Shown here one piece after another: positions 1 to 64,000 of a stretch of DNA of 64,000 nt; the stretch's first letter is position 1, and every line of letters begins with the position of its first letter. The notes beneath the pieces were generated by a model. That model made no database searches and was not told where the DNA came from. It saw nothing but the letters and a program-made list of their open reading frames with translations. Where the stretch lies: positions 164 through 64,163 of the forward strand of contig CAMVEA010000002.1 of the NCBI GenBank assembly GCA_947166405.1, read 5' to 3'. The translations under genes were made by a program, and so were the position numbers. This DNA is from an uncultured Candidatus Saccharibacteria bacterium. Its GTDB lineage: Bacteria; Patescibacteriota; Saccharimonadia; Saccharimonadales; Saccharimonadaceae.

Positions 1-470
1 GAAGAATCTTCATCATCTTCGTCTTCATCATCTTCGTCTTCGTCATCATTATCCTCATCCACATCATCTTCATCTTCATTCTCATCATATTCTTCACCAT
101 TTTCATCATCATGTTCAATCTCATCATTTCCTGCAGCCTTATCAGAATCCTCCTCACTCTCATCGACGTCAGATTCCTTATCGTCTCGCACTCTTTTCTC
201 ATACGAAGACTCATGCCCATCTTCGTCATTATTGACAATCTTAAGGTTGTATCGAGCATCCTGCTTTGTACCAAGCGCACGCAACAGTACCCGTATAGCC
301 TGCGCTGTTGCACCTCGCTTACCAATCACTCTTCCAACATCATCAGGATCCACGGTTAAAGTCAGGAGCACTCCTTTTTCATCAATTTTACGCTCTACCA
401 CCACCTTATCAGGGTTGTTGACTAAAGTTTTTACGATATATTCTACGAATTGTTGGTCAATAGTAGCCAT
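1..470 (-). CDS. khpA: KH-domain RNA-binding protein (KhpA/YlqC family) with very long acidic C-terminal tail; 3' end runs off the window
   Basis: Not in ORF track. Hand translation from ATG at 470 (SD GGAG) gives MATIDQQFVEYIVKTLVNNPDKVVVERKIDEKGVLLTLTVDPDDVGRVIGKRGATAQAIRVLL, with a KH GxxG loop, then Asp/Glu-rich codons to base 1. Directly downstream of rpsP, the usual context. Confidence 0.9.
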   Translation of the reverse strand, partial: MATIDQQFVEYIVKTLVNNPDKVVVERKIDEKGVLLTLTVDPDDVGRVIGKRGATAQAIRVLLRALGTKQDARYNLKIVNNDEDGHESSYEKRVRDDKESDVDESEEDSDKAAGNDEIEHDDENGEEYDENEDEDDVDEDNDDEDEDDEDEDDEDS

Positions 471-627
471 ATTTTTCTCCATTTCATTTAAGTTATTATT
501 TATCTATTATTATAACACAGCCATTCTTTATTTGAAGCGCCAAATTTATTATACTATCATCTATTTTGATGCCCCTAGCAAACCCATCAAAAACACTACA
601 TAACAAACAGTCAGTCAGTATCTATTC

Positions 628-984
628 TTACGCCTCAGGAGCAGACTCTTCCGCTGAAGTCACTTCTTCTTTTGGCTGATTTTTACGCAATTTATCAGCA
701 TGTTTCGCCACAGATTTTTTTGGCGTATGCTCCTTATACCATTTTGGCAGCTTAACGCCGTTCTTCTTTAAGATAAAAGCCACACGGCTCGACGGCTGAG
801 CGCCATTACTTAAGTATTTTTCCACCAATTCCTTGTCGAGGGTCAAAGCCTTCGTCTGGGGATTATAATTGCCGACCTCCGCCACGACGCGACCCGACAA
901 AGGGTGGCGCTGTGATTCTTGGACGACTATCCGGTACGTAGGATAATGCGTCCGGCCATTACGTTGCATTCGAATCGCAAGCAT
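628..984 (-). CDS. rpsP: 30S ribosomal protein S16 with C-terminal extension
   Basis: MLAIRMQRNGRTHYPTYRIVVQESQRHPLSGRVVAEVGNYNP matches the S16 N-terminus; SD AAGGAG. Confidence 0.97.
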   Translation of the reverse strand: MLAIRMQRNGRTHYPTYRIVVQESQRHPLSGRVVAEVGNYNPQTKALTLDKELVEKYLSNGAQPSSRVAFILKKNGVKLPKWYKEHTPKKSVAKHADKLRKNQPKEEVTSAEESAPEA

Positions 985-1146
985 GTTTTCTCCTTAATTA
1001 ATACTATATATAATTATATCACAAATATTCACCTTTGAAAACCCCATATCTAACCCCGAAATCCAACTTCGATATCCACATAATTATTTCATCGTATCGA
1101 CCCATCCCATTTCCTATCGCCCTACTCCACTCATTACTATACTGCT

Positions 1147-2175
1147 CTATACATGTCGCTTTTTCTTCCTAGCCGTCTCCACAGCCCAATTTACCCGATA
1201 CTTCATTGGTTTCAGTATCATATCATGCGCTGGCGTATACCTCAATTCATTACATCCAAATGATCTTTTAAACTCCGAGACGCCATAAAACCTATGCTCC
1301 TTCTCATCTGGCTCCACAATCCCCCATAAGTTATATCGAATACACCCCCGATTTCTAGCCTCATTCATAGCTTGCATGTGGAGTAGTGGAGCTGCCGAAT
1401 ACTTCGTACCAAGCTCCGAAGATACGCCATAGTGATAACTTGCCTCCGCCCCATAAAAAATCATAAAATTCTGCGCCAGCACTTCTCCATCCTTACGGGC
1501 AGTATAAATTAATACTTCACCACCTTCGCGAAACGCCTCAAATTGTTTTTTGAGAAACGACTCCGAAAAAGCCACGTACTTCTGTCTCTCAGCATGCAAT
1601 TTTTCCAATCTGCAAAACTCTTCAATCGATTCATTATTAGTATCTGCCGTAATCTCGATATCATTCTTTTTAGCTTTTCGAAGTTTACGTCGAAACCCCT
1701 GTGACGCCCCAGCCAAAATGTCCTCTTCTGATTTTGTCAAATCCAGCACCCCAGCAAACTCCACCGATAAATACATCGGCGCCCGTTTCAACCCTAATTC
1801 GCTCATTAACATCATAGACTTATCCGACAATTCTAATTGAGGTCGCACCCTCACAAACACACATTCAGCCTTCAGCCCTTCATCACGAATATCATCAAAC
1901 ACTAACTTAATCAGCTCTTTATCATTCCAATCAATAATCGGACCGCCAGCAATCGCCATATATCTCCCACGCTTCGCCGTCTCGACCACACCAGCATATA
2001 CCCCGACAATCTTATCTCCACTCATTACTGCACGCCTCACAACCTTCTTTCCACGTGCTTTATGAAATTCATAAAAATCCCATGACTGCAAGAAATTCGC
2101 TTCTTGATGAGAAGTAACAAACTCATCCCAAGACGAACGATCATCTGCATCAATCAATACCACTTTACTACTCAT
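1147..2175 (-). CDS. FemAB/FemX-family tRNA-dependent peptidoglycan bridge aminoacyltransferase
   Basis: Motifs FLQSWDF, GGPIID, FVRVRP, YNLWGI and GVSEFKRSFG are typical of FemABX/MurMN GNAT-fold ligases. Confidence 0.85.
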   Translation of the reverse strand: MSSKVVLIDADDRSSWDEFVTSHQEANFLQSWDFYEFHKARGKKVVRRAVMSGDKIVGVYAGVVETAKRGRYMAIAGGPIIDWNDKELIKLVFDDIRDEGLKAECVFVRVRPQLELSDKSMMLMSELGLKRAPMYLSVEFAGVLDLTKSEEDILAGASQGFRRKLRKAKKNDIEITADTNNESIEEFCRLEKLHAERQKYVAFSESFLKKQFEAFREGGEVLIYTARKDGEVLAQNFMIFYGAEASYHYGVSSELGTKYSAAPLLHMQAMNEARNRGCIRYNLWGIVEPDEKEHRFYGVSEFKRSFGCNELRYTPAHDMILKPMKYRVNWAVETARKKKRHV

Positions 2176-3260
2176 AAATGCCTCCTTTTCTTGCGCGCCT
2201 TTTCCACAACCAAATCTTTCAGATAACCAATCTTCGAAATCACCAAATCATGCGCCGGCACATATTCAATCACTTCACCGCCAAAACCAGTTTTAAACGT
2301 TGTCACACCTGCATATCGATGCTCTGGATGTCCAGGCGGAGCAATACCCCACAGATTAAACCGCTCATAACCCTCTGCCTTCAAATCTCGCATCACCCGC
2401 CAAAGCAAAGCATACGCCCCAGGCAACTTACGATTAAGCTCTGTCGAAGCCGCTTCATAATAATCGCCTTCTCGCCCATCCTTAATAATCAAACCATAAG
2501 CCACCGGCTCTCCCTCGTCACCACCACCAGCCAAATCACCTCTGTTATTCGGCGATTCATCAGGCGCTTGCTTTAATTCATCATTATGTACCCTCGCCAC
2601 ATAAATCTCAGCATTCTCACCAAATCCTTCTCGTTCTGCCAATAACGTGTTCAAATTCGGCGGTACAAAATTCTGCCTCTTAGCCGTCTCTGCCTGCACT
2701 CTATGAAACTCTCTAAACACTTCCTCCGAATTGCACTTTTCTACTGTAATCTTTAGTTTATCTGCCCTTCGCACCTCATATCTAGTCTGTCTCCGCATCT
2801 TAGCCAATAACTCATCCTCTGAGCACGACAAATCAATCATCACAGTATGTTCAGCCGCCAAATGCATTGGCGATTCACTAAGGCCAAGTTTCGACAGTTT
2901 CTTCAAATTCTCTTCACAGGCAATCAATTGTGGCCTCACCCTCACAAACACACACTTCTCATTCCGTGCCACTTCAGCAATCTTTGCAAAAACTTCTTTT
3001 GCCAATTTCTCATTACCCCAATCAATCAAAGGCCCACAAGGAATCTCCAAATACCTCCCCCGCTTCGCGTCTCTTACAGTCATTAGCGCCCATCCCTTTC
3101 CGCCAAAATCATCATATATCACTTTGGCGCCAAGAAGCTCATTTACTTTACCATAAGCCGGCGACTGGAGAAAATTAGCCTCAGGGTGTTTTTTCACGAT
3201 TTTTTTCCAATCATCCATCGTAAATCTATCTGTTTTTTTCACGCTTGTCTCCTTACTCAT
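2172..3260 (-). CDS. Second FemAB/FemX-family aminoacyltransferase (tandem paralogue)
   Basis: NFLQSPAY, CGPLID, FVRVRPQ, FNLWGI, GVTTFKTGFGG. Start placed at 3260 (MSKET), behind a strong AAGGAGG SD embedded in the upstream gene's 3' end. Confidence 0.85.
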   Translation of the reverse strand: MSKETSVKKTDRFTMDDWKKIVKKHPEANFLQSPAYGKVNELLGAKVIYDDFGGKGWALMTVRDAKRGRYLEIPCGPLIDWGNEKLAKEVFAKIAEVARNEKCVFVRVRPQLIACEENLKKLSKLGLSESPMHLAAEHTVMIDLSCSEDELLAKMRRQTRYEVRRADKLKITVEKCNSEEVFREFHRVQAETAKRQNFVPPNLNTLLAEREGFGENAEIYVARVHNDELKQAPDESPNNRGDLAGGGDEGEPVAYGLIIKDGREGDYYEAASTELNRKLPGAYALLWRVMRDLKAEGYERFNLWGIAPPGHPEHRYAGVTTFKTGFGGEVIEYVPAHDLVISKIGYLKDLVVEKARKKRRHL

Positions 3261-4431
3261 TTTCCTCCTTATACTCACTTATGATTTTGTTTGCGCCTAT
3301 AAGGTCTTTTTTACTATAATAACAAGGCGTATTTACGATTTGTTCTGCTACTTCGACCGCCACTGGACATTTCGCTTCAGGAAAATGCACTTTTTTGTAA
3401 TATCTCTCAGGCGACACGGGTTTCTCATACCACAATCCATCGAAATAGTATCCTGCCTTACGCAATTTCGCCAACACCTCACTCCTATCTCGTACCAAAT
3501 TAAAACCCCGAATTGGCAACTCACCAGTCTTTTTTAATCCCTTAAACTGTCTAAGCGCCAGCTTAGCTTCGAATTTACTAATTCTCTGAGTCATATCCAA
3601 TCTATTATCAGCCGATCGCTCCACAAAATGAATCTTCACCAGTAACCTCATCAATGCACCGCCAAGCTTCACATAGGTCAACCCTCGACATATTGCCCCA
3701 AACAAAGGATAAAACCGCGCCCTCAAATGCTCCGACACTTTCGGAGATTCACTAGGCGCTTTAATATCTTTTTTACAGGGGTCACGCAACACCAATGCCC
3801 CACCTGACACCGTATCAATCGATTTATCCTTCCCAAACGAAAATGCCACAGCCACACCCACCGTACCAACCTCACGCCCATCTCTATAACGTACTCCAGC
3901 GCAATGCGCCAAATCTTCAATCATCATCAAATCATGTTTCTTGGCAAATTTTTCAATCTCAACAATATCCACAGGATTACCCAGAGTGTTTTGAATAATG
4001 ATACCCTTCGGCTTCTTGCCCACTGCATCAGGATAACTACCTTTGCCAGAAAAATCAGCGTCTTGGTTCTTTTTTGAAACAACAGACGAATCAGCCATAA
4101 CATCTTCAAGACTCTCAAGAGTATAATTTAAACTTTCTTTTGAAATATCAGCAAACACAGGCTTCAGCTTCGCCGCCTTGACTGCCTCATATACCGCATA
4201 ACAAGTAAAGCCATTAATAATAACTGCATCGCCAGGCTCAAAATATGCCATCAACGCCAAAGCAAGTGCCGAACGCCCATTTTTACATAGAACTGCCTGT
4301 CCGTCATATTTATTACTAAGATACGACACCAATTCATCGCAATCTTTTTGCCTACCCACTGCAAAAGTATGCCGTAAACAATCCACCCCCGAGTAACCTG
4401 CTGCCATTCCTAAATAATAATGCCTTGCCAA
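3253..4431 (-). CDS. DegT/DnrJ/EryC1/StrS-like PLP-dependent enzyme
   Basis: KNGRSAL, GFTCYAV, IEDLAH (PLP-binding Asp) and FSFGKDK (Schiff-base Lys). TTG start. Confidence 0.75.
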   Translation of the reverse strand: MARHYYLGMAAGYSGVDCLRHTFAVGRQKDCDELVSYLSNKYDGQAVLCKNGRSALALALMAYFEPGDAVIINGFTCYAVYEAVKAAKLKPVFADISKESLNYTLESLEDVMADSSVVSKKNQDADFSGKGSYPDAVGKKPKGIIIQNTLGNPVDIVEIEKFAKKHDLMMIEDLAHCAGVRYRDGREVGTVGVAVAFSFGKDKSIDTVSGGALVLRDPCKKDIKAPSESPKVSEHLRARFYPLFGAICRGLTYVKLGGALMRLLVKIHFVERSADNRLDMTQRISKFEAKLALRQFKGLKKTGELPIRGFNLVRDRSEVLAKLRKAGYYFDGLWYEKPVSPERYYKKVHFPEAKCPVAVEVAEQIVNTPCYYSKKDLIGANKIISEYKEENE

Positions 4432-4432
4432 C

Positions 4433-5122
4433 TCATTTCCCCTTATTTTGTATCTTCTTTACTAATGTAGTAATCGCTCGCGCCAACCCCTCGGGATCTG
4501 AAATATAAGGCGCGTGCGTCCAATTCGCATAAAACTTCAATTCCGCATGAGGCAATTTTTCATACATCGCTGTCGCCTGCCTCGGAGGAGTCGTGGTATC
4601 CTTTTTACCCCACATAATAAACGTCGGTGTTTCAACTTTCGCAAAATCCAGATTTTTGTCCGACTCAAGCATATTCGCCAAAGTCTTTTTCATATTCTCA
4701 GGTGCTCTCGAATAATCTGTCGACCCAGTAATCTTATGAAAAGCCTTATCGACAATCGTAATCTTCTTAAGGGGCTTTCCTATCTTTGCCATCTTTTCAA
4801 TAAAACGTTTTCTCGCCGATGGCTCATAAATCCCTGCTGCATCAAGCAGTATCAGATGCTTCAATTTTTCGGGTTTTTCAGCGCACATATTCAGCAAAAT
4901 CCGCCCACCATTCGAATGCCCCAGCGCCACCGCCCCATCTGGTATCTCCTTATCAGCCCATTTCACATAATCCTCAATCGTAAAAACCTTATCAGATTTC
5001 TCAGTCAATCCAGGAACTCTCAGCATTTTAACGCTCAAGCCATTTTTCCTGAGCAACGCAAAAGTCGTTCGCCACGGCTCTACCGTATAAGTCCACCCGT
5101 GTATTACATACAAATCCGCCAC
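4433..5122 (-). CDS. Alpha/beta-fold hydrolase
   Basis: HGW oxyanion motif, GHSNGG nucleophile elbow, WGKKD and terminal HAP. GTG start with AAGGAG SD. Confidence 0.85.
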   Translation of the reverse strand: MADLYVIHGWTYTVEPWRTTFALLRKNGLSVKMLRVPGLTEKSDKVFTIEDYVKWADKEIPDGAVALGHSNGGRILLNMCAEKPEKLKHLILLDAAGIYEPSARKRFIEKMAKIGKPLKKITIVDKAFHKITGSTDYSRAPENMKKTLANMLESDKNLDFAKVETPTFIMWGKKDTTTPPRQATAMYEKLPHAELKFYANWTHAPYISDPEGLARAITTLVKKIQNKGK

Positions 5123-5142
5123 CTATATTTCTCCTTTCATAA

Positions 5143-6411
5143 TCAATTAAGCCCCCAATTCTTACGTCTTATAACTGCCGCCTTCTCTCGTCGACATAGT
5201 TTCTCAGCATCCTTAGGATCATCAAGTAACTTCTCGATAATCCACTCCAAATACTGACTCCCTTTGAATACCAAAGTCTCATTTCCTCGAGTGCGTTTCT
5301 CAATATATTCGAGTGCTTTCCTTGGATCTGTCGTTGCCACCGCCGAAACACCCAATTTCCTAAGCTCTGGCGCTGTCCATTTTTTAGTCCTGCGCCCCAC
5401 CAGTATTACATTGTCCGGCTTCACATCTGCTATCAACTTCGCCAAACGCTTATGCTCCTCTTCTTCTAGAGCTCCTTGATCCACAATATCACCAATTACC
5501 AGCCACTTCACATCAGCGTGCATCCTCTTAACCATGTCTAGCACCGAAGTCATCGAAATCATATGCGCATTATAACTGCTATCAATAATCTCAATCCCTT
5601 TCTTCCCCCTAAAAAACGAGCATCTTCCAGGAGCGATTTCCATACCAGTAAAATCAGGATTGAACTTTAGCTTCAAATACTTCATCAAATCTCTCACCAC
5701 AAGCAAATTAAACGAAATGTCTCTCGGTTCCGGATGATTAAAATGGAAAGTCGTATCTCCATAGGTAAAATCTGTCGATTCCGGATATACGACATATTTC
5801 TTAATCAAGCCTTTTTGTATCGGTATTACTTTTGCAGTTATATCCTCGGTGGCCTCATGCATTATCTTCGAATCGGCATCAATATATACTCGTTTGGATG
5901 TGTTAGCAGGCAAGTTGGCAAACTCCGCCACAATCGCTTCACCTACGTTTTTATATCGTCCTTCTGATACTTCCTTTTCAAACTGCACTGCGTGCGACAA
6001 GCCAATCGACACCCATATCGTCACTTCAGGCTTCAGCCATTTTGCCAAAAACTCCGCCTCGTGTGGTCGCTCTCCATCTATTTCTACCACATAGAATTTC
6101 TCCTTATGCTGATAAAACATCGCCTTAAACGGCGCCATTATAATTAGCCAAAACCACTTCAGTTTTGAGCCCTTAATCCCTTTTAGCCCCAGCATATCAA
6201 AGGGAATCCCAAATGCCGAATTTGCATCATGAGAATAATGTGCCTTATCGCCCATTTCATGCTCCAACATTTTCATCATCGTCGTCTTACCAGCCGAACC
6301 AGTAACCGCTATCACGCGCGGATTCCACCGCCGAAAAGCCTTATCTGCAAAATGTCGAAAATATCTAGCAACTTTGAAGTATAATTTCTTCTTAAGCTTA
6401 CTCACACTCAT
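5143..6411 (-). CDS. MurF-like Mur ligase lacking the usual N-terminal domain
   Basis: VIAVTGSAGKTT P-loop; IIDSSYNA and LVIGDIVDQG correspond to MurF DxYNANP and VLGDMLELG. Confidence 0.8.
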   Translation of the reverse strand: MSVSKLKKKLYFKVARYFRHFADKAFRRWNPRVIAVTGSAGKTTMMKMLEHEMGDKAHYSHDANSAFGIPFDMLGLKGIKGSKLKWFWLIIMAPFKAMFYQHKEKFYVVEIDGERPHEAEFLAKWLKPEVTIWVSIGLSHAVQFEKEVSEGRYKNVGEAIVAEFANLPANTSKRVYIDADSKIMHEATEDITAKVIPIQKGLIKKYVVYPESTDFTYGDTTFHFNHPEPRDISFNLLVVRDLMKYLKLKFNPDFTGMEIAPGRCSFFRGKKGIEIIDSSYNAHMISMTSVLDMVKRMHADVKWLVIGDIVDQGALEEEEHKRLAKLIADVKPDNVILVGRRTKKWTAPELRKLGVSAVATTDPRKALEYIEKRTRGNETLVFKGSQYLEWIIEKLLDDPKDAEKLCRREKAAVIRRKNWGLN

Positions 6412-6579
6412 AGAATCATTATACCCTTAATTGACTTATTCGTCAAAACGTGCTTATAGCACAATAATTAAACGATAAAAGCCACGAATAATCTCACCCA
6501 TATAAACTTAGCCCAAGAGCCATTTCCAAGCCAAACATAATACCAATCATCTCACTTAAACGTTTCTTCATCATAATCG

Positions 6580-6672
6580 AAACTTGACTTGGAATTCACT
6601 TCCAAGTCAAGTTTAATACTGGTTTTCTTTCTTGGTCTTTCTTTTCCCGAAAAGAAAGACCAGATTTCAAAA
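6580..6672 (-). repeat. Double-hairpin dispersed element, copy 1
   Basis: 15-bp perfect stem 6580-6594/6600-6614 with loop TTCAC, 18-nt linker, 13-bp perfect stem 6633-6645/6650-6662 with loop CCCG. Homologous to 18083-18170 and 59408-59486. Confidence 0.85.
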
Positions 6673-6705
6673 AACGCCGAGATAGCGTATTTTCAACAAC
6701 TTAAA

Positions 6706-6809
6706 TTTCTTAGCAAAAATTCGCTAGATTGGTGTTTTCTCCTTACGAAGCGCGTCTAATGGACGAGCGAGTAAGGAAAAACGCCGAGATAGCGAATTTT
6801 TGCAAGAAA
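6706..6809. other. ~100-nt imperfect long hairpin directly after the rpsJ stop
   Basis: Nested pairs GCAAAAATTCGCTA/TAGCGAATTTTTGC, GGTGTTTT/AAAACGCC, TCCTTAC/GTAAGGA and CGTC/GACG. The 18-bp AAAAACGCCGAGATAGCG is duplicated at 6670-6687 and 6777-6794. Confidence 0.75.
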
Positions 6810-6810
6810 T

Positions 6811-7137
6811 TTACATGCGAATCTCAGCATCTACCCCAGCCGGGAGCGACAAATTCTGCAAACTCTCAATCGTCTTAGGTGTTGCATTCGAAATATCAAT
6901 CAAACGTTTATGAACTTTCATCTCAAACGCTTCACCACCAGTTTTATACACGTGTGGCGACTTCACGACTGTATAAGTAGACCTTTTTGTAGGAAGTGGA
7001 ATCGGCCCACTAATAGATGCACCCGTCCTAATTGCAGTATCGACAATCTGCCGCGCACTCTGATCAATTACCCTGTGGTCATACGCCTTCAACTTAATAC
7101 GTATTTTTAGCCCCTCATCTTTTTTTGCTTCTGTCAT
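6811..7137 (-). CDS. rpsJ: 30S ribosomal protein S10, stand-alone
   Basis: [15 protein letters not shown]...GPIPLPT...KSPHVYK...[11 protein letters not shown]. Confidence 0.98.
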
Positions 7138-7210
7138 TATTATCCTTTCTCGCTCGATAACCTCTAAGACATGAGTTTTTCGAGCTTAATACTTATTATT
7201 CAATAATCTT

Positions 7211-7239
7211 ATCATACCACACATTTACCCCTTTGTCCA
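7211..7239 (-). promoter_or_regulatory. Sigma70 promoter for rpsJ
   Basis: Minus strand TGGACA-17 nt-TATGAT with extended -10 TG. Confidence 0.65.
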
Positions 7240-7323
7240 GTAACAGCATCACGATAGCTATAAAAACATCTAAGCAAACTCATATCTAAACCCAGATAGT
7301 TACAATCAAAAACTCAATCCAAT

Positions 7324-7355
7324 AAAAAAGCCGCCACACCTCTCGGCATGACGGC
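7324..7355 (-). terminator. Intrinsic terminator after the 7367-7984 gene
   Basis: GCCGTCATGCC-GAGA-GGTGTGGCGGC (11 bp with G.U pairs, GNRA loop) followed by T6. Confidence 0.85.
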
Positions 7356-7366
7356 ATCTAAGCTTA

Positions 7367-7984
7367 TCATCTATGTCGTTTTTTACGCCAAATTGGTTCC
7401 CAGTTATCGGGGTGACGAGTAGCAATGTCCTTGCAATCATAAAACGTGAGCAGATCCATTGCTCCACAGAATAAAAAAAACACAATCGCCAACGCAAGTG
7501 CGAACCAATTCATCCGGACTGCTTCAAAAACACCAAACTTCAGCATTATCAGCTGAGGAATCCCCAAACCAAGCAAAACAAACGGAATAATAAAATACCC
7601 CATAATGTCGTGTGTTATTTTAGTTGGGCTCCTAAAGGCAAATCCAGGATAGTTAGGGGCTTCGCTACTCCTTCGCCACAAAGCAAACAATCCGACAATA
7701 ATTACAAGCGCCAGCCACCAATGAGGCTCATGAATTAAAGGCACATCATCAACGCCAGTCTTGGTATACATACCGATAATCGCTACGAGCATTACACCAA
7801 GAGACAAATCACCTGGGAAGAACATTTTTGACTGGCTATCGCCAATCGGCACCAACCGAGATTCTAAGATGAACCCCACCAGGAACATCAATCCTGGCCA
7901 AATTAACCAAAAAATCACGAGCAGAATAAACCGGTTTTCGAAACTCTCTCCGTAAAAAGATGACAATAAGCTCATAAAGTTCAT
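7367..7984 (-). CDS. Uncharacterised multi-pass membrane protein
   Basis: 205 aa with about 5 hydrophobic segments; own promoter, GGGGG SD and terminator. No family recognised. Confidence 0.75.
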   Translation of the reverse strand: MNFMSLLSSFYGESFENRFILLVIFWLIWPGLMFLVGFILESRLVPIGDSQSKMFFPGDLSLGVMLVAIIGMYTKTGVDDVPLIHEPHWWLALVIIVGLFALWRRSSEAPNYPGFAFRSPTKITHDIMGYFIIPFVLLGLGIPQLIMLKFGVFEAVRMNWFALALAIVFFLFCGAMDLLTFYDCKDIATRHPDNWEPIWRKKRHR

Positions 7985-8031
7985 AAACTAACCCCCTTAT
8001 CACATCAATAGATAATAAGCCTACTACTCTA

Positions 8032-8060
8032 ATTATACCACAAAACTCATAAAAAATCAA
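8032..8060 (-). promoter_or_regulatory. Sigma70 promoter for the 7367-7984 gene
   Basis: TTGATT-17 nt-TATAAT with extended -10 TG. Confidence 0.75.
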
Positions 8061-8153
8061 CTCTGCGCTCTACCAATCTATCTCTACCACTCAACCCCAC
8101 AGACCAAACACTATCACAAATACCTCAATATATCATATTACAGTACTAAAGCC

Positions 8154-8879
8154 CTAATGTCGCTTTTTATCTTCTCTACCCAGATTAACCTTCTTATAAT
8201 ACTTTACCCCCTCCGCCGCCGCATGCGCCTGTGCGTCCTGTTTCGAATGCCCAATTCCAGTTCCACGCAATGTATCACCCACATACAGCCCAACCGTAAA
8301 CACTTTATCATGATCGGGCCCCTCCTCACGCAAAGTTCTATATACCGGAGTAAGCCCATCAATCTTCTGTGCCAGTTCTTGTACATAAGACTTCGGGTCG
8401 CGCCACGTACCCTCCTCAATCACTGTCTCTGTTTTTACTAGAATATGCTTCGCAATAAACTCTCTGGCAACTTCATACCCTTGATCCAAATAAACCGCCC
8501 CAATCACCGCCTCAAAACAATCCGCCAAAATCACATCATGCGCGCGCTCTGTACCATTTTGCTCACCTCTGGACAATCTCACTAGTGGTTCATATCCAAG
8601 TTCCTTGCCAGCCTCACAAATCGACTCAGTCCTCACAAGCGCCGCCCGAATCGCCGTCATAATTCCCTCAGGATAATCATAATTACGGAACAAATAATCC
8701 GATGTCACAATTTCAAGCACTGCATCACCTAGGAATTCCAATCGCTCGTTGTGCTCATGTACTTTCCTATGTTCATTCACATAGCTTCTATGCGTAAGCG
8801 CTGTCACCAACAAATTAATATCATTAAACTCAAAACCTAATTTATCCTTCGCAAATTCCTTATATGCATTATAATCCAT
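8154..8879 (-). CDS. rnc: Ribonuclease III
   Basis: HNERLEFLGDAVL signature, ADCFEAVIGAVYLD and a C-terminal dsRBD (DPKS..QE). Confidence 0.97.
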   Translation of the reverse strand: MDYNAYKEFAKDKLGFEFNDINLLVTALTHRSYVNEHRKVHEHNERLEFLGDAVLEIVTSDYLFRNYDYPEGIMTAIRAALVRTESICEAGKELGYEPLVRLSRGEQNGTERAHDVILADCFEAVIGAVYLDQGYEVAREFIAKHILVKTETVIEEGTWRDPKSYVQELAQKIDGLTPVYRTLREEGPDHDKVFTVGLYVGDTLRGTGIGHSKQDAQAHAAAEGVKYYKKVNLGREDKKRH

Positions 8880-8975
8880 CTTACTCCTTTCTATTTCACC
8901 TCAATCTTAAAAAACCGCATTTTATCCACCACAACCCCTAATAAATCTAGCCTTTTAAGAAAGAATGAGCTATCA

Positions 8976-9836
8976 TTAATAATCCCCCGACCTTAGTTTT
9001 CGCCTTGCTATCAACATTAACTTTTCAATATCATCATATTCAATCACATCAAGCGCCTCATTAAACGAAAACCAAGCAATCCCCTTCATCCACTTTTCGG
9101 GAGTAGGCCGTTCGCGACTATCAAGTGCCTGCACCAGATAAATCTGTGTAGTCATAAGCACTAGTTTATCCATCCTTCGATACTTAAAATGAATTTTCCC
9201 AAGCCACGTAATAACGGAAAGATTCTGTAGACCAGTCTCCTCCTCGATTTCACGTCGTGCCGTCATTTTTGCCGTCTCGCCAGGTTCAATATGCCCCTTC
9301 GGAATCGTCCACCTTTCTTTCGAATCTTGAATAAGAAGTATCTCAATGTCTCTCTTATCCTTGGTAAATCTAAAAACAATCCCACCCGAAGTAGGCTCCC
9401 GCACAATCGCTTGAATAGCACCAGCCCTCTTACCAAACACCGCTGATTTAATCTTGGTAAACGCCGATTCTTTCACTTTATTCTCAGTTGGCAAAGCCTC
9501 GGGTACCTTTAGTTTACGTCTCCCAAGTGGTTCTCTAAACCTAGTTTCACCAGTGGCAACCTCACGATAGTTTTTCTGCTTTTGTTCTATACGTACATTG
9601 AATTTTCTATTATCGCTATTGGTCTGCCCACTATAAATCGCTTTCCTCTGCCCAATTTTGCCACCATAAAAACCACGCCCATCACCAAACGACTGCGCAC
9701 TCACCCCGCCAGAATAACTCGTCTTCCTAGGCGGATTCGTCCTTTTTACCACTCCCCGAGTCGTTCTGTTTACCTTTATCTGACTCGCCCCGTTCAGTGG
9801 ATTTGTTTTCTGTGGATTTATCTTCTGATTCTCCAT
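8976..9836 (-). CDS. NUDIX hydrolase with long basic N-terminal extension (start uncertain)
   Basis: Nudix box [24 protein letters not shown]. The first plausible Met (MENQK, 9836) lies inside nusB. Confidence 0.8.
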
Positions 9837-10278
9837 TTTTTTCTTCAACAATCCCGAGCTGCTTATAAGCCGTACCAAGCACTCCATTGATAAAACGAGA
9901 TGAATTCTCTGAACCAAATGCTTTGGCAAGCTCTACAGCTTCGTTAATAGCTACTTTCGGCGGAATCTTATCTCCACACTCCGAAAGCTCATATAGCCCC
10001 ATCCGTAAGACATTTCTATCTATTGCTGAAATCGAACTAATTGGCCACTCAGGCGCCATCGGTTGAAGCGCAATATCCAACGTCTCAAAATTTTCCGACA
10101 CCGCATGAGCCAAAGAATAAACAAACTCAGTATCACCAAGTGTTTTTTCATAGGGCTCGATATTCTTAGCAATAATAGCGTCCAAATCGACTTCTGGGTC
10201 CTTTGCGAGAGTTCGTAATTCAAATTCGTACAAACTCTGCAAAACAATTACTCTACCTAAATGTCGATTACTAGCCAT
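9727..10278 (-). CDS. nusB: Transcription antitermination factor NusB
   Basis: [41 protein letters not shown]...FINGVLG. Confidence 0.95.
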
Positions 10279-10283
10279 ATTCT

Positions 10284-10457
10284 TTATTCTTCTCTCAATA
10301 CTTTATTAGTTTTAACTTTTAAATTAGGTGTCTTTTTCTTAGTCTCGAAGACCTTCACCGGAGATAACTTATTAACTCTCCTAGCGAGCTTCAACCTAAG
10401 ATGACTCCTACGAAGTCCAGTTTTACGAGGACTGCTTTGTTTCTTGGGTTCAGGCAT
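10284..10457 (-). CDS. rpmF: 50S ribosomal protein L32 (cysteine-free form)
   Basis: Not in ORF track. Hand translation [35 protein letters not shown]... (57 aa), AAGGAG SD, upstream of nusB. Confidence 0.85.
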
Positions 10458-10546
10458 TTTACTCCTTAGTTTTAATAGATAATTTTACTCATTGTACCAC
10501 AAATCACTTCATTAATCAACCTCACCCCTCGCTCTCTGATATATCG

Positions 10547-10753
10547 CTAGTATTCAACCTCTCTCAAGGCTTTTTTAATTGCTGGCCTATCAAAACCCAC
10601 AATTCGTTTGCCATTGATTTCAGTCACAGGAACAGTAGAAATATCACGTTCCTTTGTTGCATCCATCTCGACATAATCGATACCTTTTGATTCAAGCCAA
10701 TCCATCAAGGCGTGACAATATGCACACGACGCCGTAGTATATACTTTTACCAT
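10547..10753 (-). CDS. Glutaredoxin/NrdH-like redoxin
   Basis: VKVYT..CAYC, TVP cis-Pro motif, IVGFD. Confidence 0.9.
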   Translation of the reverse strand: MVKVYTTASCAYCHALMDWLESKGIDYVEMDATKERDISTVPVTEINGKRIVGFDRPAIKKALREVEY

Positions 10754-10820
10754 ATATATTATATTATCACGTTAGGTATTATAAATCAAATATCGACATC
10801 ATTGTGGTATAATATAACAC

Positions 10821-13292
10821 ATGAATAGATATGACCCCATCAAAATCGAGCAAAAATGGCAAGCTGTATGGGACACTACGCACCCCTTTAAGGCTACCGA
10901 AGTCAACAATCAACCCAAAATGTTCCTCGCCGAAATGTTTCCTTACCCTTCAGGTGCCGGTCTTCACGTCGGCCATGTTCGCAATTTTACCATCGTTGAC
11001 GTCCTCACAAGATTTTACACTCAGCAAGGCTTCAATGTCATGCGTCCTTTCGGCTACGATACTTTTGGCCTCCCTGCTGAGAATTACGCCATCAAGACAG
11101 GCATTGCCCCTCAGGAAGTGACCGAGCAGAACATCAGCAACTTTCGCAAGCAAGCCAAGCGTCTCGGATTCGCCATTGACTGGACCCGCGAGATCAATAC
11201 CTCCGACCCCGAATACTATAAATGGACTCAATGGTGTTTTCTCCAACTCTACAAGAAAGGCCTCGCCTACCAGAAGGAATCCTATCAATGGTGGTGTCCC
11301 GTCGATCAGACGGTCCTAGCCAACGAGCAAGTCGAAAGTGGTCATTGCTGGCGTTGTGGTCACGAAGTCGAAAAAAAGAAAATGAAACAATGGTTCTTCA
11401 AAATCACCGAATACGCCGATGAGCTTCTAGCCGATATCGATGCACTCGACTGGCCTGATAAGATCAAAACCATGCAGAAAAACTGGATCGGTCGTTCCAT
11501 CGGCGCAGAGATAGACTTTGACATTGTACAGGAAGGCTCAAAAAGCACTAAGCCCTCGTCATCATCCAAGTCATCTAAGTCATCCAAAAGCCGACAATCC
11601 AAAGCCAATCACACCGTCACTATTGCAACAAGCGACAGCGACATAAATCGTGAAGACGACATAAGTTTTCGCCATATTAAGGTTTTCACGACAAGACCTG
11701 ATACAATCATGGGTGCTACATTCCTAGTAGTCGCCCCAGAATACCCAGGCCTCGACTATTTACTTACCGACGATACTCGCGATACTGTCATTAAATACAA
11801 GCAAGATGCACTTAAAAAATCTGAGATTGAACGTCAAGAAAACAAAGAAAAAACCGGTGTCTTTACAGGCTCCTACGCAGTCAATCCTGCCACCAAAGAA
11901 CAAATTCCTGTTTACGTCGCCGATTACGTCCTAGCCAGCTATGGCACTGGTGCCATTATGGCCGTCCCAGCCTACGACGACCGCGACCGTGAATTTGCTG
12001 AGAAATTCGATTTACCAATTATCGAGGCTGACCTTATCGATCGCGATCTCTACGGCACGCCCAAGACCACCTACAGAATGCGCGATTGGCTTATCTCTCG
12101 TCAGCGTTATTGGGGTTGCCCTATCCCAATCGCCTACGACAAAGAAGGCAACCCTCATCCTATCCCAGAAGACCAGCTTCCAGTTATGCTTCCCGAAATA
12201 CAAGATTATCAGCCTGACAAATCCGGTCGTTCAGCCCTTGCTAAGGCCACCGACTGGCTCAAGGTCCAAATCCCCATCAAGGACGAAAAGACCGGCAAAA
12301 TCCACCTCGAAGAAATGACCCGTGAGACCGACACTCTCGATGGCTACGCCTGCTCGTCCTGGTATCTCTGGCGCTACGCCTCCCCACACGACAAAGCCGC
12401 CGCCTGGGACCCCATAGCTATCAAGTATTGGGAGCCTGTCGATGTTTACGTTGGCGCCGATCACGCCGTAGCGCATCTATTATATATAAGATTCTGGTGC
12501 AAATTCTTCGCTGACTTAGGCTATCTCCCCTTCCGCGAACCCATCAAGAAGCTCATCTATCACGGCTACATTAATGCCCCCGACGGCAAAAAAATGAGCA
12601 AAAGTAAAGGCAACGTCATCGATCCCCTTGATGTCATCAATGACGGCTACGGCGCCGACACGCTTCGCACTTACGAAATGTTTATCGGGCCCGTCGAGCT
12701 CGACGCCGCTTGGGATCCACGTTCTGTCGGTGGAGTTTACCGCTTCTTAAATCGCTGTTATAACTTATGCTTTAAAAGCGACGATTTTGCTTCACCTGAA
12801 GACATTCGTGACAACGGAAGCAAACCAAGCGACCCAGAGGCAAAACAAAACATCATCATTAGGAACAAAACTATCAAAAAAGTCACAACCGACATCCATA
12901 AATACCAATTCAATACCGCTGTCGCTGCCCTTATGGAGTATGTCAACGAGTTGTACAAGCAAGGCGCTTCCGAAGAAGATCTAATCATCCTAGCAAAGCT
13001 CCTGAAGCCTTTCGCACCACACCTGGCTTCCGAAATGCTCGAACATCTAAACGCTACCGATGAATGGCCCTCATGGGACAACCAATACTTAGTCTCTGAC
13101 ACCATCGAATTGGTTGTTCAGGTCAACGGCAAGCTCCGTAGCAAGCTCACCGTCAACGCTTCCGACCTAAGCGACAAAGACAACATCACCAAGCTCGCCC
13201 TTGCTGATCCCAGAATCGCCAAATACACCTCAGATGGAATCAAGAAATCCATTCTCGTCCCTAAAGCCAAGCTATTAAATCTCGTCGTCTAG
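10821..13292 (+). CDS. leuS: Leucine--tRNA ligase
   Basis: MFPYPSGAGLHVGH (HIGH), VFTTRPDT, GTGAIMAVPA, DWLISRQRYWG, KMSKS. Confidence 0.98.
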   Translation: MNRYDPIKIEQKWQAVWDTTHPFKATEVNNQPKMFLAEMFPYPSGAGLHVGHVRNFTIVDVLTRFYTQQGFNVMRPFGYDTFGLPAENYAIKTGIAPQEVTEQNISNFRKQAKRLGFAIDWTREINTSDPEYYKWTQWCFLQLYKKGLAYQKESYQWWCPVDQTVLANEQVESGHCWRCGHEVEKKKMKQWFFKITEYADELLADIDALDWPDKIKTMQKNWIGRSIGAEIDFDIVQEGSKSTKPSSSSKSSKSSKSRQSKANHTVTIATSDSDINREDDISFRHIKVFTTRPDTIMGATFLVVAPEYPGLDYLLTDDTRDTVIKYKQDALKKSEIERQENKEKTGVFTGSYAVNPATKEQIPVYVADYVLASYGTGAIMAVPAYDDRDREFAEKFDLPIIEADLIDRDLYGTPKTTYRMRDWLISRQRYWGCPIPIAYDKEGNPHPIPEDQLPVMLPEIQDYQPDKSGRSALAKATDWLKVQIPIKDEKTGKIHLEEMTRETDTLDGYACSSWYLWRYASPHDKAAAWDPIAIKYWEPVDVYVGADHAVAHLLYIRFWCKFFADLGYLPFREPIKKLIYHGYINAPDGKKMSKSKGNVIDPLDVINDGYGADTLRTYEMFIGPVELDAAWDPRSVGGVYRFLNRCYNLCFKSDDFASPEDIRDNGSKPSDPEAKQNIIIRNKTIKKVTTDIHKYQFNTAVAALMEYVNELYKQGASEEDLIILAKLLKPFAPHLASEMLEHLNATDEWPSWDNQYLVSDTIELVVQVNGKLRSKLTVNASDLSDKDNITKLALADPRIAKYTSDGIKKSILVPKAKLLNLVV

Positions 13293-13293
13293 C

Positions 13294-14535
13294 CTATTTA
13301 CTATTGGTTAGTCGCTCATAAATGTTTATATATTTATCCAGCGTTTTCTCAAAATCATGCTCATGCGCTATTTTTTCCGATGCCTTTGCATATTTCGCAC
13401 GCAATTTTGCATCCGACATTATCTTATACATCGCCTCAGCAATACCATCCACATCACCCACATTGCACAGGTAACCATTTACTCCATCCTGACAGATTTC
13501 GGCCACGGCCCCAGCATCCACCGCAATCAAAGGCAAACCCGAAGCCGCCGCCTCTATTAAGACTATACCTTGAGTCTCAATTGGGCTTGCTGTCGCAAAT
13601 ACAGTACCCACCTTGTATAACTCATACAAATCTTCCCCCACTACACGCCCTACAAATTTTACAGGAAGATTATAGTTACTAACCATTTTTTCCAATCGCG
13701 CCTTGTCCACGCCATCACCTACGACCACCATCTGAATATTCGGCAAATTCTTGCGCGCTTGCTTAAAAGCCTCAATCACTATTCCTATTTTTTTCTCTGG
13801 ATCCACTCGTCCCACATATATCACTGTAGGGACATTATTGGTAATTCCATATTTACGATAGATCTCACTACTTGGCGCCCCTGGCGAGTAATGACTTAGG
13901 TCTACACCATTGCTTACCGCCGCAATCGGCACACCAATATCGCCACGCGACAGCAAGTTCCTAATCGCCTGCTCAGTCGGCATAGTCACAAAATCACTCT
14001 TGCTCTGCCTATTCCTAAAATACGCATACAGCAAAGCATTTACTGGTCGCCTCACTATTCCAGGCATTCTCAAAGGCTCCGTAAATACTTCTGGTTGATT
14101 ATGCTCTGTCGTCACTACGGGCACCCCTTCTCTCCTTGCCCACCTCACTACTGATAGCCCAATCGGATCCGACACTTGCACATGTACCACGTCTGGCTGG
14201 AATTCCTCTAGTATTCGCCCCACAGCATTCTTTGGAAACACCGAAACCCTAAAACCATGCTTGTATAACAATCTCGGTATTTTAACCCCAAATATCTTCT
14301 TTTGTTTAGGTAAAGGATGAATCTGATCCGGATAAACCTTGGCTTCTACCGATTTCAAATACATTGTCTTCACTCCATCCACGGTCCGTGAATATGATCT
14401 ACCAGTTTGCGATGGACAAATTACCATCACCTCATGCCCACGACCAGCCAGTCCCATAGCAAGATTATGTGAAAACACCGCTACGCCATTAATCTGAGGA
14501 TAATACACAGCAGTAGCAATTACTATCTTCATCAC
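13294..14535 (-). CDS. GT4 glycosyltransferase (glycolipid glucosyltransferase-like)
   Basis: YYPQINGV, PDVVHVQ, YVGRVDPEK, ETQGIVLIEAAASG (EX7E). Confidence 0.9.
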   Translation of the reverse strand: MMKIVIATAVYYPQINGVAVFSHNLAMGLAGRGHEVMVICPSQTGRSYSRTVDGVKTMYLKSVEAKVYPDQIHPLPKQKKIFGVKIPRLLYKHGFRVSVFPKNAVGRILEEFQPDVVHVQVSDPIGLSVVRWARREGVPVVTTEHNQPEVFTEPLRMPGIVRRPVNALLYAYFRNRQSKSDFVTMPTEQAIRNLLSRGDIGVPIAAVSNGVDLSHYSPGAPSSEIYRKYGITNNVPTVIYVGRVDPEKKIGIVIEAFKQARKNLPNIQMVVVGDGVDKARLEKMVSNYNLPVKFVGRVVGEDLYELYKVGTVFATASPIETQGIVLIEAAASGLPLIAVDAGAVAEICQDGVNGYLCNVGDVDGIAEAMYKIMSDAKLRAKYAKASEKIAHEHDFEKTLDKYINIYERLTNSK

Positions 14536-14580
14536 ACTCCTTTCTAGCGCCTATCTTTTCACCGAAACGCCCCTGTTATT

Positions 14581-15783
14581 CTATAATTTCTTTGCTTTAT
14601 CCATCTGCGGATCCTTCATTGCGTTGATCTCCTCATAAGTTCGCCCTACCTCTACATCAGGCTTAATCCCCTCGCCATTAATAGAGCGTTCCTTTGGCGT
14701 ATACCACGATGCTGTCGTAACTTTTAACTTCGAACCGCCATCGAGATCAAACAACTCTTGCACTACGCCTTTACCATAAGTCTGCTCACCGACCACAGTC
14801 GCCTTACCATAATCCTGCAATGCTCCCGCAACAATCTCAGAAGCCGACGCAGTCGAACCATTCACCAATACTATTGTCTTCATATCCTTCAAAAGTGCCT
14901 TACCGTGATGCGCATTCGTCACTTTATCACTCGAAGTTTTCGACTTCTGCACAAGCACAGGCTCACCATCCACCCACAAACTCAACAAATCTTGCGCCGC
15001 ACTCACATATCCACCACCGTTACCACGCAAATCAAGTATCACCTTCTTAATCCCTTTGTCAGCAAACTTCTTCGCAAATTCTTCCACCATCGTGCCAGTA
15101 TCATTGTCAAATCTTGTCACAGTCACAATTGCCGTATGCCCATCATATTCCACATATGCAGACACATTATTAATCGTTTCACGCTTCATTTTAAAGTCTT
15201 TCTCTTCACCATCACGCACTACTGTCACCTTAACTTCAGTACCAGACTCACCACGTACTTTCTTTGAAACCTCCTCAGTACTCAACATATACACTTCTTC
15301 ATCATCAACCTTATATATTATATCACCAGCCAACATCCCGACTTTACGCGCCGGATTGTCCGGTAATGTCCGAAGTACTCTCACATATCCGTCCCTCATT
15401 CCCATTTCCACACCTATACCAGCACCGACATTACCATGCAAATCATTTTCAAATTCTTCCGCCTCTTCAGCAGACATATACACTGTATACTTATCACCCA
15501 ACGAGTCCACAAGCCCCCTCTTAGCTCCCTCCACTACCTCACTCTTATCTATTTCGCCATTATACTTCTTCGACAACTTATCATATACATTATTAAGTAC
15601 ATCCCAATTAATCTCATTACTTGCACTTTGTTCTAAACCCAGATACGGCGCCATACCACCGAACCACGAGTTCCAATTTGCACCAACCACCACGCCAATA
15701 AGCATCATCACAGCACCCACGATAATAGCATTCCCGAGCGTAACTTTCCTGACTTTCCATTCTTGTTGATTTTTCTCTACCAT
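14581..15783 (-). CDS. S41 family C-terminal processing protease (CtpA-like) with PDZ domain
   Basis: N-terminal TM, GIGVEM PDZ, DLRGNGGG, TASASEI, GEQTYGKG. Confidence 0.93.
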   Translation of the reverse strand: MVEKNQQEWKVRKVTLGNAIIVGAVMMLIGVVVGANWNSWFGGMAPYLGLEQSASNEINWDVLNNVYDKLSKKYNGEIDKSEVVEGAKRGLVDSLGDKYTVYMSAEEAEEFENDLHGNVGAGIGVEMGMRDGYVRVLRTLPDNPARKVGMLAGDIIYKVDDEEVYMLSTEEVSKKVRGESGTEVKVTVVRDGEEKDFKMKRETINNVSAYVEYDGHTAIVTVTRFDNDTGTMVEEFAKKFADKGIKKVILDLRGNGGGYVSAAQDLLSLWVDGEPVLVQKSKTSSDKVTNAHHGKALLKDMKTIVLVNGSTASASEIVAGALQDYGKATVVGEQTYGKGVVQELFDLDGGSKLKVTTASWYTPKERSINGEGIKPDVEVGRTYEEINAMKDPQMDKAKKL

Positions 15784-15894
15784 ACAATATATTATAGCAC
15801 AAGTTTATCCATTACAATTAACGAACTTGCAAAATCCTGTTACTGTTCGCTCCTAGGCAGATCATATCATCGTCCTACAAAACAACAACGCCAC

Positions 15895-15993
15895 TATCCC
15901 CCGGGCGGGTCCTGTCGTCGCCTCCTCCCCCACGTCGCTAAGGCTCCGTGGGGGACCCCCTCCGGCGACACCACCCGCCCATAAGGGGCAATA
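15895..15993. other. GC-rich long hairpin element between the FISUMP gene and the S41 protease gene
   Basis: GGGCGGGT/ACCCGCCC (15903-10/15973-80), TGTCGTCG/CGGCGACA and TCCCCCACG/CGTGGGGGA around loop TCGCTAAGGCTC. Far higher GC than its surroundings. Confidence 0.8.
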
Positions 15994-16112
15994 ATCGTAA
16001 GTCGAGTCGTCAATCTACCCTCATGGGTCTAAGACTCTTGAGGAGTAAATCTTGAGTTTCCTTAATTATGTATCCTTGGGAGCAACCCCCGACTGCATCC
16101 ATCAGCAATCGT

Positions 16113-17993
16113 CTAGGAACTTGCTAAGCACCTAATAGTCCTACCGAAGTACTTATAGTTGCTGCTAGTACCTGGGTCGACATTTGCGCTACCCAGACCC
16201 AAGTAGTAAGCGTTGTTGTTACTGTACGCGGTAGACGACCAGTAGTTGCCGTAGCTACCTCGATAGTAGACAGACCCGCTGTTGACGTAGCCGGAGTAGA
16301 GGAAGTTATTAGGATAGCTTCTAATAGCTACTGTAGCAGTTTTGTTAGCAACATTAGTTACGCTGTTGCCGTAATAGCCATAACCATTTGATGCGTTCTG
16401 GTCTGGTTCAATACTATTACCGCTACTATCTTTCATAATGGATTTACCTAGTACATAGAAATCTGCAGTAGTATTTACGGTTGTTTGTCCACCAGTAGGA
16501 AGGCGCCAACCACTTGGGCAAATTGAAGTGTTAGTAACGGAAGCATTACTGGAAGCATAGTTGTTAAGATCAGCAATAGCAGCAGCCCAAGTGTAATAGT
16601 TGCCATAGCTGTATGTATTGGCGCTTGTAGCAGGAGCAGAGGCTCTATCAGATGTGTTTTGGTTGTTATAGCGTGGGAATCTGTAGCCCGCAATAGTTGT
16701 GCCAATGTTTGTCGTGTTATCTGCTCCATCAGTGCTATATAGGCTATTGGCAGTAGTGATGTTATTCCTCCATGGTGATTCTGGATTGGCAAGACCAGCG
16801 AAATTACCATAAGTGGCATTTGTAGCGTAGCCTTGTGCTAGTGCACCAGTAGAATTATCGCTATTAGTGTTATCTAAGCGCATGTTCTCAATCATCCAGC
16901 ACTTACCGTCTGCGAGTTTAGCGATGGCGTAGGTGTTGTTGTCGCGCTGGTCAGTAAGGGCGGAGACGGAGGCGAGGTTTGCAGTGCCGTCTATTGGAGC
17001 AGACGTGAGGGAGTTACAGACACTAGCTACTTTGGTTGAGTCTTGGAGGTTACCTTGGCTCTTAACCCATACAGCATAGAGTGAGAGACCTGGATTGGCG
17101 CCAGTGTAATCAGCAGTATTTAGCGTGATGTCCTCCATTGGTCCATAGAACTTAGCCTCAGGGTTCGTGGCATAGTCATATTTATCGCTCCACCCAGCGA
17201 AACCATAGCCAATACGGCTGAAGTTGGATGGGAGGAGAGTGACGGAAGATGATACGCTTTGAGTGCTCATAGTACCTACCACATCATTAGCACTAGGACT
17301 ATAGCAGATTTTACCACTAGCACAACTCATAGGACCATCCTGTGGGAGCTTAGTAGCAGGATGAATCATTGTATACTTCACTTTACCTACATAAGTATCA
17401 GCTGCTTGCGTAGCAGAAGTATGGAACCTATATGTGGCACTAACACCAAATGAAGTAGCATCAGTAGTATTAGAGTTCCTAGCAGCGACTTTAGTATAAG
17501 TACTTGGTACTGTAGTATAGGTGCTTTGTAGGAAATCTGGTGCCGTATATCCATCAGCATTCATTAGCTTCATAGACCAGTTGGAGGTGGAATCATTAGT
17601 ACCAGTAGCAATATTGCCAAGTGTACCAATCATATTAGTATTGCCATATTCATCATTAGAGTATCCAATCGCATAAATAGCAAGCCCTCCAGGATCATTA
17701 CAGGTAGCAGTAAATGTAGTAGCACCTACATTCTCAGCTGTATCATTATTAACCATCGTAGTACTATGAGGAGTAGTATTAGCAGTACTCATTGAGCAAG
17801 CCTCAGCTACTGTGACAGAAGCATTAGCCGAAGTCGCTCCATCCGCCACCACTCTTACTGCACCAGCCACTATTCCACTTATCACTGTAATTCCTACAAG
17901 CCCTAATGACACCATACTAATCAACCCAGTATCGGCATCAATGTGTTTTACTAGTTTTCTTTGATGCTTCTTCATCTCAATTCTATCCTCCAT
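16113..17993 (-). CDS. Exported FISUMP (Fib_succ_major)/C-type-lectin-like domain protein; probable DGR target (start may be 17975)
   Basis: N-terminal hydrophobic anchor, LTDQRDNNTYAIAKLADGKCWMIENMR, GNYYTWAAA, ICPSGWRLPT, C-terminal GNYWSST...GRTIRCL. Confidence 0.85.
   Translation of the reverse strand: MEDRIEMKKHQRKLVKHIDADTGLISMVSLGLVGITVISGIVAGAVRVVADGATSANASVTVAEACSMSTANTTPHSTTMVNNDTAENVGATTFTATCNDPGGLAIYAIGYSNDEYGNTNMIGTLGNIATGTNDSTSNWSMKLMNADGYTAPDFLQSTYTTVPSTYTKVAARNSNTTDATSFGVSATYRFHTSATQAADTYVGKVKYTMIHPATKLPQDGPMSCASGKICYSPSANDVVGTMSTQSVSSSVTLLPSNFSRIGYGFAGWSDKYDYATNPEAKFYGPMEDITLNTADYTGANPGLSLYAVWVKSQGNLQDSTKVASVCNSLTSAPIDGTANLASVSALTDQRDNNTYAIAKLADGKCWMIENMRLDNTNSDNSTGALAQGYATNATYGNFAGLANPESPWRNNITTANSLYSTDGADNTTNIGTTIAGYRFPRYNNQNTSDRASAPATSANTYSYGNYYTWAAAIADLNNYASSNASVTNTSICPSGWRLPTGGQTTVNTTADFYVLGKSIMKDSSGNSIEPDQNASNGYGYYGNSVTNVANKTATVAIRSYPNNFLYSGYVNSGSVYYRGSYGNYWSSTAYSNNNAYYLGLGSANVDPGTSSNYKYFGRTIRCLASS
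16116..16310 (-). other. Candidate DGR variable region (VR)
   Basis: In the last 65 codons, 9/11 Tyr are TAC, 7/9 Asn are AAC and there are five AGC Ser. The residue pattern fits A-to-N changes in AAY codons. Confidence 0.6.
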
Positions 17994-18082
17994 ATATTAC
18001 ACCCATTATATCATACTATTTATGTTTTAATGCAAAATTCGTTTTTTCACTCACCCACCTAGAGAATAACAAATAATCATCA

Positions 18083-18170
18083 AAATCCGAATTGGAATTC
18101 ACTTCCAATTCGGATTTCATCCTGGTTTCTTTTGTTGGGGTTTTCTTTTCCGAAAGAAAACCCCAGATTA
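18083..18170 (-). repeat. Double-hairpin dispersed element, copy 2
   Basis: AAATCCGAATTGGAA-TTCAC-TTCCAATTCGGATTT (18083-18117), 18-nt linker, TGGGGTTTTCTTT-TCCG-AAAGAAAACCCCA (18136-18165). Starts 5 nt after the CHAP gene stop. Confidence 0.85.
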
Positions 18171-19337
18171 TCAAAAATGTATATAATTATAATTCCCCGC
18201 CTCACCCGCCGAAATCTTACGTGCGCCAAAATCACCAACATGATAAGAACCAGTCAGCTGCCCAGTCGACCAATAATTGTTATATTCTGTCACATTAATC
18301 GAGCCGTCAGCTTCTACACTCTCCACCCAGAAGACATGTCCATAAGGACCGTCGTTCATCTGCCCAATCGTACCAGGAGCAGGAATGTTATCAACTCTAT
18401 AGCCAGCCGCCCTCGCACCATCATCCCATGAATAAGCGTTACCCCACGAAGCAATTACACCATACGCCTCATAAGCTTTCCAACCAGCATAGCTCACACA
18501 TTCACACACATATCCACCAATTTTACGCCATCCATTTGCAGTCTCGACATAAGTCAAATAAGCATCTTGCCTATCAGGACAATCTCCTTGCCAAGGATAA
18601 GTATTGGCTCCATTATATACACCACCCTGGTAATATGATTGGTGGGATTCCTGATATTCTCGAATCGCCGCCTGCTGCGCCAACCGTGCCTCCTTCGCCT
18701 CCTCAGCGTACGCTTCTGCATCATTTTCGTATTTAGCGACCAATTCTTCTTGCTCAGCCTTCTTCGCCGTCAAGGCATCCATTGTTACTTGCTGCTGTGA
18801 CAGTAAATCCTCCACAGCCTCTTTATCTGCTTCAAGCTGCGCTTTTGTTTCCTTCACTTTGATTGCAGAAGCACTAATCTGTTCCTTCACAACCTCCTCA
18901 CGCGCAGCCCTTTCAGCCAAATCCGAAATCGAACTCGCTCCTGCAAGCACTCGAATTGGCTCAGCATCCGTCTCAAAGTGCATATTCACCAATAATTCCG
19001 CCAAAGCATCTTTTTCCTGAGCCAGTTTTTTTTCGGCAGCCAATATCTCCGCCTTCAATGCCTTAATCTGAGCTTCAGTATCAGCAATCTCAGCTTCTTT
19101 TCCCGCAATATCAACCTTGAGCTCATTTACTTTATTCTGATATGCATTAGCAGAATGCTCTGCTACTGCCGCATTTTTATTCGCTTCCTCTTCCTTAGCT
19201 ACTGCCTCCATACATTTATCACTCTTCTTGCAAATCTCAGAAATAGCATTCACCTTACTCATAGGCAATAACCCAATTACAATCATAATAGTTAAGACAA
19301 CATTTAATATATTTCTTTTAGTTTTCATTTTATCCAT
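18171..19337 (-). CDS. Coiled-coil + CHAP-domain peptidoglycan hydrolase (PcsB/CwlO-like FtsEX partner)
   Basis: Signal peptide, long coiled coil, ECVSYAGW, WGNAYSW, YGHVFWVE, EYN. Follows ftsX. Confidence 0.9.
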   Translation of the reverse strand: MDKMKTKRNILNVVLTIMIVIGLLPMSKVNAISEICKKSDKCMEAVAKEEEANKNAAVAEHSANAYQNKVNELKVDIAGKEAEIADTEAQIKALKAEILAAEKKLAQEKDALAELLVNMHFETDAEPIRVLAGASSISDLAERAAREEVVKEQISASAIKVKETKAQLEADKEAVEDLLSQQQVTMDALTAKKAEQEELVAKYENDAEAYAEEAKEARLAQQAAIREYQESHQSYYQGGVYNGANTYPWQGDCPDRQDAYLTYVETANGWRKIGGYVCECVSYAGWKAYEAYGVIASWGNAYSWDDGARAAGYRVDNIPAPGTIGQMNDGPYGHVFWVESVEADGSINVTEYNNYWSTGQLTGSYHVGDFGARKISAGEAGNYNYIHF

Positions 19338-19459
19338 AGCCCAATTATACCATAACCGCTAACAATCGCAATACATGCAACGCAATCATTTTATTAAACT
19401 ATCATAGCGACATATAAATACAACAATCAAAAACCCGAAATCAGGCTCCAACTCGCAAA

Positions 19460-20491
19460 CTACGCCTTATTAAGATACTTATGTATCGCAAGCCTCGCCG
19501 ACACACGACCCACAACAACACCAGCCAAAATAAACACCAAAAACACTAGTATTAATTGGTTCGATTCCATCACGCTACTTATCGCATCAACGTTAATCCC
19601 ATAATTAGACAATTTTGGCGCCAAGAAGGTAAACCCGAAATACGAGACAACAGCAGCGATTAGTCCAGCAATCACCCCACATATCTCCGCCTCAATCAGG
19701 AATGGTCCACGAATAAAGCTCTTTTCTGCCCCTACTAGCTTCATCATATAGATTTCCTCTCGACGAGAAAATATCGCCATACGAATAGTAGAAAAAATTA
19801 TCAACACAGAAATAACCAAGAAAACGCTCGCTAGAATAACACCAGCCGTCCTAGCAATTCGAGCCCAAGACGTAATCGTCGATATCTCAGCTCTGTTTAC
19901 ATCGTACGTAGGTGCCTTTTCTTTATCTACATACTCTACAAAAAGTTCATTCTCTTCAACTATTTTTTTAATACTATCCAAATTATCAATATCATTTACC
20001 TTGATTCGCATCGTAGATTGCATTTTCGCAATCATCAAAGACGTCATCTCATCATCCAATATATTCAACACTTCATCACTTCCAGCATTCTCCTTCAGGA
20101 ATTTATCATATTCTTCCTGCGAAGTCGATGTTTCCACAGATCTAATATTACTGTCTTCTGATATTATCGCCTTCAACTCATCAAGCTTCTCAAGTGAGGT
20201 TTCCGGCTTGAAGTACACTGTAATATCAATCTTATCCTTCATCATCTCGGCCGTATTTGTCAAAATCACACTAGCCACCACAGTCACAAATAAAATAATC
20301 AGAGTAATCGACATCACAATGGTAGCCGCAGTTGACAACCATATATTTCGCCCGAAGCTCTTTGTCCCATATTTTACAACTCGAGCCTTCTCACGCACCA
20401 AATGACGATTGCGATTCTTCTGCATCGTACGCAAGCTTTTCTTAGATGCCTTTTTCAGTTTCTTTTCTTTGCCCACCTTTTCTTCAGCCAT
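19460..20491 (-). CDS. ftsX: Cell division permease FtsX
   Basis: RNIWLSTAA TM1, large extracellular loop, RREEIYMMKLVGA..FIRGPFLIE. Confidence 0.93.
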   Translation of the reverse strand: MAEEKVGKEKKLKKASKKSLRTMQKNRNRHLVREKARVVKYGTKSFGRNIWLSTAATIVMSITLIILFVTVVASVILTNTAEMMKDKIDITVYFKPETSLEKLDELKAIISEDSNIRSVETSTSQEEYDKFLKENAGSDEVLNILDDEMTSLMIAKMQSTMRIKVNDIDNLDSIKKIVEENELFVEYVDKEKAPTYDVNRAEISTITSWARIARTAGVILASVFLVISVLIIFSTIRMAIFSRREEIYMMKLVGAEKSFIRGPFLIEAEICGVIAGLIAAVVSYFGFTFLAPKLSNYGINVDAISSVMESNQLILVFLVFILAGVVVGRVSARLAIHKYLNKA

Positions 20492-21558
20492 TATATTACT
20501 CTCCTTTTAGTTGCTGCCATTTTGACTGGAGTTTTTTTAGCTACACGAATTGATTTTACTTCCATTTTGCGCATCGATGACTGCTTGGTAGCACGAGGTA
20601 CAGCAACCGATACGCTTTCAATGCTATTCTGAGTAGATTTCGATCTAAGACCAGGAGCACTGGTTCTCGCCTTAGCAGACGTTTTCGCATTCTCCTTCGA
20701 AGACTCAGTATTATTTACTTGCGACACCGAAAGCACTGATAGCTGCTGACTAGGCTGTGCTGAAGTCTGCGCTACGGGTCGCGCCACAGCCTGCGATGCA
20801 GCCTGTGGTCGCCTCAATGCATGCCCAGGCACCTGCATTACTCTAACCGGCTGCTTCGGAATAACACGTGCGCTAAGCTCGTATATTCCATTAACTTTCT
20901 GATCGTTAACGATTTTGCCATCTTTTAGTGTTATTACCCTTTTCTGCAATGTATTCACCACGCTTTCATCGTGCGTCGACACTAATACAGTCGTCCCAAA
21001 ATCATTAATCTTCTTCAAAAGCTCAATTATTTCGGCAGTAGTAAGCTTATCAAGATTCGCCGTCGGCTCATCTGCAATCAAAATCTTCGGCTGTCGTGCC
21101 ACCGAACGTGCAATCGACACTCTCTGTTGCTGCCCACCAGATAATTGGTTCGGAAACTTCTTAGCCTGATCAAGCAAATCTACCAATTCTAGTACCTTCG
21201 GCACAGTTTTGCGAATCTCTCTACCACTCATCCCTGCAATCTCAAGCGCAAATGCAACATTTTCATAAACAGTCCTTCTAGGCAACAATTTAAAATCCTG
21301 AAACACTACGCCGAGTCTCCTACGATATCCTGGAATGTGTCGTTTTTTTACATAATCCAAATCAATCCCACCCACAATAATCTTTCCAGAATCAGGAATT
21401 TCTTCTTTAGTAATCATTTTGATAAGCGAAGACTTACCCGCACCAGACTTTCCTACCAAAAAAACAAACTCATTCGGCTCAATATGAAGAGAAACCGAAT
21501 CTAGCGCTGGATGTGCATCTCCAGCATACTGTTTTGATACCGAATCTAGCAATATCAT
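20491..21558 (-). CDS. ftsE: Cell division ATP-binding protein FtsE with ~130-aa low-complexity C-terminal tail
   Basis: GKSGAGKS, VVFQDFKLL, LSGGQQQRV, ADEPT; adjacent to ftsX. Confidence 0.93.
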   Translation of the reverse strand: MILLDSVSKQYAGDAHPALDSVSLHIEPNEFVFLVGKSGAGKSSLIKMITKEEIPDSGKIIVGGIDLDYVKKRHIPGYRRRLGVVFQDFKLLPRRTVYENVAFALEIAGMSGREIRKTVPKVLELVDLLDQAKKFPNQLSGGQQQRVSIARSVARQPKILIADEPTANLDKLTTAEIIELLKKINDFGTTVLVSTHDESVVNTLQKRVITLKDGKIVNDQKVNGIYELSARVIPKQPVRVMQVPGHALRRPQAASQAVARPVAQTSAQPSQQLSVLSVSQVNNTESSKENAKTSAKARTSAPGLRSKSTQNSIESVSVAVPRATKQSSMRKMEVKSIRVAKKTPVKMAATKRRVI

Positions 21559-21587
21559 GATTCGATTTTAGCATAATCTTTTAGTTT

Positions 21588-24059
21588 TTACAACTTTTCC
21601 AATATCTGCATTATCCCCTCATTATATTTAGTGAACTCTAAATGCACCGAAATATTCTTCTTGTCCGCTTCTTTTGGCTGGTATATCCCAATGGGCTTAA
21701 TTTCTGCTTCAGCATTGTTCTGTTCCAAAGCCTCATTAATCTTCTTCACAAGTTTACCATAAGTATCACTCGTCGCAATTGTCAAATCACGCTTCTCCCT
21801 TTCACTCAAATCTACACTCATTTTTCCTGACATATATTTCATCAGCTTATCCAAGTCAATCTCAAATCCCGCCAAATACTGTGAAAGCTTAAACTCATTC
21901 CTCACCGAATTCTTAAACTCCCCCACTACGCCCACATATTCACCCTTTACCCAAATCTCAGCCGCTCGATTCTTATCATACGACCTTGCCTCGGTATAAT
22001 TGTTACTAATCGGCATAAAATCTGGCACAATACCAAACTCACTAAAAACCCTTTCTACGTATTTCTTCGCTTTATAATATGCGGTATCCTTATTCTTACG
22101 CTCCGCCAGCACAAACCCCATCGACACTCTTTCTACCGGCACCTGCTCACTACCTAACCCATCTTCTTTCCTGTAAACTTTATTCATTTCATAAATCGCA
22201 AACCTATCAACTGGTAGTTTCTGATTCATATATGCTTTCTCGAGCAAGCAAGGTACAATTGATTGTCTCACATATTGCAATTCAGGCGAAATAGAATTCA
22301 CAATTTTATACGAATTAGCGGTATCCAGCCCTGCCCTCTCAAGCAACCTTCCACTCACAAAGCTATAGGTTAGCACCTCATTGGCTCCAAGTTTCGCCAT
22401 TAAAGCGCGCAAAGTCTTCTTCAATACCCACATCGAATTCTTCTCTGCGGTACCATGAAGCGGAAGCGTAGGTTCAATAATGTCGTATCCAAGTAGCCTA
22501 CCTACCTCCTCAATAATATCCTCCTTGATATGAATATCAGTTCGCCACTCAGGAACAGTTATTTTTAGACCACTCTTCAATCTTACCACCTCAAACCCCA
22601 CATTCAATAAAGTCCTAGCAATCAATTCAGAATCATATTTTGTACCAAGTAACCCATTTATCTCTTCTGCTGTAATTTTTACAACAACACGCTGATTCAA
22701 CTCCGCATAATTATCTTCCACAGATACAACCCGATAACCACTCGCAAGCAAATCCACACACTCTCCCGCTACGGCTAAAGTTTGATATGGCGACTGCCCC
22801 TTAGTGAACCTTGTAATCGCTTCGGTAAAGATTCCATGCGCCATCTGAGTCTTACGTAAATTATACAGACTAAAAGTCGCAGATTCTATAATAATATTAC
22901 CAGTATCTTCTGCAATTGCAGTCGACTTACCGCCCATTGCACCAGCAAGCGCCACTGGTACATCATTACTACATATCACTATATCATTCTCATTAAGCTC
23001 AATCTCTTTGTCGTCAAGTAATACTAATTTCTCACCATTCCTTGCCAATCGAACATTGATAGTAGCCTGCTTACCTCCCCCCACCGCCACAAACTTATCG
23101 TAATCAAAAGCATGCAATGGCTGTCCAGTAAGCAACATAAGATAATTCGTCACGTCCACAATCGGGCTAATAGGCTTCATACCTGACTTCGACAGAACAG
23201 TATCTGTCCAAGTCAAATATTTTTTACGTATTTCGCCATGCTTTTCGAGCACCACAGCAGTATATCTTTGGCAAATATTAGAATTAGATATATTGATAGA
23301 TAATACATCAGAACGTTGCTCTTTCTGAAGCATCATGTTTTGACTTGAGTTCTTAACGCGAATATTCCTCACAGCATCAAGAAGATTTCCTGCTAATACC
23401 TTCTTACCAGAACGACCAGTATGCGATAATTTCAAATAATCATCACCCACCATAGACGAGGTAGTATCAAATGGCAGCCCCAATATTCCAGCCACTTCCC
23501 GAGCAAACCCAATCATCCCAAAACAGTCTGGCCGATGCGTGAGTGACTTGTTTTCAATTTCAAATACCAAGTCATTTAACTCTAACACATCAGCCAGCAA
23601 ATCTCCAGGTTGCGCCTCGTTCGGGTCAATTTCTACAATACCACTATGATCATCACCAAAATCCAGTTCATCTGCTCCAGCGAGCATCCCATTAGAATCA
23701 AACCCCCGCATCTTACGCCTCCCGATTACAAAAGGCGCGTCTTCATGTACACTCGCCGGCACAGTCGCCCCAGGCGCAATCCATACTGCCAGCATCCCCT
23801 CACGCACATTTGGAGCGCCACATACAACTTGCACCAATTCGGTTTTTCCTGTATTAATTTGACAAAGCGTGAGATGCGTATCAGGAATATGTTCAGCATG
23901 TTCTACTTTGACCACATAAATATTATCATACTTATGCGTCTCATCAATCACCCCTTCTACTTCCACCAACCTCGCACCAATTAATCGTATTAATTCAGAA
24001 TCTGAGACTTCGTCTGGTATTTTCACAATTCTCTTCAGCCAATTCAAACTAATCTTCAT
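21588..24059 (-). CDS. pheT: Phenylalanine--tRNA ligase beta subunit
   Basis: MKISLNWLK, VVCGAPNV, SLTHRPDC, GQPLHAFD, WRTDI..KEDIIEEVGRLLGY. Confidence 0.97.
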   Translation of the reverse strand: MKISLNWLKRIVKIPDEVSDSELIRLIGARLVEVEGVIDETHKYDNIYVVKVEHAEHIPDTHLTLCQINTGKTELVQVVCGAPNVREGMLAVWIAPGATVPASVHEDAPFVIGRRKMRGFDSNGMLAGADELDFGDDHSGIVEIDPNEAQPGDLLADVLELNDLVFEIENKSLTHRPDCFGMIGFAREVAGILGLPFDTTSSMVGDDYLKLSHTGRSGKKVLAGNLLDAVRNIRVKNSSQNMMLQKEQRSDVLSINISNSNICQRYTAVVLEKHGEIRKKYLTWTDTVLSKSGMKPISPIVDVTNYLMLLTGQPLHAFDYDKFVAVGGGKQATINVRLARNGEKLVLLDDKEIELNENDIVICSNDVPVALAGAMGGKSTAIAEDTGNIIIESATFSLYNLRKTQMAHGIFTEAITRFTKGQSPYQTLAVAGECVDLLASGYRVVSVEDNYAELNQRVVVKITAEEINGLLGTKYDSELIARTLLNVGFEVVRLKSGLKITVPEWRTDIHIKEDIIEEVGRLLGYDIIEPTLPLHGTAEKNSMWVLKKTLRALMAKLGANEVLTYSFVSGRLLERAGLDTANSYKIVNSISPELQYVRQSIVPCLLEKAYMNQKLPVDRFAIYEMNKVYRKEDGLGSEQVPVERVSMGFVLAERKNKDTAYYKAKKYVERVFSEFGIVPDFMPISNNYTEARSYDKNRAAEIWVKGEYVGVVGEFKNSVRNEFKLSQYLAGFEIDLDKLMKYMSGKMSVDLSEREKRDLTIATSDTYGKLVKKINEALEQNNAEAEIKPIGIYQPKEADKKNISVHLEFTKYNEGIMQILEKL

Positions 24060-24071
24060 AGAAACTCCTTC

Positions 24072-25031
24072 CTAGTTAAATTTCCTTAAGAAATTCAGGT
24101 TACCACTTTCAAAATATCTCACATCCGGCAGTCCATATTTCAACATCACCAACCTATCAATTCCACCACCCCAAGCAAAGCCATGATATTTCCGAGCATC
24201 AATACCAACTGCCTCGAGCACATTAGGATGAATCATCCCACAACCAAGCATTTCCAAATAATCTCCCTTCTTGCCCCCAAGCGACTTAGGCTTTTCAATC
24301 ATGAACTCCAAGCTCGGCTCCGTAAACGGAAAATACCCTGGCTGAGTTCGAATATTAAGCTTTTGCTCATAGTAATTCTCAAAAAACTCTCTAAGAATCC
24401 CCAACATTTGCCCCATAGTGCAATCTTCTGATACATATACGCCCTCGCATTGGTAAAAAGTATGTTCATGTGTAGCATCGACATCTTCATTGCGAAACAC
24501 TCTCCCAGGCACCACCACTGCAATCGACTTTCCATCACCCAAACGATTCTTGTATTTCTTCAATACTCTGTGCTGCATCGTTGAAGTATGCGCTGGTGGA
24601 ATAAAGCCTTCTTCAGTTCGAAATGTATCATAACCGTCTCTCGCAGGATGTTCCTTTGGAAAATTCAATGTATCAAACATATGATACTCGTCATCTAACT
24701 GTCGAGATTCTTCTATATCAAATCCCATCAATTGATATATATCACATACCCTATCTAGTTCTGTCATCAATGGATGCATCGAGCCCATCTCAACTGGATA
24801 AAATTCTGGCATTGGCTCATTCACGCCAGACCATGCCGTTACATCAATAGGTTCTATCTCGGCATCAAGCAACGCTTTTTCTACCTCTTCCATCTTTGCC
24901 ATTATTTCACGGCGTTTTTCGTTAACCTTTCGCCCAAACTCAGCTCGCTCCTCCACAGGAAGCTCACGAATTTTCCCAGCCTCTGCATTGATTTTCTTTA
25001 ATTCTTGTTTTAATCTCTCAAACTCTACCAT
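24072..25031 (-). CDS. pheS: Phenylalanine--tRNA ligase alpha subunit (short N-terminus)
   Basis: HPARDGYDTF, AHTSTMQ, PGRVFRNE, QPGYFPFTEPS, GFAWGGGIDRL. Start set at MVEFE (25031). Confidence 0.96.
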   Translation of the reverse strand: MVEFERLKQELKKINAEAGKIRELPVEERAEFGRKVNEKRREIMAKMEEVEKALLDAEIEPIDVTAWSGVNEPMPEFYPVEMGSMHPLMTELDRVCDIYQLMGFDIEESRQLDDEYHMFDTLNFPKEHPARDGYDTFRTEEGFIPPAHTSTMQHRVLKKYKNRLGDGKSIAVVVPGRVFRNEDVDATHEHTFYQCEGVYVSEDCTMGQMLGILREFFENYYEQKLNIRTQPGYFPFTEPSLEFMIEKPKSLGGKKGDYLEMLGCGMIHPNVLEAVGIDARKYHGFAWGGGIDRLVMLKYGLPDVRYFESGNLNFLRKFN

Positions 25032-25088
25032 ATATAATATATTATACTCCAAATCATCAAATTTCGCTACATAAGCGACCATATTATA

Positions 25089-28000
25089 TCAAGCCGCATA
25101 ACTACGATTCCTAACATCCGCATACACAATCCTGCCAATTAACACAACCTCACCATCAAGCACATATTCATGCTCGAACATCATGTCCTTACTATCCGCT
25201 ATTTTAATCTTAGAATCATTAAACGCATACCTAGTCGAAGGATCATATTTTGCAATATAATCATAGTATTCAATAGCATCCAGCAACGCTATCACATCTT
25301 CCTTTTCTAGCCCAGAATATCGCGCAAGCATACCTTCATAAGAATCGTCTAGCGGATTATCTTTATAATATTCTTCAAGTGCCACTGTGACGGCAGATTT
25401 TTCAATTACACCCATCGACTCAGCCAAAGATTGATCTTCAATGAATCTCTGATAGTATTTTGCCTCCTCCCAATCAGGCGCCTCATTGTTATTTACTTTA
25501 TTACCCGCTACGCATGATTCCCCGCTAATGTAACCAAGATTATCGATTTGTTTCGCATTGTCAAATATATCCACAACCTCCCCAATAACTGGCATACTAC
25601 CGATAATCGAATTCTCCATGGCATTAAGAGAAGCGGTGCCAGTTACAGCATTTGCGATATTCTGATCAGCAATTCCAAATCCAGATTCACGATTATCACA
25701 ATATATAATATAATTATACAGCTTCGAGCCCTTCTTTATCTCTACATTCTTTAAATCTTTCTCCTCATCTTCCTCATTTTCTTCCTCACTATTTTCTTCT
25801 CCGTCTTCTTCCTCCTCTCCTTCATTTTTACCCTCAAAATTACTATCATTAGACATTTTGTCCCCATCAGGATCAGCTAAATGATCAATTATGTCTTGAG
25901 GATCAATTTCAATCGTCTCTACATCTGTAGCAGCATAAGGATTACAAAAAGCATCGCCAACCGCACCAATCGAAGCAAGGTAAGGGCAAGTATCCTCCCA
26001 CTCCGATTCGTCAGGTAAGAAACTAACTACATCATAAGCAGAAGCTGTCGGGGTTAAGCCTACCAATGAAGACGAAACCACCGACCCCCCAGCCCTTAGC
26101 AATCCCATCAGAGTATCACTCTGCCCAAAACTCATCATATGCGTCATTAATGAACCCATAAATGTATACTTCGAAGTAAGGTCAAACGGACTCAGGCTTT
26201 CCCATTCAAGTTTAGCTTTTTCAGCTATCACTTGATTTTGCAAAACAGCGAATTTCTCATACTTTTCCCTAGTTGCAAGAGAACCACCATTTGATCTATG
26301 AGTATTACCAAGATAGATATTAGCCCCAGAAGCAAGCGCATTCCCTAAATCTTCCCCACCAATATCAGCTATCAAATTGCGTGTCAGCAACCTTGCCACA
26401 ACAGGAGCCACAGAAGCCACAATACCAGACACCAATAGTCCCGCAGCAATAGAAAACCCAATCTTAGCAATTGCCATTTTGCCAATAATAGGGGCACAAG
26501 TGACCGCTGAAGTACCCAAAGTAAAAGCAGCGCCCACAAGCCCAGCCAAACATCCAGCAACTTCCAGCCCTCCAGTTGCTAAATCAACAGCAGCAGCAGA
26601 AATACGGGCAATCGAACACGCCTTAAACATGTCCATATTAGCCCCAATCCCTCCCATTATTCTTTTAACATTGCCACTAAAGTTAAAACTCTGCACACTG
26701 GGGTCACTCGTATCTATCTTTCTAGGACTATACAAAGCACCAACCCCCTGCGAATTCATTGCCGTCTTTTCTGAAGATGCACGTACCGTCGTAAGCGATG
26801 CTATACCATCCTCAGTCACATTACCAACACCAGTACCGGTACTAGTCAATACATCATACTCATTCTTCTTCTTTTCATTAAGCGTAGTCATAAGTTCATT
26901 AATTGGTGATTCTGCACCATATCCAGCCTTAGCCTTATCAAACGCCTCAAAATAACCAGTTGCAAGCTTAATAGTTTGCATCGCTTCACTCGCCTGGACA
27001 AGCAAAGTAATCGCACCAAGCACATTTACACCTAAGCAAGAATAGTTGGCCACAGTACTAGCCGTACCAGCACTACCATTCGTGAATTTATTTGCAATCC
27101 CTTTTAATTTACTTTTTACTTTCTCGATATTATCTTCACTACCTACCTCACCTAAATCCGAACGATTGAATTTGTCGAAGCTCTCATCTTTCTCCGAATG
27201 ATCAAAATCAGCCTCAGGCTCGCTATCTCCCCCAGTAAATATACCAACGATAAAGTTTTTTAGTTTACTAAACCACGAAAGACTACCAGAGTACTCCTTC
27301 ACGACTGTCTCGTCAACAAGCTTCTCGTACTGTCTCTGTTCCCCATCTGCGCCCCCAACACGTTCCGTCTCACTCCATTCACTTACGACATCACTTCTCC
27401 TCACCCCACCTCCACCAATTTCATCTGTTCCCTTATCCATCATTTCAGTCGCCACTTTAGTACGCGCTTCGACATCCGTAGCGTCTGAAGCTTTATTCTT
27501 GTAATCAGCGAATAGATTACGCGTGAGTTTATTCCGTCTCAAAAATTCGACCGTATTCGTACCGAACCAATTCGCTATAGCACCACGCCACGTCATCGAT
27601 CCCTTATTGTATGAAGTAAAAAACTTAGGATTATCAGCATAAAACTTCTTAAACTCTACAGCATCAGCCCCACCATTTCGCAAACTTGCAGCATCACCTT
27701 CGCTTGCTGTTATTATCTTCATATTGCCATCTTCCCCTTCAAATTTAAGAACTTTTACACCATTAAAGTCCTCATCAAATTCAATACCCTGCTTCTTAAG
27801 CTCAGCAGCCTGTTTCTCTGAAATTGAAAACTTTTTCCCGAAGATTGACCGTTTAATTGGGTTTTTTGTCTGCCTATTCGCCATTTGATATCTGAAAAAA
27901 GCTTCCGACCGCACATTTGCCGACTTCTCCATCGAGCCAAAAGTCTCTTGAAACTGCGCCACAAGACTAAATGGTTGAAAAAACTGCGCGCCCATCATCA

Positions 28001-28397
28001 TCCCACCTACAATAAAGACAGAGGACAAAATAGCAAATATTGGACCTCCTTTTTTTGCGGCACCACGAAACCGCGATGCACGAGTTTTTGGCATAACCTT
28101 CTTGCCCGAACCCTTATACAGCCCCCCCGCTTCTTCCTCATTCTGCCTCGCACCAGTTACGCTGTTTTTTATACCACCATCTGTCTTTTCTTCCTTGTTG
28201 GCACCAGTTTCCTCTGCAGCTTTTTCCGCACTGGCTAATTCATTTCTCGCCTTGCCACCATCCTTGCCAGCACCAGGGTTTTCCTTATTCAGCCCATACT
28301 GCATCTCACCACCACCAGCACCACCTAGAAAACCAGGCCTCATATCATCGTAGGCATAATTCTTCTCTTCTCCATTATTACCGATATCTTTATCCAT
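25089..28397 (-). CDS. Large (1102 aa) uncharacterised membrane-anchored/exported protein
   Basis: Long open frame: charged N-terminus, TM near aa 120-140, Gly/Ala-rich hydrophobic helices around aa 600-670, several Cys, acidic linker. No family recognised. Confidence 0.8.
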   Translation of the reverse strand: MDKDIGNNGEEKNYAYDDMRPGFLGGAGGGEMQYGLNKENPGAGKDGGKARNELASAEKAAEETGANKEEKTDGGIKNSVTGARQNEEEAGGLYKGSGKKVMPKTRASRFRGAAKKGGPIFAILSSVFIVGGMMMGAQFFQPFSLVAQFQETFGSMEKSANVRSEAFFRYQMANRQTKNPIKRSIFGKKFSISEKQAAELKKQGIEFDEDFNGVKVLKFEGEDGNMKIITASEGDAASLRNGGADAVEFKKFYADNPKFFTSYNKGSMTWRGAIANWFGTNTVEFLRRNKLTRNLFADYKNKASDATDVEARTKVATEMMDKGTDEIGGGGVRRSDVVSEWSETERVGGADGEQRQYEKLVDETVVKEYSGSLSWFSKLKNFIVGIFTGGDSEPEADFDHSEKDESFDKFNRSDLGEVGSEDNIEKVKSKLKGIANKFTNGSAGTASTVANYSCLGVNVLGAITLLVQASEAMQTIKLATGYFEAFDKAKAGYGAESPINELMTTLNEKKKNEYDVLTSTGTGVGNVTEDGIASLTTVRASSEKTAMNSQGVGALYSPRKIDTSDPSVQSFNFSGNVKRIMGGIGANMDMFKACSIARISAAAVDLATGGLEVAGCLAGLVGAAFTLGTSAVTCAPIIGKMAIAKIGFSIAAGLLVSGIVASVAPVVARLLTRNLIADIGGEDLGNALASGANIYLGNTHRSNGGSLATREKYEKFAVLQNQVIAEKAKLEWESLSPFDLTSKYTFMGSLMTHMMSFGQSDTLMGLLRAGGSVVSSSLVGLTPTASAYDVVSFLPDESEWEDTCPYLASIGAVGDAFCNPYAATDVETIEIDPQDIIDHLADPDGDKMSNDSNFEGKNEGEEEEDGEENSEEENEEDEEKDLKNVEIKKGSKLYNYIIYCDNRESGFGIADQNIANAVTGTASLNAMENSIIGSMPVIGEVVDIFDNAKQIDNLGYISGESCVAGNKVNNNEAPDWEEAKYYQRFIEDQSLAESMGVIEKSAVTVALEEYYKDNPLDDSYEGMLARYSGLEKEDVIALLDAIEYYDYIAKYDPSTRYAFNDSKIKIADSKDMMFEHEYVLDGEVVLIGRIVYADVRNRSYAA

Positions 28398-28444
28398 ACT
28401 GTATACTATATATTATATAACGTCTTATGCTTTTATAATATAGA

Positions 28445-28681
28445 TTACATAAACACAATCGCAAAAACAGCCGCTACAGCAAGCAATATCAGCACAATCC
28501 ACACCCAACCAAATCTACTGGTCTTTTCAAAGTTTTCTACATATTCGGAGCCCTCTGCGAAATCAGGATCAGAAACATCATCATTAATATCTACTGTTTC
28601 CATCGCTCTTGCCCGAAGGTCAGCATTAATCCTTCGCGAAAGCTCATCGTTATTATTTTCTTTGTTTACAATTATACCCAT
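28445..28681 (-). CDS. Small single-pass membrane protein
   Basis: 78 aa, acidic cytoplasmic part plus C-terminal TM (FGWVWIVLILLAVAAVFAIVFM); SD GGAAA/AGAGA. Confidence 0.7.
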   Translation of the reverse strand: MGIIVNKENNNDELSRRINADLRARAMETVDINDDVSDPDFAEGSEYVENFEKTSRFGWVWIVLILLAVAAVFAIVFM

Positions 28682-28774
28682 CTCTTTTTCCCTAAATAAA
28701 TTATTAACTTTTTTTTATTATATCACAAAAAATGTGCTATAATCAAAATAATATTAAAAAATATGGAGGATAAA

Positions 28775-29755
28775 ATGGCGACCAAAAAGTCGAAATCGTC
28801 GAATAAGTCCAACAAGACCAAATCGACCAAACCCAAAACTGCGAACGAGTCAGCAAAAAAAGCCGAACTCAAAGCAGAAACTACATCAGCAATCGAAGAA
28901 ATCGAAGAGATCGAAGAGATTGAGGAAATCAAAGAAGAAGTTTCCAAGCCGATTTCTTCCAAAAAAGAAAAGAAATCCAGCATCAAAAGCTTCTTTTCAC
29001 GCAAATACGAACCAAAGGAAAGCATCCTTACGGTGTTCAAGACTCCCCGTTTTTACGGCGCTTTGCTAGGCGAGATCATTGGCACAATGCTCATCGCACT
29101 CTTATTGTTCTCGCTATCATTAATGGGCATAGCCAATATGGCAACATACAGCTTCGCTGTTATCGCCGTACTAATTGCAGTATATGCTTTTTCAGGTTCT
29201 TGTCTTAACCCAATCATCACAGTCGGAATGATGGCATCGCGCCGCATTTCAGTAATTCGTGGTATAATGTACATTATTGCAGAAATAATCGGCGCATGGC
29301 TTGGCTGGCTCATATTCAATGCCTTCCATCTAGCCGGAGGCGAGACAGCATATGATATCCCAGCCATCTCTGCTATAGGTGAAGGCAAATTCTGGGTAGT
29401 AGCATTCGTAGAACTGCTAGGCGCATTTATCATATCATTTTTCTTTGCGCGCGCACTCAAATATAAGCGCAGCGTATTCACCTTTGCAGCAGTAGTAGCT
29501 GGCGGTCTAGCTATTGCTGTAGTAATAGGATACGTAATATCAGCAGCCTTCCTTACCCTTAATAATAATTTCGTGTTTAACCCAGCAGTCGCCACAATGA
29601 TGCAAATATTCCCACAATCAGGCGAGAATTTTGGAGAAATACTTGGCGGTATCTGTCAAGCCCTTAGCGCATATGCCATTATTCCAATGATCGGTGGCAT
29701 TATAGGCTTCTATCTTTCCGATATCGTTGCGCGACTATCTGGCGATGACGAATAG
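28775..29755 (+). CDS. MIP/aquaporin-family channel with charged N-terminal extension
   Basis: ALLGEIIGT, SGSCLNPIIT, VELLG and FNPAVA, with 6+ TM helices. Start at 28775 behind GGAGG. Confidence 0.8.
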   Translation: MATKKSKSSNKSNKTKSTKPKTANESAKKAELKAETTSAIEEIEEIEEIEEIKEEVSKPISSKKEKKSSIKSFFSRKYEPKESILTVFKTPRFYGALLGEIIGTMLIALLLFSLSLMGIANMATYSFAVIAVLIAVYAFSGSCLNPIITVGMMASRRISVIRGIMYIIAEIIGAWLGWLIFNAFHLAGGETAYDIPAISAIGEGKFWVVAFVELLGAFIISFFFARALKYKRSVFTFAAVVAGGLAIAVVIGYVISAAFLTLNNNFVFNPAVATMMQIFPQSGENFGEILGGICQALSAYAIIPMIGGIIGFYLSDIVARLSGDDE

Positions 29756-29756
29756 A

Positions 29757-29786
29757 AAAATAACCCCTCCTGGGGTTATTTTCTTT
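29757..29786. terminator. Bidirectional terminator between the aquaporin gene and metG
   Basis: AAAATAACCCC-TCCT-GGGGTTATTTT with A/T runs on both sides. Confidence 0.85.
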
Positions 29787-31204
29787 TAGGCCTTAGGAAA
29801 CAACGGAATCTCAGGTGGAGCTATTGGTTTACCAAATACCTGGTATATCCTATCAGCAGTATCTGGCAGAAACGGACTCAATAGGTAGTTTGCGACAAGT
29901 AATTCTCCAACCAGTGAAGACAGGCAGTCTTTCAGCTTGTCCAATTCACCGTTTTTGGCTATTACCCACGGTTTCTCAACATCTATTCTTCGGTTAAGCC
30001 CCTGAATCAACCCCCACACATATTCAAAAGCCTTCGTATATTCAAAACTATCCATAAACTCTACGTATTCGTCTGACATCTTATATAATTCATTGGTATC
30101 AACTTCTTGCAATCCATTTTTATAAGCCAAAGTAGCAACCCTTTGCACTAAGTTTCCTAGATCGTTCGCAAGCTCATTATTATAAGCATCATCAAACATT
30201 TCCCAAGTAAAATCCGAATCATTAAAAGTGTCTATGTGCTTTAAATAATAATAACGAAACGCATCACGTCCATGCTTTTCTAAGACCTCCAAAGGATCAA
30301 CCACATTGCCAATCGATTTAGACATTTTCTGACCATTCGACAAAATAAACCCATGCGTCACCATATTCTTAGGCAAAGGAAGCCCTAATCCAATTAACAT
30401 CGCTGGCCAAATAATTGCATGAAACCTCAAAATGTCTTTACCAAGAAACTGTACTTCAGCTGGCCACCAATCATCCACGTCCACATCAGGATAACCCAAT
30501 ACAGTAAGATAATTAGACAAAGCATCAATCCACACATACATAGTCTGCCCAGAATCCCCCGGCACAGGCACACCCCATTTAAGCTGTGATACCGGCCTAG
30601 ATACCGAGACATCGGGTGACTCTTCGATTAGTCTCAGTATTTCACGTTTCCTGTATTCAGGAAAAATCTTCATCTCATTAGATTCAATTGCATCACGAAT
30701 CCTGTCCTTAAAATCAGAAATCCTGAAATAATAGTTTTGCTCTTTCAATCTACTATAAGGTTTTTGATGGTCAGGGCAAACTCCCCCATTCTCATCATAT
30801 TCCTTCTGCGTAATATAACGTTCGCATCCATCACAATACCACCCTTCATATTCAGCACTATATATATGGTCTGATAATCTCATCCATATTTCTTGGCAAC
30901 GCTTTACATGTTCTTCATCTGTAGTTCTCACAAAATCAGTATAGGAAATCCCCATCTGCTCTATAAAACTCTTAAAGAATTCTACATTATTATCTACATA
31001 TTGCTGTACGTCCAGTCCATTGTCTTCTGCTTTTTGAAATATTTTGCCACCATGCTCATCTGTGCCAGCCTGTAAACGCACCTCATCACCCAACAATCTA
31101 TGATACCTAGCGCACACATCAGCCAGCAGATAATCGAGCGAGTGCCCAACATGTGGCCTGCCATTAACATAAGGTATTGCAGTAGTTAAATATATTTTCT
31201 TCAT
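29786..31204 (-). CDS. metG: Methionine--tRNA ligase (short form without C-terminal OB domain)
   Basis: YLTTAIPYVNGRPHVGH, GTDEHG, YVWIDAL, GKDILRFH, KMSKS. Start MKKIY at 31204. Confidence 0.97.
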   Translation of the reverse strand: MKKIYLTTAIPYVNGRPHVGHSLDYLLADVCARYHRLLGDEVRLQAGTDEHGGKIFQKAEDNGLDVQQYVDNNVEFFKSFIEQMGISYTDFVRTTDEEHVKRCQEIWMRLSDHIYSAEYEGWYCDGCERYITQKEYDENGGVCPDHQKPYSRLKEQNYYFRISDFKDRIRDAIESNEMKIFPEYRKREILRLIEESPDVSVSRPVSQLKWGVPVPGDSGQTMYVWIDALSNYLTVLGYPDVDVDDWWPAEVQFLGKDILRFHAIIWPAMLIGLGLPLPKNMVTHGFILSNGQKMSKSIGNVVDPLEVLEKHGRDAFRYYYLKHIDTFNDSDFTWEMFDDAYNNELANDLGNLVQRVATLAYKNGLQEVDTNELYKMSDEYVEFMDSFEYTKAFEYVWGLIQGLNRRIDVEKPWVIAKNGELDKLKDCLSSLVGELLVANYLLSPFLPDTADRIYQVFGKPIAPPEIPLFPKA

Positions 31205-31284
31205 ATAACATATTTTACAATACTTTGCACCTATAATCAAGACACACCATAACAACAAACATCACGGTGCCAAATGCACCATTA

Positions 31285-32061
31285 TTAGCCCATCAAAGAC
31301 ATTATAAGTACTATCGCAAGAACCAATACGACCACTGCAGCAACGGCAATTAGTACTATCATGGTTGTTTTATTCATTTTCTTTCCACCAGCACCGGCAC
31401 CATTCCTAACCATGGGATTCTCTGCCTGCTTGGCAGGATCGTTAAATGCCACACTAGGTGTAGTCCCTTGCCCACTTTCAACAAGCCCATCCCCTTCAGC
31501 ACCAACCTGTCCAGCAGAATCATTAGCCGGCACAGAAACAGCAGAGCCAATCGAACCAGGAACTGGTCCAGCCGCTTTCATAGGAGCTTTTAATTCTTCT
31601 TCGACAGGATCAGGCTCTGGCGCCTTCTCTGGCATCATAATAGGATCAGTCGCAGCCATAGTCAAACCACTTTCTCGACTTGGTTGAAAAACAGGATTAG
31701 CCGGCACCGGATTTGCCGCCATCGATTCAACGGGGGCTGGTATAGAATCCTGTATTATCACACCTGCCCCTAAATTCTGACCAGCAGCAGCAGTAGCGGT
31801 AGCAGTAGTAGCAGCAGCACCACTACCAGATGGATTAATAATAGGATTCACTGGCGCCGGAGCACCTACTACTCCAGAACTAATTGGCCCACCAGCCACC
31901 CCTGCCCCCGCATTCGTATCTGCAAGAGGAGCATTGCCCGTTGGATTACTAGTTGCCCCTGCCCCTACATTTGCGTTCATTGAAGACATATTTGACTCAG
32001 GCGCTGGCGAGCTCGTAGGCTCAGAGCTTGATGTTGGAGTAGTATTATTTGTTGGATCCAT
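31285..32061 (-). CDS. Pro/Ala/Gly-rich low-complexity protein with C-terminal membrane anchor
   Basis: Disordered composition followed by KKMNK and a ~24-aa TM; AAGGA SD. Confidence 0.7.
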   Translation of the reverse strand: MDPTNNTTPTSSSEPTSSPAPESNMSSMNANVGAGATSNPTGNAPLADTNAGAGVAGGPISSGVVGAPAPVNPIINPSGSGAAATTATATAAAGQNLGAGVIIQDSIPAPVESMAANPVPANPVFQPSRESGLTMAATDPIMMPEKAPEPDPVEEELKAPMKAAGPVPGSIGSAVSVPANDSAGQVGAEGDGLVESGQGTTPSVAFNDPAKQAENPMVRNGAGAGGKKMNKTTMIVLIAVAAVVVLVLAIVLIMSLMG

Positions 32062-32153
32062 TTTGCTATTTCCTTATATTATAATTATTATGCTTTACAT
32101 TTTATAATTATTATATCACATTATTATATCATATATAATCATTTAGTCCGGCG

Positions 32154-34019
32154 CTAGCGTCCACTGAAGCCCCCACCTCCTCCCCCTCCACCAGAAAAAC
32201 CACCACCTCCCCCACCCGAGAAACCAGAAGATGAGCCTCCACCTGAACTAGACATCGTCGTCGAAGCCGAAGCAATCGAAGCTGCTCGCGACAATCCTCT
32301 TGCAATTTCGTGTGCAGCTATTCCACTCATCAAATAATCCGGCTCTTCTATTTCCTTCACTTCGCAGTATTGTTTCATTTCCTTCATCCAGCTCTCCTCA
32401 AGACCAAACACAGCTGCATATGGCAAAAGTTTTTCATACAAATTAACAATCCCCTCTGCAGACGTATCCACACCAGTCACACTCTGTAGCAATTTCATCC
32501 GTTCCGCTTCCGCCATTTCAATATACAATCTCAAACCATCCATGTAGCGTGCAGCCATCAACCCATCCTTTGTAATCTTGGAATATATTCGCGTATCACT
32601 TGACAACATCACACAAATCACACTAGTAATTACAATCATAATAACAGCAACGACGTAAAAATGTCCATAAAAGACATATTCTCTGCCATATGCCTCACCA
32701 AATCCAAACAAATCGCCAAGAACACTTAAACCGAATAATCCCAACATCATAAACACAATTGACACAGATATAGAAGAAGCAATAACGCTCGATAAGCTCA
32801 CCCGACCAGCATTACCAAGTTTATACCCCTTCTCTACTAGCCCATCCTTTTGCAAATCATCCAGAATAGTATTCTCCATCGATTTCCTTAACTTAATCAA
32901 TTTACTAGATGCCGTTCGCATTTTAAGCTCAATAGTAGCACCTTCTAAAGGTTTTTCTCCACCATTTAAAATAGTCAATAAATCTAAATACTCATCACTG
33001 ACCCCATTCAAATCATTCACCAGGATATTCCATTTGTTAGTTCCAACTTTCTGAAATACTATTCTCTTCCTAGTAACCAAATCAAGCATCATTGCCACCT
33101 TCACGTCCTTCTTTTTCTCCAAATACAATTCCGCCATCTCAGGCAAACCATACTGGCCATGAGGCTGATACTCAGGCTTAACAAACAATCCTTTATAATA
33201 ATGCGCCTTATCTCTTGTCCCGACAAACTTTCTCACATTATAGCAAAGAATCAACACACACAACACCCCCAACACTATTATCATCCATACATATGAGTAA
33301 TCCTTTTCTGGCTCTGGTACGACAAATGAACCAGGTTTCAGTTCTATATCAAAAGTTAAATTCTCACCAGGAGCCAAACCATACGCGACAAACTCCACCC
33401 CATCACTCATTTTAGTAATAGTGCATCTTTCTGTACCAGATTCACCATAACTGCCCACATAACACCATTCATTTCCAGTATAATCTTTCGCAACATCCCC
33501 ATCAAAATGCACCCTTGCCACCACACTAGTAAATCCCTGCAACGAACCGTTGCCATTCGTGTCCCAATATAATTCCTGTTTACTATCAAATTCTGTTACA
33601 ACTTTTTCAAAATCATATTCAAAAGTATATATCTGCTCACCACGTACATATTCATCAGTCCCAGTACATACATTATAATAATTGTCATTTTTCGTAATAC
33701 TATAAATAGGCTCCGCAACACCATTTCTTAATACCTTAATATCGCTGCCCGTCAATCTCGGTAACGTAATATTCTTACCGTCTTGATTCGTAAATGGTAT
33801 CTGTCTACAAATCCCCTTATTCTGATTGAAGTCAGGGAACTCAGCCGTGACATGCTCCACAACCTTAAGATGCGACAAGCCATCATCGTCCCGCGAAAGA
33901 TAGTAATTCCCCACAAATTCACTATAATAAAAATCATTCACTCCCGCCGATACTGGCAACGCAGGCAACATAGTAAAAACCGATAACAGTATAGTCCATA
34001 ATAATTTATATTTTCTCAT
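32154..34019 (-). CDS. DUF2207-family membrane protein
   Basis: Signal peptide, ELYWDTNG, YEKLLPYAAVFGLE..W, terminal SSGGGSSSGFSGGGGGGFSGGGGGGGG. Confidence 0.9.
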   Translation of the reverse strand: MRKYKLLWTILLSVFTMLPALPVSAGVNDFYYSEFVGNYYLSRDDDGLSHLKVVEHVTAEFPDFNQNKGICRQIPFTNQDGKNITLPRLTGSDIKVLRNGVAEPIYSITKNDNYYNVCTGTDEYVRGEQIYTFEYDFEKVVTEFDSKQELYWDTNGNGSLQGFTSVVARVHFDGDVAKDYTGNEWCYVGSYGESGTERCTITKMSDGVEFVAYGLAPGENLTFDIELKPGSFVVPEPEKDYSYVWMIIVLGVLCVLILCYNVRKFVGTRDKAHYYKGLFVKPEYQPHGQYGLPEMAELYLEKKKDVKVAMMLDLVTRKRIVFQKVGTNKWNILVNDLNGVSDEYLDLLTILNGGEKPLEGATIELKMRTASSKLIKLRKSMENTILDDLQKDGLVEKGYKLGNAGRVSLSSVIASSISVSIVFMMLGLFGLSVLGDLFGFGEAYGREYVFYGHFYVVAVIMIVITSVICVMLSSDTRIYSKITKDGLMAARYMDGLRLYIEMAEAERMKLLQSVTGVDTSAEGIVNLYEKLLPYAAVFGLEESWMKEMKQYCEVKEIEEPDYLMSGIAAHEIARGLSRAASIASASTTMSSSGGGSSSGFSGGGGGGFSGGGGGGGGFSGR

Positions 34020-34063
34020 AATTCCATTATACCAAACTGTAACACTTATGTTATAATTTAATC

Positions 34064-34978
34064 ATGGATAACAATAAAATAATGATAGTAGGCACAGGCA
34101 ATGTTGGCGCGTCCATTGCCTTCGCCCTTATGAATCAACGTACCGCCGTCAATGAAATAGTATTAACCGACATCATCGCCAAAGATGCCGAAGGCGAAGC
34201 CATGGATCTTCGCGATGCTCTAGCAGTTGCACCTAGCTACATCAAAGTCAACAGTGGCACCTACAAAGACGCCAAAGATTGCGATGTCGTAGTCATTACT
34301 GCAGGCGCTGCCCAGAAACCAGGCGAGACCCGCATGGAACTCCTCGCCAAGAACGTCAACATCTTAAAAGGTATGATAGAACAAATCATGGACTCCGGCT
34401 TCAATGGGCTATTCCTTATCGTTACTAATCCTATGGACGTACTCACATACTATGCCATGAAATTCTCTGGGCTACCCTCCGAGAGAGTCATCGGCTCCGG
34501 CACCGTACTCGATTCTGCCCGCCTCCGTACCCGCATCGCTGGTTATCTTCACGTCAACCCCAAATCCGTCCATGCTTATCAAATTGGTGAGCACGGTGAT
34601 ACAGAACTCACCCTATGGTCACTTGCCGACATCGGTGGACAGAAAGTCACAGACTTTCTCGCTAGAGATTTACGCAAAGATATCTCTGATTTCGTCAAAA
34701 ACGAAGCCTACGACATTATCGAAAAGAAAGGTGCTACCTACTACGGTATCGCCACTTGTGTAGTAGACATTCTAAATTGTATTTTCAACGACGAACTTCG
34801 AGTCCTTCCTGTTTCCTCTTTTGATCATTTTTCTGGCACCTCGTTCGGGTTCCCCTCCGTCGTTGGTCGCACTGGCATTATCCGTCGACTCGACCTCAAA
34901 CTCTCTGAGCACGAAGGTATCGAACTCCAAAAATCTATCAACGCCCTGAAAAAAGCAATCGGCTCAGTAAAGTATTAG
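34064..34978 (+). CDS. ldh: L-lactate dehydrogenase
   Basis: VGTGNVG, ITAGAAQKPGETRMELL, VTNPMD, GSGTVLDSAR, IGEHGD, KKGATYYGI. Confidence 0.93.
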   Translation: MDNNKIMIVGTGNVGASIAFALMNQRTAVNEIVLTDIIAKDAEGEAMDLRDALAVAPSYIKVNSGTYKDAKDCDVVVITAGAAQKPGETRMELLAKNVNILKGMIEQIMDSGFNGLFLIVTNPMDVLTYYAMKFSGLPSERVIGSGTVLDSARLRTRIAGYLHVNPKSVHAYQIGEHGDTELTLWSLADIGGQKVTDFLARDLRKDISDFVKNEAYDIIEKKGATYYGIATCVVDILNCIFNDELRVLPVSSFDHFSGTSFGFPSVVGRTGIIRRLDLKLSEHEGIELQKSINALKKAIGSVKY

Positions 34979-35006
34979 ACACAGCCAAACACTCTAAGAC
35001 TTCCAC

Positions 35007-35051
35007 AACTAGCTCGCAGTTCATTATCAACAACAGCCGAGCTAGTTTTTT
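35007..35051 (+). terminator. Probable ldh terminator
   Basis: AACTAGCTCG...CGAGCTAGTT 10-bp stem with 21-nt loop followed by a T run. Confidence 0.6.
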
Positions 35052-35108
35052 AAACCCCAATATCACCAGTCCACACCAAGACACACTGATAGCGAGCCTT
35101 AAGCCCCA

Positions 35109-36449
35109 TCAAAGTGACTGCATGTACAACAGTAGTTCCTGCTTTAGAAAATCATCAGACACCTTCCCGAGCTCCACCATAAATTTTGGTACCTGACGTT
35201 TGAGCCTCTCAGTACGATATTTTTCATATGCTTCCGCTTCCTTATCCGACATACACTCAGGATAATTTCTCCCCTTATAATGGAGTAATAATTCCGGTAA
35301 TCGAGCGTCATGAAATTCTGGATGAAAATCCGCCAATCTCGACGCATCCGCATTTCTTACAGCTGCTACCTTAATTCTATCTGGATCATCCAGGAAACCA
35401 TCGTATAGTGCCCCCTCTGGCTCAATCGCTGGCGGAAACTCCGGACGTTCTTCATGCTTCGTTCGCACCTGTTCCACAAACTCCGGATGCTCCATTATTA
35501 TATGCATGTTCTCATCCACTTCCTCACGCGTTAGACCAATCTTTTCCCAACCATTTTCACTATCAAGTACTCCTAGCGGAGCTACTGCCGGACATTTATT
35601 GTAACACAGTTCTTTAACTGCTGGGAAAAAGGTAGAATCAACCTTCTCTGAATCCCGAATTAGCTCCTCTAAATTATGTCGCAAATCATACACCAGCACA
35701 TTTCCATTTCTCCCTGGCGCTATCGGCAATGCCACTGTAGTCTTGTTATACTCACTCGTATATCTCCCCGAAGCATACACAAACGGCTTTGGGCTCGCCA
35801 GATTCACCAATTTCTGAACCTCCCGCTTACTTCTTAACCCAAACAAATATTCAAACAGTTTCGGTTGTTTTTCCCGAATCAACTTCGCTACCGCAATCGT
35901 CGCATACACATCCGAAAGTGCATCATGCGCATGCTCATGTTCCACGCCATTCAATTTCGTCAATAGTTCCAATCGATTCGTCGGCTTGCCGTCATCCGTA
36001 AAAGGCCACTCAATCCCTTCCGGCCTCAACGCCCTCGTCAGTCGCACCACGTCCAGTATATCCCATCTCGAACGATCATCCTTCCATTGCCACTCATAAG
36101 GGTCATAAAAATTCCGCCACAGAATCGCCCTCATGAATTCATCATCGAACCTCACCGTATTATACCCTACAGCCACCGTACCAGGCACAAAAACCTCCTT
36201 CATCACATATCTACAAAACTCCACTTCGCTCATGCCATCAATAAGTGTCTGTTGAGGAGTAATTCCAGTCACACTAATCGCCCCAGGGCTCGGCAAAGCA
36301 TCATCTGTCATTTTCACTAAGATATTCACCGGCTCACCAATAGGCTCAAGTTCCATCGAAGTCCTCTGCCCTGCAAACTGCATTATCCTATCCTCCCTCG
36401 CTTTCAGTCCAGAAGTCTCCAAATCATAGAAGAAAAACGTTTTATTCAT
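35109..36449 (-). CDS. sbcB: Exodeoxyribonuclease I
   Basis: FFFYDLETSG, QFAGQRT, GYNTVRFDDE, RLELLTKLNG, HAHDALSDVYAT. Start MNKTF at 36449. Confidence 0.95.
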   Translation of the reverse strand: MNKTFFFYDLETSGLKAREDRIMQFAGQRTSMELEPIGEPVNILVKMTDDALPSPGAISVTGITPQQTLIDGMSEVEFCRYVMKEVFVPGTVAVGYNTVRFDDEFMRAILWRNFYDPYEWQWKDDRSRWDILDVVRLTRALRPEGIEWPFTDDGKPTNRLELLTKLNGVEHEHAHDALSDVYATIAVAKLIREKQPKLFEYLFGLRSKREVQKLVNLASPKPFVYASGRYTSEYNKTTVALPIAPGRNGNVLVYDLRHNLEELIRDSEKVDSTFFPAVKELCYNKCPAVAPLGVLDSENGWEKIGLTREEVDENMHIIMEHPEFVEQVRTKHEERPEFPPAIEPEGALYDGFLDDPDRIKVAAVRNADASRLADFHPEFHDARLPELLLHYKGRNYPECMSDKEAEAYEKYRTERLKRQVPKFMVELGKVSDDFLKQELLLYMQSL

Positions 36450-36532
36450 ATCTCCATTATACCTCAAAAAATCAAAAATACACCATTATTTTAACAGGTT
36501 AAAGTAAAACTATAACAGGTATAAAAATGATA

Positions 36533-36561
36533 TTGACTTTTTTAAATGTTTATGGTATAAT
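36533..36561 (+). promoter_or_regulatory. Strong sigma70 promoter for the 36627 gene
   Basis: TTGACT-17 nt-TATAAT with extended -10 TG; leader hairpin TATTGGG/CCCAATA at 36567-36593. Confidence 0.8.
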
Positions 36562-36626
36562 CTAAGTATTGGGTCGTAAACTCTACCCCAATAAGCACTT
36601 TAAGAGAGAATATAGGGGGAATCAAT

Positions 36627-37175
36627 ATGAACAGATACTACCACAAAATCGACGTTATAAGCTCCATGACCAGCAATCATTGGACTCTGGTCGCACTGAT
36701 GTTCTTCGCCATCGCAATCATAATAGGGATGAGTCAACATAAGATCAAGGGACGCAATGTCATCGAGCGTTTTAGTAGCACCATCTACCTAGCACTCGAC
36801 ATGTTAGTGTCTGTCGTTATGACAGCGATGCTAATCGTGGAGTCCCATAGAGGGATAATCCAATTTCTGGACAATCTCCTACGGGGCAACGAGTCCCCAT
36901 TGATGTCGCTAATCATAATGCCCGTTGTAGCATTATTGTTCGGTGTAATCATTGGATTCGTCATCGCCCTCATCGGCGATATCACAGCGTATCTCTGTAA
37001 GCGGAGACTTATCAAAAAGCTCCACCTTGCCGCCGAGGCACGCCGTAAGGCAAATCCCCAGCGAATTCGCAGGGGCCAGCCAAAAGGCAGCCCGCGCCCC
37101 GGTACGTCAAATCCAACCCGCTATGATGCAAAGCGCGACAAAGCAAACCAAGCACACCGCAACCGCAATCGCTAA
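36627..37175 (+). CDS. Uncharacterised 3-TM membrane protein with basic C-terminal tail
   Basis: GGGGG SD, own promoter and terminator; three hydrophobic segments then an Arg/Lys/Pro-rich tail. Confidence 0.75.
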   Translation: MNRYYHKIDVISSMTSNHWTLVALMFFAIAIIIGMSQHKIKGRNVIERFSSTIYLALDMLVSVVMTAMLIVESHRGIIQFLDNLLRGNESPLMSLIIMPVVALLFGVIIGFVIALIGDITAYLCKRRLIKKLHLAAEARRKANPQRIRRGQPKGSPRPGTSNPTRYDAKRDKANQAHRNRNR

Positions 37176-37228
37176 GACATCCGGGTCGATGACCGGAAAG
37201 GCATGCACCGGCATCGATAATCTCTCTA

Positions 37229-37259
37229 TCCCCGAGCCATCCGGCTCGGGGACTTTTCT
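37229..37259 (+). terminator. Intrinsic terminator
   Basis: TCCCCGAGCC-ATCC-GGCTCGGGGA followed by CTTTTCT. Confidence 0.8.
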
Positions 37260-37332
37260 ATCGCCTAAAAGCAGCGTCGAAACAACTACCGCCCAAGTAT
37301 CAGCTCCTTCAACCTTCTTACCTAAATCTCAA

Positions 37333-38136
37333 CTACTCCTCAGCTTTACCTTCCACTTCAGCACCAGTCTCAGATTCAGCTTCAGCAGCATCTTCCGCTT
37401 CAGATTCAGCTTTCATCATCGCATCATAATCAATCCCATAATTAGCATATTGCACTTTCATATAAGCCTCATCAAGCTCTTTTGACATTGACTTGAGTGG
37501 ATCTTTATTCTCTACAGCCATTATAATAAACCTCAATGGCTTATTATACCCACCACAAATTTCCATCGAATCACCATAAGCCAACTCACCGGGCACCGTA
37601 ATTCTACGTATCCCACCTACTTTCATACCCTCGATACCTTTATTCCATCCTTCAATCATCCCAAGCGAAGCATCAAGCACTTTCGCAAAGGATGTCGGAT
37701 GATCATTGTTGTCAAACGACGAGTCAAACACCGACTCATCCGCGCAATACCCGACATAAAAAGCTAAATAATCAGAATCTTTAGCAGTCAAAGTCTTGCC
37801 AGAACCTTTTTCTAGCTCCTTAATCTGTACCCCACCTTCATTAGCCGACGTCTCATTAAATGCCTTAATCTCTGACTTGTACTTCATGAATCTATCGTAA
37901 TCATCCTTTGTAGCACTAGCAAACTCCTTCACTTTCTTATCATACTCAGATTGGTATTGATTCTTCTTTTCCTGGGTTATTTTACTATCATCACTCGATT
38001 CTGTACTAGTAGCAGCCTTACCACCAGATGCCACAATTAATGCATAGCCAGCAATCATCGAACCTAGCATTAGTACAGCAATCACTCCGATAAATATACG
38101 TTGTTTAACACTTGTCTTTAACTCTTTTTCTTCCAT
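37333..38136 (-). CDS. Membrane-anchored FKBP-type peptidyl-prolyl isomerase
   Basis: N-terminal TM; VFDSSF, GMIEGWNKGIEGMKVGGIRRITVPGELAYG. Start MEEKE at 38136 (GGAG SD). Confidence 0.9.
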   Translation of the reverse strand: MEEKELKTSVKQRIFIGVIAVLMLGSMIAGYALIVASGGKAATSTESSDDSKITQEKKNQYQSEYDKKVKEFASATKDDYDRFMKYKSEIKAFNETSANEGGVQIKELEKGSGKTLTAKDSDYLAFYVGYCADESVFDSSFDNNDHPTSFAKVLDASLGMIEGWNKGIEGMKVGGIRRITVPGELAYGDSMEICGGYNKPLRFIIMAVENKDPLKSMSKELDEAYMKVQYANYGIDYDAMMKAESEAEDAAEAESETGAEVEGKAEE

Positions 38137-38174
38137 AATTAACTCCACAATTATTATTAACCAGATTATACCAC

Positions 38175-38200
38175 AAAATAACCCCAAATGGGGTTATTTT
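38175..38200 (-). terminator. Terminator after rplO
   Basis: AAAATAACCCC-AAAT-GGGGTTATTTT; stem identical to 29757-29782. Confidence 0.8.
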
Positions 38201-38220
38201 ATGTAGTTTTACAGGATTTA

Positions 38221-38685
38221 TTAAGCTTCTTTTTTAGCAGGCCTTTTGAGAATCGCAACCTTCTTGAAGCTCCCGCCAGCCTTCTTAATTGATTCGACCG
38301 CAGTCTTCGAAGCAAATTGAGTCTCAAGCTCAAGCTTAGCTTTCAATTCACCACGCGTAATTACTTTTACTTTAACAAACGGCGACGAAATCAAGCCAGC
38401 CTCTGCCAACGAATAATTGTCTACTTTACCAGACAATTCATTCAAACTATCAGTATAAATCACTTCAGCCTTCGGATGGAATGACTTAAATCCTTTGAGC
38501 TTTGGTACAGCCTGCATAATTGCACGCTGACCGCCCATGAACCCAGCAGGCATCTTACGATGTCCAGTACGAGCCTTTTGCCCCTTTGTACCACGACCAG
38601 CAGTCTTACCCTGACCAGCCGCAATACCACGACCCTTACGAGTAGGGCGAGTATTTTTTTCGACGTTCAAATCATTATATTTCAT
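38221..38685 (-). CDS. rplO: 50S ribosomal protein L15
   Basis: RKGRGIAAGQGKTAGRGTKGQKAR. Confidence 0.97.
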   Translation of the reverse strand: MKYNDLNVEKNTRPTRKGRGIAAGQGKTAGRGTKGQKARTGHRKMPAGFMGGQRAIMQAVPKLKGFKSFHPKAEVIYTDSLNELSGKVDNYSLAEAGLISSPFVKVKVITRGELKAKLELETQFASKTAVESIKKAGGSFKKVAILKRPAKKEA

Positions 38686-39566
38686 TACTTGTCCTCCTTC
38701 TTAGCGGACTCTGGCGTCTCAGCCTCTTCTTTCTTAGCCTTACTCTCGGCAGCCTTAGCCTTACTCTCGGCAACTTTACCCTTAGTAGCCTTAGTCTTAT
38801 CTTTAACTACCTCGACTTTAGCTTCAGCAGCAGTCTTTTCTTCAGCCTTAGCTCTAGCCACTTTGGCACTCTTAGAAGCTGTTTTCTTTTCGACAGACTT
38901 CTTAACAGGCTTTTCTGCAGGCTTCTCAGTCACCTTCTCAGAAGACTTCATTTTCGTCTTAGCGCCGACCCATTCGCTGCGTGGAGTCTGCTGGCGCAGC
39001 CCCTCAATCACAGCATAGGCAATATTAACTTTATTGGTACTACCAAGAGACTTTGAAATCAAATTCTTCACACTAGTCAAACCAATAATCGAACGTACCG
39101 TACCACCAGCAATAATACCAGTACCAGGCGCCGCAGGCTTCATTAGTACATCTGCACCAGTCACTTTGGTACGAGTCTCATGGCAAATCGTCTCGCCGTC
39201 CATATTAAATGTAATCATAGCACGCTTCGCCTTAGATGCAGCCTTCGCTACAGCAGTTGTCACGTCATTACCCTTCGCAACACCAACACCAACCTTATTC
39301 TTATGATTGCCGACAGCGACTAAAGCTTTAAACCGCATCCGACGACCACCCGCCACCGTACGCGACACACGATCAACTGCAATCGTAATCTCATCAAATT
39401 CCTTAGGACCAGCATCACCACCACGTCCACGATCACGACGATTCTTGCGCTCAATTCGCTTACCAGAGATATCGCGAGTCTGCCTCGTTGCAGCAGTCTT
39501 ATCGTCCATCTTAAGCGTACCAGACTTATTGATTACTTTTGGGGCTTTTTTATCAGTATCAGCCAT
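38685..39566 (-). CDS. rpsE: 30S ribosomal protein S5 with N-terminal and long Lys/Glu/Ala C-terminal extensions
   Basis: VDRVSRTVAGGRRMRFKALVAVGN, PAAPGTGIIAGG, SKSLGSTN. Confidence 0.97.
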   Translation of the reverse strand: MADTDKKAPKVINKSGTLKMDDKTAATRQTRDISGKRIERKNRRDRGRGGDAGPKEFDEITIAVDRVSRTVAGGRRMRFKALVAVGNHKNKVGVGVAKGNDVTTAVAKAASKAKRAMITFNMDGETICHETRTKVTGADVLMKPAAPGTGIIAGGTVRSIIGLTSVKNLISKSLGSTNKVNIAYAVIEGLRQQTPRSEWVGAKTKMKSSEKVTEKPAEKPVKKSVEKKTASKSAKVARAKAEEKTAAEAKVEVVKDKTKATKGKVAESKAKAAESKAKKEEAETPESAKKEDK

Positions 39567-39568
39567 AA

Positions 39569-39898
39569 TTAAAACTCCAATCCTTCTTTACGAGCCGCAT
39601 CGGCAAGCGCCGACATCCGTCCCGCATATAATTTAGAACCACGATCAAACACGACCTTAGAAATCTTAGCAGTTTTTGCCTTCTTGGCAATCTCCGTTCC
39701 GATTTCAGTAGCTTTTTCGACCTTCGACCCAGTAAGTTTACTACCAACCGTAGTCGCATAAGCCAAAGTAGTTCCTTTATCATCATCAATTATTTGAGCT
39801 GTAATATGTTGGTTCGAAAAATGAACCGATAGCCTCGGACGCTCAGCCGTACCATGAATCTTGGCACGAGTACGCTTTGCTCTATAAACCTTATTCAT
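39569..39898 (-). CDS. rplR: 50S ribosomal protein L18
   Basis: RPRLSVHFSNQHITAQIIDD, VVFDRG...GR..ALADAARKEGL. Confidence 0.97.
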   Translation of the reverse strand: MNKVYRAKRTRAKIHGTAERPRLSVHFSNQHITAQIIDDDKGTTLAYATTVGSKLTGSKVEKATEIGTEIAKKAKTAKISKVVFDRGSKLYAGRMSALADAARKEGLEF

Positions 39899-40434
39899 TA
39901 TTTCTTACCTGCCTTTCCAGCCTTGCGGATAATTACTTCATCCACATACTTTATACCTTTACCCTTATATGGCTCAGGCTTCTTAAGGGCGCGAATTTCT
40001 GCAGCAACTTGACCAACTTTTTGCTTGTCAATACCCGAAACAGTAATTTCCATCTTGTTTGTAGCAAGCTGGACACCTTCAGGCGCCTTGTATTTCACTG
40101 GATGTGAAAACCCAAGTGCCATCTCAATCTCCTGACCACCGCCAGAAAGACGAAATCCTACACCGTTAATTTCTAATTTTTTCTCGTAGCCCTTAGTTAC
40201 GCCGACCACCGCATTATACAGAAGTGCTCTCTGTAAACCATGCCAAGCACGAGATTTCGGCTCGTCATCCTCGCGGGTGACCGTAGCCGTAGTTCCCTCA
40301 ACCGTGACCTTAGTCTTCGGCTGCACCGGCACAATGAGCTGACCCTTAGGGCCTGCAACAGTGATCTCACTATCGCCGACCGTAATTGTCACTCCCGCCG
40401 GAATTTCGATGGGTTGTTTTCCGATTCGACTCAT
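39898..40434 (-). CDS. rplF: 50S ribosomal protein L6
   Basis: MSRIGKQPI, VAGPKG, LGFSHPV, PEPYKGKGI. Confidence 0.98.
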   Translation of the reverse strand: MSRIGKQPIEIPAGVTITVGDSEITVAGPKGQLIVPVQPKTKVTVEGTTATVTREDDEPKSRAWHGLQRALLYNAVVGVTKGYEKKLEINGVGFRLSGGGQEIEMALGFSHPVKYKAPEGVQLATNKMEITVSGIDKQKVGQVAAEIRALKKPEPYKGKGIKYVDEVIIRKAGKAGKK

Positions 40435-40463
40435 ATTTTTCCTTTACGTTTAATATCCATCCC

Positions 40464-40492
40464 ATTATATCATATATCATCAAAAAAGTAAA
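40464..40492 (-). promoter_or_regulatory. Dedicated promoter upstream of rplF
   Basis: TTTACT-17 nt-TATAAT with extended -10 TG, about 30 nt upstream of the rplF start; AAGGA SD. Confidence 0.7.
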
Positions 40493-40518
40493 TGCCCGTG
40501 ACGCAACCGCATAACCAA

Positions 40519-41235
40519 TTATTTCTTACCATCGTCCAAGATTAACTGTGGGTTAGTTGTCGTCAAGAGCGCTAGCTCACGTTCATTATAATACCGCGAA
40601 GCCTTCTTTAAACCCTCAGTCAACGAATTACGAGGCCCAGCCCGATGCGTATCACTTGCGAGCAGATAAATCATTTTTTTCTTTGCCATCTTTTTCACCA
40701 AATGCTCCGCTCCAGGCCCATATTTCCCGATAAAACTTCGAATATTAGACTGAAATAAAACCCCCATATCATAAAGGACAAGCAATGCATCATAATCTTC
40801 CTGAAATAAAGCATATCTTTCCGGATGCGCTAACACTACTTTATAACCCTTATCAATCAATTCACGGAAATACCACTCGCAACGCATAGTCTCTTCGTTC
40901 AGAGAAAGTTCTATCAACAAATACCGACTACCCGCCAAAGACGTCAACTCACCAGCCTTAATCAATTCTTCAATATTTTCAGTATAAAATATCTCATTTC
41001 CCAAGTACAAATTAACATCAATGCCTTCAGCATCTAACCTGTTCTTAAGCTCCTCTAATAATTTATAATTAGCATTTATCGGCGAATTATAATCAGTCTC
41101 GTAAATATAATGTGGCGTAGCTACGATATCAGTCATTCCTTGCCGGACCAACCACTTGATTGCATCAATACTCTCATTAATATTCTCTGCTCCATCATCC
41201 ACGCCCGGCAGAAAATGTGAATGTAAATCTATCAT
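40519..41235 (-). CDS. CpsB/Wzh-type PHP-family protein-tyrosine phosphatase
   Basis: MIDLHSHFLPGVDDGA, ATPH, LAHPERY, ASDTH. Confidence 0.93.
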   Translation of the reverse strand: MIDLHSHFLPGVDDGAENINESIDAIKWLVRQGMTDIVATPHYIYETDYNSPINANYKLLEELKNRLDAEGIDVNLYLGNEIFYTENIEELIKAGELTSLAGSRYLLIELSLNEETMRCEWYFRELIDKGYKVVLAHPERYALFQEDYDALLVLYDMGVLFQSNIRSFIGKYGPGAEHLVKKMAKKKMIYLLASDTHRAGPRNSLTEGLKKASRYYNERELALLTTTNPQLILDDGKK

Positions 41236-42605
41236 TCTTTACTGGAATACCCGTAATAGTAATAACTGTTATAATATTTCGTCGCTTTGCGGTCCACCAT
41301 ATTAAAGACTATACCCGCAACATTTGCGCCCACCTTATCAAGAGACTCCTTCACACTCATCAAATCCGCTTTTGAGGTTTTTCCATCCTTCACGACAATC
41401 AATGTCTCATCCATATAGCTCGAAAGAATCACCGAGTCCGCCAAGCCGCCCACAGGAGCACCATCAAATATGATGACATCATAACGTCGCTTTAATTTCT
41501 CAATCACTTGCTTGTTCTTCTTCGAAGCCAAAAGCTCACTCGGATTCGGCGGATAAGTACCGCAAGTTATCACGTCCAAATTCTTAATTCTGGTTGGCTG
41601 AATATAACTATCAAAATCCTTCAAATCACTCGTCAGCAAGTTCGATAAGCCCCTCGTGTTTGGCAATCTAAACAACCTGTGCAACCGCCCTTTCCTCAAA
41701 TCACAGTCTACCAGCAATACCTTCTTATCCGCCTGCGCAAAAGAAGTTGCAAGGTTCGACGACACAAAGCTCTTCCCCTCACTCGCATTCGTACTCGTAA
41801 TCAGAATAGTCTTAATCTCCTTATCGACCGAGGTAAATTGCAAATTCGTACGCAAGCTCTTGATATTCTCGCTCACTATCGCCTTCGGTGATTTCTCGAC
41901 AATCAATTCGCTGTCATCATTCCGTCGCCTTCCAGCATCACCCCTCAGTATTAATCCAGTAACCGGCAAGCCAATCGTCTTCTCGGCGTCATCGCCATGT
42001 TTTACCGTATCATCCAAGTAGAATCTCAGGAAAGCAAAGCCCGCCACCGCCAAAATCGCAATCATCGCCGCTAGCACCACATCACGCGTCAAAGATTTAT
42101 TAGCCGGAGCTTCCGGCACCGAAGCCACACTTAGTTGCTTGACATTTTCGATGTTATAAAGCGACACTACCTCAGAAGAAAACACTTTTGCAATCTCATT
42201 AGCAATCGCCGTCGCACGACGCGCATCGGGATTCTTGACCTTGATGCTCAAAATAGAAGTATCCTCAATCGGCTGAATCGTCAAATCACGACTGAGAGCT
42301 TTAGCATCAGTACGAAGCCCCAGATTATTAATCACTTGGTTTAGCACCAACTCACTTTTTGCAATCTCGCCATAAGTCGACACTAGCTTCTGACTCATAT
42401 TTACGTCAGTATAAGCCGCCGTACCACCTTCATTCGCAGCATCCGCCTTCGCTACCACCACTGTCGTTTGCGCTTGATAGATCGGAGTTTTAAACATTAA
42501 ATTATAAACTACCACTCCGCCAACCGCCAGAACAATCAATACAATAAAAGCAATAATGTATTTTTTAAGATAAATAAAAAAGTCTTTAATATTTATTTCT
42601 TCCAT
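41232..42605 (-). CDS. Fused CpsC-CpsD (Wzz chain-length regulator + BY-kinase)
   Basis: Two-TM Wzz part, then LRTNLQF, STNASEGKS Walker A, VDCDLRK, DGAP and C-terminal Tyr cluster YYNSYYYYGY. Confidence 0.93.
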   Translation of the reverse strand: MEEINIKDFFIYLKKYIIAFIVLIVLAVGGVVVYNLMFKTPIYQAQTTVVVAKADAANEGGTAAYTDVNMSQKLVSTYGEIAKSELVLNQVINNLGLRTDAKALSRDLTIQPIEDTSILSIKVKNPDARRATAIANEIAKVFSSEVVSLYNIENVKQLSVASVPEAPANKSLTRDVVLAAMIAILAVAGFAFLRFYLDDTVKHGDDAEKTIGLPVTGLILRGDAGRRRNDDSELIVEKSPKAIVSENIKSLRTNLQFTSVDKEIKTILITSTNASEGKSFVSSNLATSFAQADKKVLLVDCDLRKGRLHRLFRLPNTRGLSNLLTSDLKDFDSYIQPTRIKNLDVITCGTYPPNPSELLASKKNKQVIEKLKRRYDVIIFDGAPVGGLADSVILSSYMDETLIVVKDGKTSKADLMSVKESLDKVGANVAGIVFNMVDRKATKYYNSYYYYGYSSKE

Positions 42606-42689
42606 TAATTTAATCTCCTTATCTTATTATAACATAAGCTACGTTTTTTTAAACCACAAATAAGTTGTTTCACCACACCAGGCATCACC

Positions 42690-44939
42690 CTATTCCGCCC
42701 TCATAGTTGTAGTTAAATCTGCATTAGGATTAGTTGAAGTCGTATTGTTAACTGTTCCAGAAGCATTCGAATCCTCATCAACCGATTCATCATTCAGTGT
42801 ATCAACCATGCTAGGACTGCCCCCATCAACCTCGTCAACATTACCCTCACCGGTCGGGTCCAAATCAGTTTCGCCATCGCTTTCCTTCTTTATTGATTCT
42901 TTATTAGTTGTAGGGGATGTACCAAGATATTCATAAATCTTATTCCTCGCATTCTTCACCGTTTCTTCCGACGGAATCATCACATACAATAATCTATTGG
43001 CACCCATACTATAAGTTGGCTCATAGGTACCAGTCCCATCAACCGCAATTGATTCGACCTGCCACTTGATATTATTCAAAAGCTGCATTCTTACGAAAGA
43101 CGAAACATTATCACGCGAGAAGGTAGTTTCAAACGAATCACCCGCAATGTCGAGTATGGTTGGAATTCTTAGCAAATAATCCCGCGAGCTACCCAAGCGC
43201 CCAATGATACTGGTAATCACTTGTTGTTGGTTTTCACCACGATGACGATCACCGGTTTCGTATGATTTACGCTCACGTGCGAACCGAAGCGCACAGTTCC
43301 CATCAACGTGCTGTATACCTTCTGTGAAATGGCACCTCGCCCCATTTTCACCCGTCAGATTCATCTCTCTATCCGACTCAATATCAATACCGTCCAGCTG
43401 GTCCACTGTCTTAATCACCGTCTCGAAGCTCACCTTAATCGTATAATCAATCTCAATACCAAGGAAATCTTCAATCGTATTCTTACTCATATCAATGCCG
43501 TACACACCAGCATGAGTCAGCTTATCCTTGAGCCCAGTTGTATTATGTAGCTGCACATAAGTATCACGGGGGATGGATACCAACAGGATCTTGCTTTCTT
43601 TCGGGTTCACTACCGCCACAATATTAACGTCCGAACGTGCCGTAGTCTTAACGCCAGTTCGCGAATCACTCCCCGAAATCAACACCGTAAATGGCTCAGC
43701 GGTAATCTCCTTGTCTACCACATCAACGATTTTATCATCTGATTCTATTTCAAAAGTATAAATCACACGGATTCTCTTTGCGAACTCATCCTCATTCTCA
43801 TTAAACATTTCCAAACGATCACTCTCAAGCACCATCGCATTTGCGATATCGCTAGCTAATGCATCCATCATGATATCAATATTATCGTAATAATCTGCAT
43901 CAAAGCTCACCTGAGTCTGCAAATGTTGCTCTGCCTTAGTAGCCATAGAATCAGTCTTGATAAATCCAACATGCTTATCCTTGATCTGGTTAAGATTCTG
44001 AATCACGCCCTCTTCCATCACAGCTACACTGTACTGCCTTCTCTCCGGATGGTACCCAGTCACTTTATTCAAAAACCCATTATAAGCAAACATGTAACGC
44101 AAAGCAAATCCTATTACCACCACCAACAATACTCCCACTACCGACAAGATGAGTTTCTTCTTTAAATTACCATTAGAGGCTCTTCTGGTATTTCTACGAT
44201 TTTTCTTAGGATGCTCGATGTCAACTATCCTTTCCAATTTAGTATTAGGCATTTCAATCTTCGAATTGGCCTTCTTTGATTCAATAGCACCTACATTTCC
44301 ATCCTTCTCATCCTTTTTCTTGGCAACATTCAGCTTAACACCACTTGCCTCACCACCCGACTTCACATCAATTGCTTCAGCAACGCTTACCTTGTTTTTT
44401 GACGGCTTAATAGTTCGCGGCTTAGACTTAGTAGATTCGGCAGATTTGGCAGATTTGGCAGATTTAGTGGATTTAACAGCATTAGCGACTTTAGACTCTT
44501 TCTCAGCCACCTCAGCAACTACTGGCTCCGCCACCTTAGTAGCATCAGATTTAGTATCAACAGTACCAGCAATTTTCGACTTCACATCAATTGCTTCAGC
44601 AGCTATTGGCTCTGCCGCCTTAGAAGCATCCAATTTAGCATCAACAGTACCAGCAATTTTCGACTTCACATCAATCACCTCAGTGATCTCGGGCTCAATA
44701 TCAGTTACCTTAACGGTCTTAGACTTAGTACGGCTCAGCTTAGTCGCTTGCGATTCTTCTACCTTCGGCTTGCCAGAGTTTAATCTGCTTGCTTGCATTA
44801 AACGACTCGACCTACGTACTCTTCTCGTATTCTTTAGTCCACTTACCTGCATCGAACGCCCTTGTTTTCGTGCTTTTTTCGACACCTTCAATTTATCCGG
44901 CTGCCCCGAGTCAGGATCATTGCTTACTTTAATATCCAT
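42690..44939 (-). CDS. LCP (LytR-CpsA-Psr) family protein with ~260-aa disordered cytoplasmic N-terminus
   Basis: LISGSDSR, RSDVNI, LVSIPRDTYV, KLTHAG, ALRFARER...GDRHRGENQQ. Confidence 0.92.
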   Translation of the reverse strand: MDIKVSNDPDSGQPDKLKVSKKARKQGRSMQVSGLKNTRRVRRSSRLMQASRLNSGKPKVEESQATKLSRTKSKTVKVTDIEPEITEVIDVKSKIAGTVDAKLDASKAAEPIAAEAIDVKSKIAGTVDTKSDATKVAEPVVAEVAEKESKVANAVKSTKSAKSAKSAESTKSKPRTIKPSKNKVSVAEAIDVKSGGEASGVKLNVAKKKDEKDGNVGAIESKKANSKIEMPNTKLERIVDIEHPKKNRRNTRRASNGNLKKKLILSVVGVLLVVVIGFALRYMFAYNGFLNKVTGYHPERRQYSVAVMEEGVIQNLNQIKDKHVGFIKTDSMATKAEQHLQTQVSFDADYYDNIDIMMDALASDIANAMVLESDRLEMFNENEDEFAKRIRVIYTFEIESDDKIVDVVDKEITAEPFTVLISGSDSRTGVKTTARSDVNIVAVVNPKESKILLVSIPRDTYVQLHNTTGLKDKLTHAGVYGIDMSKNTIEDFLGIEIDYTIKVSFETVIKTVDQLDGIDIESDREMNLTGENGARCHFTEGIQHVDGNCALRFARERKSYETGDRHRGENQQQVITSIIGRLGSSRDYLLRIPTILDIAGDSFETTFSRDNVSSFVRMQLLNNIKWQVESIAVDGTGTYEPTYSMGANRLLYVMIPSEETVKNARNKIYEYLGTSPTTNKESIKKESDGETDLDPTGEGNVDEVDGGSPSMVDTLNDESVDEDSNASGTVNNTTSTNPNADLTTTMRAE
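44358..44675. repeat. Internal coding repeats in the LCP N-terminus
   Basis: 36-bp identical block at 44556-44591 and 44640-44675 (84-bp period); 25-bp block at 44358-44382 and 44577-44601; 9-bp GATTTGGCA tandem near 44440-44465. Confidence 0.85.
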
Positions 44940-45243
44940 TATTTAATCTTACTCCACATAAAATTACTAACCTTCCATATATTTTATATTATTTTTCACA
45001 TTTAGTCAACAAAACTTAAGCGTTTTTCCACAGAAAAATAAATGGCGCCCAAGCTCTTCGTACCCTTATTCGTATTAAAGTTTTTTCGGTACAATATACA
45101 TAACATGAAACCAGACTGCAAAAAGATTGTCCAAATGATTAGCTACTTAGCCCATCAACAGGACAACGGCAATCCAGTTCCCGAACCCAAAAACATCATA
45201 TTAAACCGGGCTACTACTTCGCAATCTATCAATAAGTACGATA

Positions 45244-46428
45244 TTAATCTCTCGCAAACAAATCCCTTGTGTAAACAATATCTGATACGTCACGTATTTC
45301 ATCTTCCAATCGATTCGCAATTATTATGTCACTCCGTTTTACAAAACTATCATAGTCATTTTCTATCTCAAAGCCATTAAACTTCTTCTCAGTAATAGTT
45401 GGTTCATAAATAATCACCTTCACCCCTTCACCACGCAAATGTTTAATCACATCCTGAATAGCAGATGAACGGAAATTATCCGACCCACTCTTCATTGTCA
45501 GGCGAAACACCCCCACAGTTTCTGGCTGACGCTTTAGTATATCTTTTGCAATAAATTCTTTGCGAATCTTATTAGCTTGCACAATAGCTCTAATCAAATC
45601 CTGCGGCACACCACGATAATTCGCCAAAAGCTGCTTCGTGTCCTTAGGTAAGCAGTACCCACCGTATCCAAAAGAAGGATTGTTGTAATGCGTACCAATC
45701 CTCGGATCAAGACAAACACCATCAATAATCGCCTTAGCATTCAAGCCTTTAACCTGCGCATAAGTATCCAACTCGTTAAAATAAGAGACCCTCAAAGCCA
45801 AATAAGTATTGGCAAATAGTTTAATCGCCTCAGCTTCAGTTGGCGGCACAAATAATACAGGCACATCTTCCTTAAGTGCGGAATCTTTCAATAATTCAGC
45901 AAATTCCTTGGCCTTATCAGAATCATCTCCTATTACAATACGTGAAGGATATAAATTATCATAAAGCGCTTTCCCCTCCCGCAAAAACTCCGGTGAAAAG
46001 AAAATATTATCGATCTTATATTCTTCGCGAATACGCTCAACATAACCAACCGGCACAGTAGATTTAATCACCATAGTAATATTATCGTCTTTCATACGTA
46101 TTACTTTTTTGATGATATCTTCCACAGCCGACGTATCAAATGCATTCGTCTCATCATCATAATTAGTGGGCGTTGCAATTATTACAAATTTTGCATCCTT
46201 CATCGCATCCTTATAATCAGTAGTACTACGAATATTGAGTTTGCGCTCACCATTCTTTGTTTCATTAAAGTATTTCTCGATATATTCATCGCGTATTGGC
46301 GATACTAAATTATTAATCATGTCCGCCTTGGCTTGGTCTTTTTCTAAAACTACCACCTTATGATTTTGTGAAATCAAGGTCGCCAAAGACAAACCAACAT
46401 AACCACCCCCTGCAACTGTTATTTTCAT
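45244..46428 (-). CDS. ugd: UDP-glucose 6-dehydrogenase
   Basis: AGGGYVG, SPEFLREG, EAIKLFANTYLALRV, GYGGYCLPKD. Confidence 0.95.
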   Translation of the reverse strand: MKITVAGGGYVGLSLATLISQNHKVVVLEKDQAKADMINNLVSPIRDEYIEKYFNETKNGERKLNIRSTTDYKDAMKDAKFVIIATPTNYDDETNAFDTSAVEDIIKKVIRMKDDNITMVIKSTVPVGYVERIREEYKIDNIFFSPEFLREGKALYDNLYPSRIVIGDDSDKAKEFAELLKDSALKEDVPVLFVPPTEAEAIKLFANTYLALRVSYFNELDTYAQVKGLNAKAIIDGVCLDPRIGTHYNNPSFGYGGYCLPKDTKQLLANYRGVPQDLIRAIVQANKIRKEFIAKDILKRQPETVGVFRLTMKSGSDNFRSSAIQDVIKHLRGEGVKVIIYEPTITEKKFNGFEIENDYDSFVKRSDIIIANRLEDEIRDVSDIVYTRDLFARD

Positions 46429-46485
46429 TATTTATATCTCCTATATTATATATTAATATCTTTTTTCAAAAATGTCAAGTTAACC

Positions 46486-47535
46486 TTATCCGTAGAACTC
46501 CTTATACCATTCCGCAAACTTTCTTAAGCCATCACGCAGTTTCGTATGCGGTCGAAATCCAAAATCCTTCTCCAATGCAGAAGTATCCGCATATGTTACA
46601 GGAACATCACCAGGCTGCATCGCCACCAATTCCTTATGTGCATCAAAGTCATAATCCTCTGGCAAGACCTTGGCACGAATCAACTCTTCTTGCAATATCT
46701 GCACGAAATCTAACAAGTTTTCTGGATTTGAATTCCCGATATTATATATAGCATAGGGCGCCAATGGTAACCCATCTTCACCATCACGCTTCTGAGGCGC
46801 CTTCGCCATTACTCTCATCACCCCCTCAACAATATCATCAATATAAGTAAAGTCACGTTTACAATTTCCATAATTGAAAATCTGAATCTTCTCGCCTTTT
46901 ATTAATTTATTCGTAAAACCAAAGTATGCCATATCTGGACGTCCCGCTGGACCATACACAGTGAAAAAACGAAGACCTGTCGATGGTATATTATATAATT
47001 TAGAATATGCATGTGCAAGTAGCTCATTTGATTTTTTGGTTGCAGCGTATAAACTTACTGGATTATCGACCTTATCATCCACCGCAAAAGGAACCTTTTT
47101 ATTCCCACCATAGACCGAGGATGACGACGCATAGACCAAATGTTCCGGAGTGTAATGTCGACAAGCTTCCAAAATATTATAAAAACCAATCAAATTCGCT
47201 TCAATATACACATCAGGATGTTCAATACTATATCTCACTCCAGCCTGCGCCGCAAGATTTACTACGATGTCTGGATGATATTCTTTAAACAAATTTTCCA
47301 CAACTTTTTTATCCGCAAGATTTCCCCTTACAAAAATAAAATTCTTAAATTTCGTCAGATTTTCTAACCGATATTCCTTTAACCTCACGTCATAATAATC
47401 GTTAACACTATCTAGCCCAATCACCTTCGCTTCTGGGTTTTCCTCACACACCTTCTTTACTAAAGCCGCACCAATAAATCCCGCCGCACCAGTAATTAGT
47501 ATTGTCTTATTATAATAATAAACCGTATAATCCAT
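46486..47535 (-). CDS. NAD-dependent epimerase (UDP-glucuronate 4-epimerase/CapI-like)
   Basis: TGAAGFIG, NLAAQAGVRYS, YASSSSVYG, YAATK, GLRFFTVYGP. Start MDYTV at 47535. Confidence 0.92.
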   Translation of the reverse strand: MDYTVYYYNKTILITGAAGFIGAALVKKVCEENPEAKVIGLDSVNDYYDVRLKEYRLENLTKFKNFIFVRGNLADKKVVENLFKEYHPDIVVNLAAQAGVRYSIEHPDVYIEANLIGFYNILEACRHYTPEHLVYASSSSVYGGNKKVPFAVDDKVDNPVSLYAATKKSNELLAHAYSKLYNIPSTGLRFFTVYGPAGRPDMAYFGFTNKLIKGEKIQIFNYGNCKRDFTYIDDIVEGVMRVMAKAPQKRDGEDGLPLAPYAIYNIGNSNPENLLDFVQILQEELIRAKVLPEDYDFDAHKELVAMQPGDVPVTYADTSALEKDFGFRPHTKLRDGLRKFAEWYKEFYG

Positions 47536-47570
47536 AACACAAATTATACCATGAAAGATAATATAACACA

Positions 47571-47761
47571 AATCTAATCCCTACATTTGTTGTTATTCCG
47601 TAATAATGTCATAGTAGATTGTTTTATCAAAATGTCACCCCACTAATAATCCTTTCTAGAAGAGATTATATCAAACAATATCTTCTATTTTAGTTGTTTT
47701 AATTATTGTAGCCGATGCAGGTGACATTTTTAGAAAACGTTGACAATCTAATCCCTACATT
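47571..47761. repeat. 17-bp direct repeats enclosing 11-bp inverted repeats
   Basis: AATCTAATCCCTACATT at 47571-47587 and 47745-47761; AAAATGTCACC (47629-47639) and GGTGACATTTT (47720-47730). Confidence 0.85.
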
Positions 47762-47810
47762 CAATCATAAAACACAATTATTAAACTTATACTGTTCTTA
47801 ACAGGGCTTA

Positions 47811-49274
47811 CTATATATTCTTATTATTCTTTTTAATCCTTTTTTTAATAATTCTCTTAGTTTCCAAAAACAAAGATTTGCACGTCTTAAATTCAAAGAT
47901 TAGTGCCCACATTACAGCTAAAACGCTATAAACGATAAACCCATGAATTGCCCCCATATTTAATCCACAAATAATAAAAACAACCATATTTAAACAAAAG
48001 AAAAGATAGTCTTTAAAATGCAGCGCATATTCTCTTAAATCAATTTCACCTACAATAAACCATATTGTATTAGTTAAAAGCGTAGCAACTGCAATAGAAA
48101 TTGTATTCTTAAATATCAAATACCCTGTCATATTTAATAATAAAGAAACCGCAATGACACACACCATTATTCCAAAATACTTCTTTTGTTGTTTTTTGGA
48201 CTTATAAAGATTTACATGTACAATTCTTATTAGCATTGCCGCATATTGTGCAGCAATCAAAAAGAACAACACTCCAATCGAACTCAAGTATTTGGGGAGC
48301 CAGCTTTCAATTACAAATCTCGCCAAAAATGCAAAAGATATAATAATAGAAGCAAGTAGTAAAGAATATCTTTTTATTTTAATAACCCTCTCATAACTTC
48401 TACCTCTGCAGAAATAGTTATACATGGTAATGGAAATTGGATTAATAAACACATTTAGCAAATTCTCAATGCTAACAGCAAAAGAATAATAAGCGAATTC
48501 AACCATACCTATCAAGTTTTTTACAAATAGTCTATCGATAGAAGTAAAAATTACGTTACAGAAATTACCTGTCATTAAAAAAACACCAGTTCCTACGTTT
48601 TCTTTGATATAACGTCTCTCAAACCGAAAAGCACTTTTTTGTCTGCCCAAGACCTTACGCAACTCATACTCAATAAACATCCAGTACGCAAAATATGTCA
48701 CAACATATGCAACAATATAATACAGGTAATAATCGGTTTTTATAATAAAAAGTAAAATTACATTAATAACAAATATCATTAAAGTATTGATGTTTGTAAA
48801 CCTGGAATATTTTTTAAACTCCCCTATAGCATTATAGAGATTTCGTACATAACTAGACACATTAACAGGCAGAATCACCAAAGAACAAAGCAAGAGAACT
48901 TGATTATTAATAGCTAGGGAAACCCCAACCATCAATAAACACATTATTACTTGAAAAAGCTTAAAGGTATTAAACTCTACTTTTGCTTCTTTGCCATTAA
49001 TCGAATAAATCGATTTACCACCATTCCTAAGATACATCCCATCCGCATAACCAAGATGTAAAATGCCAAGATAAGTAATGTATAGATTAAATAGTTTGAT
49101 ATTCGCGTATGAATCTACTGACAAAAATTTTGGCAAGAAAAAGGCAGTAAATAAACTAATAGCTAAATTTATAGCATTCGCTATAAAAACATACATTATC
49201 CCTCTCTTTACACTAACACTATTGTGTTTCTGATCAGAAATAATTCTGTTCCGCTTATTCATCAATATACTCAT
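47811..49274 (-). CDS. Wzx polysaccharide flippase
   Basis: About 12-14 TM segments, HLGYADGMYLR; low GC, inside the EPS locus. Confidence 0.85.
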   Translation of the reverse strand: MSILMNKRNRIISDQKHNSVSVKRGIMYVFIANAINLAISLFTAFFLPKFLSVDSYANIKLFNLYITYLGILHLGYADGMYLRNGGKSIYSINGKEAKVEFNTFKLFQVIMCLLMVGVSLAINNQVLLLCSLVILPVNVSSYVRNLYNAIGEFKKYSRFTNINTLMIFVINVILLFIIKTDYYLYYIVAYVVTYFAYWMFIEYELRKVLGRQKSAFRFERRYIKENVGTGVFLMTGNFCNVIFTSIDRLFVKNLIGMVEFAYYSFAVSIENLLNVFINPISITMYNYFCRGRSYERVIKIKRYSLLLASIIISFAFLARFVIESWLPKYLSSIGVLFFLIAAQYAAMLIRIVHVNLYKSKKQQKKYFGIMVCVIAVSLLLNMTGYLIFKNTISIAVATLLTNTIWFIVGEIDLREYALHFKDYLFFCLNMVVFIICGLNMGAIHGFIVYSVLAVMWALIFEFKTCKSLFLETKRIIKKRIKKNNKNI

Positions 49275-50176
49275 GGCTTCACATCCTCATTACGCTCAAT
49301 TCTCCTTAACCAATTCTCAAAGCTATAAAAATCTACTATCTTTTTATTTATTATTCTATATGGACTTTTTACAAATTCAGCTAATTTGGTAACATCATCC
49401 TTGCCAATAATAAAAATATTCTCTTGGTTATAAAAATCGTAATTAACTATATCTTGATAATTAGTTATCAATTTTTTGCCATAAAACAATGCTTCTAATG
49501 GCCTAAGAGTTAAACCGCAAGACTGGTTTGGTACTATATCAACGACACATCTGGATCGTTTTACGCAATCAATATAAGTACCGTATTCCACACTCTCGCT
49601 CTTTGTCTCAATTACAGTAAAGCTACACTTCAAACCTTGCCTTTCAGCGCAAACCTTTAATTCGTCCAATATTTGTTTTCGCCCTTTATCCGCTCCTAAA
49701 AAAACAATATCCGTAAATATATTATTATGGCCAACTCGTAATTGGTTTGTTAATACCTGAGGATAAAACTGACAGTTATACTTTAATCTATAATTCTGAG
49801 CATCAAAGCGACTATACGTCCAAATCTCATCAATAAACTTACTATCAAACGCCGCCTTATTATTATTTATCGGATTCCAATACCAAAAAAAGATTTTTAT
49901 TTTAGAATTAACCCGTTTAATATATCGCGCAAGATCATCAGCATTTTCGATACCAGCATCAAACATAATAACCAAATCAGTATCCTTTATCATTTTCTTC
50001 CATGATCCATAAAAAATAGGATAGAAATAATAAAGTCTCAGCTTCCGCACAATCCGTCTAATAATACGAACAGGCAACCAATAACAAGAATAGTATGAAA
50101 AAGCAACACCAGACTTATCAAATGGCATAAACCCATCACCACCTTTCAGGATTATTGTTCTATGCTTATGGTTCAT
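49271..50176 (-). CDS. Probable glycosyltransferase-like EPS protein
   Basis: FWYWNP, WTYSRFDA, FLGADKGR and GLTLRPLEALFYGKKLITN resemble GT-B C-terminal motifs. Confidence 0.6.
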   Translation of the reverse strand: MNHKHRTIILKGGDGFMPFDKSGVAFSYYSCYWLPVRIIRRIVRKLRLYYFYPIFYGSWKKMIKDTDLVIMFDAGIENADDLARYIKRVNSKIKIFFWYWNPINNNKAAFDSKFIDEIWTYSRFDAQNYRLKYNCQFYPQVLTNQLRVGHNNIFTDIVFLGADKGRKQILDELKVCAERQGLKCSFTVIETKSESVEYGTYIDCVKRSRCVVDIVPNQSCGLTLRPLEALFYGKKLITNYQDIVNYDFYNQENIFIIGKDDVTKLAEFVKSPYRIINKKIVDFYSFENWLRRIERNEDVKP

Positions 50177-50252
50177 TGTTTCCTTTCTTCATATTTAGTT
50201 TCTGTATCCTATAATAGCTTTAAAACTAGGAATAATTACAATACAATATATT

Positions 50253-51599
50253 CTACTTCTTTCTAGACAATAAATATCTGCCTTTATTCTTTTTGAATGA
50301 TATTTTACATCTAAGCAACAACTTCCAAACGAAAAAAACTATCAAATACGAATAAAGGAACTGTGTCGCCTTACTGAAAAACTCATTCGTTATAGAAAAA
50401 CGAAATAGAGGAATGCAAAACCAAGCATACATGATAAAACCCAAATCAATACCATTTTTTAGTTTTCTATTACTTATTTTCTCATACCAAATACCATAAA
50501 AAATAGCCAAAATAATCTGAAATATAATAATTGAAGCATAACCAAAGTCATGAATATAATATCTATATGCGGTATATACATTACCCGCAATATTATTATT
50601 CGCGTCTCGTCTAAATTCCAAATGAGGAGTTGCCTTAACAGGCTTATCTGCTAAACCATAACTGGACAATAATACTCTAGGCTGCCTAAATAATTCTTCC
50701 CCGAATTGATTTGATTCTATCGGATTCTCAATAAACAAATCAAGCGCCTCAATCGAATTACCCATATAGTAAGTCACACTATCAAACGCAGAATCTTTTG
50801 TGCTTCTACCAAAAAGACCACGTGTCAAACCAAAAAGCATCAGGAATCCAATCGTAATCAGCAATCCACTTATTAAAAATTTAAAATTCATTTTCTGAAC
50901 AAACTGATACCTTCTATTTAATAACGAATAGGCGATGAAAAGTGCATAAATAAAAGCAAGCAGTATTGTAGTCCTCTGCGCTGTGAATGCAGAAGAAGCA
51001 AGATATATTATAATAGATATCAATATTAAATAGTTTTTCTTTCTCTTTTTATCAACTACAAAGTTATTCATAAAAACATACAGCATAACATATACTCCAA
51101 CATTTAAAACAAAATTCATTTTCGTCATCCAAGACGGAAGAAAGACCGCACCTTCATGAACTGTTTCATGCCTATAGATACCCATAGCTACAGATATATC
51201 ACTTCCTTGACTAATATCATTCATGACCGAAAGATTTGTTTTTATATAAAGAATAGAAAAAACAAAATATGTTAATACAATAAAAAACAGAACAATATTA
51301 CTAATATCTATATAATTCAGTTTTTCACAGTTTATTTTTTTTCTATGTTTAGACTTCTTTTCGTAAATATTATGAATGACGGTAGAAACGATAGCGAAAA
51401 CAGCGTTACCACCCAAAATAACTGCCACAGTATCAGTTCTTAAATCTACCCCCCACTTATCTATATTAAAAAAACAAGCTATCGTACTAAGTATAAACAC
51501 CTCACACATAATCGCAGAAGGAGAAAATAAATCCTTATTAAAAACATAATAACAATATATTAACTCTAAAATTAGTCCGGCCAGCAAGATAAAAATCAT
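50253..51599 (-). CDS. Wzy O-antigen/EPS polymerase
   Basis: About 11 TM segments with a large loop, GNVYTAYRYYIHDFG. Confidence 0.82.
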   Translation of the reverse strand: MIFILLAGLILELIYCYYVFNKDLFSPSAIMCEVFILSTIACFFNIDKWGVDLRTDTVAVILGGNAVFAIVSTVIHNIYEKKSKHRKKINCEKLNYIDISNIVLFFIVLTYFVFSILYIKTNLSVMNDISQGSDISVAMGIYRHETVHEGAVFLPSWMTKMNFVLNVGVYVMLYVFMNNFVVDKKRKKNYLILISIIIYLASSAFTAQRTTILLAFIYALFIAYSLLNRRYQFVQKMNFKFLISGLLITIGFLMLFGLTRGLFGRSTKDSAFDSVTYYMGNSIEALDLFIENPIESNQFGEELFRQPRVLLSSYGLADKPVKATPHLEFRRDANNNIAGNVYTAYRYYIHDFGYASIIIFQIILAIFYGIWYEKISNRKLKNGIDLGFIMYAWFCIPLFRFSITNEFFSKATQFLYSYLIVFFVWKLLLRCKISFKKNKGRYLLSRKK

Positions 51600-51661
51600 T
51601 TAATTGTCACCCTTTATCAATATAATTTCTTTCTTCGTTTACCATACCACCTATAATTATA

Positions 51662-52633
51662 TCATACTAAGTTAATTAATTCATGAAACAAATCACTAAC
51701 ATTATACGAGTGTAAAACTTTTCCAAAACAAGTTAAATTCCCTATATAAATTCTGTTCTTAATTATCTGTTCAAAAAACCTGTTATAAAAAATCTTTTTA
51801 ATCAATTTATCATCATATTTACAGAATTCATGATTTTTCTCCAAAGTATAATCAATCATACGACTAAACTCTTTATAATTCTTTTTCGTGATTTTCTCTC
51901 TTCCACTTAAAAACCAAAGGCACTTACAGATTTTTTCATCATATTTTCCTGTTATTTTACTAGAATTCTTTTCAATAATTCTCCTTGATAATTCACGCTG
52001 AATTTGGCTCTTTTCAAACGAAGCCTGTTTTTTATGCACACGATATTCCAACAAACACTTATCACAATTTCCAATCCTACAATTTCCAGACATTCTACTC
52101 CATAGCTCAAAATCTTGCGAGCAAGTAAAATCATTATCATATTTATATCGCTCAAAAAGACACCTTTTACCTATTATTGTTGGGTGTATTAAAGTTGCCC
52201 TAAACAATAATTGTACTTCTATTTCCTCTGGAGAATTGAACAATAGTTTCTTTTTTCCTCTAGTATTTCCAATTAACAATGCCGAAGTCCCACATAAATC
52301 CAAATCGCTTCTCCGTAAAAACTCAAGCTCTTCAGATATTCTATTCGTCAAACTAATATCATCACTATCCATCCTAGCAATATACTTACCTGTCGATTTT
52401 TCTATACCAAGATTTAAAGAATATGGTAAACCTTTATTCTCCTCATTTAAAATTAGCTTTATTCTGTCATCTTTATATTCTGATTTCAAATAATTATATT
52501 CTTCTTTTGACCCATCGCAAACAACAATCAATTCAAGATTCTTATAAGTCTGTGACAAAATACTATCAATTGCACTTCTTAAATATGATTTTGGAGTATT
52601 ATATGTTGACATAATTACGGAAACTTTATCCAT
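51662..52633 (-). CDS. GT2 glycosyltransferase
   Basis: VSVIMSTYN, VCDGS, YIARMDSDD, HPT, QDFELW. Confidence 0.92.
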   Translation of the reverse strand: MDKVSVIMSTYNTPKSYLRSAIDSILSQTYKNLELIVVCDGSKEEYNYLKSEYKDDRIKLILNEENKGLPYSLNLGIEKSTGKYIARMDSDDISLTNRISEELEFLRRSDLDLCGTSALLIGNTRGKKKLLFNSPEEIEVQLLFRATLIHPTIIGKRCLFERYKYDNDFTCSQDFELWSRMSGNCRIGNCDKCLLEYRVHKKQASFEKSQIQRELSRRIIEKNSSKITGKYDEKICKCLWFLSGREKITKKNYKEFSRMIDYTLEKNHEFCKYDDKLIKKIFYNRFFEQIIKNRIYIGNLTCFGKVLHSYNVSDLFHELINLV

Positions 52634-52691
52634 TATTACTTCCTTTCCTATAATTATTAATTTCGTAATCTATTTTCATAATCTCGATCCC

Positions 52692-53828
52692 TTATAATTC
52701 TATACTGTCTAAATAAATATGTAAAAGTCTTCTTGAAGTCTGTCTAACATCATATTCATTTGCAGAGTCAAAAAAATGAATATCATTTCTTGTTTTCTTT
52801 GTTCTTTCTTCAAGAATCCTTTCTTTCCATTTAGCAATTGATAATTCTTCAAACATAATAGCATCTGAAATCATTGCTTCTTTTGGAATATTTGAAGACG
52901 CTAGACAAGGAAGTCCAGAAAACTGCGCTTCCACTAAAACCATCCCCAAGCCTTCGTATAAAGATGGCAGTATAAAGCAATCAAATGCACTATAGTATTT
53001 GAATATTTCGTTTGTTTCTGGAATTAAGATTATCATATCGTCAAGGCCTTCTTCTTTTACCTTCCTTTCGAATTCTGATTTCAAGCTTCCGCCCCCACAT
53101 AACATAAAAACGACATCATTATCCTTCATGCTTCTTATTAACTCAAGAATAAAACGATGATTTTTGGGTATTTCGAAACGACCAACATGTCCAACTAAAA
53201 AAGTATCATTCCCAACTAAGTATTTTTTTCGAATCCTATTTCTATATAATTGATTAAATCTATACTTTTCAATCTCTATCGCATTATTTATTATCATACA
53301 TTTTTTTGAATTAGCGATTTCAGGTCCATATAACCACTCTGCTGCTTCCATAGAACACGCAAAGTAATAATCACAATAATATTTAATACGACTTTGCAAC
53401 AACTTTTTCACAATCGCTTTCAACCCTTTTCCATTAGAAATACTATGACTATGACAAATCGTAACTAATCCGTTTTCCTTCGCAATCTTTAACACAATCG
53501 ACGCCACACTCCGTACATGAGAATGAATAATTTTATACTCAGGATGTTCTTCGAAAAAGACTCTCCACTGCCTAATGAAGCTATTGTAATTATGTCCTTT
53601 AAAAAACTCATCAAAAACATACACCCTTCCGCCCAATGACTCTATCTCTTCTTTATAAAACATATTATCTTTTCTATCAACAATAAAATCAAATTGCACT
53701 ATATTTCTATCTATATTCCTATAGATGTTCATTATCATAGACTGCGAACCACCAGCTTCTAAACAGCCAATGTATTGCAACACTCTAACAGGGCCATTAT
53801 TCTCTTTTTTCTTTATTGTTTTATTCAT
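52692..53828 (-). CDS. GT4 glycosyltransferase (EpsF-like)
   Basis: RVLQYIG.LEAGG, HVGRF..PKNH, PSLYEGLGMVLVEAQ. Confidence 0.9.
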   Translation of the reverse strand: MNKTIKKKENNGPVRVLQYIGCLEAGGSQSMIMNIYRNIDRNIVQFDFIVDRKDNMFYKEEIESLGGRVYVFDEFFKGHNYNSFIRQWRVFFEEHPEYKIIHSHVRSVASIVLKIAKENGLVTICHSHSISNGKGLKAIVKKLLQSRIKYYCDYYFACSMEAAEWLYGPEIANSKKCMIINNAIEIEKYRFNQLYRNRIRKKYLVGNDTFLVGHVGRFEIPKNHRFILELIRSMKDNDVVFMLCGGGSLKSEFERKVKEEGLDDMIILIPETNEIFKYYSAFDCFILPSLYEGLGMVLVEAQFSGLPCLASSNIPKEAMISDAIMFEELSIAKWKERILEERTKKTRNDIHFFDSANEYDVRQTSRRLLHIYLDSIEL

Positions 53829-54922
53829 TTTTCTCTCGTTATTTCTTGCAAATATGAATTAATTACAATGTTTCTATCAAACTCTTTTTCTATTCTTTTC
53901 CTTGCCCTTAAACCCATCTGTTCTTTTTCTTTATTGCTTAATTTAATAAACTTTTCTACCTTCTTTATTAACGATTCGATATCTCTACTTTTTATTATAT
54001 ACCCATTTACACCATCCTCAACAATTTCTTTACATCCAGGTCGATCCGTAGTGATAATTGGTCTTCCCGAAGCACAACTTTCAAGCAAAACATTACTCAT
54101 TCCCTCTGGATAAAAAGAAGGATGGATAGTACAATTGTTCATCTTATGAAACTCCCTTACGTCTTTTACGCAACCATGATATATAATAATGCCATCCTTA
54201 TTAAGTTTATTTAGTTTCTTTAAATATTCTTCGTCATCACAAGCACCAAGTATATGAAATTCAGTATTCTTATAATTTGCTTTTATGTAATTTGCCAATT
54301 CTAAATACTCATCTATTCCTTTTTCATGCATTATTCTTGAAATAAAAAAGAATCTGATAACACCATCTTTCGGGTATTTTAACAATACGTGATGCTTTAA
54401 ATTAACCCCTGAGCCAGGTATAAGCCTATATCGACCTTTAACGACCCCGCGATTCAACATAAAATTTAAGTTGTTCGCATTTTGAAAGAAAACACATTTA
54501 GCTCTTCTTATCCCCTTCTTATATAAAAACAGAGTTACAGCCTGCAATAATCCAGGTTGCTCTACAGACGTACCTAAACCAGTTACGTTAGAGATATATG
54601 GAATATTAAGCTTACTACAAACATACCCTCCATACACATTCGGTTTAATTGTATAAGTTAATACCATATCTGGCTGTATCTTTTTTACTATTTTTCTAAA
54701 ATCTATCATCATTCTCAAATCTTTTATCGGATTCGTGCCACGACTATCAATCTTTATCGAGACAAAAATACACTTTAATTCTTTTAGTTCATCCAAGTAT
54801 CGACAATCTGTTGGTGCTACAACAAAAATTTTATAGTTTTCCTTAAGCAAAGATTCGAGAAGCTCTTTTCTAAAGCTAATCAAACCCATTAATGAATTAC
54901 AAAATACTACTATCTTTTTCAT
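53825..54922 (-). CDS. GT4 glycosyltransferase (PglA/WbnH-like)
   Basis: YTIKPNVYG, NVTGLG, IPGSGV, EKGIDE, PEGMSNVLLE. Confidence 0.9.
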   Translation of the reverse strand: MKKIVVFCNSLMGLISFRKELLESLLKENYKIFVVAPTDCRYLDELKELKCIFVSIKIDSRGTNPIKDLRMMIDFRKIVKKIQPDMVLTYTIKPNVYGGYVCSKLNIPYISNVTGLGTSVEQPGLLQAVTLFLYKKGIRRAKCVFFQNANNLNFMLNRGVVKGRYRLIPGSGVNLKHHVLLKYPKDGVIRFFFISRIMHEKGIDEYLELANYIKANYKNTEFHILGACDDEEYLKKLNKLNKDGIIIYHGCVKDVREFHKMNNCTIHPSFYPEGMSNVLLESCASGRPIITTDRPGCKEIVEDGVNGYIIKSRDIESLIKKVEKFIKLSNKEKEQMGLRARKRIEKEFDRNIVINSYLQEITREK

Positions 54923-54925
54923 TAC

Positions 54926-55543
54926 TTACCTCTCCAATTTTTTTGCCGGAATTCCGATATATACACCAGGATCATCAATTCTTTTTAGTACTATCGCACC
55001 AGCCCCAATAACAACATCATCTTCTATAGTAACATTATTGACTACAGAAACCCCAACGCAAATCCAAGAATAATCACCGACTGCAACTGTCCCAGCCAAA
55101 TGCGCACCCGGTGAAATATGCACAAAATCGCCAATCCTGCAATCATGATCTACAGTTACGCCAGTATTAATAATACAATGCTCACCTATCACCGTATCAA
55201 CGTTTATCACTGTACCAGCCATCACTACACTACCAACACCAATTTTAACCGTATCGGCAATCGTAGCCCTCGGATGAATTGCCGTGTAATATTTAACATT
55301 TAAGCTACCTGCAATCTTCGCACGCATATGGTTAACACCAATAGCTACCACAAAATAACAATCTTTATACTTCTCTGCATCAGAAACCTTACCCAAGACT
55401 TTATATTCTTTAAAAACCAAGCTACCCTGCTTATCATCGTCATCATCCAGAAATCCCACTAACTCATCGCCAGCACAAAACACAATATCAGCAATCACCT
55501 TTGCATGACCACCAGCTCCAATGATTATAACTTTTTTTGCCAT
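54926..55543 (-). CDS. Sugar N/O-acetyltransferase (PglD/EpsM/NeuD-like, hexapeptide repeat)
   Basis: IIGAGGHAKV, VDHDC, HISPGA. Start MAKK at 55543. Confidence 0.9.
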   Translation of the reverse strand: MAKKVIIIGAGGHAKVIADIVFCAGDELVGFLDDDDDKQGSLVFKEYKVLGKVSDAEKYKDCYFVVAIGVNHMRAKIAGSLNVKYYTAIHPRATIADTVKIGVGSVVMAGTVINVDTVIGEHCIINTGVTVDHDCRIGDFVHISPGAHLAGTVAVGDYSWICVGVSVVNNVTIEDDVVIGAGAIVLKRIDDPGVYIGIPAKKLER

Positions 55544-55544
55544 T

Positions 55545-56186
55545 CTAATGTGCCCTCTCCTCAATTAAATTTGTCATAGTTTGGCTCTTGCCATCTGAAA
55601 TACCAGAACGTCTTACAACCTGCAAAAGCGTAGAAAACACAATCTTAAGATCTTGGAAAAAGGTTACATGATTAACATATATCGCATCAATTTCAAAACG
55701 TTTTTTCCATCCAACTAAATTGCGTCCACTCACTTGCGCTAATCCAGTCAATCCTGGCCTCACATCATGGCGACAACGCTCAGCTTTAGTATAATAAGGT
55801 AAATATTCCACCAAAAGCGGTCTCGGCCCCACAAAACTCATATCGCCTTTCAGAATATTAACCAGTTCTGGTAATTCATCAAGTGAAGAAGCCCTAAGCA
55901 CTCTACCAAAACGCGTCAAGCGCTTCTCGTCTGGCAACAATCTACCCTTCTTATCCCTAGCATCTGTCATCGTTCGAAATTTATACAACCTAAAAATCCT
56001 CTCGTCCTTACCAGGTCGTTCTTGCTTAAAGATAACTGGGCTACCCAATTTAACTCGCACTAAAATCGCCACTACCAACAATATCGGAGAAAGAAGTACC
56101 AAGGCGAATAGCGCAAAAACCACGTCCAAAACACGCTTAAAGAATTTTTCGTATAGCCCATATGGTTTGTGATTATTCTTACTCAT
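55545..56186 (-). CDS. Priming phosphoglycosyltransferase (PglC/EpsL-like)
   Basis: KRVLD, FKQERPG, KFRTM, SLDELPEL..ILKGDMSFVGPRP, RPGLTGLAQV. Confidence 0.93.
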   Translation of the reverse strand: MSKNNHKPYGLYEKFFKRVLDVVFALFALVLLSPILLVVAILVRVKLGSPVIFKQERPGKDERIFRLYKFRTMTDARDKKGRLLPDEKRLTRFGRVLRASSLDELPELVNILKGDMSFVGPRPLLVEYLPYYTKAERCRHDVRPGLTGLAQVSGRNLVGWKKRFEIDAIYVNHVTFFQDLKIVFSTLLQVVRRSGISDGKSQTMTNLIEERAH

Positions 56187-56187
56187 C

Positions 56188-57459
56188 TTATTTAAAACAC
56201 TCATGTATTAATTTAATTATAACATCTTGCTCTTCTGCTGTCATTTTATTATCCGACGGCAAGCATAAACCTCTCGCGAAAATATCCATCCCCACATCCG
56301 TACATTTAGTAGCAATATAAGCATTACTCTTCGCACGACTAGAACCCCCGCATGTAATAAAATCATTGTTACGAAATATCGGCTGCATGTGCATCGGTTT
56401 CCAAATCGGACGTCCTTCGGCATTGTATTTAGCCAAGGTATCCAATATTTCAGTCGGACAACTTTTGCCGGATTCGCTAATATATAACACATCCTGTTCC
56501 CCACGCACCTGTTTACACATCGCATCTTTGTCAATAATCATACAAGAAAGCCAATAATTCGGTTCAGAATTATCAACATCGTAAGGATTCATCTTTACCG
56601 GTAAATCATTCAAACCTTCCTTATATCTTTCATATATTGCCTTCTTCTGTTCAATATGTTCTTCTAAGTGAGGGATTTGTCCACGCACGACACCAGCAAT
56701 CACATTACTCATTCGATAGTTATAGCCCACCTCTTCATGCTGATACCAAGGAGCATTCTCACGTGCCTGCGTAGACCATTTACGAGCCTTATTAGCGCCC
56801 TCCAAATCATCGGTCAAGAGCATCCCACCAGCGGAACCAGTAATAATCTTATTGCCATTAAACGAAATGCAATTATAGTCACCAAACATACCAGTCTGTC
56901 GCCCCTTATAGCTTGCACCTAACGATTCAGCTGCATCCTCCACAATCAAAGCATTATGCCTCTTAGCAATCCCTCTAATCTCATCAATCTTAGCCGGCGT
57001 GCCATACAAATGCGCCACCACAACCAAACGCACATCAGGATAAATCTCGAAAGCCTTTTCTAGAGCCTCCGGATCCATATTCCAAGTATCGTATTCCGTA
57101 TCGATAAACACTAGCTCACCACCTTCATATGTAATAGGATTAGCAGTAGCAGCAAAAGTTACATCACTACAAAACACCCTATGTCCTTCAAGACTCCCAT
57201 GACCAGCTCGCGGTTTACCATAAAGCTTTTCGCCAGCCATCCTAACGGCTAGGTGTAATGCTGCAGTACCAGAGCTCAATGCCACTGTATTTTTAATACC
57301 AATCTTTTTAGCAATCTGCTCTTCCACCTTGTCAATGTTTTCGCCAACAGTAGACATCCAATTAGTCTCATAAGCGCTTGTCACATACTTTATCTCTTCA
57401 CCGTGCATAGTCGGACTAGCCAACCATATCTTTTTTTCAAATGGTTTTATTCTATTCAT
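56188..57459 (-). CDS. DegT-family sugar aminotransferase (PglE/EpsN-like)
   Basis: SSGTAALH, VEDAAES, SFNGNKIIT, GYNYRMSN. Confidence 0.93.
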   Translation of the reverse strand: MNRIKPFEKKIWLASPTMHGEEIKYVTSAYETNWMSTVGENIDKVEEQIAKKIGIKNTVALSSGTAALHLAVRMAGEKLYGKPRAGHGSLEGHRVFCSDVTFAATANPITYEGGELVFIDTEYDTWNMDPEALEKAFEIYPDVRLVVVAHLYGTPAKIDEIRGIAKRHNALIVEDAAESLGASYKGRQTGMFGDYNCISFNGNKIITGSAGGMLLTDDLEGANKARKWSTQARENAPWYQHEEVGYNYRMSNVIAGVVRGQIPHLEEHIEQKKAIYERYKEGLNDLPVKMNPYDVDNSEPNYWLSCMIIDKDAMCKQVRGEQDVLYISESGKSCPTEILDTLAKYNAEGRPIWKPMHMQPIFRNNDFITCGGSSRAKSNAYIATKCTDVGMDIFARGLCLPSDNKMTAEEQDVIIKLIHECFK

Positions 57460-59324
57460 TTTGCTCCTTTCCCCACCTTATACGTCCCCACAATCTTCGC
57501 CGTCAGTGGTTTAATCTCATCCGAATTATGTTTCGCCTCAGCAATCAAAGCGTCCAAATCATCCAAAAAGCTATCACTAATCTTAATCGGCCTACCAATA
57601 TGTATTAGTTTATTCGGCGTTTCCTTCAGTCCCTCCTCATCCATCAGCATTTCTTCATATAGTTTTTCTCCAGGCCTCAACCCAGTTATCTTAATCTTAA
57701 TATCCTTTCCAGGCTCAAGTCCTTTATATCTAATAATCTTCTTTGCGAGTTCGTAGATTTTCACCGGCTTCCCCATATCTAGCACAAATATCTCTCCGCC
57801 CTGCGCATAAACCGAAGCTTGCAAAATCAAACTCACCGCCTCTGGGATAGTCATAAAATACCTTGTAATGTCCTTATGCGTAACGGTCACTGGCCCACCA
57901 TTTTCTATCTGTTTAATAAACAACGGAATCACCGAGCCATTCGACCCAAGCACATTACCAAACCTCACCGCAACATATTGCGTCTCGGATATTTTGTCAT
58001 AAGTTTGAATTATCATTTCGCAAATCCGCTTTGACGCACCCATAATGTTTGTCGGACGTACAGCCTTATCAGTACTCACTAGCACAAACTTACTAACTTT
58101 ATACTTATCAGCGAGCTTCACAACATTAAGAGTACCCAAGCAATTATTCTTAATGGCTTCGTTCGGAGACACTTCCATCAATGGGACATGTTTATGTGCC
58201 GCAGCATGATATACTTGCTCAGGACGAAATTTCAAAAAAACCTTTTCGAGTCGCGGATAATCCCGCACCGAACCAATAATCGTCTCCAACCTCAAATCAG
58301 GAAAACTTCGATACAATTCCTGTTGGATATCATAAGCATTATTCTCATAAATATCAAAAATGATAAGCAACTTCGGTCTAGCTTTAGCTATCTGACGGCA
58401 AAGCTCCGACCCGATACTCCCACCACCACCAGTCACTAGGATAGTCTTATCTGTCAAATTGCTCGTTATTTCAATATCATTTACCACAATCTCATCTCTG
58501 CCCAAGAAATCCTGATATCTGATCGGACGAATCTGAGCAATCGTACTCGTAGCATCTTGATTCATTCTCAAGTATATAGACGGGAGAATCTTAATCTCAG
58601 CCTTAGTCTTCTGACACTCAGTAACTATCTTCTCTATTGTCTCTTTAGTTGCAGATGGAATAGCGATGATTATTTCTTTTACTTGATATTTATCTGCCGC
58701 ATTACTAATCATATGACGACCACCGACCACCTTTATCCCACGAATCCTCGAGCCAGCCTTAGACTTATTGTCATCTATAATGCAAACCACGCGCGATGAA
58801 CTATAATCCTTATTACGGTTCATTTCATCAATCAACATCCTTGCAGCTTCACCACCACCAATAATCATTATATTGTTGACAGCATTACGCCCAGCGACCA
58901 TTTTGAAAAAAGTACGACCAATCCGATACGAATAACGCACCCCACAAGTCAAAAAGATCAGCAAAGCCGGAAAAACAAACCAAAAGCTACGCGGGCTAGG
59001 CAATAGCATTAAATGCTTATATACGTACATCAGACAATCTGTAGCAATGCATGCTAGCACAATCGAAATCAATTCCGGAATAGAAGCATATCGCCAAATC
59101 GAAGTATACAACCCAGCCATCACAAATATCAAAATCATAATTGCACAATCTATCGGTAAGTAATCTGTCACCGTGCTTAAATAATTGGCCGGAATGTCAT
59201 GAAAATCAAACCTCATCCAAAGAGTTAAATATGAGGACAAGATAAAAGACAGAATATCAAGAAACACCAGAACAACTATTCTGGAAATCTTCCTTCCGGT
59301 TATGCCTCGCATTTTGTTTTTCAT
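57456..59324 (-). CDS. Membrane-bound UDP-GlcNAc 4,6-dehydratase (CapD/PglF/EpsC-like)
   Basis: 4 N-terminal TMs, TGGGGSIGSELCRQ, HAAAHKHVP, STDKAV, VRFGNVLGS, GLRPGEKL. Start MKNKM at 59324. Confidence 0.94.
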   Translation of the reverse strand: MKNKMRGITGRKISRIVVLVFLDILSFILSSYLTLWMRFDFHDIPANYLSTVTDYLPIDCAIMILIFVMAGLYTSIWRYASIPELISIVLACIATDCLMYVYKHLMLLPSPRSFWFVFPALLIFLTCGVRYSYRIGRTFFKMVAGRNAVNNIMIIGGGEAARMLIDEMNRNKDYSSSRVVCIIDDNKSKAGSRIRGIKVVGGRHMISNAADKYQVKEIIIAIPSATKETIEKIVTECQKTKAEIKILPSIYLRMNQDATSTIAQIRPIRYQDFLGRDEIVVNDIEITSNLTDKTILVTGGGGSIGSELCRQIAKARPKLLIIFDIYENNAYDIQQELYRSFPDLRLETIIGSVRDYPRLEKVFLKFRPEQVYHAAAHKHVPLMEVSPNEAIKNNCLGTLNVVKLADKYKVSKFVLVSTDKAVRPTNIMGASKRICEMIIQTYDKISETQYVAVRFGNVLGSNGSVIPLFIKQIENGGPVTVTHKDITRYFMTIPEAVSLILQASVYAQGGEIFVLDMGKPVKIYELAKKIIRYKGLEPGKDIKIKITGLRPGEKLYEEMLMDEEGLKETPNKLIHIGRPIKISDSFLDDLDALIAEAKHNSDEIKPLTAKIVGTYKVGKGAK

Positions 59325-59407
59325 AATTTCTTCAATATATTGTACAACATTTTTACAAAAAAATAAAGCATAAATAAAATGGCCTTGTTGCATAGAATAC
59401 CGAACAA

Positions 59408-59486
59408 AAAATGAATTGGAATACACTCCCAATTCATTTTCCTTACTAGTCATTTCTGCAATACTCTTTTCCTTCGAAAAGAGTAT
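59408..59486 (-). repeat. Double-hairpin dispersed element, copy 3 (diverged); probably also terminates the rpsH transcript
   Basis: AAAATGAATTGGAA-TACAC-TCCCAATTCATTTT (59408-59440), 20-nt linker containing TACTAGT..TTTCT, ATACTCTTTTC-CTTC-GAAAAGAGTAT (59461-59486). Starts 7 nt after the rpsH stop. Confidence 0.75.
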
Positions 59487-59493
59487 AAGCCAA

Positions 59494-59895
59494 TTACCAA
59501 ACTTTCACAAGTATCTCGCCACCCAAGCGATTCTTCTTCGCCTCGCGACCAGTCATCAAACCTTTGGATGTAGAAATGATAACCATGCCACGTCCAGATT
59601 TCACCGTTGGAATCTCGTCCGCCGCTGAATATACACGACGACCGGGCTTCGATACCTTGGTAATTTCATTTACTTTAGCAATAGTGCCAGGCTCATTGAT
59701 TACTACATGAAGCATTCCACGCGGCTTTCCGTCGACTACTTCATACGAAGCAATATAGCCATTTTTCGCCAAGACTTCCACCACTTTACATTTCAGCTTA
59801 GAAGTCGGAACGAGGATTTCATTCTTACCAACTAATACCGCATTACGAATTCGCGTAATTAAGTCAGCAATTTGATCAGTAGATTGTAATGACAT
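59494..59895 (-). CDS. rpsH: 30S ribosomal protein S8
   Basis: DQIADLITRIRNA, VSKPGRRVY, STSKGLMT. Confidence 0.98.
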   Translation of the reverse strand: MSLQSTDQIADLITRIRNAVLVGKNEILVPTSKLKCKVVEVLAKNGYIASYEVVDGKPRGMLHVVINEPGTIAKVNEITKVSKPGRRVYSAADEIPTVKSGRGMVIISTSKGLMTGREAKKNRLGGEILVKVW

Positions 59896-59910
59896 ATTCT
59901 CTCCTTTCTC

Positions 59911-60180
59911 CTACCAGCTACTCTTGATTACACCAGGAATCTCCCCTTTGGAGGCCTTTTCCCGGAAGTTAATACGCGAAAGTCCAAATTGACGCATATA
60001 GCCACGTGGACGCCCATCAAGCATATCGCGATTCTTAAGCCTAGTCGGCGAAGCATTGCGCGGCAACTTCTGAAGCCCCTCCAAATCACCAGCCGCCTTA
60101 AGTTCAGCCCTTTTAGCCTTATATTTTTCGTACATTTTACGTCGTTTTTCATCACGAAGCACTGCAGATTTCTTAGCCAT
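59911..60180 (-). CDS. rpsN: 30S ribosomal protein S14 (zinc-free long form)
   Basis: MAKKS...[20 protein letters not shown]...[10 protein letters not shown]. Start at 60180. Confidence 0.96.
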
Positions 60181-60181
60181 A

Positions 60182-60814
60182 CTACTTTGCCTCCCTAGAA
60201 AACGGCATACCAAAGAGTTCTAACAATTTTAGACTTCCTTCCTTTGAACCATTTTTAATAATAAACGTAATTTCTAGCCCATGCAATACTGATGCATCCT
60301 CAAACGTAATTTCAGGGAACACAGTTTGCTCTCTAAGCCCTAAATTATAATTACCTTGCGCGTCAAACGCCGTACGTGACACCCCGTGAAAATCGCGCAC
60401 ATGAGGCAACGCCACATTAATCAAGCGATCCACAAATTCATACATTTTATCATTACGCAAAGTCGTAAGATAACCAACAGGTGCTCCCATGCCCTTACGA
60501 ATCTTAAAAGTAGCAATTGATTTCTTTGCCAATCTCGAAGTAGGGGCTTGACCCGTAATCTTAGCCAGAGTCAATTCAACTGTCTCGGTAAAACGCTTAT
60601 CTTCGCGTTTCTTACCAACTCCAGCCGAAACTACCACCTTGACAAGCTCAGGTACCTGATTAATATTATCGAGTCCGAGCTCTTGTTTTAGTTTCGCCTT
60701 CAGCTCGTTATTATAGAGAGCTTTCAGGCGTGGCCCAGTCTGAGATTCAGCCTTTACTGCTTTCCTAGCAGTCTTGGAGGCTTTGTCTTCAGCAGCCGTC
60801 TTATTCTCCGCCAT
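60182..60814 (-). CDS. rplE: 50S ribosomal protein L5 with N-terminal extension
   Basis: [29 protein letters not shown]. Confidence 0.97.
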
Positions 60815-61113
60815 TATTTAGCTCCTTTCTTTTTCTTATCATCTTTCTTCGATTTGTCATCTTTTTTCACAGAAGGCTTCACAAACTTCGCTTCCTCGAC
60901 CAATTTCAAATTCGACAAATCAATTCCTAGATGAACAGTTTTCTTTCCACCAGTCGGATTAGCATATGATTTACGCATATGCCGTTCAACCACGCCAATA
61001 CCTTCTAGCATTGCCTTACCAGTTTTGCGTTCAATCCCTACGATCTTAGCTTCAGTGCCTTTATGATCGCCAGAAATCACCAATACTTTATCATTAATCT
61101 TCAAGCTTTTCAT
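60814..61113 (-). CDS. rplX: 50S ribosomal protein L24
   Basis: KINDKVLVISGDHKG KOW motif; operon position. Confidence 0.93.
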   Translation of the reverse strand: MKSLKINDKVLVISGDHKGTEAKIVGIERKTGKAMLEGIGVVERHMRKSYANPTGGKKTVHLGIDLSNLKLVEEAKFVKPSVKKDDKSKKDDKKKKGAK

Positions 61114-61481
61114 TACAATACCTCCGGCGCAAGGCTAATTATCTTAGTAAATCCAGCGTCTCTAAGCTCTCTAGGGATAGGACCAAATACACGCGTACCC
61201 TTTGGAGTTTTATCGTCATTAACGAGAACTGCTGCATTTTCATCAAATCGAATCGTCGAACCATCAGGCCTGCGAATCGGCGCCACAGTTCGCACAATCA
61301 CAGCACGTACTACGGCTTTCTTCTTCACGTTACCGTTAGGTGATGCTTCTTTTACTGAACAAGTGACAATATCACCAACTCTAGCATACCGAGCCCTGGT
61401 ACCACCCAGCACTCGAATCACACCGAGTTCCTTTGCGCCACTATTATCGGCAACTTTTAGTCTAGTTTCTTGTTGTATCAT
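61113..61481 (-). CDS. rplN: 50S ribosomal protein L14
   Basis: [31 protein letters not shown]. Confidence 0.98.
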
Positions 61482-61909
61482 TACTCGTCCTCCCCTTCCG
61501 ACTTCTCCGTCATATCATTACCTTCATTATTCACATCGACGTCGGCTTCCTCTGCCACAGCCACATCAGCATCAGCATTATCCAATTTCTTAGCCGCAAC
61601 AATTTTATCGGCTCCTATTTTTTCAGGCAGCTCAATATTATTAACGTCTTCCCTAAGCTCAACCGTACCACGTGATTTCTCAATTACCTTTACCAAAGTA
61701 TAAGCCTTGGTTCTGGAAATCGGACGACACATCGCAATCTGTACTAAATCACCCTTATGTGCCTCATTATTCTCATCATGCGCAGTATACTTACGAGTCT
61801 TTGAGTACTGTTTACGATACAGAGGATGTGTTTCTCGACTTACAATGGAGACGGTAATGGTCTTATCGCGCTTGTCAGAAGTCACGGTTCCAATCAAAGT
61901 GTGTGCCAT
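61481..61909 (-). CDS. rpsQ: 30S ribosomal protein S17 with acidic C-terminal extension
   Basis: [34 protein letters not shown]. Confidence 0.96.
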
Positions 61910-61910
61910 T

Positions 61911-62330
61911 TTAAAACTCCTCTTTCTTAATTATTTTACATTTTACTGGCAATTTGTGCGAAGCGAGCCTGAGAGCCTCTCTAGCTTGCTCAGGAGTCAC
62001 ATCAGCAATCTCAAACATCACTGTGCCAGCTTTCACCTTAGCTACATAGAACTGCGGTTCGCCTTTACCAGAACCCATCTTTACATCTAGAGGTTTCTTG
62101 GTTACAGGAGTATGCGGGAAAATCCGAATCCAAATTTTACCACCACGCTTAATATAACGTGTAATTGCCTGGCGAGCAGCCTCAATCTGACGCGATGTTA
62201 TTCGCTCATTATCAAGCGACATCAAGCCAAAATCACCAAATGCCACTGTGTTGCATCGTGTAGCTACGCCTTCGTTTTTACCTTTGCGAACCTTACGATG
62301 TGCTTGTTTTCTCGGTAGTAATAGTGCCAT
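61911..62330 (-). CDS. rplP: 50S ribosomal protein L16
   Basis: [26 protein letters not shown]. Confidence 0.98.
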
Positions 62331-62331
62331 A

Positions 62332-62958
62332 TTATTTCTCCCCCTTATAAATCCAGACCTTTACTCCAACGATACCTGCAATTGTAGGCGCATGATGACA
62401 ATAAAAATCAATATCAGCACGAAGCGTATGTAGCGGCACGGAGCCATCGATGAATTTCTCACGGCGACTCATCTCAGCACCATTAAGCCGACCTGCCACC
62501 TCAATACGTACGCCCTTGGCGCCAGCATTCATTGTGGATTGCAAAGCCATTTTTACAGCTCGGCGAAAATTCATACGCTTACCGAGTTGAAAACCAATAT
62601 TTTCCGCCACAAGCTTAGCGTTGAGCTCTGGCTTCTTAACTTCTTCGACGTTGATCCTAACAGGACCCTCGACGATTTTTTCGAGTTGATTCTTAAGTTC
62701 ATTGATGCCTGCGCCTTGCTTGCCGATTACTGCACCAGCCTTAGCGGTCAAGATTGTAACCGTAGTCAAGTTGGCAGAACGCTCAATATTGATTCGCGCA
62801 ATTGTAGGACGTGACTTATATCGCTCCTCAATTGTCTTGCGAATCCGATCGTCTTCCGTCAACCAGCGTCGAAAATTGTTCTTCCTTGTAAACCACTTCG
62901 AAGACCAATCTTTGCTAATCTGGAGACGGTAAGAGATGGGATTAACCTTCTGACCCAT
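62332..62958 (-). CDS. rpsC: 30S ribosomal protein S3
   Basis: MGQKVNP, GRLNGAEMSR, VPLHTLRADID. Confidence 0.98.
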   Translation of the reverse strand: MGQKVNPISYRLQISKDWSSKWFTRKNNFRRWLTEDDRIRKTIEERYKSRPTIARINIERSANLTTVTILTAKAGAVIGKQGAGINELKNQLEKIVEGPVRINVEEVKKPELNAKLVAENIGFQLGKRMNFRRAVKMALQSTMNAGAKGVRIEVAGRLNGAEMSRREKFIDGSVPLHTLRADIDFYCHHAPTIAGIVGVKVWIYKGEK

Positions 62959-62959
62959 A

Positions 62960-63412
62960 TTACTTTTTCTCCTTTTTCGCTTTTACCTCTGTTTTATCGG
63001 AGTTTTCATCGGCGCCCTCTTGAGCAGCCTTTTTATCCGCAGAAGCAGTTTTCTTAACTTTTTCTTCGCCTGCGACCTCAACAAAAATGTTAGACGAAAT
63101 CTTCTCATAAGGAAGCGCTCTACCTCGAGAGGCAGGCACGTATCGACGCATCCTAGTACCACTCGTCACGAAAATCCGTGCAATCCGTACAGTCTTAGGA
63201 TCAATCGACACCTTTGAATTATTCAATAAATTAGCGTTTGCAGATTCTACTGCCTTGAGTACCGCTCGAGCAGCTCGACGTGGTGTATGCTCCAGAATCA
63301 CCACTACATCCGCTACGTAACGATCTCGCACCAATGCCGCCACTATATTAGTCTTGCGCGGCTGCGAGTCAATCCCTTTCTCATATGCATGTGCAAAATA
63401 TGTTTCTGCCAT
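62960..63412 (-). CDS. rplV: 50S ribosomal protein L22
   Basis: PRKTNIVAALVR, KAVESANAN, PASRGRA; operon position. Confidence 0.93.
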   Translation of the reverse strand: MAETYFAHAYEKGIDSQPRKTNIVAALVRDRYVADVVVILEHTPRRAARAVLKAVESANANLLNNSKVSIDPKTVRIARIFVTSGTRMRRYVPASRGRALPYEKISSNIFVEVAGEEKVKKTASADKKAAQEGADENSDKTEVKAKKEKK

Positions 63413-63414
63413 AA

Positions 63415-63705
63415 TTACTTTCCTTTCGCTGCCGCTGCCTCAGCTGCTTTCTTACCGCCGTGGCGCTTAAATTTACGAGTTGGCGCAAATTCACCAAGCT
63501 TATGACCCACCATATTCTCCGAAATAAACACAGGCACATGAACCTTACCATTGTGAACGGCAATTGTTCTACCTACCATTTCAGGCGAAATCGTAGATTG
63601 GCGCGCCCAAGTCTTAATTACGGTGCGATCTTCGCTGGAAAGTGCGGCAATCTTCTTTGCGAGCTTATAGTCCACAAATGGACCTTTCTTTAGACTCCTA
63701 GACAT
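63415..63705 (-). CDS. rpsS: 30S ribosomal protein S19
   Basis: [30 protein letters not shown]. Confidence 0.98.
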
Positions 63706-64000
63706 TATTTCCTCTTTCCTTCGTGGCGACTGCGCACGATCATTTTATTAGTTTTCTTATTGTGACGAGTACGATAACCAAGTGTCAACTGACCCCAAGG
63801 CGTACGAGGTGCTTTGCCAGAACCATGACGACCACCATCACCACCACCATGCGGGTGATCAGTCGCATTCATTACGACACCACGTACTGTTGGACGAATA
63901 CCCTTGCGGCGACGACGTCCAGCCGAACCAATCTTCACATTCTGATGTTGGACATTAGATACAGTACCAATTGAAGCCTCGCAGCCCACAAGCACTTTGC
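63705..64000 (-). CDS. rplB: 50S ribosomal protein L2, C-terminal part (5' end outside the window)
   Basis: [23 protein letters not shown]. Confidence 0.97.

Follow-up and report, generated by a model that had tools for sequence, protein, structure and literature searches.

A probable non-adjacent DGR target at the 3′ end of a FISUMP-protein gene of Candidatus Saccharibacteria

Variable regions (VRs) of the Fib_succ_major/DUF1566 type are a recognised class of DGR targets, and targets remote from the cassette are known (PMC5758913). In Legionella pneumophila, the LdtA protein represents the CLec2 class of VRs, and target category 'd' comprises DUF1566 and DUF823 together with Fib_succ_major (Wu et al. 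2018, PMC5758913). The same survey lists seven non-adjacent targets in Treponema and, for 10 DGRs, targets at distances of over 100 kb (Wu et al., PMC5758913). An enrichment of DGRs in CPR bacteria has been described (Roux et al. 2021, PMC8144416); these CPR elements have been characterised as for the most part aquatic, as a rule directed at one target and lacking recognisable domains (PMC5758913, citing its ref. 23; PMC8144416). Large DGR surveys are explicitly blind to targets that do not adjoin an RT (PMC8144416). The locus described here shows that it is possible to spot a remote target by its VR and to confirm it afterwards against the template of a relative.

The locus lies within a stretch of 64 kb, referred to below as the window, of a Saccharibacteria genome from the ruminant gut. 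Judged from its sequence, the 3′ end of one gene in the window is very probably a true DGR VR derived from a template of a class that we call TR2, the copy in the window being a target that does not adjoin its cassette.

The target gene and its surroundings

The target protein scores 53.8 bits against TIGR02145, above the cutoff of 41.65, and 19.1 bits against Pfam PF09603 (Fib_succ_major), under its cutoff of 33.9. It has 2438 homologues; a source name is attached to few of them, and all of these are Candidatus Saccharibacteria. In the full-length AF2 model (pLDDT 47), residues 2–41 form a single helix of low confidence, and the probable signal anchor would place the remainder of the protein outside the cell. 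We infer that the protein is surface-exposed and binds receptors or acts as an adhesin. For residues 330–626, AF2 gave a model with a pLDDT of 71.8. A C-type-lectin fold of the C-terminal domain was not confirmed, a PDB fold search giving no match with E < 2 and a PDB sequence search no match at all; its sole significant structure match was to phage FISUMP proteins in BFVD (E = 7.5e-4).

The gene order is FtsE, FtsX, CHAP protein, target and S41 peptidase, in agreement with the earlier description of the target as embedded in a core cell-division operon. In one relative, however, the CHAP gene directly adjoins the S41 gene, and compared with that arrangement the target is an insertion.

The first-pass annotation had drawn attention to the dominance of NNC and NNT codons in the last 65 codons of the gene. 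The contrast with the surroundings is indeed large: these codons have C3 = 0.52, T3 = 0.26 and Y3 = 0.78, compared with C3 of 0.06–0.08, G3 of 0.31–0.36 and Y3 of 0.40–0.46 in six minus-strand neighbour genes. The preference for pyrimidine endings as such, however, is shared with the remainder of the gene (Y3 = 0.68, C3 = 0.23, with C3 rising to 0.5–0.63 in codons 316–360), and the entire target gene is compositionally odd and foreign to its neighbours. The trait peculiar to its last 65 codons is a preference for C over T and not the NNY ending per se. Much of the NNY excess stems from the residues encoded (N, Y, F, D, C and Ser with AGY codons); when the count is restricted to four-fold families, Y3 amounts to 0.70 for these codons versus 0.66 upstream.

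Table 1. Features of the target locus, in window coordinates.
Feature	Position	Strand	Basis
Target gene, FISUMP-domain protein with N-terminal membrane anchor, 626 aa	16113..17993	-	ORF and TIGR02145
Hydrophobic stretch LISMVSLGLVGITVISGIVAGAV, about residues 24–46, probable signal anchor	17856..17924	-	Translation
VR coding part, ...NFLYSG to ...RTIRCLASS	16116..16306	-	Colinear with L087 TR2; variable codons are AAY in the TR
Stop codon and non-coding 3′ part of the TR/VR repeat, including GC-rich GCAGTCGGGGGTTGCTCCC	16075..16115	-	TR2-VR homology
Degenerate inverted-repeat remnant; its counterpart lies downstream of the VR of the L087 target that adjoins the RT	15990..16074	-	Left arm alignable to L087

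The TR2 template and the pattern of variation

The TR2 sequence was predicted from three VRs before its discovery in a relative, L087, where it adjoins an RT carrying the DGR motif IGNLTSQ; the real template differs from the prediction by 2 nt. Between the TR2 of L087 and its own adjacent VR, 27 of 70 adenines are changed and none of the 162 other bases. Set against the window VR, this TR2, which comes from a related genome and not from that of the window, differs at 19 of 70 adenines and at 5 of 162 other bases (Fisher p = 2e-7), with three of these five mismatches in the IMH-like tail (positions 16112, 16109 and 16077). Both template strings that had been back-mutated from the VR beforehand were found in the TR2 of L087: TTG AAT CTG AAT is present exactly, and AAC AAC AAC AAT AAG TAC AAC GGT is present with GGC for GGT, a synonymous difference. 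A second copy of TR2 ends a 1358-bp contig from the sheep-gut run X25; in it, all 15 of the listed differences at predicted TR2 adenines are X>T on the plus strand, and the 3 other listed differences are not. The TRs are unlikely to be assembly chimeras, given that TR2 was met with again in five assemblies as well as in one Logan contig. With 31–70 non-adenine mismatches to the window VR, TR1 of L001 was rejected as its donor, as were the TRs of L082, L084 and L085. Among the nearest RT homologues, L089 has a diverged TR (22 non-adenine mismatches), and the contigs of L094–L096 break before the TR.

The peptide, its coordinates and its strand are as originally given. The bounds first assigned to the VR (16116–16310) also fell on the right region, the full TR-homologous segment running from 16306 to 16075 and passing through the stop codon, so that the true start lies 4 nt inside 16310 and the end 41 nt past 16116. 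Homology with TR2 extends to ...GCTCCCCAG, 41 nt beyond the stop codon; this GC-rich portion is likely to be an IMH-like VR end, and the sequence 3′ of the repeat reads GATACA in all VRs versus TATAAT in the TR. An Rfam search of the GC-rich region 3′ of the target gene gave no match. An exact cognate TR of the window VR would share its GGT at 16143, its GCA at 16185 and the tail TAGACGATTG. In the RT-adjacent target of L087 there is an inverted repeat with 41-nt arms (dG −30.6 kcal/mol, z −8.5), whereas none was detected downstream of the window VR (dG −6.2 kcal/mol, z −0.5).

Among 110 homologues, 22 of the 23 columns with an entropy above 2.3 bits correspond to Asn in at least three of four real TRs; the remaining one, column 68, holds a scaffold residue by which the VR classes differ from one another. 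In the 22 Asn-derived columns K, E, Q, M and W account for 0–3% of residues, and the variable codons of the window end in C or T. The scaffold nucleotides of the VRs of the window and of the genes P0008 and P0032 are identical, third positions included, with the upstream DNA of P0008 being 88% identical to that of the window. Genes that are 98–99% identical upstream carry VRs of only 71–74% identity (at the level of the VR class); for the class-2 pair P0004 and P0009 the values are 99.0% over the upstream 300 aa and 71% in the VR. Conversely, P0008 and P0012 (96% identical upstream) and P0004 and P0010 (93%) have VRs that are 100% identical.

Diversifying selection on lectin-like loops, combined with paralogue gene conversion and local codon bias, might produce variable C-termini with no retroelement at all. 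The FISUMP family is large and paralogous; its general traits include loops rich in N, Y and S and a conserved ...YWSST...RC tail; and K, E, Q, M or W do occupy variable positions in some paralogues, such as L016 and L031. Such a process leaves unexplained, however, that variation falls exactly on the adenines of a non-coding repeat adjoining an RT, that the variable codons keep C or T as their third base, and that synonymous sites of the scaffold are frozen against 12% divergence upstream, and we consider it scarcely credible.

At the level of sequence, these comparisons establish the identity of the VR, the adenine-specificity of its mismatches and the presence of its template class beside an RT in relatives; the window copy itself would once have been a homing target. 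In the mechanism that we propose, a DGR RT would copy the RNA of a TR2-class template encoding FLYSGNVNSGSVNNRGSNGNYWSSTANNNNNAYNLNLNSTNVNPGTNNNNKYNGRTIRCLASS, misincorporating opposite template adenines, and the cDNA would replace the VR by mutagenic retrohoming. About 22 Asn-coded positions would thereby be rewritten in the C-terminal FISUMP module, the putative ligand-binding part of a surface protein anchored in the membrane. The initial proposal of a C-terminal DGR VR on a FISUMP protein, with its TR and RT elsewhere, is supported by four independent lines. These are the hypervariable columns at TR-encoded Asn, the frozen scaffold, the real TR2 beside an RT and the concentration of mismatches at adenines.

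Cassettes of relatives and the present state of the window copy

In relatives the cassette comprises, in this order, an accessory protein of 339–351 aa whose gene overlaps the RT start, the RT, and a TR on the opposite strand, 100–150 nt past the RT stop codon. The RTs of L001 and L087 carry the motifs IGNLTSQ and YVDD, which conform to the DGR-type patterns [ILV]GxxxSQ and YxDD, and match RVT_1. The accessory protein of L001 has a weak HTH_3 match; Pfam gave no match for its homologue in L087, and no Avd match was obtained for the accessory proteins of the relatives. Judged by these matches, the cassette does not follow the avd-dependent architecture B of Wu et al. Predicted TR ORFs match Pfam DUF8237. 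TR1, the template of a sister cassette, matches three VRs with 22–25 adenine changes and 0–1 other changes. One of these VRs is located ~36.7 kb from TR1 on the same contig, and on this sequence evidence a cassette of the same DGR family uses a target ~37 kb from its TR. One contig of the family holds at least six targets, with several VR/TR classes among paralogues, and scaffold_467 contains VRs of three classes, TR1 being the sole TR found in the 44 kb read. No RT was present in the flanks (up to 10 kb) of 76 of 77 paralogue loci in GTDB genomes. RT cassettes of the family are mostly found on contigs of 1.5–3.5 kb that break at the TR, and are for this reason easily lost from bins.

Within the 64 kb, neither word-7 blastn nor an adenine-tolerant 'X or A' scan revealed a second VR copy, an RT HMM built from 120 family RTs scored at best 7.5 bits on six-frame ORFs, and tblastn with the RT and accessory protein of a relative found no homologue. 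The statement of the first-pass annotation that the window contains no TR or RT thus holds, and because the cassette is not within the 64 kb, the window copy is a non-adjacent target. Action in trans is only a proposal for this genome, whose own TR and RT were not found. Scans of GTDB genomes and JGI metagenomes with the VR written as exact IUPAC 'X or A' patterns identified no TR, and degenerate TR2 patterns were absent from JGI metagenomes and from GTDB representatives, among which the window genome is not included. No TR-like contig was seen at 86% or 80% likeness in X1 and X4, which hold the strain at 10–22x, and the same search did find TR2 in X25. Contigs of X1, X4, X5 and X6 contained no TR2; these contigs are unitig-like and show presence better than absence. 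VRs of class 2 number at least five in the X1 metagenome, in which no TR of that class was found. When the predicted TR2 peptide was compared with 5.8 billion proteins, 64 short proteins were retrieved, none ending in GRTIRCLASS; those inspected are Asn-rich TR-type ORFs. Assignment of L001 and the window to one genome was rejected, the ratios of VR-unitig depth varying between runs (1.45, 1.69 and 1.02).

The window VR is represented by a single allele, with unitig depth equal to that of its flanks and zero differences, in six runs (X1–X6) from five studies dated 2019–2025. The comparison was made on assembled contigs, not raw reads, and the hypervariability expected at read level was not seen in the contigs of these runs. 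A second VR unitig in X6 was dismissed as an allele and assigned to a paralogue, since the flank depth equals that of the window allele alone. The identical VR of L003, a 98.9%-identical contig, was set aside as a sign of stasis because the whole 10.8–17.2 kb block is identical. The VR of P0006, which adjoins an RT and matches its TR perfectly, is likewise unchanged between three assemblies, each from a different study. Stasis of the consensus hence does not imply inactivity, and the invariance of the window VR is a weak negative.

Two accounts of the present state of the window VR have to be weighed. In the first, the VR is an active remote target: a TR2 cassette elsewhere in the genome, probably on a short unbinned contig, diversifies it in trans, at too low a rate or in circumstances too rare to be visible in consensus assemblies. 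The fragmentation of family cassettes at the TR, the unchanged RT-adjacent VR of P0006 and the distance served by the sister cassette are consistent with this account, and an inverted repeat is not universal, being present in 34% of DGRs only (PMC5758913). The lack of any TR2-like contig in X1 or X4 despite the 10–22x depth, the three non-adenine changes in the IMH-like tail together with the loss of the hairpin, and the single VR allele at flank depth argue against it, and we regard it as possible but rather doubtful.

The second account also takes the VR to be DGR-written; either the lineage would since have lost the cassette, or the gene, never a homing target itself, would have acquired an already diversified VR from a paralogue by recombination. 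Identical VRs in diverged backgrounds (P0008/P0012 and P0004/P0010), the three VR classes of scaffold_467 beside TR1 alone, the class-2 VRs of X1 with no class-2 TR, the degraded hairpin and IMH-tail mismatches, and the inserted, compositionally foreign gene all point in this direction. On the other side, absence was judged on contigs better suited to demonstrating presence, and 157 of the 162 non-adenine sites of TR2 are still matched by the window VR, which makes any loss of the cassette a recent one. We give this account about an even chance. Because no TR or RT was found, only a single allele is seen and no strong inverted repeat follows the VR, we describe the window VR, in our reading a DGR-written one, as a remote target that is quiescent at present and possibly orphaned.

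More speculatively, the Saccharibacteria of ruminant guts may possess a DGR network of unusual size, in which an Avd-less cassette (HTH-type accessory, RT, opposite-strand TR) with several TR classes would serve dozens of dispersed FISUMP targets per ~1-Mb genome and VRs would be shuffled between paralogues; orphan VRs might then be a standing, recombining repertoire of host-attachment specificities and not dead relics.

Comparison with known systems

Saccharibacteria are obligate epibionts with tiny genomes, and a membrane-anchored, lectin-like family with DGR-written tips is an obvious candidate for host-cell recognition; the MAG RGIG5646 has at least 20 C-termini of this type. For the cis-elements of remote targets, L087 (RT-adjacent, strong hairpin) on the one hand and the window, P0008 and P0032 (remote, no hairpin) on the other provide a test pair.

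Like the LdtA system of Legionella, the locus combines a probably surface-anchored protein with a C-terminal VR module of ~60 aa and DUF1566/Fib_succ_major type, an AAY-rich template, and a GC-rich, putatively IMH-like end, behind which the copy that adjoins the RT has an inverted repeat. It differs in that the anchor of the window protein is an N-terminal hydrophobic helix and not a demonstrated lipoprotein, that the 339–351-aa accessory protein of relatives has at most a weak HTH match and no Avd match, that the TR of relatives lies on the strand opposite to the RT, and that no cassette is near the window copy. With the DGR of Treponema denticola (TvpA and others) it shares the organisation of one cassette with several dispersed paralogous targets; Treponema VRs belong to another C-type-lectin subclass, and, unlike in T. 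denticola, several VR/TR classes coexist among the paralogues of one Saccharibacteria contig. As in other CPR DGRs the host is a CPR bacterium, here of the Saccharibacteria, but the setting is the ruminant gut, there are at least six targets on one contig, the FISUMP domain is recognisable and TR ORFs match DUF8237. Finally, the adenine-specific transfer from TR to VR into the 3′ end of a gene for a protein that, here putatively, binds a receptor, and the apparent marking of the 3′ boundary by a GC-rich element and a downstream inverted repeat, resemble the DGR of Bordetella phage BPP-1 (Mtd, Avd, TR, Brt), from which the Saccharibacteria system is set apart by being cellular and not phage-borne, with no Avd detected, an inverted TR, and many targets, some of them remote.

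Target gene and its variable C-terminus

The target protein matches the FISUMP domain model TIGR02145 above its curated cutoff (53.8 bits against 41.65) and falls short of the Pfam Fib_succ_major cutoff; its translation ends in the peptide quoted by the first-pass annotation. A hydrophobic stretch at residues ∼24–46, read from the sequence and modelled by AF2 as a helix at low confidence, is taken to be a membrane anchor. The few of its 2438 homologues that carry a source name are assigned to Candidatus Saccharibacteria, and at the DNA level its relatives are Saccharibacteria and ‘Candidatus Nanosyncoccus’ MAGs, many of which take their names from sheep, goat, yak, cattle or buffalo gut samples. 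PDB searches with an AF2 model of residues 330–626 (112 sequences; pLDDT 71.8, pTM 0.76) or with their sequence yielded no significant neighbour; the sole significant structural match of the model was to phage FISUMP proteins in BFVD. A C-type-lectin assignment would thus rest on the literature class, CLec2, of Fib_succ_major/DUF1566 variable regions (PMC5758913), not on a structure match.

An alignment of 25 homologues revealed 250 near-invariant upstream residues, followed over the last ∼60 residues by an invariant scaffold with hypervariable positions, LYSGxVxxGSVxxRGSxGxYWSSTAxxxxxAYxLxLxSxxVxPGTxxxxKYxGRTIRCL. Across 110 homologues, entropy exceeds 2.3 bits in 23 columns. Of these, 22 carry Asn in at least three of four real template repeats (TRs), and the remaining one, column 68, holds a scaffold residue that varies with the class of variable region (VR). 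K, E, Q, M and W, which are unreachable from AAY codons when only adenines change, make up 0–3% of the residues in these 22 columns. In the VR class of the window (class 2), the homologues P0004 and P0009 are 99.0% identical over 300 residues upstream of the VR and 71% within it; the values for P0006 and P0009 are 98.3% and 74%. Identical VRs were also found in differing backgrounds (P0008/P0012 and P0004/P0010, 96% and 93% identical upstream), so VR cassettes also move by recombination between genes or strains.

The excess of C/T-ending codons originally reported for the last 65 codons is large relative to six neighbouring genes (C3 0.52 and Y3 0.78 against 0.06–0.08 and 0.40–0.46), but Y-ending codons also prevail in the remainder of the same gene (Y3 = 0.68), and the excess partly reflects the N/Y/S/F/D content of the segment. 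The gene overall has a C3 of 0.23–0.26 compared with 0.07 in neighbours. Its second C3-rich block, codons 316–360 (LQDS...KCWMIENMRLDN; C3 of 0.5–0.63), is near-invariant among paralogues. This pattern suggests that the gene is a mosaic, and that recombination has homogenised it independently of the VR.

Coordinates and order of features in the window and in related loci (L-numbers)
Feature	Position	Orientation	Size	Content
Target ORF, window	16113–17993	minus	1881 nt, 626 aa	
VR compared with TR2, window	16306–16075		232 nt	
C3-rich region of target, window	∼16870–17275			codons 240–375
Non-adenine differences, VR against TR2, window	16185, 16143, 16112, 16109, 16077			
GC-rich segment, window	15855–16000			
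Cell-wall cluster, window	1147–6411			two adjacent FemAB-family genes, DegT aminotransferase, alpha/beta hydrolase, Mur-ligase-like gene
Cassette, L001	16078–18589			
Accessory gene, L001	within cassette		351 aa	weak HTH match
RT, L001	overlaps accessory gene		376 aa	RVT_1; motifs IGNLTSQ, YVDD
TR1, L001	∼100 nt past RT stop	opposite RT		encodes LYSGNVNGSSVNNRGSNGNYWSKSANSSNNAYNLNFNSSNVNPSNNNNKNNGFSVRCLAQ
Cassette, L087	12248–14768			order along the whole contig: target P0006 (68% identical to window protein), 339-aa accessory gene, 384-aa RT, TR2
TR2, L087	after 384-aa RT	opposite strand		encodes FLYSGNVNSGSVNNRGSNGNYWSSTANNNNNAYNLNLNSTNVNPGTNNNNKYNGRTIRCLASS
TR-position ORF, L084 (P0125)	844–1107	faces truncated 353-aa gene in usual RT position		
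DGR, L081 (Bacteroides MAG)	2594–3916			

Templates and the mismatch pattern

A 76-kb ENA scaffold, scaffold_467 (loci L001 and L083), carries six FISUMP paralogues and one reverse transcriptase (RT) cassette. Its template, TR1, differs from three VRs by 22–25 adenine changes and 0–1 changes elsewhere, and is separated from one of these VRs by ∼36.7 kb. The window VR belongs to a second class, its scaffold departing from TR1 at 31 non-adenine positions. The class-2 scaffold (AGC GGG TCT ... TCG TCT ACC ... CCA GGT ACT ... GGT AGG ACT ATT AGG TGC TTA GCA AGT TCC) is base-identical, third positions included, in the window and in two scaffold_467 paralogues, P0008 (upstream DNA 88% identical to the window) and P0032. 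From these three VRs we predicted a template with A wherever they differ, listing 18 expected differences from the window.

An element 2 nt apart from this prediction, TR2, was found in L087 (a 36.6-kb ENA contig), in four more assemblies and in one Logan contig. Of the two template strings obtained earlier by back-mutating adenines, TTG AAT CTG AAT recurs exactly and the other reads AAC AAC AAC AAT AAG TAC AAC GGC, with GGC for GGT. Over the 232 nt compared (70 TR adenines, 162 other bases), TR2 and its own VR in P0006 differ at 27/70 adenines and 0/162 other bases (Fisher p 1.3e-16); for the window VR, TR2 being that of a relative, the counts are 19/70 and 5/162 (Fisher p 2e-7). TR–VR homology extends 41 nt past the stop codon, to GCAGTCGGGGGTTGCTCCCCAG, beyond which the sequence is GATACA in all VRs and TATAAT in the TR. 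A sheep-gut metagenome run (X25) contained a 1358-bp contig with TR2 at its end; its listed differences at predicted TR2-adenine sites are all X>T on the plus strand (15/15), and three other listed differences are not.

The adenine-biased mismatches with TR2 and the Asn-codon variable columns agree with the proposal of a diversity-generating retroelement (DGR) variable region. DGRs are known to be enriched in the phylum of the host (PMC5758913, PMC8144416). The 3′ end of the gene is very probably a genuine DGR product of a recognised target class.

Present activity and genomic setting

The window VR lies away from any cassette. Neither a second copy of the segment nor an RT of this family turned up in the 64 kb, in agreement with the first-pass annotation. 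Scans for a cognate TR pattern were all empty, the genome itself being outside the GTDB representatives, and the contig collection searched contains no record of the exact target protein. The read-level hypervariability anticipated for an active VR was not borne out in Logan contigs of the runs that contain the strain: a single VR unitig occurs at flank depth (22.3 against 22.2 in run X1, 19.9 against 17.6 in X2, 14.2 against 9.8 in X4), and the same allele recurs with zero differences in X5 and X6, from other studies and years. TR2-like contigs were absent from X1, X4, X5 and X6 at 86% likeness; in X1 at 80%, depth bookkeeping accounts for every contig over 16161–16193. The RT-adjacent L087 target is directly followed by an inverted repeat (41-nt arms, dG −30.6 kcal/mol, z −8.5). 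What follows the window VR is only a degenerate remnant of it (dG −6.2 kcal/mol, z −0.5), and no downstream inverted repeat exists in P0008 or P0032; such repeats were found in only 34% of DGRs (PMC5758913). The P0006 VR, a perfect TR2 match, is likewise identical in three assemblies, and RT cassettes of this type usually assemble as 1.5–3.5 kb fragments. VR identity in L003, a 98.9%-identical contig, is uninformative because the whole 10.8–17.2 kb block is identical. For a DGR product, active servicing in trans now seems rather doubtful; the chances that the VR is orphaned or was acquired second-hand from a paralogue are about even.

Run X6 holds a second unitig over 16117–16310 (197 nt, same end points, 23 differences from the window VR, depth 3.1; peptide ...GSVNDRGSYGYYWSSTANYNNYAYNLYLNSAYVYPGTNNSRKYYGRTIRCLASS), which matched none of the proteins retrieved. 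Of its 21 listed differences, 20 fall at sites where the template has adenine, and the other, at 16185, brings back the TR2 base. Flank depth identified it as a paralogue and not a window allele.

The proposed location in a cell-division cluster was upheld: a coiled-coil CHAP protein, downstream of FtsE and FtsX, lies on one side of the target and an S41 peptidase on the other. In L005, CHAP and S41 are 29 nt apart with no gene between, which makes the target an insertion into the cluster, consistent with its foreign codon usage; L019 likewise has a FISUMP gene ahead of S41. Between target and S41, the GC-rich segment (∼58% GC in a 41% GC window) forms a long imperfect hairpin (273-nt fold, z = −4.7), with contig depths of 95–155 in X1 compared with 22 in the flanks. 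Goat-gut run X10 contains 15855–16080 exactly, without flanks, and L015 an 80% copy. The segment matched nothing in Rfam, nor did any family reach gathering score across the 64 kb; a small repeated element and a structured RNA of no assigned family are both conceivable. The same organism is represented by a second assembly, L003, with 0–1 differences per 400-nt bin over 10.8–18.0 kb (three in total) and mostly 1–4% divergence over 18–28 kb. Past LeuRS, the place of the window's NusB, NUDIX and RNase III genes is taken in L003 by a PDDEXK/RecT module with numerous small ORFs, a difference indicative of strain mosaicism and a phage-like island.

Cassettes in related genomes

A TR facing the RT also occurs in L082, L085 and L087, and in L085 and L087 the TR is oriented like the adjacent target; the L004 contig stops within its TR. 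No RT was found in the fetched flanks (≤10 kb) of 76 of 77 paralogue loci from GTDB genomes, so non-adjacent copies are the rule. The accessory proteins of the L001, L082, L085 and L087 cassettes (339–351 aa) overlap the RT start. Pfam gave a weak HTH_3 hit for L001, no hit for the L087 homologue, and no match to Avd; these proteins may be HTH-Avd fusions or form a novel family of DGR accessory proteins. Related genomes hold at least five TR classes (L001, L004, L082, L084/L089, L085, L087). On scaffold_467, three VR scaffold classes coexist (YWSKSA...FSVRCLAQ, YWSSTA...GRTIRCLASS and KYPVNFVYSG...GRAIRCVAS), and the 44 kb examined yielded a TR for the first only. The 5′ part of the L084 TR ORF reads as a target-gene end (RKYPVNFVYSGGVYSGSV; G and Y at usual Asn sites) and its 3′ part is all Asn. 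This TR looks as though it arose by duplication of a gene end; TR-position ORFs of this kind are DUF8237 in Pfam. In the sheep-duodenum Saccharibacteria MAG RGIG5646 (JAFWDS01; L007–L073), 12 contigs together carry at least 20 FISUMP C-termini, none with an RT within the flanks retrieved. Several, with K/E/Q/M at variable positions, appear to be decaying copies.

Most worth following up in these relatives are the Avd-less cassette, with a TR antisense to the RT, and the coexistence of many VR/TR classes. The L081 DGR has the classical TR-then-RT order. Its TR, encoding ...NNRGSNGNYWSGSLNTSNSDYAYNLNFNSDNRNPSNNNNRNNGRSVRP, belongs to the scaffold family of the Saccharibacteria TRs, and the L081 and L001 RTs share 38% identity, which hints at cross-phylum sharing of such DGRs in gut communities.

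Follow-up and report, generated by a model that had tools for sequence, protein, structure and literature searches.

The window, i.e., the whole stretch of DNA analyzed here, comprises 64,000 nt from an uncultured Candidatus Saccharibacteria bacterium (GCA_947166405.1, contig CAMVEA010000002.1, positions 164-64,163; all coordinates below are window based). It contains three copies of a double-hairpin element, with the minus strand as the RNA strand and extents read from the sequence. Copy 2 (18083-18165) lies behind the CHAP gene: 5 nt beyond the CHAP stop codon (18171-18173) begins hairpin B, the putative accessory hairpin (18136-18165; 13 bp, loop CGGA or, on the plus strand, TCCG, with GATT next on that strand). 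It is followed by a purine-rich linker (18118-18135; ACAAAAGAAACCAGGAUG on the RNA strand) and by hairpin A, the putative terminator hairpin (18083-18117; 15-17 bp, loop GUGAA), after which the RNA strand reads UUUUGAUGAUU. Copy 1 (6580-6662), downstream of rpsJ, consists of hairpin B (6633-6662; 13 bp, loop CGGG on the RNA strand and CCCG on the plus strand, again with GATT next on the plus strand), an 18-nt linker (6615-6632; AGAAAGAAAACCAGUAUU on the RNA strand) and hairpin A (6580-6614; 15 bp, loop GUGAA or, on the plus strand, TTCAC) with a weak U-run, UUUCGAUU. In copy 3 (59406-59486), which is more diverged, hairpin B (59461-59486; 11 bp, loop GAAG) begins 7 nt beyond the rpsH stop codon (59494-59496), and the linker (59443-59460; UGCAGAAAUGACUAGUAA on the RNA strand) leads to hairpin A (59406-59442; loop GUGUA, 16 bp on the minus strand if G.U pairs are counted), after which comes UUUUUUGUU.

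The first-pass annotation of this DNA had described an identical layout of copies 1 and 2 (15-bp stem, 18-nt linker, 13-bp stem, GATT), compensatory changes in their stems and a third, more diverged copy, and the sequence bears this out. Copies 1 and 2 differ at four positions per stem, and all eight altered pairs are still Watson-Crick; the third copy extends over 59406-59486. The proposed location in the 3'-UTR of minus-strand genes also holds for the window copies. That they lie directly behind stop codons is true of copies 2 and 3, while copy 1 sits 137 nt past the rpsJ stop, beyond a separate, conserved hairpin of 105 nt.

Several lines of evidence set these copies apart from chance similarity. 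First, the 17-mer TTGGAATTCACTTCCAA, with up to three mismatches, matches the window at the three copies only (chance expectation 0.35), and none of 100 shuffles equals this. Second, a repeat finder run on the window recovered a 105-nt pair with 73% identity and a 55-nt triple. Third, compared to shuffled sequence, all copies fold with z scores of −5.8 to −7.2. Fourth, a covariance model run with filters off over the entire 64-kb window returned these three copies and no others.

The element is also present outside the window. The search pattern GANTTGGAATNCACTNCCAANTC, a 19-base core made up only of the apical positions common to all three window copies, matches 28 contigs among 185,579 species genomes. 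Of these, 25 come from MAGs assigned to Saccharibacteria or Candidatus Nanosyncoccus, for the most part of sheep and goat gut origin, and the other three, which is about the number expected by chance, are from unrelated taxa and lack the rest of the element. Further copies, which the earlier annotation had proposed to look for by a covariance model, thus exist. In several MAGs, two or three contigs carry a copy, and the window sequence itself was detected in sheep, goat and other gut metagenomes. Among the sequencing runs found for it, a single thin one bore an RNA label and consisted of contigs that carry no strand information, and the rest were metagenomic DNA. In ~180 kb of Saccharibacteria flanks, the covariance model added just two diverged copies. 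When metagenomes were scanned with a pattern for hairpin B plus linker, most of the matches listed were due to chance, and L048, L101 and L129 were the real members among them; a covariance model of the same two parts, run over 288 kb, found no modules with a different hairpin A beyond the known copies and placed the linker only beside an A-type hairpin. In Rfam, there was no match at gathering score in the window and none on the element even at E≤1 in L012, L023 and window 15700-18300; a known RNA family was therefore rejected. Searches of phage, plasmid and viral collections returned nothing resembling the element, and an origin from such sources was likewise rejected. The element is, as had been proposed, an unannotated family, one that is genuine, structured and so far undescribed, from a phylum that has received little study.

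Pair statistics were obtained from an alignment of 25 full copies, for which RNAalifold predicts exactly the two hairpins. In helix B, 92.4% of the cells are paired and 9 of the 10 pairs are changed on both sides. In helix A, 99.5% are paired; eight pairs do not vary, most of them because the search pattern prescribes them, and every pair that it leaves free covaries. None of 500 shuffles attained the observed pairing, and shifting the partner by 1-3 columns reduced it to 35-67%. Compensatory base change is a property of the family and not only of the two copies in which it was first seen. The modules have a GC content of 0.23-0.41 and fold as a whole at −24 to −45 kcal/mol. Unlike textbook terminators, their stems are not GC rich, and stability comes from length. 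A third helix between the 5' flank GGCUU and the linker was considered and rejected: 64% of the cells pair, and a copy's own linker pairs no better than those of others (p=0.19 for all copies and 0.78 with one copy per orthologous group). An alternative switch pairing between an arm of B and the linker was rejected by the same comparison.

The RNA strand is assigned to the minus strand of the window, i.e., to the sense of the upstream genes, with moderate support from folding. The gene-sense strand folds better in 17 of the 25 copies (mean −1.84 kcal/mol; Wilcoxon p=0.029), and within the helices there are ~10 G.U pairs versus 3 A.C. For copy 3, the values are −32.4 kcal/mol (minus strand) and −24.9 kcal/mol (plus strand), since bases that are mismatched on the plus strand can pair as G.U on the minus strand. 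The moderate size of this bias fits with a use of both strands at convergent loci.

These data bear on two readings in which the conserved feature is not an RNA structure. The apex of hairpin A is a perfect palindrome with a 5-nt spacer (TTGGAA-N5-TTCCAA), as might be expected of a DNA-level signal such as an uptake sequence residing in terminators, a recombinase site or an operator. Saccharibacteria have type IV pili, and the paper concerned (PMC11623550) takes up competence as well; moreover, uptake sequences are known in terminator stems of Neisseria and Haemophilus (PMC1852404), where a conserved sequence is likewise common to terminator stems at many loci. However, the stems of both hairpins are compensated over their full 15-17 bp, which a duplex DNA site would not need, and the asymmetry of G.U over A.C indicates RNA. 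Moreover, in the window the motif is confined to the three elements instead of occurring about once per kb, and it is never inside genes. Because it is absent outside terminators and has a low density, nothing points to uptake as in Neisseria and Haemophilus. A role in DNA uptake was rejected since the 17-mer occurs only in the three elements, and we regard a DNA-level signal of any kind as very improbable. The second reading is that the plus strand encodes a small protein, with a start at TTG GAA TTC ACT (MEFTS...). An open frame of 56-70 codons with the same start is present in all three window copies; however, stops at varying places cut the frame in 12 of the 25 copies, and variation is even over the three codon positions (164/163/174). 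Plus-strand coding was, therefore, rejected, and its probability is close to nil.

In the RNA sense, the order of parts is the gene end, a short conserved GGCUU, hairpin B, the linker, an A-run, hairpin A, a U-run and UGAUUAU. The family consensus of the linker is AGCAAAAGAAACYAGUWWG, and that of the apex of A is UUGGAA-GUGAA-UUCCAA. Position was examined for 29 copies. Wherever an upstream gene could be identified, it points the same way as the module and its end lies no more than a few nucleotides away; for three copies (L015, L019 and L028), the DNA covered shows no clear gene on that side. The TAA at the foot of hairpin B serves as the stop codon at six loci. The upstream genes are diverse and include a 5S rRNA gene terminating an rrn operon, genes for tRNA-Arg and tRNA-Met, groEL (identified by Pfam in L010 and read from matching C-terminal ends at three orthologous loci), rpoC, and genes for Hsp20, an arginine-deiminase-type protein, a DcuC-type carrier, a DUF2207 protein and a KwaB-like protein, in addition to CHAP (copy 2) and rpsH (copy 3) in the window. 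Many of these are of kinds that are usually highly expressed.

Hairpin A has the flanks of a terminator. A U-run of at least four nucleotides at its 3' foot, mirrored by an A-run, is present in 22 of 25 copies; in window copies 1 and 2 the U-runs are weak. A consensus scan called hairpin A of copy 2 terminator-like (18119-18081, 17 pairs). A convergent gene (tsf, aspS and others) comes next at 12 or more of 26 loci, its end lying 0-50 nt from A or from a third hairpin, C, described below. In tandem loci, an extended −10 promoter (TGnTATAAT) comes next. In the window, a promoter-like site of this type, TGATATAAT (18005-18013, minus strand), lies downstream of copy 2 and ahead of an inserted 626-aa gene, and downstream of copy 1 a second promoter-like site (6418-6446, minus strand; TTGACG, 17 nt, TATAAT; 11 of 12 matches) precedes a Mur-ligase-like gene. 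The latter site is kept in L164.

Altogether, we consider it probable that, in a Nanosyncoccus-like clade of gut Saccharibacteria, the element is the module at the 3' end of transcription units, namely a conserved, compound intrinsic terminator that can act in both directions. From its structure and covariation, its position, the A and U runs, the neighboring promoters and the purifying selection described below, we infer roles in termination, mRNA stabilization and spacing, which would come about as follows. RNA polymerase would run beyond the stop codon, or beyond the end of a tRNA or rRNA. Hairpin B would fold a few nucleotides from the gene end, and the conserved purine-rich linker after it would remain single stranded. 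The long, AU-rich hairpin A would then fold, with the A-run at its 5' foot and the U-run at its 3' foot, and the transcript would be released at the U-run. Because the A and U runs around A are symmetric, the same hairpin could also terminate a convergent gene on the other strand, for which hairpin C would act as B does for the first. B and the linker may set the terminator ~50 nt from the stop codon, where a ribosome that terminates there could not reach it; according to PMC4824070, ribosomes repress terminators placed only a few bp behind a stop codon, and efficiency grows with distance. In addition, B and the linker may leave a further stable hairpin where the coding region ends, which could block 3'-to-5' exonucleases.

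The element differs in several respects from what an intrinsic terminator is expected to be. A stem-loop with a U-rich tract and a co-oriented position at the end of transcription units were found, while the stem is not GC rich. AU-rich stems, the weak U-runs of copies 1 and 2 and a diverged copy without a U-run in L002 all speak against a terminator. Like known bidirectional intrinsic terminators, the module has a stem-loop with an A-run and a U-run just after genes, would serve convergent pairs from both sides and has the promoters of the next unit behind it. In contrast to them, its stem is unusually long (15-17 bp) and AU rich, one and the same sequence family is met at many unrelated loci in different species, and A always follows a second hairpin plus a conserved linker and often precedes a third hairpin. 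Hairpin clusters located behind stop codons have been suggested to be terminators (PMC8355165); those clustered or tandem hairpins are unrelated in sequence between genes, whereas the module cluster is one conserved family. The earlier annotation had argued that simple terminators do not share loop sequence and spacing in this manner. This does not rule out a terminator: hairpin A has the A-run and U-run of a bidirectional one in 22 of 25 copies, and its apex can be replaced, as in L164. A terminator alone, however, does not explain why the linker and the GUGAA loop are kept at unrelated loci, why B abuts the stop codon, or why C persists in tandem arrangements.

An alternative is a 3'-UTR element that acts mainly in regulation or processing and not in termination, e.g., as a site for a dedicated RNA-binding protein (on the GUGAA loop, the apical stem and the linker), as a signal for processing and stability by RNase III or RNase Y, or as a source of small RNAs derived from the 3'-UTR. 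Conservation exceeds the needs of pairing: the loop position that the search pattern leaves free is U in 23 of 25 copies and the unpaired linker is conserved. Moreover, the independent copy L048 retains the loop GUGAA despite a swapped apical pair, and the window encodes an RNase III (8154-8879; identity read by eye from the sequence). By contrast, the apex of A is wholly replaced in L164 and diverged in L101, and L129 has B and the linker without A; rRNA, tRNA and mRNA genes all precede the element, which disfavors gene-specific regulation, and pairing of the linker with the 5' flank or in a switch is unsupported. We give a mainly regulatory element a small probability.

Variant modules support the idea that the architecture matters more than any one sequence. 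Hairpin C, a third covarying hairpin just downstream of A, is present in ~14 of the 25 aligned copies and in L164, and absent from the window copies. It has 12 bp with C-G at both ends; among 15 such hairpins from 14 loci (L003, L005, L011-L013, L017-L021, L023, L024, L028 and L164, with two C hairpins in L005), 11 have the loop GUU, pairing holds in 172 of 180 cells, and each position shows 1-6 pair types. A conserved GAUUAUGAC precedes C, and an extended −10 promoter often comes immediately after it. Where C stands in for B, the covariance model matches the reverse strand over its full length; thus, the module is roughly symmetric, with an accessory hairpin per incoming transcript and a shared central terminator. 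In L164, after tuf, B, the linker, GAUUAUGAC, C and the promoter are kept, and in place of the usual A there is a different hairpin with A-run, stem and U-run; this variant was found separately from the 288-kb search mentioned above. In L161, the tuf site has an ordinary GC-rich terminator. A further diverged copy in L002 (7761-7862) has an inverted A loop (UUCAC for GUGAA) and no U-run, and a separate, ordinary terminator lies 40 nt downstream of it. To judge by these sequences, the apex of A is dispensable or replaceable, and it is the architecture rather than the sequence that appears to be kept.

Orthologous copies are 81-92% identical, compared to 53-72% at third codon positions of the upstream gene, and this gap persists when the positions of the search pattern are left out. 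Two copies from one genome resemble each other no more closely (identity 0.61) than all other pairs do (0.62), while orthologues reach 0.69, and the nearest relative of each window copy is found in another genome. The first two values give no sign of recent amplification. Together with the slow change of orthologues, they support a family that is old, vertically inherited and under purifying selection.

The history of the window copies is less uniform. In relatives with a 68-76% identical CHAP protein, the gene order is pheT-ftsE-ftsX-CHAP-ctpB-GT4-leuS, with a gap of ~20-30 nt between CHAP and ctpB. Compared to these relatives, the window has a strain-specific insertion of 2.4 kb between CHAP and ctpB (15784-18170, minus strand), made up of copy 2, the 626-aa gene (16113-17993, minus strand) and a spacer. 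The gene, which had been labeled "FISUMP" previously, matches nothing in Pfam at E≤0.001. The 329-nt spacer (15784-16112), which forms the downstream end of the insertion, is GC rich in an AT-rich genome; its predicted folding energy is −122 kcal/mol, and Rfam offers no match for it even at E≤1. It could be an undescribed structured RNA. Likewise, copy 3 lies at the upstream edge of a strain-specific polysaccharide (capsule-type) locus of 19 kb between rpsH and rplF (40435-59493, minus strand), placed in the spc cluster and carrying CapD-like, DegT, glycosyltransferase, polymerase/flippase-like, LytR-CpsA-Psr, chain-length regulator-like and CpsB phosphatase genes. At this junction, relatives whose S8 is 89-90% identical have one unrelated gene of 640-660 aa behind an ordinary terminator, and a relative with 97% identical S8 (L033) has a MITE-like repeat and a reversed 848-aa gene; the element is absent from the rpsH-rplF junction of these relatives. 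Comparison of the 626-aa gene behind copy 2 with the gene at rpsH-rplF in relatives showed the two to be unrelated. Because cargo at this junction differs across strains (L029-L033), it is a hypervariable site. At copy 1, the order from rpsJ to the Mur-ligase gene is kept in relatives and only the intergenic stretch with the copy differs; in a relative with 95% identical S10 this segment is replaced. The earlier proposal that the copies lie at breaks in gene order is, therefore, correct for copies 2 and 3, which are at the upstream edge of insertions, and incorrect for copy 1, where gene order is conserved.

Several of these observations would fit with a non-autonomous mobile element of the REP/BIME, PATE or MITE type that marks or creates insertion hotspots and perhaps moves with accessory cassettes. 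Genomes can have several copies (three in the window, and three contigs each in RGIG5840 and RGIG5646), copies 2 and 3 are at the upstream edge of DNA absent from close relatives, copy 1 is in a segment replaced in a relative, and the cargo at rpsH-rplF differs between strains. At six loci the stop codon is inside the element. Direct repeats of 18-26 nt border small inserts next to the element in L001, L003, L005 and L013, and also in L016 and before copy 1. The repeats in the first four loci consist of the A loop, its 3' arm and the U-run, and in L016 (7245-7400) the tRNA-Met 3' end is duplicated ~45 nt downstream, just before the linker; such locus-specific repeats look like footprints of insertion or local duplication. 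However, in L001, L003, L005 and L013 they surround the C-containing inserts and not the B-A unit, which itself has neither terminal inverted repeats nor a target duplication and in which conservation stops at GGCUU and UGAUUAUGAC. A and B are unrelated in sequence, in contrast to like palindromes, and their order is constant. The identities given above, with copies of one genome no closer to each other than to the rest and orthologues conserved above the synonymous rate, also argue against mobility, as do the density of only three copies per 64 kb, the absence of a transposase or integrase among the window ORFs scanned against Pfam, and the lack of anything alike in the phage, plasmid and viral collections. 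Finally, 5 of 6 orthologous groups in other genomes have identical neighbors on both sides. Thus, the suggestion that the element marks insertion hotspots is not generally valid, and the first-pass reading as a REP/MITE-like element of the HUH type is not supported, given the missing terminal repeats and duplication, the low density, the lack of within-genome likeness and the orthologous inheritance. The two insertion junctions and the recurrent 18-26-nt repeats leave this reading some weight, and we consider it unlikely.

The same observations could also be accommodated if the module is a portable boundary of Saccharibacteria gene cassettes, with accessory DNA entering core operons together with it or beside it. 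Entry might follow natural transformation, and the hairpins and the linker would serve as sites of recombination or protein recognition. This would explain copies 2 and 3 at the edges of inserts, copy 1 in a replaced segment and the local 18-26-nt duplications; we regard it as unlikely, yet of interest, because a tie of copies 2 and 3 to fresh insertions into core operons would be a possible link to cassette insertion and, if true, the more novel finding. An integron attC site was rejected: the module has two separate, fully paired hairpins, no integrase was seen among the scanned window ORFs, and the upstream genes are core genes (rpsH, groEL, tRNAs).

Like the REP and BIME elements of enterobacteria and pseudomonads, the module is a multicopy, modular set of extragenic, transcribed hairpins at the 3' ends of genes, and REP elements are thought to stabilize the upstream mRNA. 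Unlike them, it has no inverted like palindromes and no GTAG-type 5' motif, no RAYT was seen among the window ORFs, there are few copies per 64 kb compared to hundreds per genome, and the copies are old and vertically inherited. Pneumococcal BOX, RUP and SPRITE (PMC3049150) and the neisserial Correia elements are also small, structured intergenic repeats that are cotranscribed and can supply terminators or promoters. Those elements, however, resemble MITEs: they have terminal repeats, target duplications and insertion polymorphism, whereas the B-A unit showed none of the three.

The expression signals of Saccharibacteria, which are reduced bacteria that depend on a host, have hardly been studied, and genetic tools for the group are only beginning to appear. 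In most bacteria, terminators drift freely. Within our preferred reading as a compound bidirectional terminator, the family most likely represents a standardized terminator design. This raises the evolutionary question of why one design is kept at unrelated loci (rrn, tRNAs, groEL, rpoC and r-protein genes). As a probably strong two-way terminator, the module could serve as a landmark for transcription units in hundreds of MAGs and as a ready-made part for genetic constructs in the phylum, and it is a candidate for a new RNA motif family in Rfam.

Other structured or repeated sequences were observed near the element. The hairpin between rpsJ and copy 1 begins directly after the rpsJ stop, spans ~105 nt with 42 predicted pairs (6703-6811 in the window, minus strand; 3919-4027 in L164) and is conserved in this relative with nine pairs changed on both sides; it is an element separate from the module. 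A direct repeat of ~24 nt with the core CGCTATCTCGGCGTTTTT occurs at 6667-6690 and 6774-6797. One copy is in the 5' arm of the rpsJ hairpin, and the other, just upstream of copy 1, forms on its own a small terminator-like hairpin (6688-6674). In L033, the MITE-like stretch (2412-2620) has ~190 nt, with terminal inverted repeats of 30 nt (AGCAATCTAAAAGGTTATTTCTGAAGC...) around an internal terminator-like hairpin. In this clade, the clusters of ribosomal protein genes are also rearranged. rpsJ (6811-7137 in the window; also in L161-L165) is detached from rplC and the other genes of the S10 cluster and followed by a set of Mur-ligase-like, hydrolase, DegT and FemAB genes; in addition, secY comes after rpoC in L021, and in the window it is an FKBP-type gene, and not secY, that follows rplO.

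What the first reader, a model, noticed from the sequence alone, without database searches (positions are those of the whole stretch)
40519..59324. Complete Gram-positive-type capsule/EPS locus inserted inside the spc ribosomal operon of a CPR bacterium
Seen: rpsH (59494) and rplF (40434), adjacent in the canonical spc operon, are separated by 15 genes: capD/pglF-, pglE-, pglC- and pglD-like genes, three GTs, wzy, a GT-like gene, wzx, epimerase, ugd, LCP, fused cpsCD and cpsB. rplF has acquired its own TTTACT-17-TATAAT promoter. Established: these families build and anchor Wzy-dependent capsules in Firmicutes. Inference: an obligate epibiont makes a full LCP-anchored capsule, possibly host-derived or for host mimicry or phage evasion, and keeps it at an unusual, undeletable-flank site.
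Basis: partly seen in the sequence, partly recalled or inferred. Interest (0 to 1): 0.7.

Follow-up and report, generated by a model that had tools for sequence, protein, structure and literature searches.

The report
Capsule gene island splitting a ribosomal operon
A tiny gut Saccharibacteria (CPR) bacterium of ruminants carries a complete 19-kb gene set for a wall-anchored surface polysaccharide between two ribosomal protein genes that are neighbours in almost all bacteria. In its relatives the same gap holds other surface-structure genes, so it is a clade-wide variable surface island rather than a one-off insertion or an assembly error.

Summary
On the minus strand, rpsH (59494-59895) and rplF (39898-40434) are separated by 15 co-oriented genes. 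Together they form a complete Gram-positive-type Wzx/Wzy-dependent polysaccharide locus.

It is not a chimera. Independent assemblies from other samples and species reproduce both junctions, and one contig (L113) shows S8-cps-L6 in full.

It is not a recent or host-derived acquisition. The closest homologues of LCP, CapD and Wzy are all in Saccharibacteria, and they diverge about as much as non-ribosomal housekeeping genes.

The site is special only in one shallow ruminant-gut clade. There rpsH ends with a terminator and rplF has its own conserved promoter, which is present even in a relative with no insert. In relatives the gap holds capsule loci, giant VWA/Cna_B adhesins, TasA/SipW-like fibre genes, or nothing. 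Other Saccharibacteria, and 47 of 49 other bacteria checked, keep S8 and L6 adjacent.

The predicted product is a repeat unit primed with diNAcBac (or a related sugar), with up to five sugars and probably a uronic acid, attached to peptidoglycan by LCP.

The components are ordinary. The setting is unusual and I found no report of it. Interest is moderate.

The parts
59494..59895 (-). rpsH (ribosomal protein S8). It is the last gene of the upstream S10/spc transcription unit.
   Evidence: Pfam Ribosomal_S8, 133 bits. It is 74-86% identical to the S8 of related Saccharibacteria.
59325..59493 (-). rpsH-capD spacer. It holds two hairpins, at 59486-59461 and at 59442-59406, the second running into a U-run (terminator-like). 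A weak candidate -10 (TACAAT) lies at 59344-59339 ahead of the capD start.
   Evidence: The RNA fold gives -47.4 kcal/mol, z = -4.3 against shuffles. The homologous spacers in L001-L004, L111 and L113 contain canonical G+C-rich terminators directly after rpsH.
57456..59324 (-). capD/pglF-like membrane-anchored UDP-GlcNAc 4,6-dehydratase.
   Evidence: Pfam Polysacc_synt_2, 404 bits. The best solved relative is C. jejuni PglF (5BJU), 294 bits. Saccharibacteria homologues are 70-78% identical.
56188..57459 (-). pglE-like DegT-family sugar aminotransferase.
   Evidence: Pfam DegT_DnrJ_EryC1, 251 bits. NCBIfam LegC family scores 302 bits, below its cut-off of 420.
55545..56204 (-). pglC-like small monotopic phosphoglycosyl transferase (the initiating enzyme).
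   Evidence: Pfam Bac_transf, 209 bits. It scores 252 bits against PglC, the diNAcBac-1-P transferase (8E37), and 117 bits against WbaP.
54926..55543 (-). pglD-like N-acetyltransferase. The probable start is the Met of MAKKVIIIG.
   Evidence: Pfam PglD_N plus Hexapep. NCBIfam TIGR03570 NeuD/PglB/VioB scores 216 bits, above its cut-off of 161.
53825..54922 (-). GT4 glycosyltransferase (G+C 0.31).
   Evidence: Pfam Glycos_transf_1, 109 bits, plus Glyco_trans_4_2.
52692..53828 (-). GT4 glycosyltransferase (G+C 0.32).
   Evidence: Pfam Glycos_transf_1, 80 bits.
51662..52633 (-). GT2 glycosyltransferase (G+C 0.29).
   Evidence: Pfam Glycos_transf_2, 94 bits.
50253..51599 (-). wzy, the repeat-unit polymerase.
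   Evidence: NCBIfam TIGR04370, 146 bits against a cut-off of 40. The closest homologues are Saccharibacteria proteins at 49-77% identity, one of them named 'oligosaccharide repeat unit polymerase'.
49271..50176 (-).
   Evidence: NCBIfam NF053598, 182 bits against a cut-off of 60. Homologues lie beside wzx/wzy in L113 and L114.
47811..49274 (-). wzx flippase.
   Evidence: Pfam Polysacc_synt, 38.8 bits against a cut-off of 28.2. The 64-66% identical homologues in L113 and L114 carry Polysacc_synt and Polysacc_synt_3.
46486..47535 (-). NAD-dependent sugar-nucleotide epimerase, probably UDP-glucuronate 4-epimerase.
   Evidence: Pfam Epimerase, 188 bits. PDB 5U4Q scores 371 bits and the B. cereus UDP-GlcA 4-epimerase 6ZL6 scores 141 bits. 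The gene is next to ugd in most related loci examined. The specific activity is inferred.
45244..46428 (-). ugd, UDP-glucose 6-dehydrogenase.
   Evidence: Three UDPG_MGDP_dh domains. NCBIfam TIGR03026 scores 334 bits against a cut-off of 190.
42690..44939 (-). LCP (CpsA-like) polymer-to-peptidoglycan ligase. It has an unusual repetitive Lys/Ser/Ala-rich N-terminal extension of about 260 aa.
   Evidence: Pfam LytR_cpsA_psr, 122 bits. The Cps2A model is matched over positions 70-474 of 477. More than 100 LCP homologues at 55-70% identity were found, and all those that carry an organism name are Saccharibacteria. They are 417-603 aa long. An 84-nt tandem repeat lies at 44512-44675.
41232..42605 (-). 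Fused CpsC/CpsD: a Wzz-type chain-length modulator joined to a BY tyrosine autokinase with a C-terminal Tyr cluster.
   Evidence: Pfam Wzz plus AAA_31/ParA. NCBIfam TIGR01007 scores 198 bits against a cut-off of 108. The sequence shows Walker A (NASEGKS), Walker A' (VLLVDCDLRK), Walker B (VIIFDGAP) and the tail YYNSYYYYGY.
40519..41235 (-). cpsB, PHP-family phosphotyrosine phosphatase.
   Evidence: Pfam CpsB_CapC, 190 bits, covering positions 1-233 of 234.
40464..40492 (-). Internal promoter of the rplF-rplR-rpsE-rplO unit: TTTACT, 17 nt, TG-n-TATAAT.
   Evidence: A promoter in the same position is conserved upstream of rplF in L001-L006 and L084. It is absent from L008-L010, where the S8-L6 spacer is about 20 nt.
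39898..40434 (-). rplF (L6), the first gene of the downstream ribosomal unit (L6-L18-S5-L15, then an FKBP isomerase).
   Evidence: Pfam Ribosomal_L6. It is 94-96% identical to the L6 of Saccharibacteria MAGs from gut samples, one of them from goat duodenum.

Best explanation
The region is a functional, chromosomally native Wzx/Wzy-dependent locus for a surface heteropolysaccharide (a capsule or a wall polysaccharide) in a ruminant-gut Saccharibacteria bacterium.

Inferred pathway:
1. PglF-, PglE- and PglD-like enzymes convert UDP-GlcNAc into UDP-diNAcBac or a close relative.
2. A PglC-type transferase puts that sugar on undecaprenyl phosphate.
3. Up to four glycosyltransferases (two GT4, one GT2, one WaaS/CpsH) extend the repeat unit. 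Ugd and the adjacent epimerase supply UDP-GlcA and probably UDP-GalA.
4. Wzx flips the unit across the membrane and Wzy polymerises it.
5. The fused CpsC/D tyrosine kinase and the CpsB phosphatase regulate assembly.
6. The CpsA-like LCP enzyme attaches the polymer to peptidoglycan.

Genomic setting. In one shallow gut clade the spc operon is split after rpsH into two transcription units: a terminator follows rpsH, and rplF has its own conserved promoter. The intergenic gap so created serves as a variable island for cell-surface genes. Probably the island was once an adhesin plus a capsule locus, and lineages have since lost or replaced parts of it. The window keeps only the capsule locus. Its low-G+C central cassette (wzx to GT4) is the serotype-like variable part.

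Shown: gene content, family membership, the junctions, recurrence in other genomes, and the conserved promoter and terminator sequences.

Inferred: the identity of the sugars, actual polymer production, promoter and terminator activity, the ancestral state of the island, and the biological role (masking from phages, from host defences or from the animal).
For: Gene content and families.

The junctions are reproduced independently:
- A Logan contig of 7145 bp covers 55051-59889, from pglD through capD into rpsH. Contigs of 589-1157 bp span cpsB into rplF. These come from runs of several studies.
- Other assemblies carry ...LCP-cpsCD-cpsB-L6-L18-S5-L15-FKBP: L084/L085, L086, L088, L102 and L110.
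- L111 shows ...S14-S8-adhesin-capD-DegT-PGT....
- L113 shows S8-cps-L6 on one contig.

The locus is native to the clade:
- The nearest homologues of LCP, CapD and Wzy are in Saccharibacteria.
- The cps proteins are 48-85% identical between species. Neighbouring housekeeping genes are in the same range (ExoI 65-78%, FKBP 57-65%).
- There is no tRNA, no integrase and no flanking direct repeat.

The operon is split:
- There are hairpins after rpsH and terminators in the relatives.
- The rplF promoter is conserved even without cargo.
- Only 2 terminator-like sites occur in the 20 kb, against 10.5 expected.

The island is variable:
- L001 carries a VWA/FctA/Cna_B adhesin.
- L003 carries Big_2, an S26 signal peptidase and camelysin/TasA-like proteins.
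- L006 is empty.
- Loci with and without cps are interleaved on a ribosomal-protein tree.
- A promoter found only at this site is shared by L001, L111 and L113.

The site is rarely broken elsewhere: S8 and L6 lie within 250 nt in 47 of 49 non-Saccharibacteria genomes and in 19 of 28 assessable Saccharibacteria.

A low-G+C central cassette is a general feature of these loci.
Against: - There is no direct evidence of expression or of a polysaccharide layer. The only 'RNA' run is ambiguous, has low depth and may contain DNA.
- The promoter and terminator calls are sequence matches. Promoter-like hexamers are common in this A+T-rich DNA (102 found, 74 expected). The window's post-rpsH hairpins are A+T-rich and were missed by the simple terminator scan.
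- The PglE-like, CpsB, Cps2A and Ugd equivalog models score below their NCBIfam cut-offs, so exact substrates are uncertain.
- Some Saccharibacteria carry the cps locus at other sites: L081 next to ExoI, L114 after RNase Y, and L087 and L107 elsewhere. The ancestral position is therefore not settled.
- The tree uses only three short proteins.
- A deeper origin from Firmicutes cannot be excluded. The unidentified relative L112 has CapD 67%, PglE 74% and Ugd 62% identical.
Confidence: 0.8

Rival explanations
1. Assembly or binning chimera: a Firmicutes capsule contig was wrongly joined to Saccharibacteria ribosomal genes.
For: The central 7 kb has much lower G+C (0.30) than the flanks. Assembly graphs break at the conserved 5' end of rplF (loose ends at 40436-40450).
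Against: The same junctions occur in independent assemblies from several studies and at least six other species-level lineages, including the single contig L113. GC skew is continuous across the locus. The cps genes adjoining the junctions have host-like G+C of 0.39-0.43. The closest homologues are in Saccharibacteria.
Confidence: 0.02
2. The whole locus was recently transferred horizontally into this genome from a Firmicutes or Actinobacteria neighbour or host.
For: The system is of Gram-positive type. The central cassette has low G+C. An unidentified relative with a Firmicutes-like context (L112) has CapD 67%, PglE 74% and Ugd 62% identical, close to the values between Saccharibacteria. Two ugd allele classes exist, 62-65% identical to each other and as far apart as the outgroup, which shows exchange within loci.
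Against: Every top hit that carries an organism name for LCP, CapD and Wzy is from Saccharibacteria. The best named non-Saccharibacteria Wzy is 28% identical. The locus boundaries, gene order of the 3' module and flanking regulatory sequences are shared by lineages whose ribosomal genes differ by about 20% at the DNA level. Low-G+C central regions occur in all related loci. No mobility genes are present.
Confidence: 0.08
3. The locus does not make a capsule. Instead it builds short glycans for protein glycosylation, for example of the giant adhesin or pilin encoded beside it in relatives, in the manner of the Campylobacter or Neisseria pgl systems.
For: Four pgl-like genes are present (PglF, PglE, PglD and PglC types). 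Relatives have a VWA/Cna_B adhesin gene adjacent to the locus.
Against: A Wzy polymerase, a Wzz/BY-kinase, a CpsB phosphatase and an LCP ligase are present and conserved. No oligosaccharyltransferase-type domain (PglB/STT3, PglL or O-antigen ligase) was seen among the 15 genes. The window has no adjacent adhesin gene.
Confidence: 0.05
4. The island lies between rpsH and rplF by chance, as a neutral rearrangement scar in a clade whose ribosomal super-operon is fragmenting. It has no functional link to surface variation.
For: The same clade also lacks SecY after L15, where an FKBP gene follows instead. The operon is broken outright at S8|L6 in L005, L013 and L014, where housekeeping genes lie upstream. 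Some cps loci sit elsewhere.
Against: Every cargo in the core clade whose family could be identified is a surface or secreted structure, and almost all cargo genes are co-oriented with the ribosomal genes. The boundaries carry conserved terminator and promoter elements.
Confidence: 0.15

Closest known systems
Streptococcus pneumoniae-type cps loci (cpsA-D plus a serotype-specific region); Wzx/Wzy-dependent Gram-positive capsule and EPS loci
   Same: Both have an LCP (CpsA-like) ligase, a PHP phosphatase (CpsB), a Wzz-like modulator with a BY-kinase (CpsC/D), an initiating phosphoglycosyl transferase, glycosyltransferases, Wzy and Wzx. Both have a low-G+C variable central region between conserved genes, and a fixed chromosomal site flanked by conserved genes.
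   Different: Here the regulatory genes lie at the 3' end, in the order LCP-CD-B. CpsC and CpsD are fused into one protein. The initiating enzyme is a small PglC-type transferase rather than a large CpsE/WchA type. The host is a CPR bacterium with a reduced genome. The flanks are ribosomal protein genes, not dexB/aliA.
Campylobacter jejuni pgl pathway enzymes PglF, PglE, PglD and PglC (UDP-diNAcBac synthesis and transfer)
   Same: The best solved relatives of CapD and the transferase are PglF (5BJU, 294 bits) and PglC (8E37, 252 bits). A NeuD/PglB/VioB-family acetyltransferase and a DegT aminotransferase are adjacent to them.
   Different: There is no PglB oligosaccharyltransferase. The glycan is polymerised (Wzy) and probably attached to the wall (LCP), not transferred to protein. 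The identity of the sugar is untested.
Canonical bacterial spc ribosomal operon (L14-L24-L5-S14-S8-L6-L18-S5-L30-L15-SecY)
   Same: The gene order is canonical on each side of the gap: L14-L24-L5-S14-S8 and L6-L18-S5-L15.
   Different: S8 and L6 are 19 kb apart. A terminator-like structure follows rpsH and a promoter precedes rplF. L30 is absent, as in CPR generally (PMC9297842). L15 is followed by an FKBP isomerase rather than SecY. No L29 gene lies between L16 and S17.
O-antigen and K-antigen loci at fixed sites between conserved genes (for example galF-gnd in Enterobacteriaceae)
   Same: Both are a fixed chromosomal slot between conserved housekeeping genes. Both hold alternative polysaccharide cassettes with low-G+C wzx, wzy and glycosyltransferase genes and mosaic sugar-precursor genes.
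   Different: Here the slot also holds non-polysaccharide surface cargo in relatives (adhesin, TasA-like fibres). Exchange between strains is inferred, not shown.

Membership tests
Wzx/Wzy-dependent Gram-positive capsule/EPS locus | Initiating polyprenyl-phosphate phosphoglycosyl transferase | tested here: met
   Pfam Bac_transf, 209 bits against a cut-off of 27. PDB PglC 8E37 scores 252 bits.
Wzx/Wzy-dependent Gram-positive capsule/EPS locus | Wzy repeat-unit polymerase | tested here: met
   NCBIfam TIGR04370, 146 bits against a cut-off of 40, covering positions 1-395 of 396.
Wzx/Wzy-dependent Gram-positive capsule/EPS locus | Wzx flippase (MOP/Polysacc_synt family) | tested here: met
   Pfam PF01943, 38.8 bits against a cut-off of 28.2. 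This is only a partial match, to profile positions 92-265. There is no NCBIfam hit. Homologues in L113 and L114 also carry PF13440.
Wzx/Wzy-dependent Gram-positive capsule/EPS locus | CpsC/CpsD: a Wzz-type modulator plus a BY-kinase with Walker A/A'/B motifs and a C-terminal Tyr cluster | tested here: met
   Pfam Wzz, 41.6 bits. TIGR01007 scores 198 bits against a cut-off of 108. The motifs and the YYNSYYYYGY tail can be read in the sequence. The two parts are fused into one 457-aa protein.
Wzx/Wzy-dependent Gram-positive capsule/EPS locus | CpsB PHP-type phosphotyrosine phosphatase | tested here: met
   Pfam PF19567, 190 bits, full length. The Cps4B equivalog scores only 110 bits against a cut-off of 400.
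Wzx/Wzy-dependent Gram-positive capsule/EPS locus | LCP (CpsA) ligase for attachment to peptidoglycan | tested here: met
   Pfam PF03816, 122 bits. TIGR00350 scores 99 bits against a cut-off of 62. The Cps2A model is matched over 70-474 of 477 but scores 243 bits, below its cut-off of 650.
Wzx/Wzy-dependent Gram-positive capsule/EPS locus | A polysaccharide layer is actually produced and is wall-linked | not testable with these tools
   This needs microscopy and glycan chemistry on a culture or enrichment.
UDP-diNAcBac (pgl-type) precursor pathway | UDP-GlcNAc 4,6-dehydratase of the PglF type | tested here: met
   PDB 5BJU (C. jejuni PglF/WlaL) scores 294 bits over residues 266-587.
UDP-diNAcBac (pgl-type) precursor pathway | C4 aminotransferase (PglE) | tested here: inconclusive
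   It belongs to the DegT family (251 bits). The best NCBIfam model is the LegC family at 302 bits, below its cut-off of 420. Stereochemistry cannot be read from sequence.
UDP-diNAcBac (pgl-type) precursor pathway | N-acetyltransferase (PglD) | tested here: met
   TIGR03570 scores 216 bits against a cut-off of 161. Pfam PglD_N scores 70 bits.
Mobile genomic island | An integrase, recombinase or transposase; a tRNA or other att site; flanking direct repeats | tested here: not met
   There is no tRNA in the window. No such domain occurs in the 15 genes. Only short repeats of 22 nt or less, at chance level, lie at the borders.
Canonical spc operon | rpsH immediately followed by rplF in one transcription unit | tested here: not met
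   The gap is 19 kb. Hairpins follow rpsH and a promoter precedes rplF. By contrast the gap is 250 nt or less in 47 of 49 other bacteria.
Saccharibacteria (CPR/Patescibacteria) | Ribosomal proteins closest to Saccharibacteria, and the CPR hallmark absence of uL30 between S5 and L15 | tested here: met
   L6 is 94-96% identical to Saccharibacteria MAGs. S5 (38685-39566) abuts L15 (38221-38685). The uL30 hallmark is described in PMC9297842.

The most novel reading that the evidence does not exclude
The rpsH|rplF gap of ruminant-gut Saccharibacteria may be a dedicated 'surface-antigen slot'. Alternative surface modules would be exchanged there between co-resident strains by homologous recombination. 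The modules are capsule serotype cassettes, isopeptide-domain adhesins and TasA-like fibres. The conserved ribosomal genes on each side, together with the fixed terminator and promoter, would act as recombination arms and as an expression frame. This would let a reduced-genome epibiont vary its surface quickly against phages, bacterial hosts or the animal.

Evidence consistent with this reading:
- Cargo types are interleaved on the ribosomal-protein tree.
- Several alternative sequences abut the same rplF 5' end within single samples, and a related strain shares capD-pglD but diverges inside pglD.
- ugd alleles are mosaic.

Evidence against: ribosomal genes of the sampled species are only about 75-85% identical at the DNA level. 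Exchange could therefore work only within species, and that was not tested.
Probability: 0.25. Interest if true: 0.7.

Novelty: new member of a known kind. Interest (0 to 1): 0.5.

Why it matters
Saccharibacteria are ultra-small epibionts with genomes of about 1 Mb, and how they present their surface to bacterial hosts, phages and animals is largely unknown. This genome devotes about 19 kb to a complete, regulated, wall-anchored polysaccharide system. Relatives keep that system, or other surface structures, in the same slot between two of the most conserved genes in bacteria. Surface variation therefore looks like a major selective theme in the gut members of this group. The finding gives concrete targets for study: capsule typing in metagenomes, knock-outs by natural transformation, and tests of phage and host range. 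It is also a rare natural case in which the spc ribosomal operon is split into two transcription units that tolerate large inserts. In seven literature searches I found no report of either point.

Tried and rejected
- An exact-protein look-up of the window's CpsB in public assemblies found nothing, so this exact strain is not on record under that product.
- Rfam and tRNA scans of the window were empty. There is no tRNA integration site and no riboswitch or leader RNA.
- A search for flanking direct repeats found only short matches at chance level. One 18-nt perfect inverted match links the rplF promoter spacer (40474-40491) and the ugd coding sequence (46101-46118). No -10 element follows the second copy, so I treated it as coincidence.
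- The promoter conserved after rpsH in L001, L111 and L113 is absent from the window.
- Run X1 carries the central cassette at about 99.5% identity while its listed flank contigs are 92-97% identical. I considered this as evidence of cassette transfer and rejected it. The depths differ (about 6 against 14-19), so two co-resident strains explain it equally well.
- The only 'RNA' run (X17) is labelled GENOMIC RNA-Seq and covers cpsB and rplF at similar low depth. I did not use it as evidence of expression.
- I could not name the organism of L112, the nearest possibly non-Saccharibacteria relative.
- DNA identity of the genes flanking the island shows no local elevation between species. There is therefore no sign of recent inter-species recombination at the flanks.
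- Eight literature searches and four paper look-ups found no description of capsule loci in Saccharibacteria or of this synteny break.

Full report
**Observation.** The window's minus strand carries a long run of ribosomal protein genes (S19, L22, S3, L16, S17, L14, L24, L5, S14, S8) that ends with rpsH at 59494-59895. It resumes with rplF at 39898-40434, followed by L18, S5 and L15.
- CapD/PglF-like dehydratase
- DegT aminotransferase
- Bac_transf phosphoglycosyl transferase
- PglD-like acetyltransferase
- Two GT4 and one GT2 glycosyltransferase
- A 448-aa membrane protein that NCBIfam identifies as a repeat-unit polymerase (TIGR04370, 146 bits against a cut-off of 40)
- A 301-aa protein identified as a WaaS/CpsH glycosyltransferase (182 bits against a cut-off of 60)
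- A Polysacc_synt flippase
- An SDR epimerase
- UDP-glucose dehydrogenase
- A 749-aa LCP protein
- A fused Wzz plus BY-kinase
- A CpsB PHP phosphatase

The kinase shows Walker A, A' and B motifs and a C-terminal tyrosine cluster. The TTTACT-17-TATAAT motif upstream of rplF, with TG before the -10, is present at 40492-40464.

**Organism.** The L6 protein is 94-96% identical to L6 of uncultured Saccharibacteria MAGs, one of them from goat duodenum. The sequencing runs that hold this DNA are sheep, goat and other gut metagenomes. S5 abuts L15 with no L30, the CPR hallmark described in PMC9297842. The rest of the window is ordinary chromosomal housekeeping: PheS/T, FtsE/X, LeuRS, MetRS, LDH and exonuclease I.

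**It is not an assembly artefact.**
- Logan contigs of independent runs from several studies reproduce the rpsH-capD junction. One 7145-bp contig covers 55051-59889.
- Contigs of 589-1157 bp reproduce the cpsB-rplF junction.
- Other assemblies of different species-level lineages have the same arrangement. L084/L085 (GCA_017510665.1), L086, L088, L102 (a 318-kb contig) and L110 all read ...LCP-cpsCD-cpsB-L6-L18-S5-L15-FKBP.
- L111 reads ...L5-S14-S8-adhesin-capD-DegT-PGT-...-wzy-wzx.
- L113 shows the whole thing on one contig: L4 through S14-S8, a cps locus, then L6-L18-S5-L15.

**It is not a recent or host-derived acquisition.**
- A search with the LCP protein returned more than 100 homologues at 55-70% identity, and all those that carry an organism name are Saccharibacteria.
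- The best CapD homologues, at 70-78%, include all the hits that carry an organism name, and those are Saccharibacteria.
- Wzy is normally the most idiosyncratic gene of such loci. Its closest relatives are 49-77% identical, and the one that carries an organism name is from Saccharibacteria. The nearest named non-Saccharibacteria hit is a Streptococcus polymerase at 28%.
- Between species, the conserved cps proteins are 48-85% identical. The neighbouring non-ribosomal housekeeping genes fall in the same range (ExoI 65-78%, FKBP 57-65%).
- The locus has no tRNA, integrase, transposase or bordering direct repeats.
- The low-G+C centre (0.30, against 0.41-0.46) is a shared property of all related loci. 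It is the usual signature of the serotype-specific part of polysaccharide loci. That last statement is established general knowledge, not tested here.
- A deeper link to Firmicutes-type loci remains possible. An unidentified relative, L112, has split Wzz and CpsD genes, and its CapD, PglE and Ugd are 67%, 74% and 62% identical.

**What is special about the site.** I compared the S8-L6 distance in the 80 loci retrieved with L6.
- In 47 of 49 non-Saccharibacteria genomes the two genes are within 250 nt.
- Among assessable Saccharibacteria, 19 are adjacent, 6 have inserts of 0.7-6.7 kb and 3 are broken apart.
- Most of the larger inserts (L001-L004) lie in the gut clade that contains the window, or in its sister branch. 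That clade has L6 at least 81% identical and shares downstream synteny L15-FKBP-ExoI-LDH. Two further inserts (L007, L021) and two of the broken loci (L013, L014) lie in more distant Saccharibacteria.
- In the gut clade the cargo differs from genome to genome. L001 has one 2098-aa VWA/DUF7601/FctA/Cna_B adhesin. L003 has a Big_2 protein, an S26 (SipW-like) signal peptidase and camelysin/TasA-like proteins. L002 has a 585-aa secreted protein. L004 has two small ORFs. L006 has nothing. The window and six other lineages have a cps locus, preceded by an adhesin of about 1700 aa in L084, L110 and L111.
- On a neighbour-joining tree of L6, L18 and L15, the loci with and without cps are interleaved. 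The tree is short and should be read cautiously.

**Regulatory frame.**
- In relatives, rpsH is followed directly by a canonical intrinsic terminator. In L001, L111 and L113 a nearly identical promoter then follows (ttgaca-n-gcgtgatataatggcggcaa). Among the 114 loci held, it occurs only at this site.
- In the window the 169-nt rpsH-capD spacer folds into two hairpins, the second running into a U-run (z = -4.3). This also shows that the 665-aa ORF is an over-extension and that capD starts at 59324.
- Upstream of rplF, a promoter in the same position, followed by a conserved leader (GGATATTAA...AAGGAAAA), is present in L001-L006 and L084. That includes L006, where S8 and L6 are only 63 nt apart. 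It is absent from more distant Saccharibacteria, whose spacer is about 20 nt.
- So the operon was split into two transcription units in the ancestor of this gut clade, independently of any particular cargo.
- Within the 20 kb only two terminator-like sites were found, against 10.5 expected. That is compatible with one long cps transcript that may read through into rplF. This is inference.

**Predicted chemistry (inferred from homology).**
- The soluble domain of CapD is closest to C. jejuni PglF (5BJU, 294 bits).
- The transferase is closest to PglC, the diNAcBac-1-phosphate transferase (8E37, 252 bits against 117 for WbaP).
- The acetyltransferase passes the NeuD/PglB/VioB cut-off.
- The aminotransferase is DegT/LegC-like but scores below cut-off.
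- This points to a repeat unit primed with diNAcBac or a related 2,4-diamino-2,4,6-trideoxyhexose.
- Four further glycosyltransferases allow a repeat of up to five sugars.
- Ugd and the adjacent epimerase suggest GlcA and/or GalA. The epimerase scores 371 bits to 5U4Q and 141 bits to the B. cereus UDP-GlcA 4-epimerase 6ZL6.
- Wzx, Wzy, CpsC/D, CpsB and a CpsA-like LCP then give the standard flip, polymerise, regulate and attach-to-peptidoglycan sequence of monoderm bacteria.
- Sequence cannot tell whether the product is a thick capsule or a thinner wall polysaccharide.
- Protein glycosylation is unlikely, because no oligosaccharyltransferase-type protein is present and the polymerase, kinase and LCP genes are conserved.

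**Variation.** A related strain (runs X4, X6, X7) shares capD-pglE-pglC and part of pglD at about 95% identity, then diverges inside pglD. Another contig joins a pglC-like sequence directly to ugd. Gene content of the central region differs in every related locus. ugd exists in two allele classes that are 62-65% identical to each other and as far apart as the outgroup. Some Saccharibacteria carry the locus elsewhere: L081 next to ExoI, L114 after RNase Y, and L087 and L107 at other sites. The locus is therefore old, mosaic and mobile on evolutionary time scales. Ribosomal flanks of the sampled species are only 75-85% identical in DNA, with no local elevation near the island. Any cassette exchange by homologous recombination would thus have to be within species, which I could not test.

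**Comparison with known systems and novelty.** In function this is a member of the Wzx/Wzy-dependent CpsABCD-type capsule/EPS loci of monoderm bacteria, with a pgl-type precursor module. All testable defining features are met (see the membership table). It differs from the pneumococcal archetype in four ways: gene order (regulatory genes at the 3' end), a fused CpsC/D, a small PglC-type initiating enzyme, and its chromosomal setting. Some of these genes already carry generic names in NCBI MAG annotations. I found no paper describing capsule loci in Saccharibacteria or a split of the spc operon at rpsH|rplF. I rate it a new member of a known kind in an unusual, recurrent genomic setting, with interest 0.5. 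The finding is real and gives a handle on the surface biology of CPR epibionts. The parts are conventional, however, and the more striking readings (host mimicry, host origin) are unsupported.

Noticed in passing
window 61909-61911; L111 and L113: No uL29 gene lies between rplP (L16, 61911-62330) and rpsQ (S17, 61481-61909); only 1 nt separates them. The same is true in L111 and L113. PMC9297842 reports lineage-specific uL29 loss in CPR but, in the passages I read, does not single out Saccharibacteria.
   Followed up: partly
window 37333-38685: L15 is followed by a membrane-anchored FKBP-type prolyl isomerase, then exonuclease I and LDH, not by SecY-Adk-Map. This is a second break of the spc/alpha super-operon, shared by L001-L003, L084, L086, L102 and L110.
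   Followed up: partly
window 38685-39566, 61481-61909, 60814-61113: Several ribosomal proteins carry long low-complexity tails. S5 is 293 aa with a Lys/Ala/Glu-rich C-terminus. S17 is 142 aa with an acidic C-terminus, against 112-123 aa in relatives. L24 has a Lys-rich tail.
   Followed up: no
window 44150-44939 (LCP N-terminus); tandem repeats 44424-44474 and 44512-44675: The LCP protein is 749 aa, against 417-603 aa in its more than 100 listed homologues. The difference is a repetitive Lys/Ser/Ala-rich cytoplasmic N-terminal extension of about 260 aa, encoded partly by 84-nt and 9/18-nt tandem repeats. Its function is unknown.
   Followed up: partly
window 40474-40491 and 46101-46118: An 18-nt perfect reverse-complement match links the rplF promoter (-35 plus spacer) with the ugd coding sequence. 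No -10 element follows the second copy, so this is probably coincidence.
   Followed up: yes
L113 5589-5640: Downstream of the conserved post-rpsH promoter, L113 has a run of 15 G and then a second promoter-like element before the first glycosyltransferase. This could be the scar of a deleted adhesin gene, a phase-variable tract or an assembly artefact.
   Followed up: no
L081 2645-7519; L111 21125-21863; L114 14652-17364: Defence- or conflict-type genes are embedded in or beside related cps loci. L081 has a KAP NTPase and two CdiA_C toxin-domain proteins. L111 has a RelB/ParE pair. L114 has a DNA methylase and a HATPase/Ymh protein.
   Followed up: no
L003 6557-9848: At the same rpsH|rplF slot, L003 carries what looks like a TasA/SipW-type fibre operon: an S26 signal peptidase plus proteins with the camelysin/TasA N-terminal signal (...AYFTDS...). 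I am not aware of this having been described in CPR bacteria.
   Followed up: partly
L005, L013, L014 (upstream of rplF): In these Saccharibacteria the operon is fully broken at S8|L6. In L005 rpsB-tsf lie upstream of rplF, and in L013 and L014 unrelated housekeeping genes do. rplF is again preceded by its own promoter-like sequence.
   Followed up: partly
window 45244-46428 compared with L084, L086, L110, L113, L081: ugd falls into two allele classes. The window and L086 are 81% identical to each other, and the other four are 81-87% identical to each other. Between classes identity is only 62-65%, no closer than the outgroup L112. This is evidence of allelic replacement inside the conserved part of the locus.
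   Followed up: partly
window 25089-28397 and 16113-17993: Two large ORFs (1102 aa and 626 aa) have no Pfam match. Weak homologues of the 626-aa protein (25-28% identical) lie within a few kilobases downstream of cps loci in L087 and L102.
   Followed up: no
L089-L101, L105 (mostly human gut metagenome contigs): A second group of loci has a fused CpsC/D that is 48-49% identical, with the same MEEINI(K/R)D N-terminus, and most of them have CpsB next to it. Their LCP, where found, is only 28-33% identical. The organism was not identified.
   Followed up: no

Follow-up and report, generated by a model that had tools for sequence, protein, structure and literature searches.

What is the structured sequence that separates a ribosomal protein operon from a capsule locus in this Saccharibacteria genome, and is its presence tied to the break in the operon? 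In the window (the whole 64,000-nucleotide stretch of DNA that we analysed), an S10/spc ribosomal run, rplB to rpsH, extends along the minus strand from 63995 down to 59494. Its final gene ahead of the break is rpsH, which encodes ribosomal protein S8 (ORF at 59494..59895, minus strand; Pfam Ribosomal_S8 on the identical protein). A cps-type polysaccharide locus of roughly 19 kb follows (59318 down to 40519), with genes for a capD-like protein, a DegT aminotransferase, a sugar transferase, glycosyltransferases, a Wzy-like protein, a flippase, an epimerase, a UDP-glucose dehydrogenase-like protein, an LCP protein, Wzz plus a P-loop kinase, and CpsB; beyond it lie rplF, rplR, rpsE and rplO (40434 down to 38221). 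The centre of the locus has a GC content of 29–37% as compared to 40–46% around it. A metagenome contig with an identical rpsH and junction has different central glycosyltransferase genes, so the locus behaves like a variable capsule or O-antigen type with conserved flanks. The first gene of the locus, a capD-like polysaccharide biosynthesis gene (57456..59318, minus strand; Pfam Polysacc_synt_2, E = 4.7e-121), likely starts at the ATG at 59318, and alignments of the L041 and L057 homologues to its protein begin near this start. Public gene calls for the same gene start at 59453, inside the linker of the element described below, and give 665 aa.

The TAA stop of rpsH occupies 59496-59494 (minus strand), and a 7-nt spacer (TTGGCTT, 59493-59487) separates it from hairpin 1 (59461..59486, minus strand; ATACTCTTTTC / GAAG / GAAAAGAGTAT). 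Hairpin 1 has 11 perfect pairs, a pyrimidine-rich 5' arm, a purine-rich 3' arm and a folding energy of –13.1 kcal/mol. Next comes a purine-rich linker of 20 nt (59460-59441, minus strand; TGCAGAAATGACTAGTAAGG), within which 59450..59457 (minus strand; AGAAATGA) is the position of a mirrored purine 'third strand' that we return to below. Hairpin 2 (59408..59440, minus strand; AAAATGAATTGGGA / GTGTA / TTCCAATTCATTTT) has 14 pairs including G59428.U59420 and, with its flanks, folds at –16.7 kcal/mol into a stem of 14–16 bp. It is AU-rich, with 3 G-C pairs and 1 G.U pair, an A-run flanks it on the 5' side, and a run of six T (U in the RNA) lies at 59406..59411 (minus strand), at and just past its 3' arm. 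A preliminary description of this junction had reported two hairpins, a linker and a U-tract 7 nt past the rpsH stop on the minus strand, and we found each of these where it had placed them.

When we folded 101 nt of the minus-strand RNA, the energy was –34.2 kcal/mol (z = –6.6), which 0 of 200 shuffles equalled; the plus-strand fold reached –24.9 kcal/mol, a difference of 9 kcal/mol in favour of the sense RNA. There were 0 chance matches to either hairpin sequence in the shuffled window (n = 100), and the rpsH copy of the element is identical in five contigs. The sole non-Watson-Crick pair in the hairpin 2 stem of this copy is G59428 with T59420, a G.U pair on the minus-strand RNA but an A.C mismatch on the opposite strand. 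The preliminary description had seen this single defect correctly and had read it as a sign of selection on the RNA. The stems are indeed kept by compensatory changes (below), and the wobble pairs in cleanly delimited family stems lean the same way, with approximately 7 G.U to 1 A.C on the sense strand; this is a weak trend, to which the rpsH copy adds one pair.

Searching every position of the window with a covariance model, we found only three full-length matches, each of them on the minus strand, so the rpsH element is the third of exactly three copies, as had been claimed. Copy 1 (6567..6675, minus strand; 97.7 bits) lies approximately 140 nt downstream of rpsJ (6811-7137), copy 2 (18070..18178, minus strand; 105.9 bits) starts immediately downstream of the stop codon of a CHAP-domain hydrolase gene (18171-19337), and the rpsH copy (59394-59501, minus strand) scores 85 bits. 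The window copies are about 72% identical to one another; copy-to-copy identity is 70–75%, with compensatory changes among the differences. A pattern made of the conserved hairpin-2 apex and GAAAAG, with the linker left unconstrained, returned 18 further Saccharibacteria copies and 7 chance matches elsewhere. The covariance model then enlarged the set to 29 aligned copies from about 22 Nanosyncoccus-type Saccharibacteria species.

In the 29-copy alignment, 24 of 29 base pairs have both-sided changes and 94.1% of cells are paired, a level that 0 of 500 shuffles attain; slid controls are 40–69% paired. Both helices contribute: there are both-sided changes in 10 of 14 pairs of hairpin 1 and in 14 of 15 pairs of hairpin 2, where 98.8% of cells are paired. 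While the stems vary, hardly any variation is seen across the family in the hairpin-2 apex UUGGAAGUGAAUUCCAA or in the linker AGCAAAAGAAACCAGU. The apical part TTGGRAGTGWATTCCAA of hairpin 2 is kept throughout, and the family consensus 3' end is TTTTTGAT. Some members depart from the common form. In L034, hairpin 1 is held through several U.G pairs. L008, L015, L017 and L019 form one orthologous group, persisting between species, that has no clean U-run after hairpin 2 and keeps the conserved loop. In L062 and L070, hairpin 1 and the linker are present with a quite different hairpin 2 that has a CAGGCACAUG-type apex, so the parts of the element are separable. Rfam 15 gave 0 matches at the gathering threshold over the window and chance-level matches only for L009, L012 and one wider-family copy, and nothing relevant was found in the literature on the motif's sequence words or on Saccharibacteria terminators.

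To describe where the element sits, we examined the neighbouring genes of all copies. The upstream ORF is co-oriented in 21 of the 21 copies where one is identifiable, and most copies begin at or within 7 nt past its stop codon. These upstream genes are unrelated (rpsH, rpsJ, groEL, hsp20, murA, and genes for a DUF2207-like protein, a pilin-like protein, a transporter and the CHAP hydrolase), and one copy is 3' of a tRNA gene. A convergent gene lies downstream of 8 of 23 copies, and promoter-like sequences stand between the element and the next gene at window copies 1 and 2; these two observations led us to reject a 5' leader riboswitch or attenuator. No alternative pairing involving hairpin 2, as expected of an attenuator, was found. 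The element behaves as a 3'-end element, unlike a 5' leader. We also rejected RNA repeats of type III toxin-antitoxin systems, which are tandem units of 35–45 nt with a terminator and an endoribonuclease toxin gene behind them, since the copies are single (the tandem pair of L062 excepted) and the downstream genes are diverse. All copies are on the G-rich strand as judged by GC skew, so orientation with respect to transcription and to replication is inseparable. In Saccharibacteria, a group with tiny genomes in which few regulatory RNAs are known, a two-part module of conserved sequence is maintained at the ends of unrelated genes, most of them highly expressed.

Hairpin 2 closely resembles an intrinsic terminator. 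It is a stem-loop with an adjoining U-rich tract on the transcribed strand and an A-run before it; it lies downstream of, and co-oriented with, its gene (7 nt past the stop for rpsH), between convergent genes at some copies, and it occupies the position held by plain terminators in related genomes. The preliminary description had proposed that the distal hairpin and U-tract terminate the rpsH transcript, and both this anatomy and the terminators of relatives at the same position fit that proposal. We think it probable that hairpin 2 and the U-run would end the rplB-to-rpsH transcript before the capD-like gene, with the T-run at 59406..59411 as the proposed release site. With its 5' A-run, such a terminator would potentially be bidirectional. 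Unlike ordinary intrinsic terminators, the element has a long, AU-rich stem with an apex conserved in sequence from gene to gene and between species; the unit always includes an upstream hairpin together with a conserved purine linker; and one orthologous group has no clean U-run. A terminator scan requiring at least 3 G-C pairs did not list hairpin 2 of the rpsH copy. The U-run-poor group keeps the conserved loop GGAAGUGAAUUCC, so termination cannot be the whole story; the terminator role does not explain this loop. A terminator after rpsH would be ordinary by itself.

Is the element tied to the capsule insertion? We compared the rpsH region of 80 related Saccharibacteria species (rpsH 77–89% identical, 3 kb per locus) and found rplF abutting rpsH in 0 of 80. 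The gap between the two genes is 71 nt in L075, 155–538 nt at four loci, approximately 1.9–2.5 kb at seven and more than 3 kb at 68, and its contents vary widely. Our first terminator rule was too strict and missed obvious cases; a looser, still crude automated rule found a simple GC-rich hairpin and T-run immediately past the rpsH stop codon in at least 63 of 80 species, and with the remainder judged by eye nearly all have one. L075 has a promoter only after rpsH. The two-hairpin element occupies the spot in 6 of 81 species (the window, L089, L105, L034, L062 with two in tandem, and L070), which are scattered among non-bearers in a tree of rplE-rpsN-rpsH, and in other species MITE-like long palindromes are found there. 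The element is one of several interchangeable putative terminators at the post-rpsH spot.

Ahead of rplF in the window is a promoter-like site (40464..40492, minus strand; TTTACT, 14 nt, TGaTATAAT; hexamer spacing 17 nt), and similar sites precede rplF in L075, L049 and L061. By consensus match, rplF thus has a putative extended –10 promoter of its own in the window and in relatives; no terminator was found after cpsB. With rplF under a putative promoter of its own, the rpsH|rplF break is an old, general transcription-unit boundary and an insertion hotspot of the clade, a point that matters for the use of ribosomal-operon synteny in candidate-phyla genomes. The preliminary description was right that the element sits at the spc-operon break, but the break is common to all 81 species and is not special to this insertion. 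Its further suggestion that the element made the insertion tolerable failed, because in none of the 80 relatives does rplF abut rpsH and because rplF has a putative promoter of its own; the element was not acquired for that purpose. It had also held that finding the element between rpsH and rplF without the insert would count against its reading, and L034 goes part of the way, with the element, a promoter and an 80-aa membrane ORF, then rplF 538 nt on, and no capsule locus. The insulation idea is right only in part: a terminator at the RNA level is plausible; a special link to the insertion is unsupported, as the element is a general gene-end module that also stands behind a tRNA gene.

The linker holds a second regularity. 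Its purine tract is the mirror image of the hairpin-1 3' arm, and the two change together. Mirror identity across the family is 92.5%, compared to 71.9 ± 2.8% when linkers were dealt to other sequences (maximum 82.3% in 2000 shuffles), although 13 of 29 copies are one haplotype and relatedness therefore inflates these statistics. A direct-repeat reading gives 70.4%, and sliding the tracts by 1–2 nt gives 46–59%. The changes are visible column by column (arm/linker): AA 21 and GG 6 at columns 33/56, AA 20 and GG 6 at 34/55, GG 16 and AA 11 at 36/53, AA 21 and GG 5 at 37/52, and AA 22 and GG 5 at 39/50. In copy 2, the mirror is intact (AAAGAAAAC in the aligned columns of arm and linker), and in copy 1 it is intact and reaches 10 nt (AAAAGAAAGA and AGAAAGAAAA); in both, 9 of 9 aligned positions match. 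At rpsH the mirror has decayed to 6 of 8 matches (haplotype GGAAAAGA vs AGTAAAGA, one mismatch being a T), and the L089 rpsH copy likewise matches at 6 of 8. Within the family, the rpsH copy is somewhat degenerate, and because its mirror tract has decayed, the terminator part is probably what matters there. The preliminary description had missed the mirror relation between hairpin 1 and the linker.

Watson-Crick pairing cannot produce such a mirror relation. A third strand of the antiparallel purine motif needs it (A.A-U, G.G-C), as does, on the complementary strand, a parallel pyrimidine-motif third strand (U.A-U, C+.G-C; requirements taken from PMC4666352 and PMC13541005). Only triple-helix (or parallel-strand) pairing predicts the mirror rule, and the support here is covariation between species, which goes beyond motif counting. 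We propose that the match between the third tract and the mirrored purine arm is maintained by selection.

Hairpin 1 and the linker have the layout of the intrastrand-triplex motifs described as PIT, BoxC or TMECO elements (Hoyne and Maher, 2000; Holder et al., 2015; PMC4666352). Such motifs have been on record in bacteria since 2000, with no function assigned to them. A class II motif consists of a pyrimidine block, a 1–6 nt loop, a purine block, a 1–6 nt loop and a mirroring purine block, with blocks of at least 6–8 nt and at most one mismatch (PMC4666352). Our element shares with PIT/BoxC/TMECO the order of pyrimidine block, loop, purine block, short loop and mirrored purine block, block lengths of 8–10 nt and comparable loop lengths, and it is likewise intergenic, multicopy and conserved far beyond chance (PMC4666352). 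Copies 1 and 2 and most family members fit the class II definition; the rpsH copy falls outside it, with 2 mismatches in 8 positions where at most one is permitted, and in most copies part of the second loop pairs with the 5' flank. TMECO elements differ in being G/C-rich (CCCTCNCCC...GGGNGAGGG...), with no strand bias to genes and no terminator activity (PMC4666352). Our element, in contrast, is A/U-rich, sense-locked right after stops and fused to a terminator-like hairpin, and its arm and third tract covary between species. Triplex folding has been demonstrated in vitro for the G/C-rich TMECO only, and A/T-rich motifs were treated as less significant in that work (PMC4666352). The word CTTTTCTTT..AAAGAAAAG..AAAAGAAA is absent from its text.

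A second comparison is with the ENE of the MALAT1 and PAN type, which is also 3'-terminal, in which U-rich and A-rich hairpin strands meet a third A-rich tract, and which has a proposed role in 3'-end protection (PMC13541005). In an ENE, two U-rich strands clamp one A-rich tract through U.A-U triples with a parallel third strand (PMC13541005). In our element a single U-rich strand meets two purine strands, and the sense strand can therefore accommodate only the antiparallel purine motif (A.A-U, G.G-C). ENEs occur in eukaryotes and their viruses, and the review gives no example from a bacterial 3' UTR (PMC13541005).

We see in the element a combination of two known types, the intrinsic terminator and the class II intrastrand-triplex motif, and our preferred reading, which we hold with somewhat better than even confidence, is that it is a conserved, vertically maintained two-part gene-end module of Nanosyncoccus-type Saccharibacteria in which a terminator is joined to a sense-strand, triplex-type accessory. 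Hairpin 1 and the linker, in the PIT-type layout, would work on the sense strand, either in the mRNA 3' UTR or in displaced non-template DNA, and, lying immediately ahead of a terminator stem that is weak and AU-rich, would help the 3' end to form or to stay stable. As RNA, a triple helix or some other compact fold could stabilise the 3' end; equally, triplex- or R-loop-prone non-template DNA could slow the polymerase. Since the element lies between the stop codon and the putative terminator, it must be in the mRNA, and we favour the sense strand because of this position, the approximately 7:1 wobble bias and the L034 hairpin 1 kept by U.G pairs. The most specific form of the proposal is more tentative and, to us, somewhat doubtful: that hairpin 1 and the mirror tract form an antiparallel purine-motif triple helix of eight triples (A.A-U, G.G-C) on the sense strand, in the mRNA 3' UTR or in non-template DNA left behind the polymerase, selected for termination or 3'-end protection. 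The sense-strand reading as a whole has points against it: purine-motif triplexes are said not to form in RNA, where pyrimidine-motif ones do; E. coli PIT elements had no promoter or terminator activity in earlier tests (PMC4666352); the conserved hairpin-2 loop is left unaccounted for; and the G-rich-strand position of all copies confounds transcription with replication. One RNA-labelled run contained 12% of the sequence words, in a few low-depth contigs that all lie off the element. If the triple helix is real, it would be the first natural one of the antiparallel purine type supported by three-strand covariation, and it would supply a role for intrastrand-triplex motifs, long unexplained, which in their A/T-rich form span bacteria, archaea and giant-virus contigs. 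A sense-locked family beside a terminator offers a testable handle on the role of these motifs.

The strongest competitor, which we judge unlikely, is that the element is a pair of tandem RNA hairpins, a 3' stabiliser and a terminator, with no third-strand interaction, and that the mirror arises incidentally from common ancestry or from the low complexity of purine/pyrimidine sequence. Much of the identity comes at little cost, because AAAGAAAA turns into its mirror AAAAGAAA when the G moves by one position, and the haplotype shared by 13 copies inflates the statistics in the way this explanation would have it. Two copies, L034 and one of those in L062, break the mirror rule, in that the linker is a better pairing partner for the pyrimidine arm than the purine arm is, and the rpsH copy is decayed in its mirror yet identical in five contigs. 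Against these points stand the five arm haplotypes, each with its own linker mirror (AAAGAAAA, AAAAGAAA, AAAAGAAG, GGAAAAGA and GGAGAAAA); among them, GGAGAAAA with AAAAGAGG is not a direct repeat and cannot pair with the pyrimidine arm. The shuffled, slid and direct-repeat controls were all far lower than the mirror itself, and in viral contigs two hairpin variants occur with their own mirrored tract at 11 and 18 loci and with the swapped tract at 0 independent loci each. This two-by-two comparison is cleaner than a direct-repeat control in genomes (below) and supports coupling between hairpin and mirrored tract.

A small mobile or recombinogenic DNA repeat (MITE-, REP- or PIT-like), in which a triplex-prone motif promotes rearrangement and helps make rpsH|rplF a hotspot, and which looks like a terminator only because it carries hairpins, is in our judgement improbable. 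In E. coli, G/C-rich intrastrand-triplex motifs are intergenic without strand bias, and their loci are more rearranged than control sites and are associated with local genome variability (PMC4666352). Our element lies exactly at a hypervariable junction, its bearers after rpsH are scattered in the rplE-rpsN-rpsH tree, MITE-like palindromes use the same spot, and the A/T-rich motif is found in every domain of life and, outside Saccharibacteria, shows no bias in orientation to genes, all of which would suit such a repeat. However, the element follows rpsH in 6 of 81 species and the break is present in 81 of 81, so the element is not the cause of the hotspot. Nor are the copies near-identical recent ones, given the 70–75% identity and compensatory changes noted above; orthologous copies persist across L008, L015, L017 and L019, and strict sense orientation right after stops is unexpected for a DNA-only repeat. 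REP/BIME repeats are likewise short, structured gene-end repeats with conserved sequence atop a hairpin, as are Neisseria uptake-sequence pairs and the mycobacterial TRIT terminator motif. In contrast to these repeats, our element has a conserved loop and linker, stems that covary, diverged copies and no evident transposase or uptake role. We rejected membership in the MITE or REP classes because the two hairpins are unrelated in sequence and so make no terminal inverted repeats, and because the window copies, at about 72% identity and with compensatory changes, are unlike the many near-identical copies with a conserved head sequence that mark a REP.

Least probable of all, we think, is a protein- or RNA-binding 3' UTR element or 3'-UTR-derived small RNA with the loop GGAAGUGAAUUCC and linker AGCAAAAGAAACCAGU as recognition sites and termination secondary, which would suit the near-invariance of loop and linker beside variable stems, the loop kept in the group without a clean U-run and the position behind highly expressed genes (groEL, hsp20, ribosomal proteins, the pilin-like gene), but which sits poorly with the quite different hairpin 2 of L062 and L070 and has neither a known partner nor an Rfam family match.

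Returning to the gene-end module and its triplex-type part, we found that the A/T-rich form of the motif extends well outside Saccharibacteria. The exact word CTTTTCTTT, 2–6 nt, AAAGAAAAG, 4–9 nt, AAAAGAAA is present at no fewer than 120 genome loci, as compared to a rough chance expectation of about 0.002. Its bacterial hosts include Clostridia, Selenomonas, Prevotella, Stenotrophomonas, Cupriavidus, Nitrospirota and Campylobacterales, its archaeal hosts include DPANN and methanogen-related archaea, and many viral copies are in contigs of one giant-virus MAG. Among the 120 loci there was no conserved neighbour gene. BLAST of a Cupriavidus copy against plasmids gave no match. A direct-repeat control in genomes (119 loci) was confounded and set aside: most of its matches are the motif in reverse orientation with extra purine-arm repeats, and in the others the hairpin is longer by one A-U pair and has a purine arm that is mirror-symmetric in its own right. 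The wider A/T-rich motif may be heterogeneous. Terminator-like hairpins near it favour the top strand by 14 to 6, and wobble pairs in the wider family favour the opposite strand by 10 to 2, several of these cases being mutual orthologues.

We also considered two further pairings. A closing helix between the 5' flank and the CYAG after the linker seemed promising in window copies 1 and 2 and in L022 and L105; we dropped it because it showed no excess over shuffles (mean 4.55 vs 4.62 in shuffles). An H-type pseudoknot between the hairpin-1 loop and the tail reaches 2–3 bp at most in the Saccharibacteria copies, with no covariation. In the wider family, the mean length of this pseudoknot helix is 3.15 bp compared to 2.90 ± 0.07 bp in shuffled sequences, and some cases are clear (GGCGGC with CCGC).

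Nanosyncoccus-type Saccharibacteria carry a hypervariable island site in the spc operon, where rpsH meets rplF (the rpsH|rplF junction), as seen in the rpsH regions of 80 related species (loci L030–L109) and at 40434–59494 in the window. Among the 80 species, the distance from rpsH to rplF is 71 nt at its shortest and exceeds 3 kb at its longest, and the contents are varied. The window junction is occupied by a 19-kb cps-type locus, which is made up of capsule-type polysaccharide genes and has a GC content of 29–37% at its centre (46–56 kb). In L001, a contig with an identical junction, the central cps-type genes are unlike those of the window.

The first gene of the cps-type locus is capD-like. 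Public gene calls (665 aa in L001 and 660 aa in L002) begin at an ATG at 59453, within the linker of the two-hairpin element that follows rpsH, and treat 59319–59453, with hairpin 2 and the promoter region, as coding. A start at 59318 agrees with the homologues, so the called protein probably begins with 45 spurious residues.

In other species, we found long MITE-like palindromic inserts at the position of the element, in the first 170 nt after rpsH (L031, L036, L048 and L060; L053 and L108; L043 and L095). These inserts are of three distinct families, and the middle of each is a terminator-like hairpin. In L062, two tandem copies of the element follow rpsH (2318–2542); the first has a divergent hairpin 2 with a CAGGCACATG-type apex, which is shared with L070, and the pyrimidine arm of the second has the linker as its pairing partner in place of the purine arm.

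Within the window, approximately 52 kb separates rpsJ from the rplB-to-rpsH run. We found a long imperfect inverted repeat (AAATTCGCTATCTCGGCGTTTTTCCTTAC ... GTAAGGAGAAAACACCAATCTAGCGAATTT) in the interval that runs from the stop of rpsJ to copy 1 of the element (6676–6810), and a third, partial copy of one of its arms (ATACGCTATCTCGGCGTTTTTT) is present immediately ahead of copy 1.

The wider A/T-rich motif, which is of intrastrand-triplex type, is present at at least 120 genome loci in bacteria and archaea (L110–L229) and in giant-virus contigs (viral contigs, L230–L258), with further loci from L259 onward. Its layout is CTTTTCTTT, a loop, AAAGAAAAG, a short spacer and AAAAGAAA, with a variant that reads CTTTCTTTT/AAAAGAAAG/AAAGAAAA, and the hairpin base is extended by 3–5 covarying base pairs. 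When we looked for a conserved neighbour gene around the motif and for a matching Rfam family, we found neither. Some cases are tandem arrays (L215, L260 and L306), and the L306 array has 7 copies at a spacing of approximately 365 nt. In a Selenomonadales genome (L142, 2177–2377), one copy lies approximately 50 nt from an FMN riboswitch, which is on the strand opposite the pattern. On that opposite strand, a long GC-rich hairpin precedes the motif copy, and the T-run of this hairpin is the pyrimidine third-strand tract of the motif.
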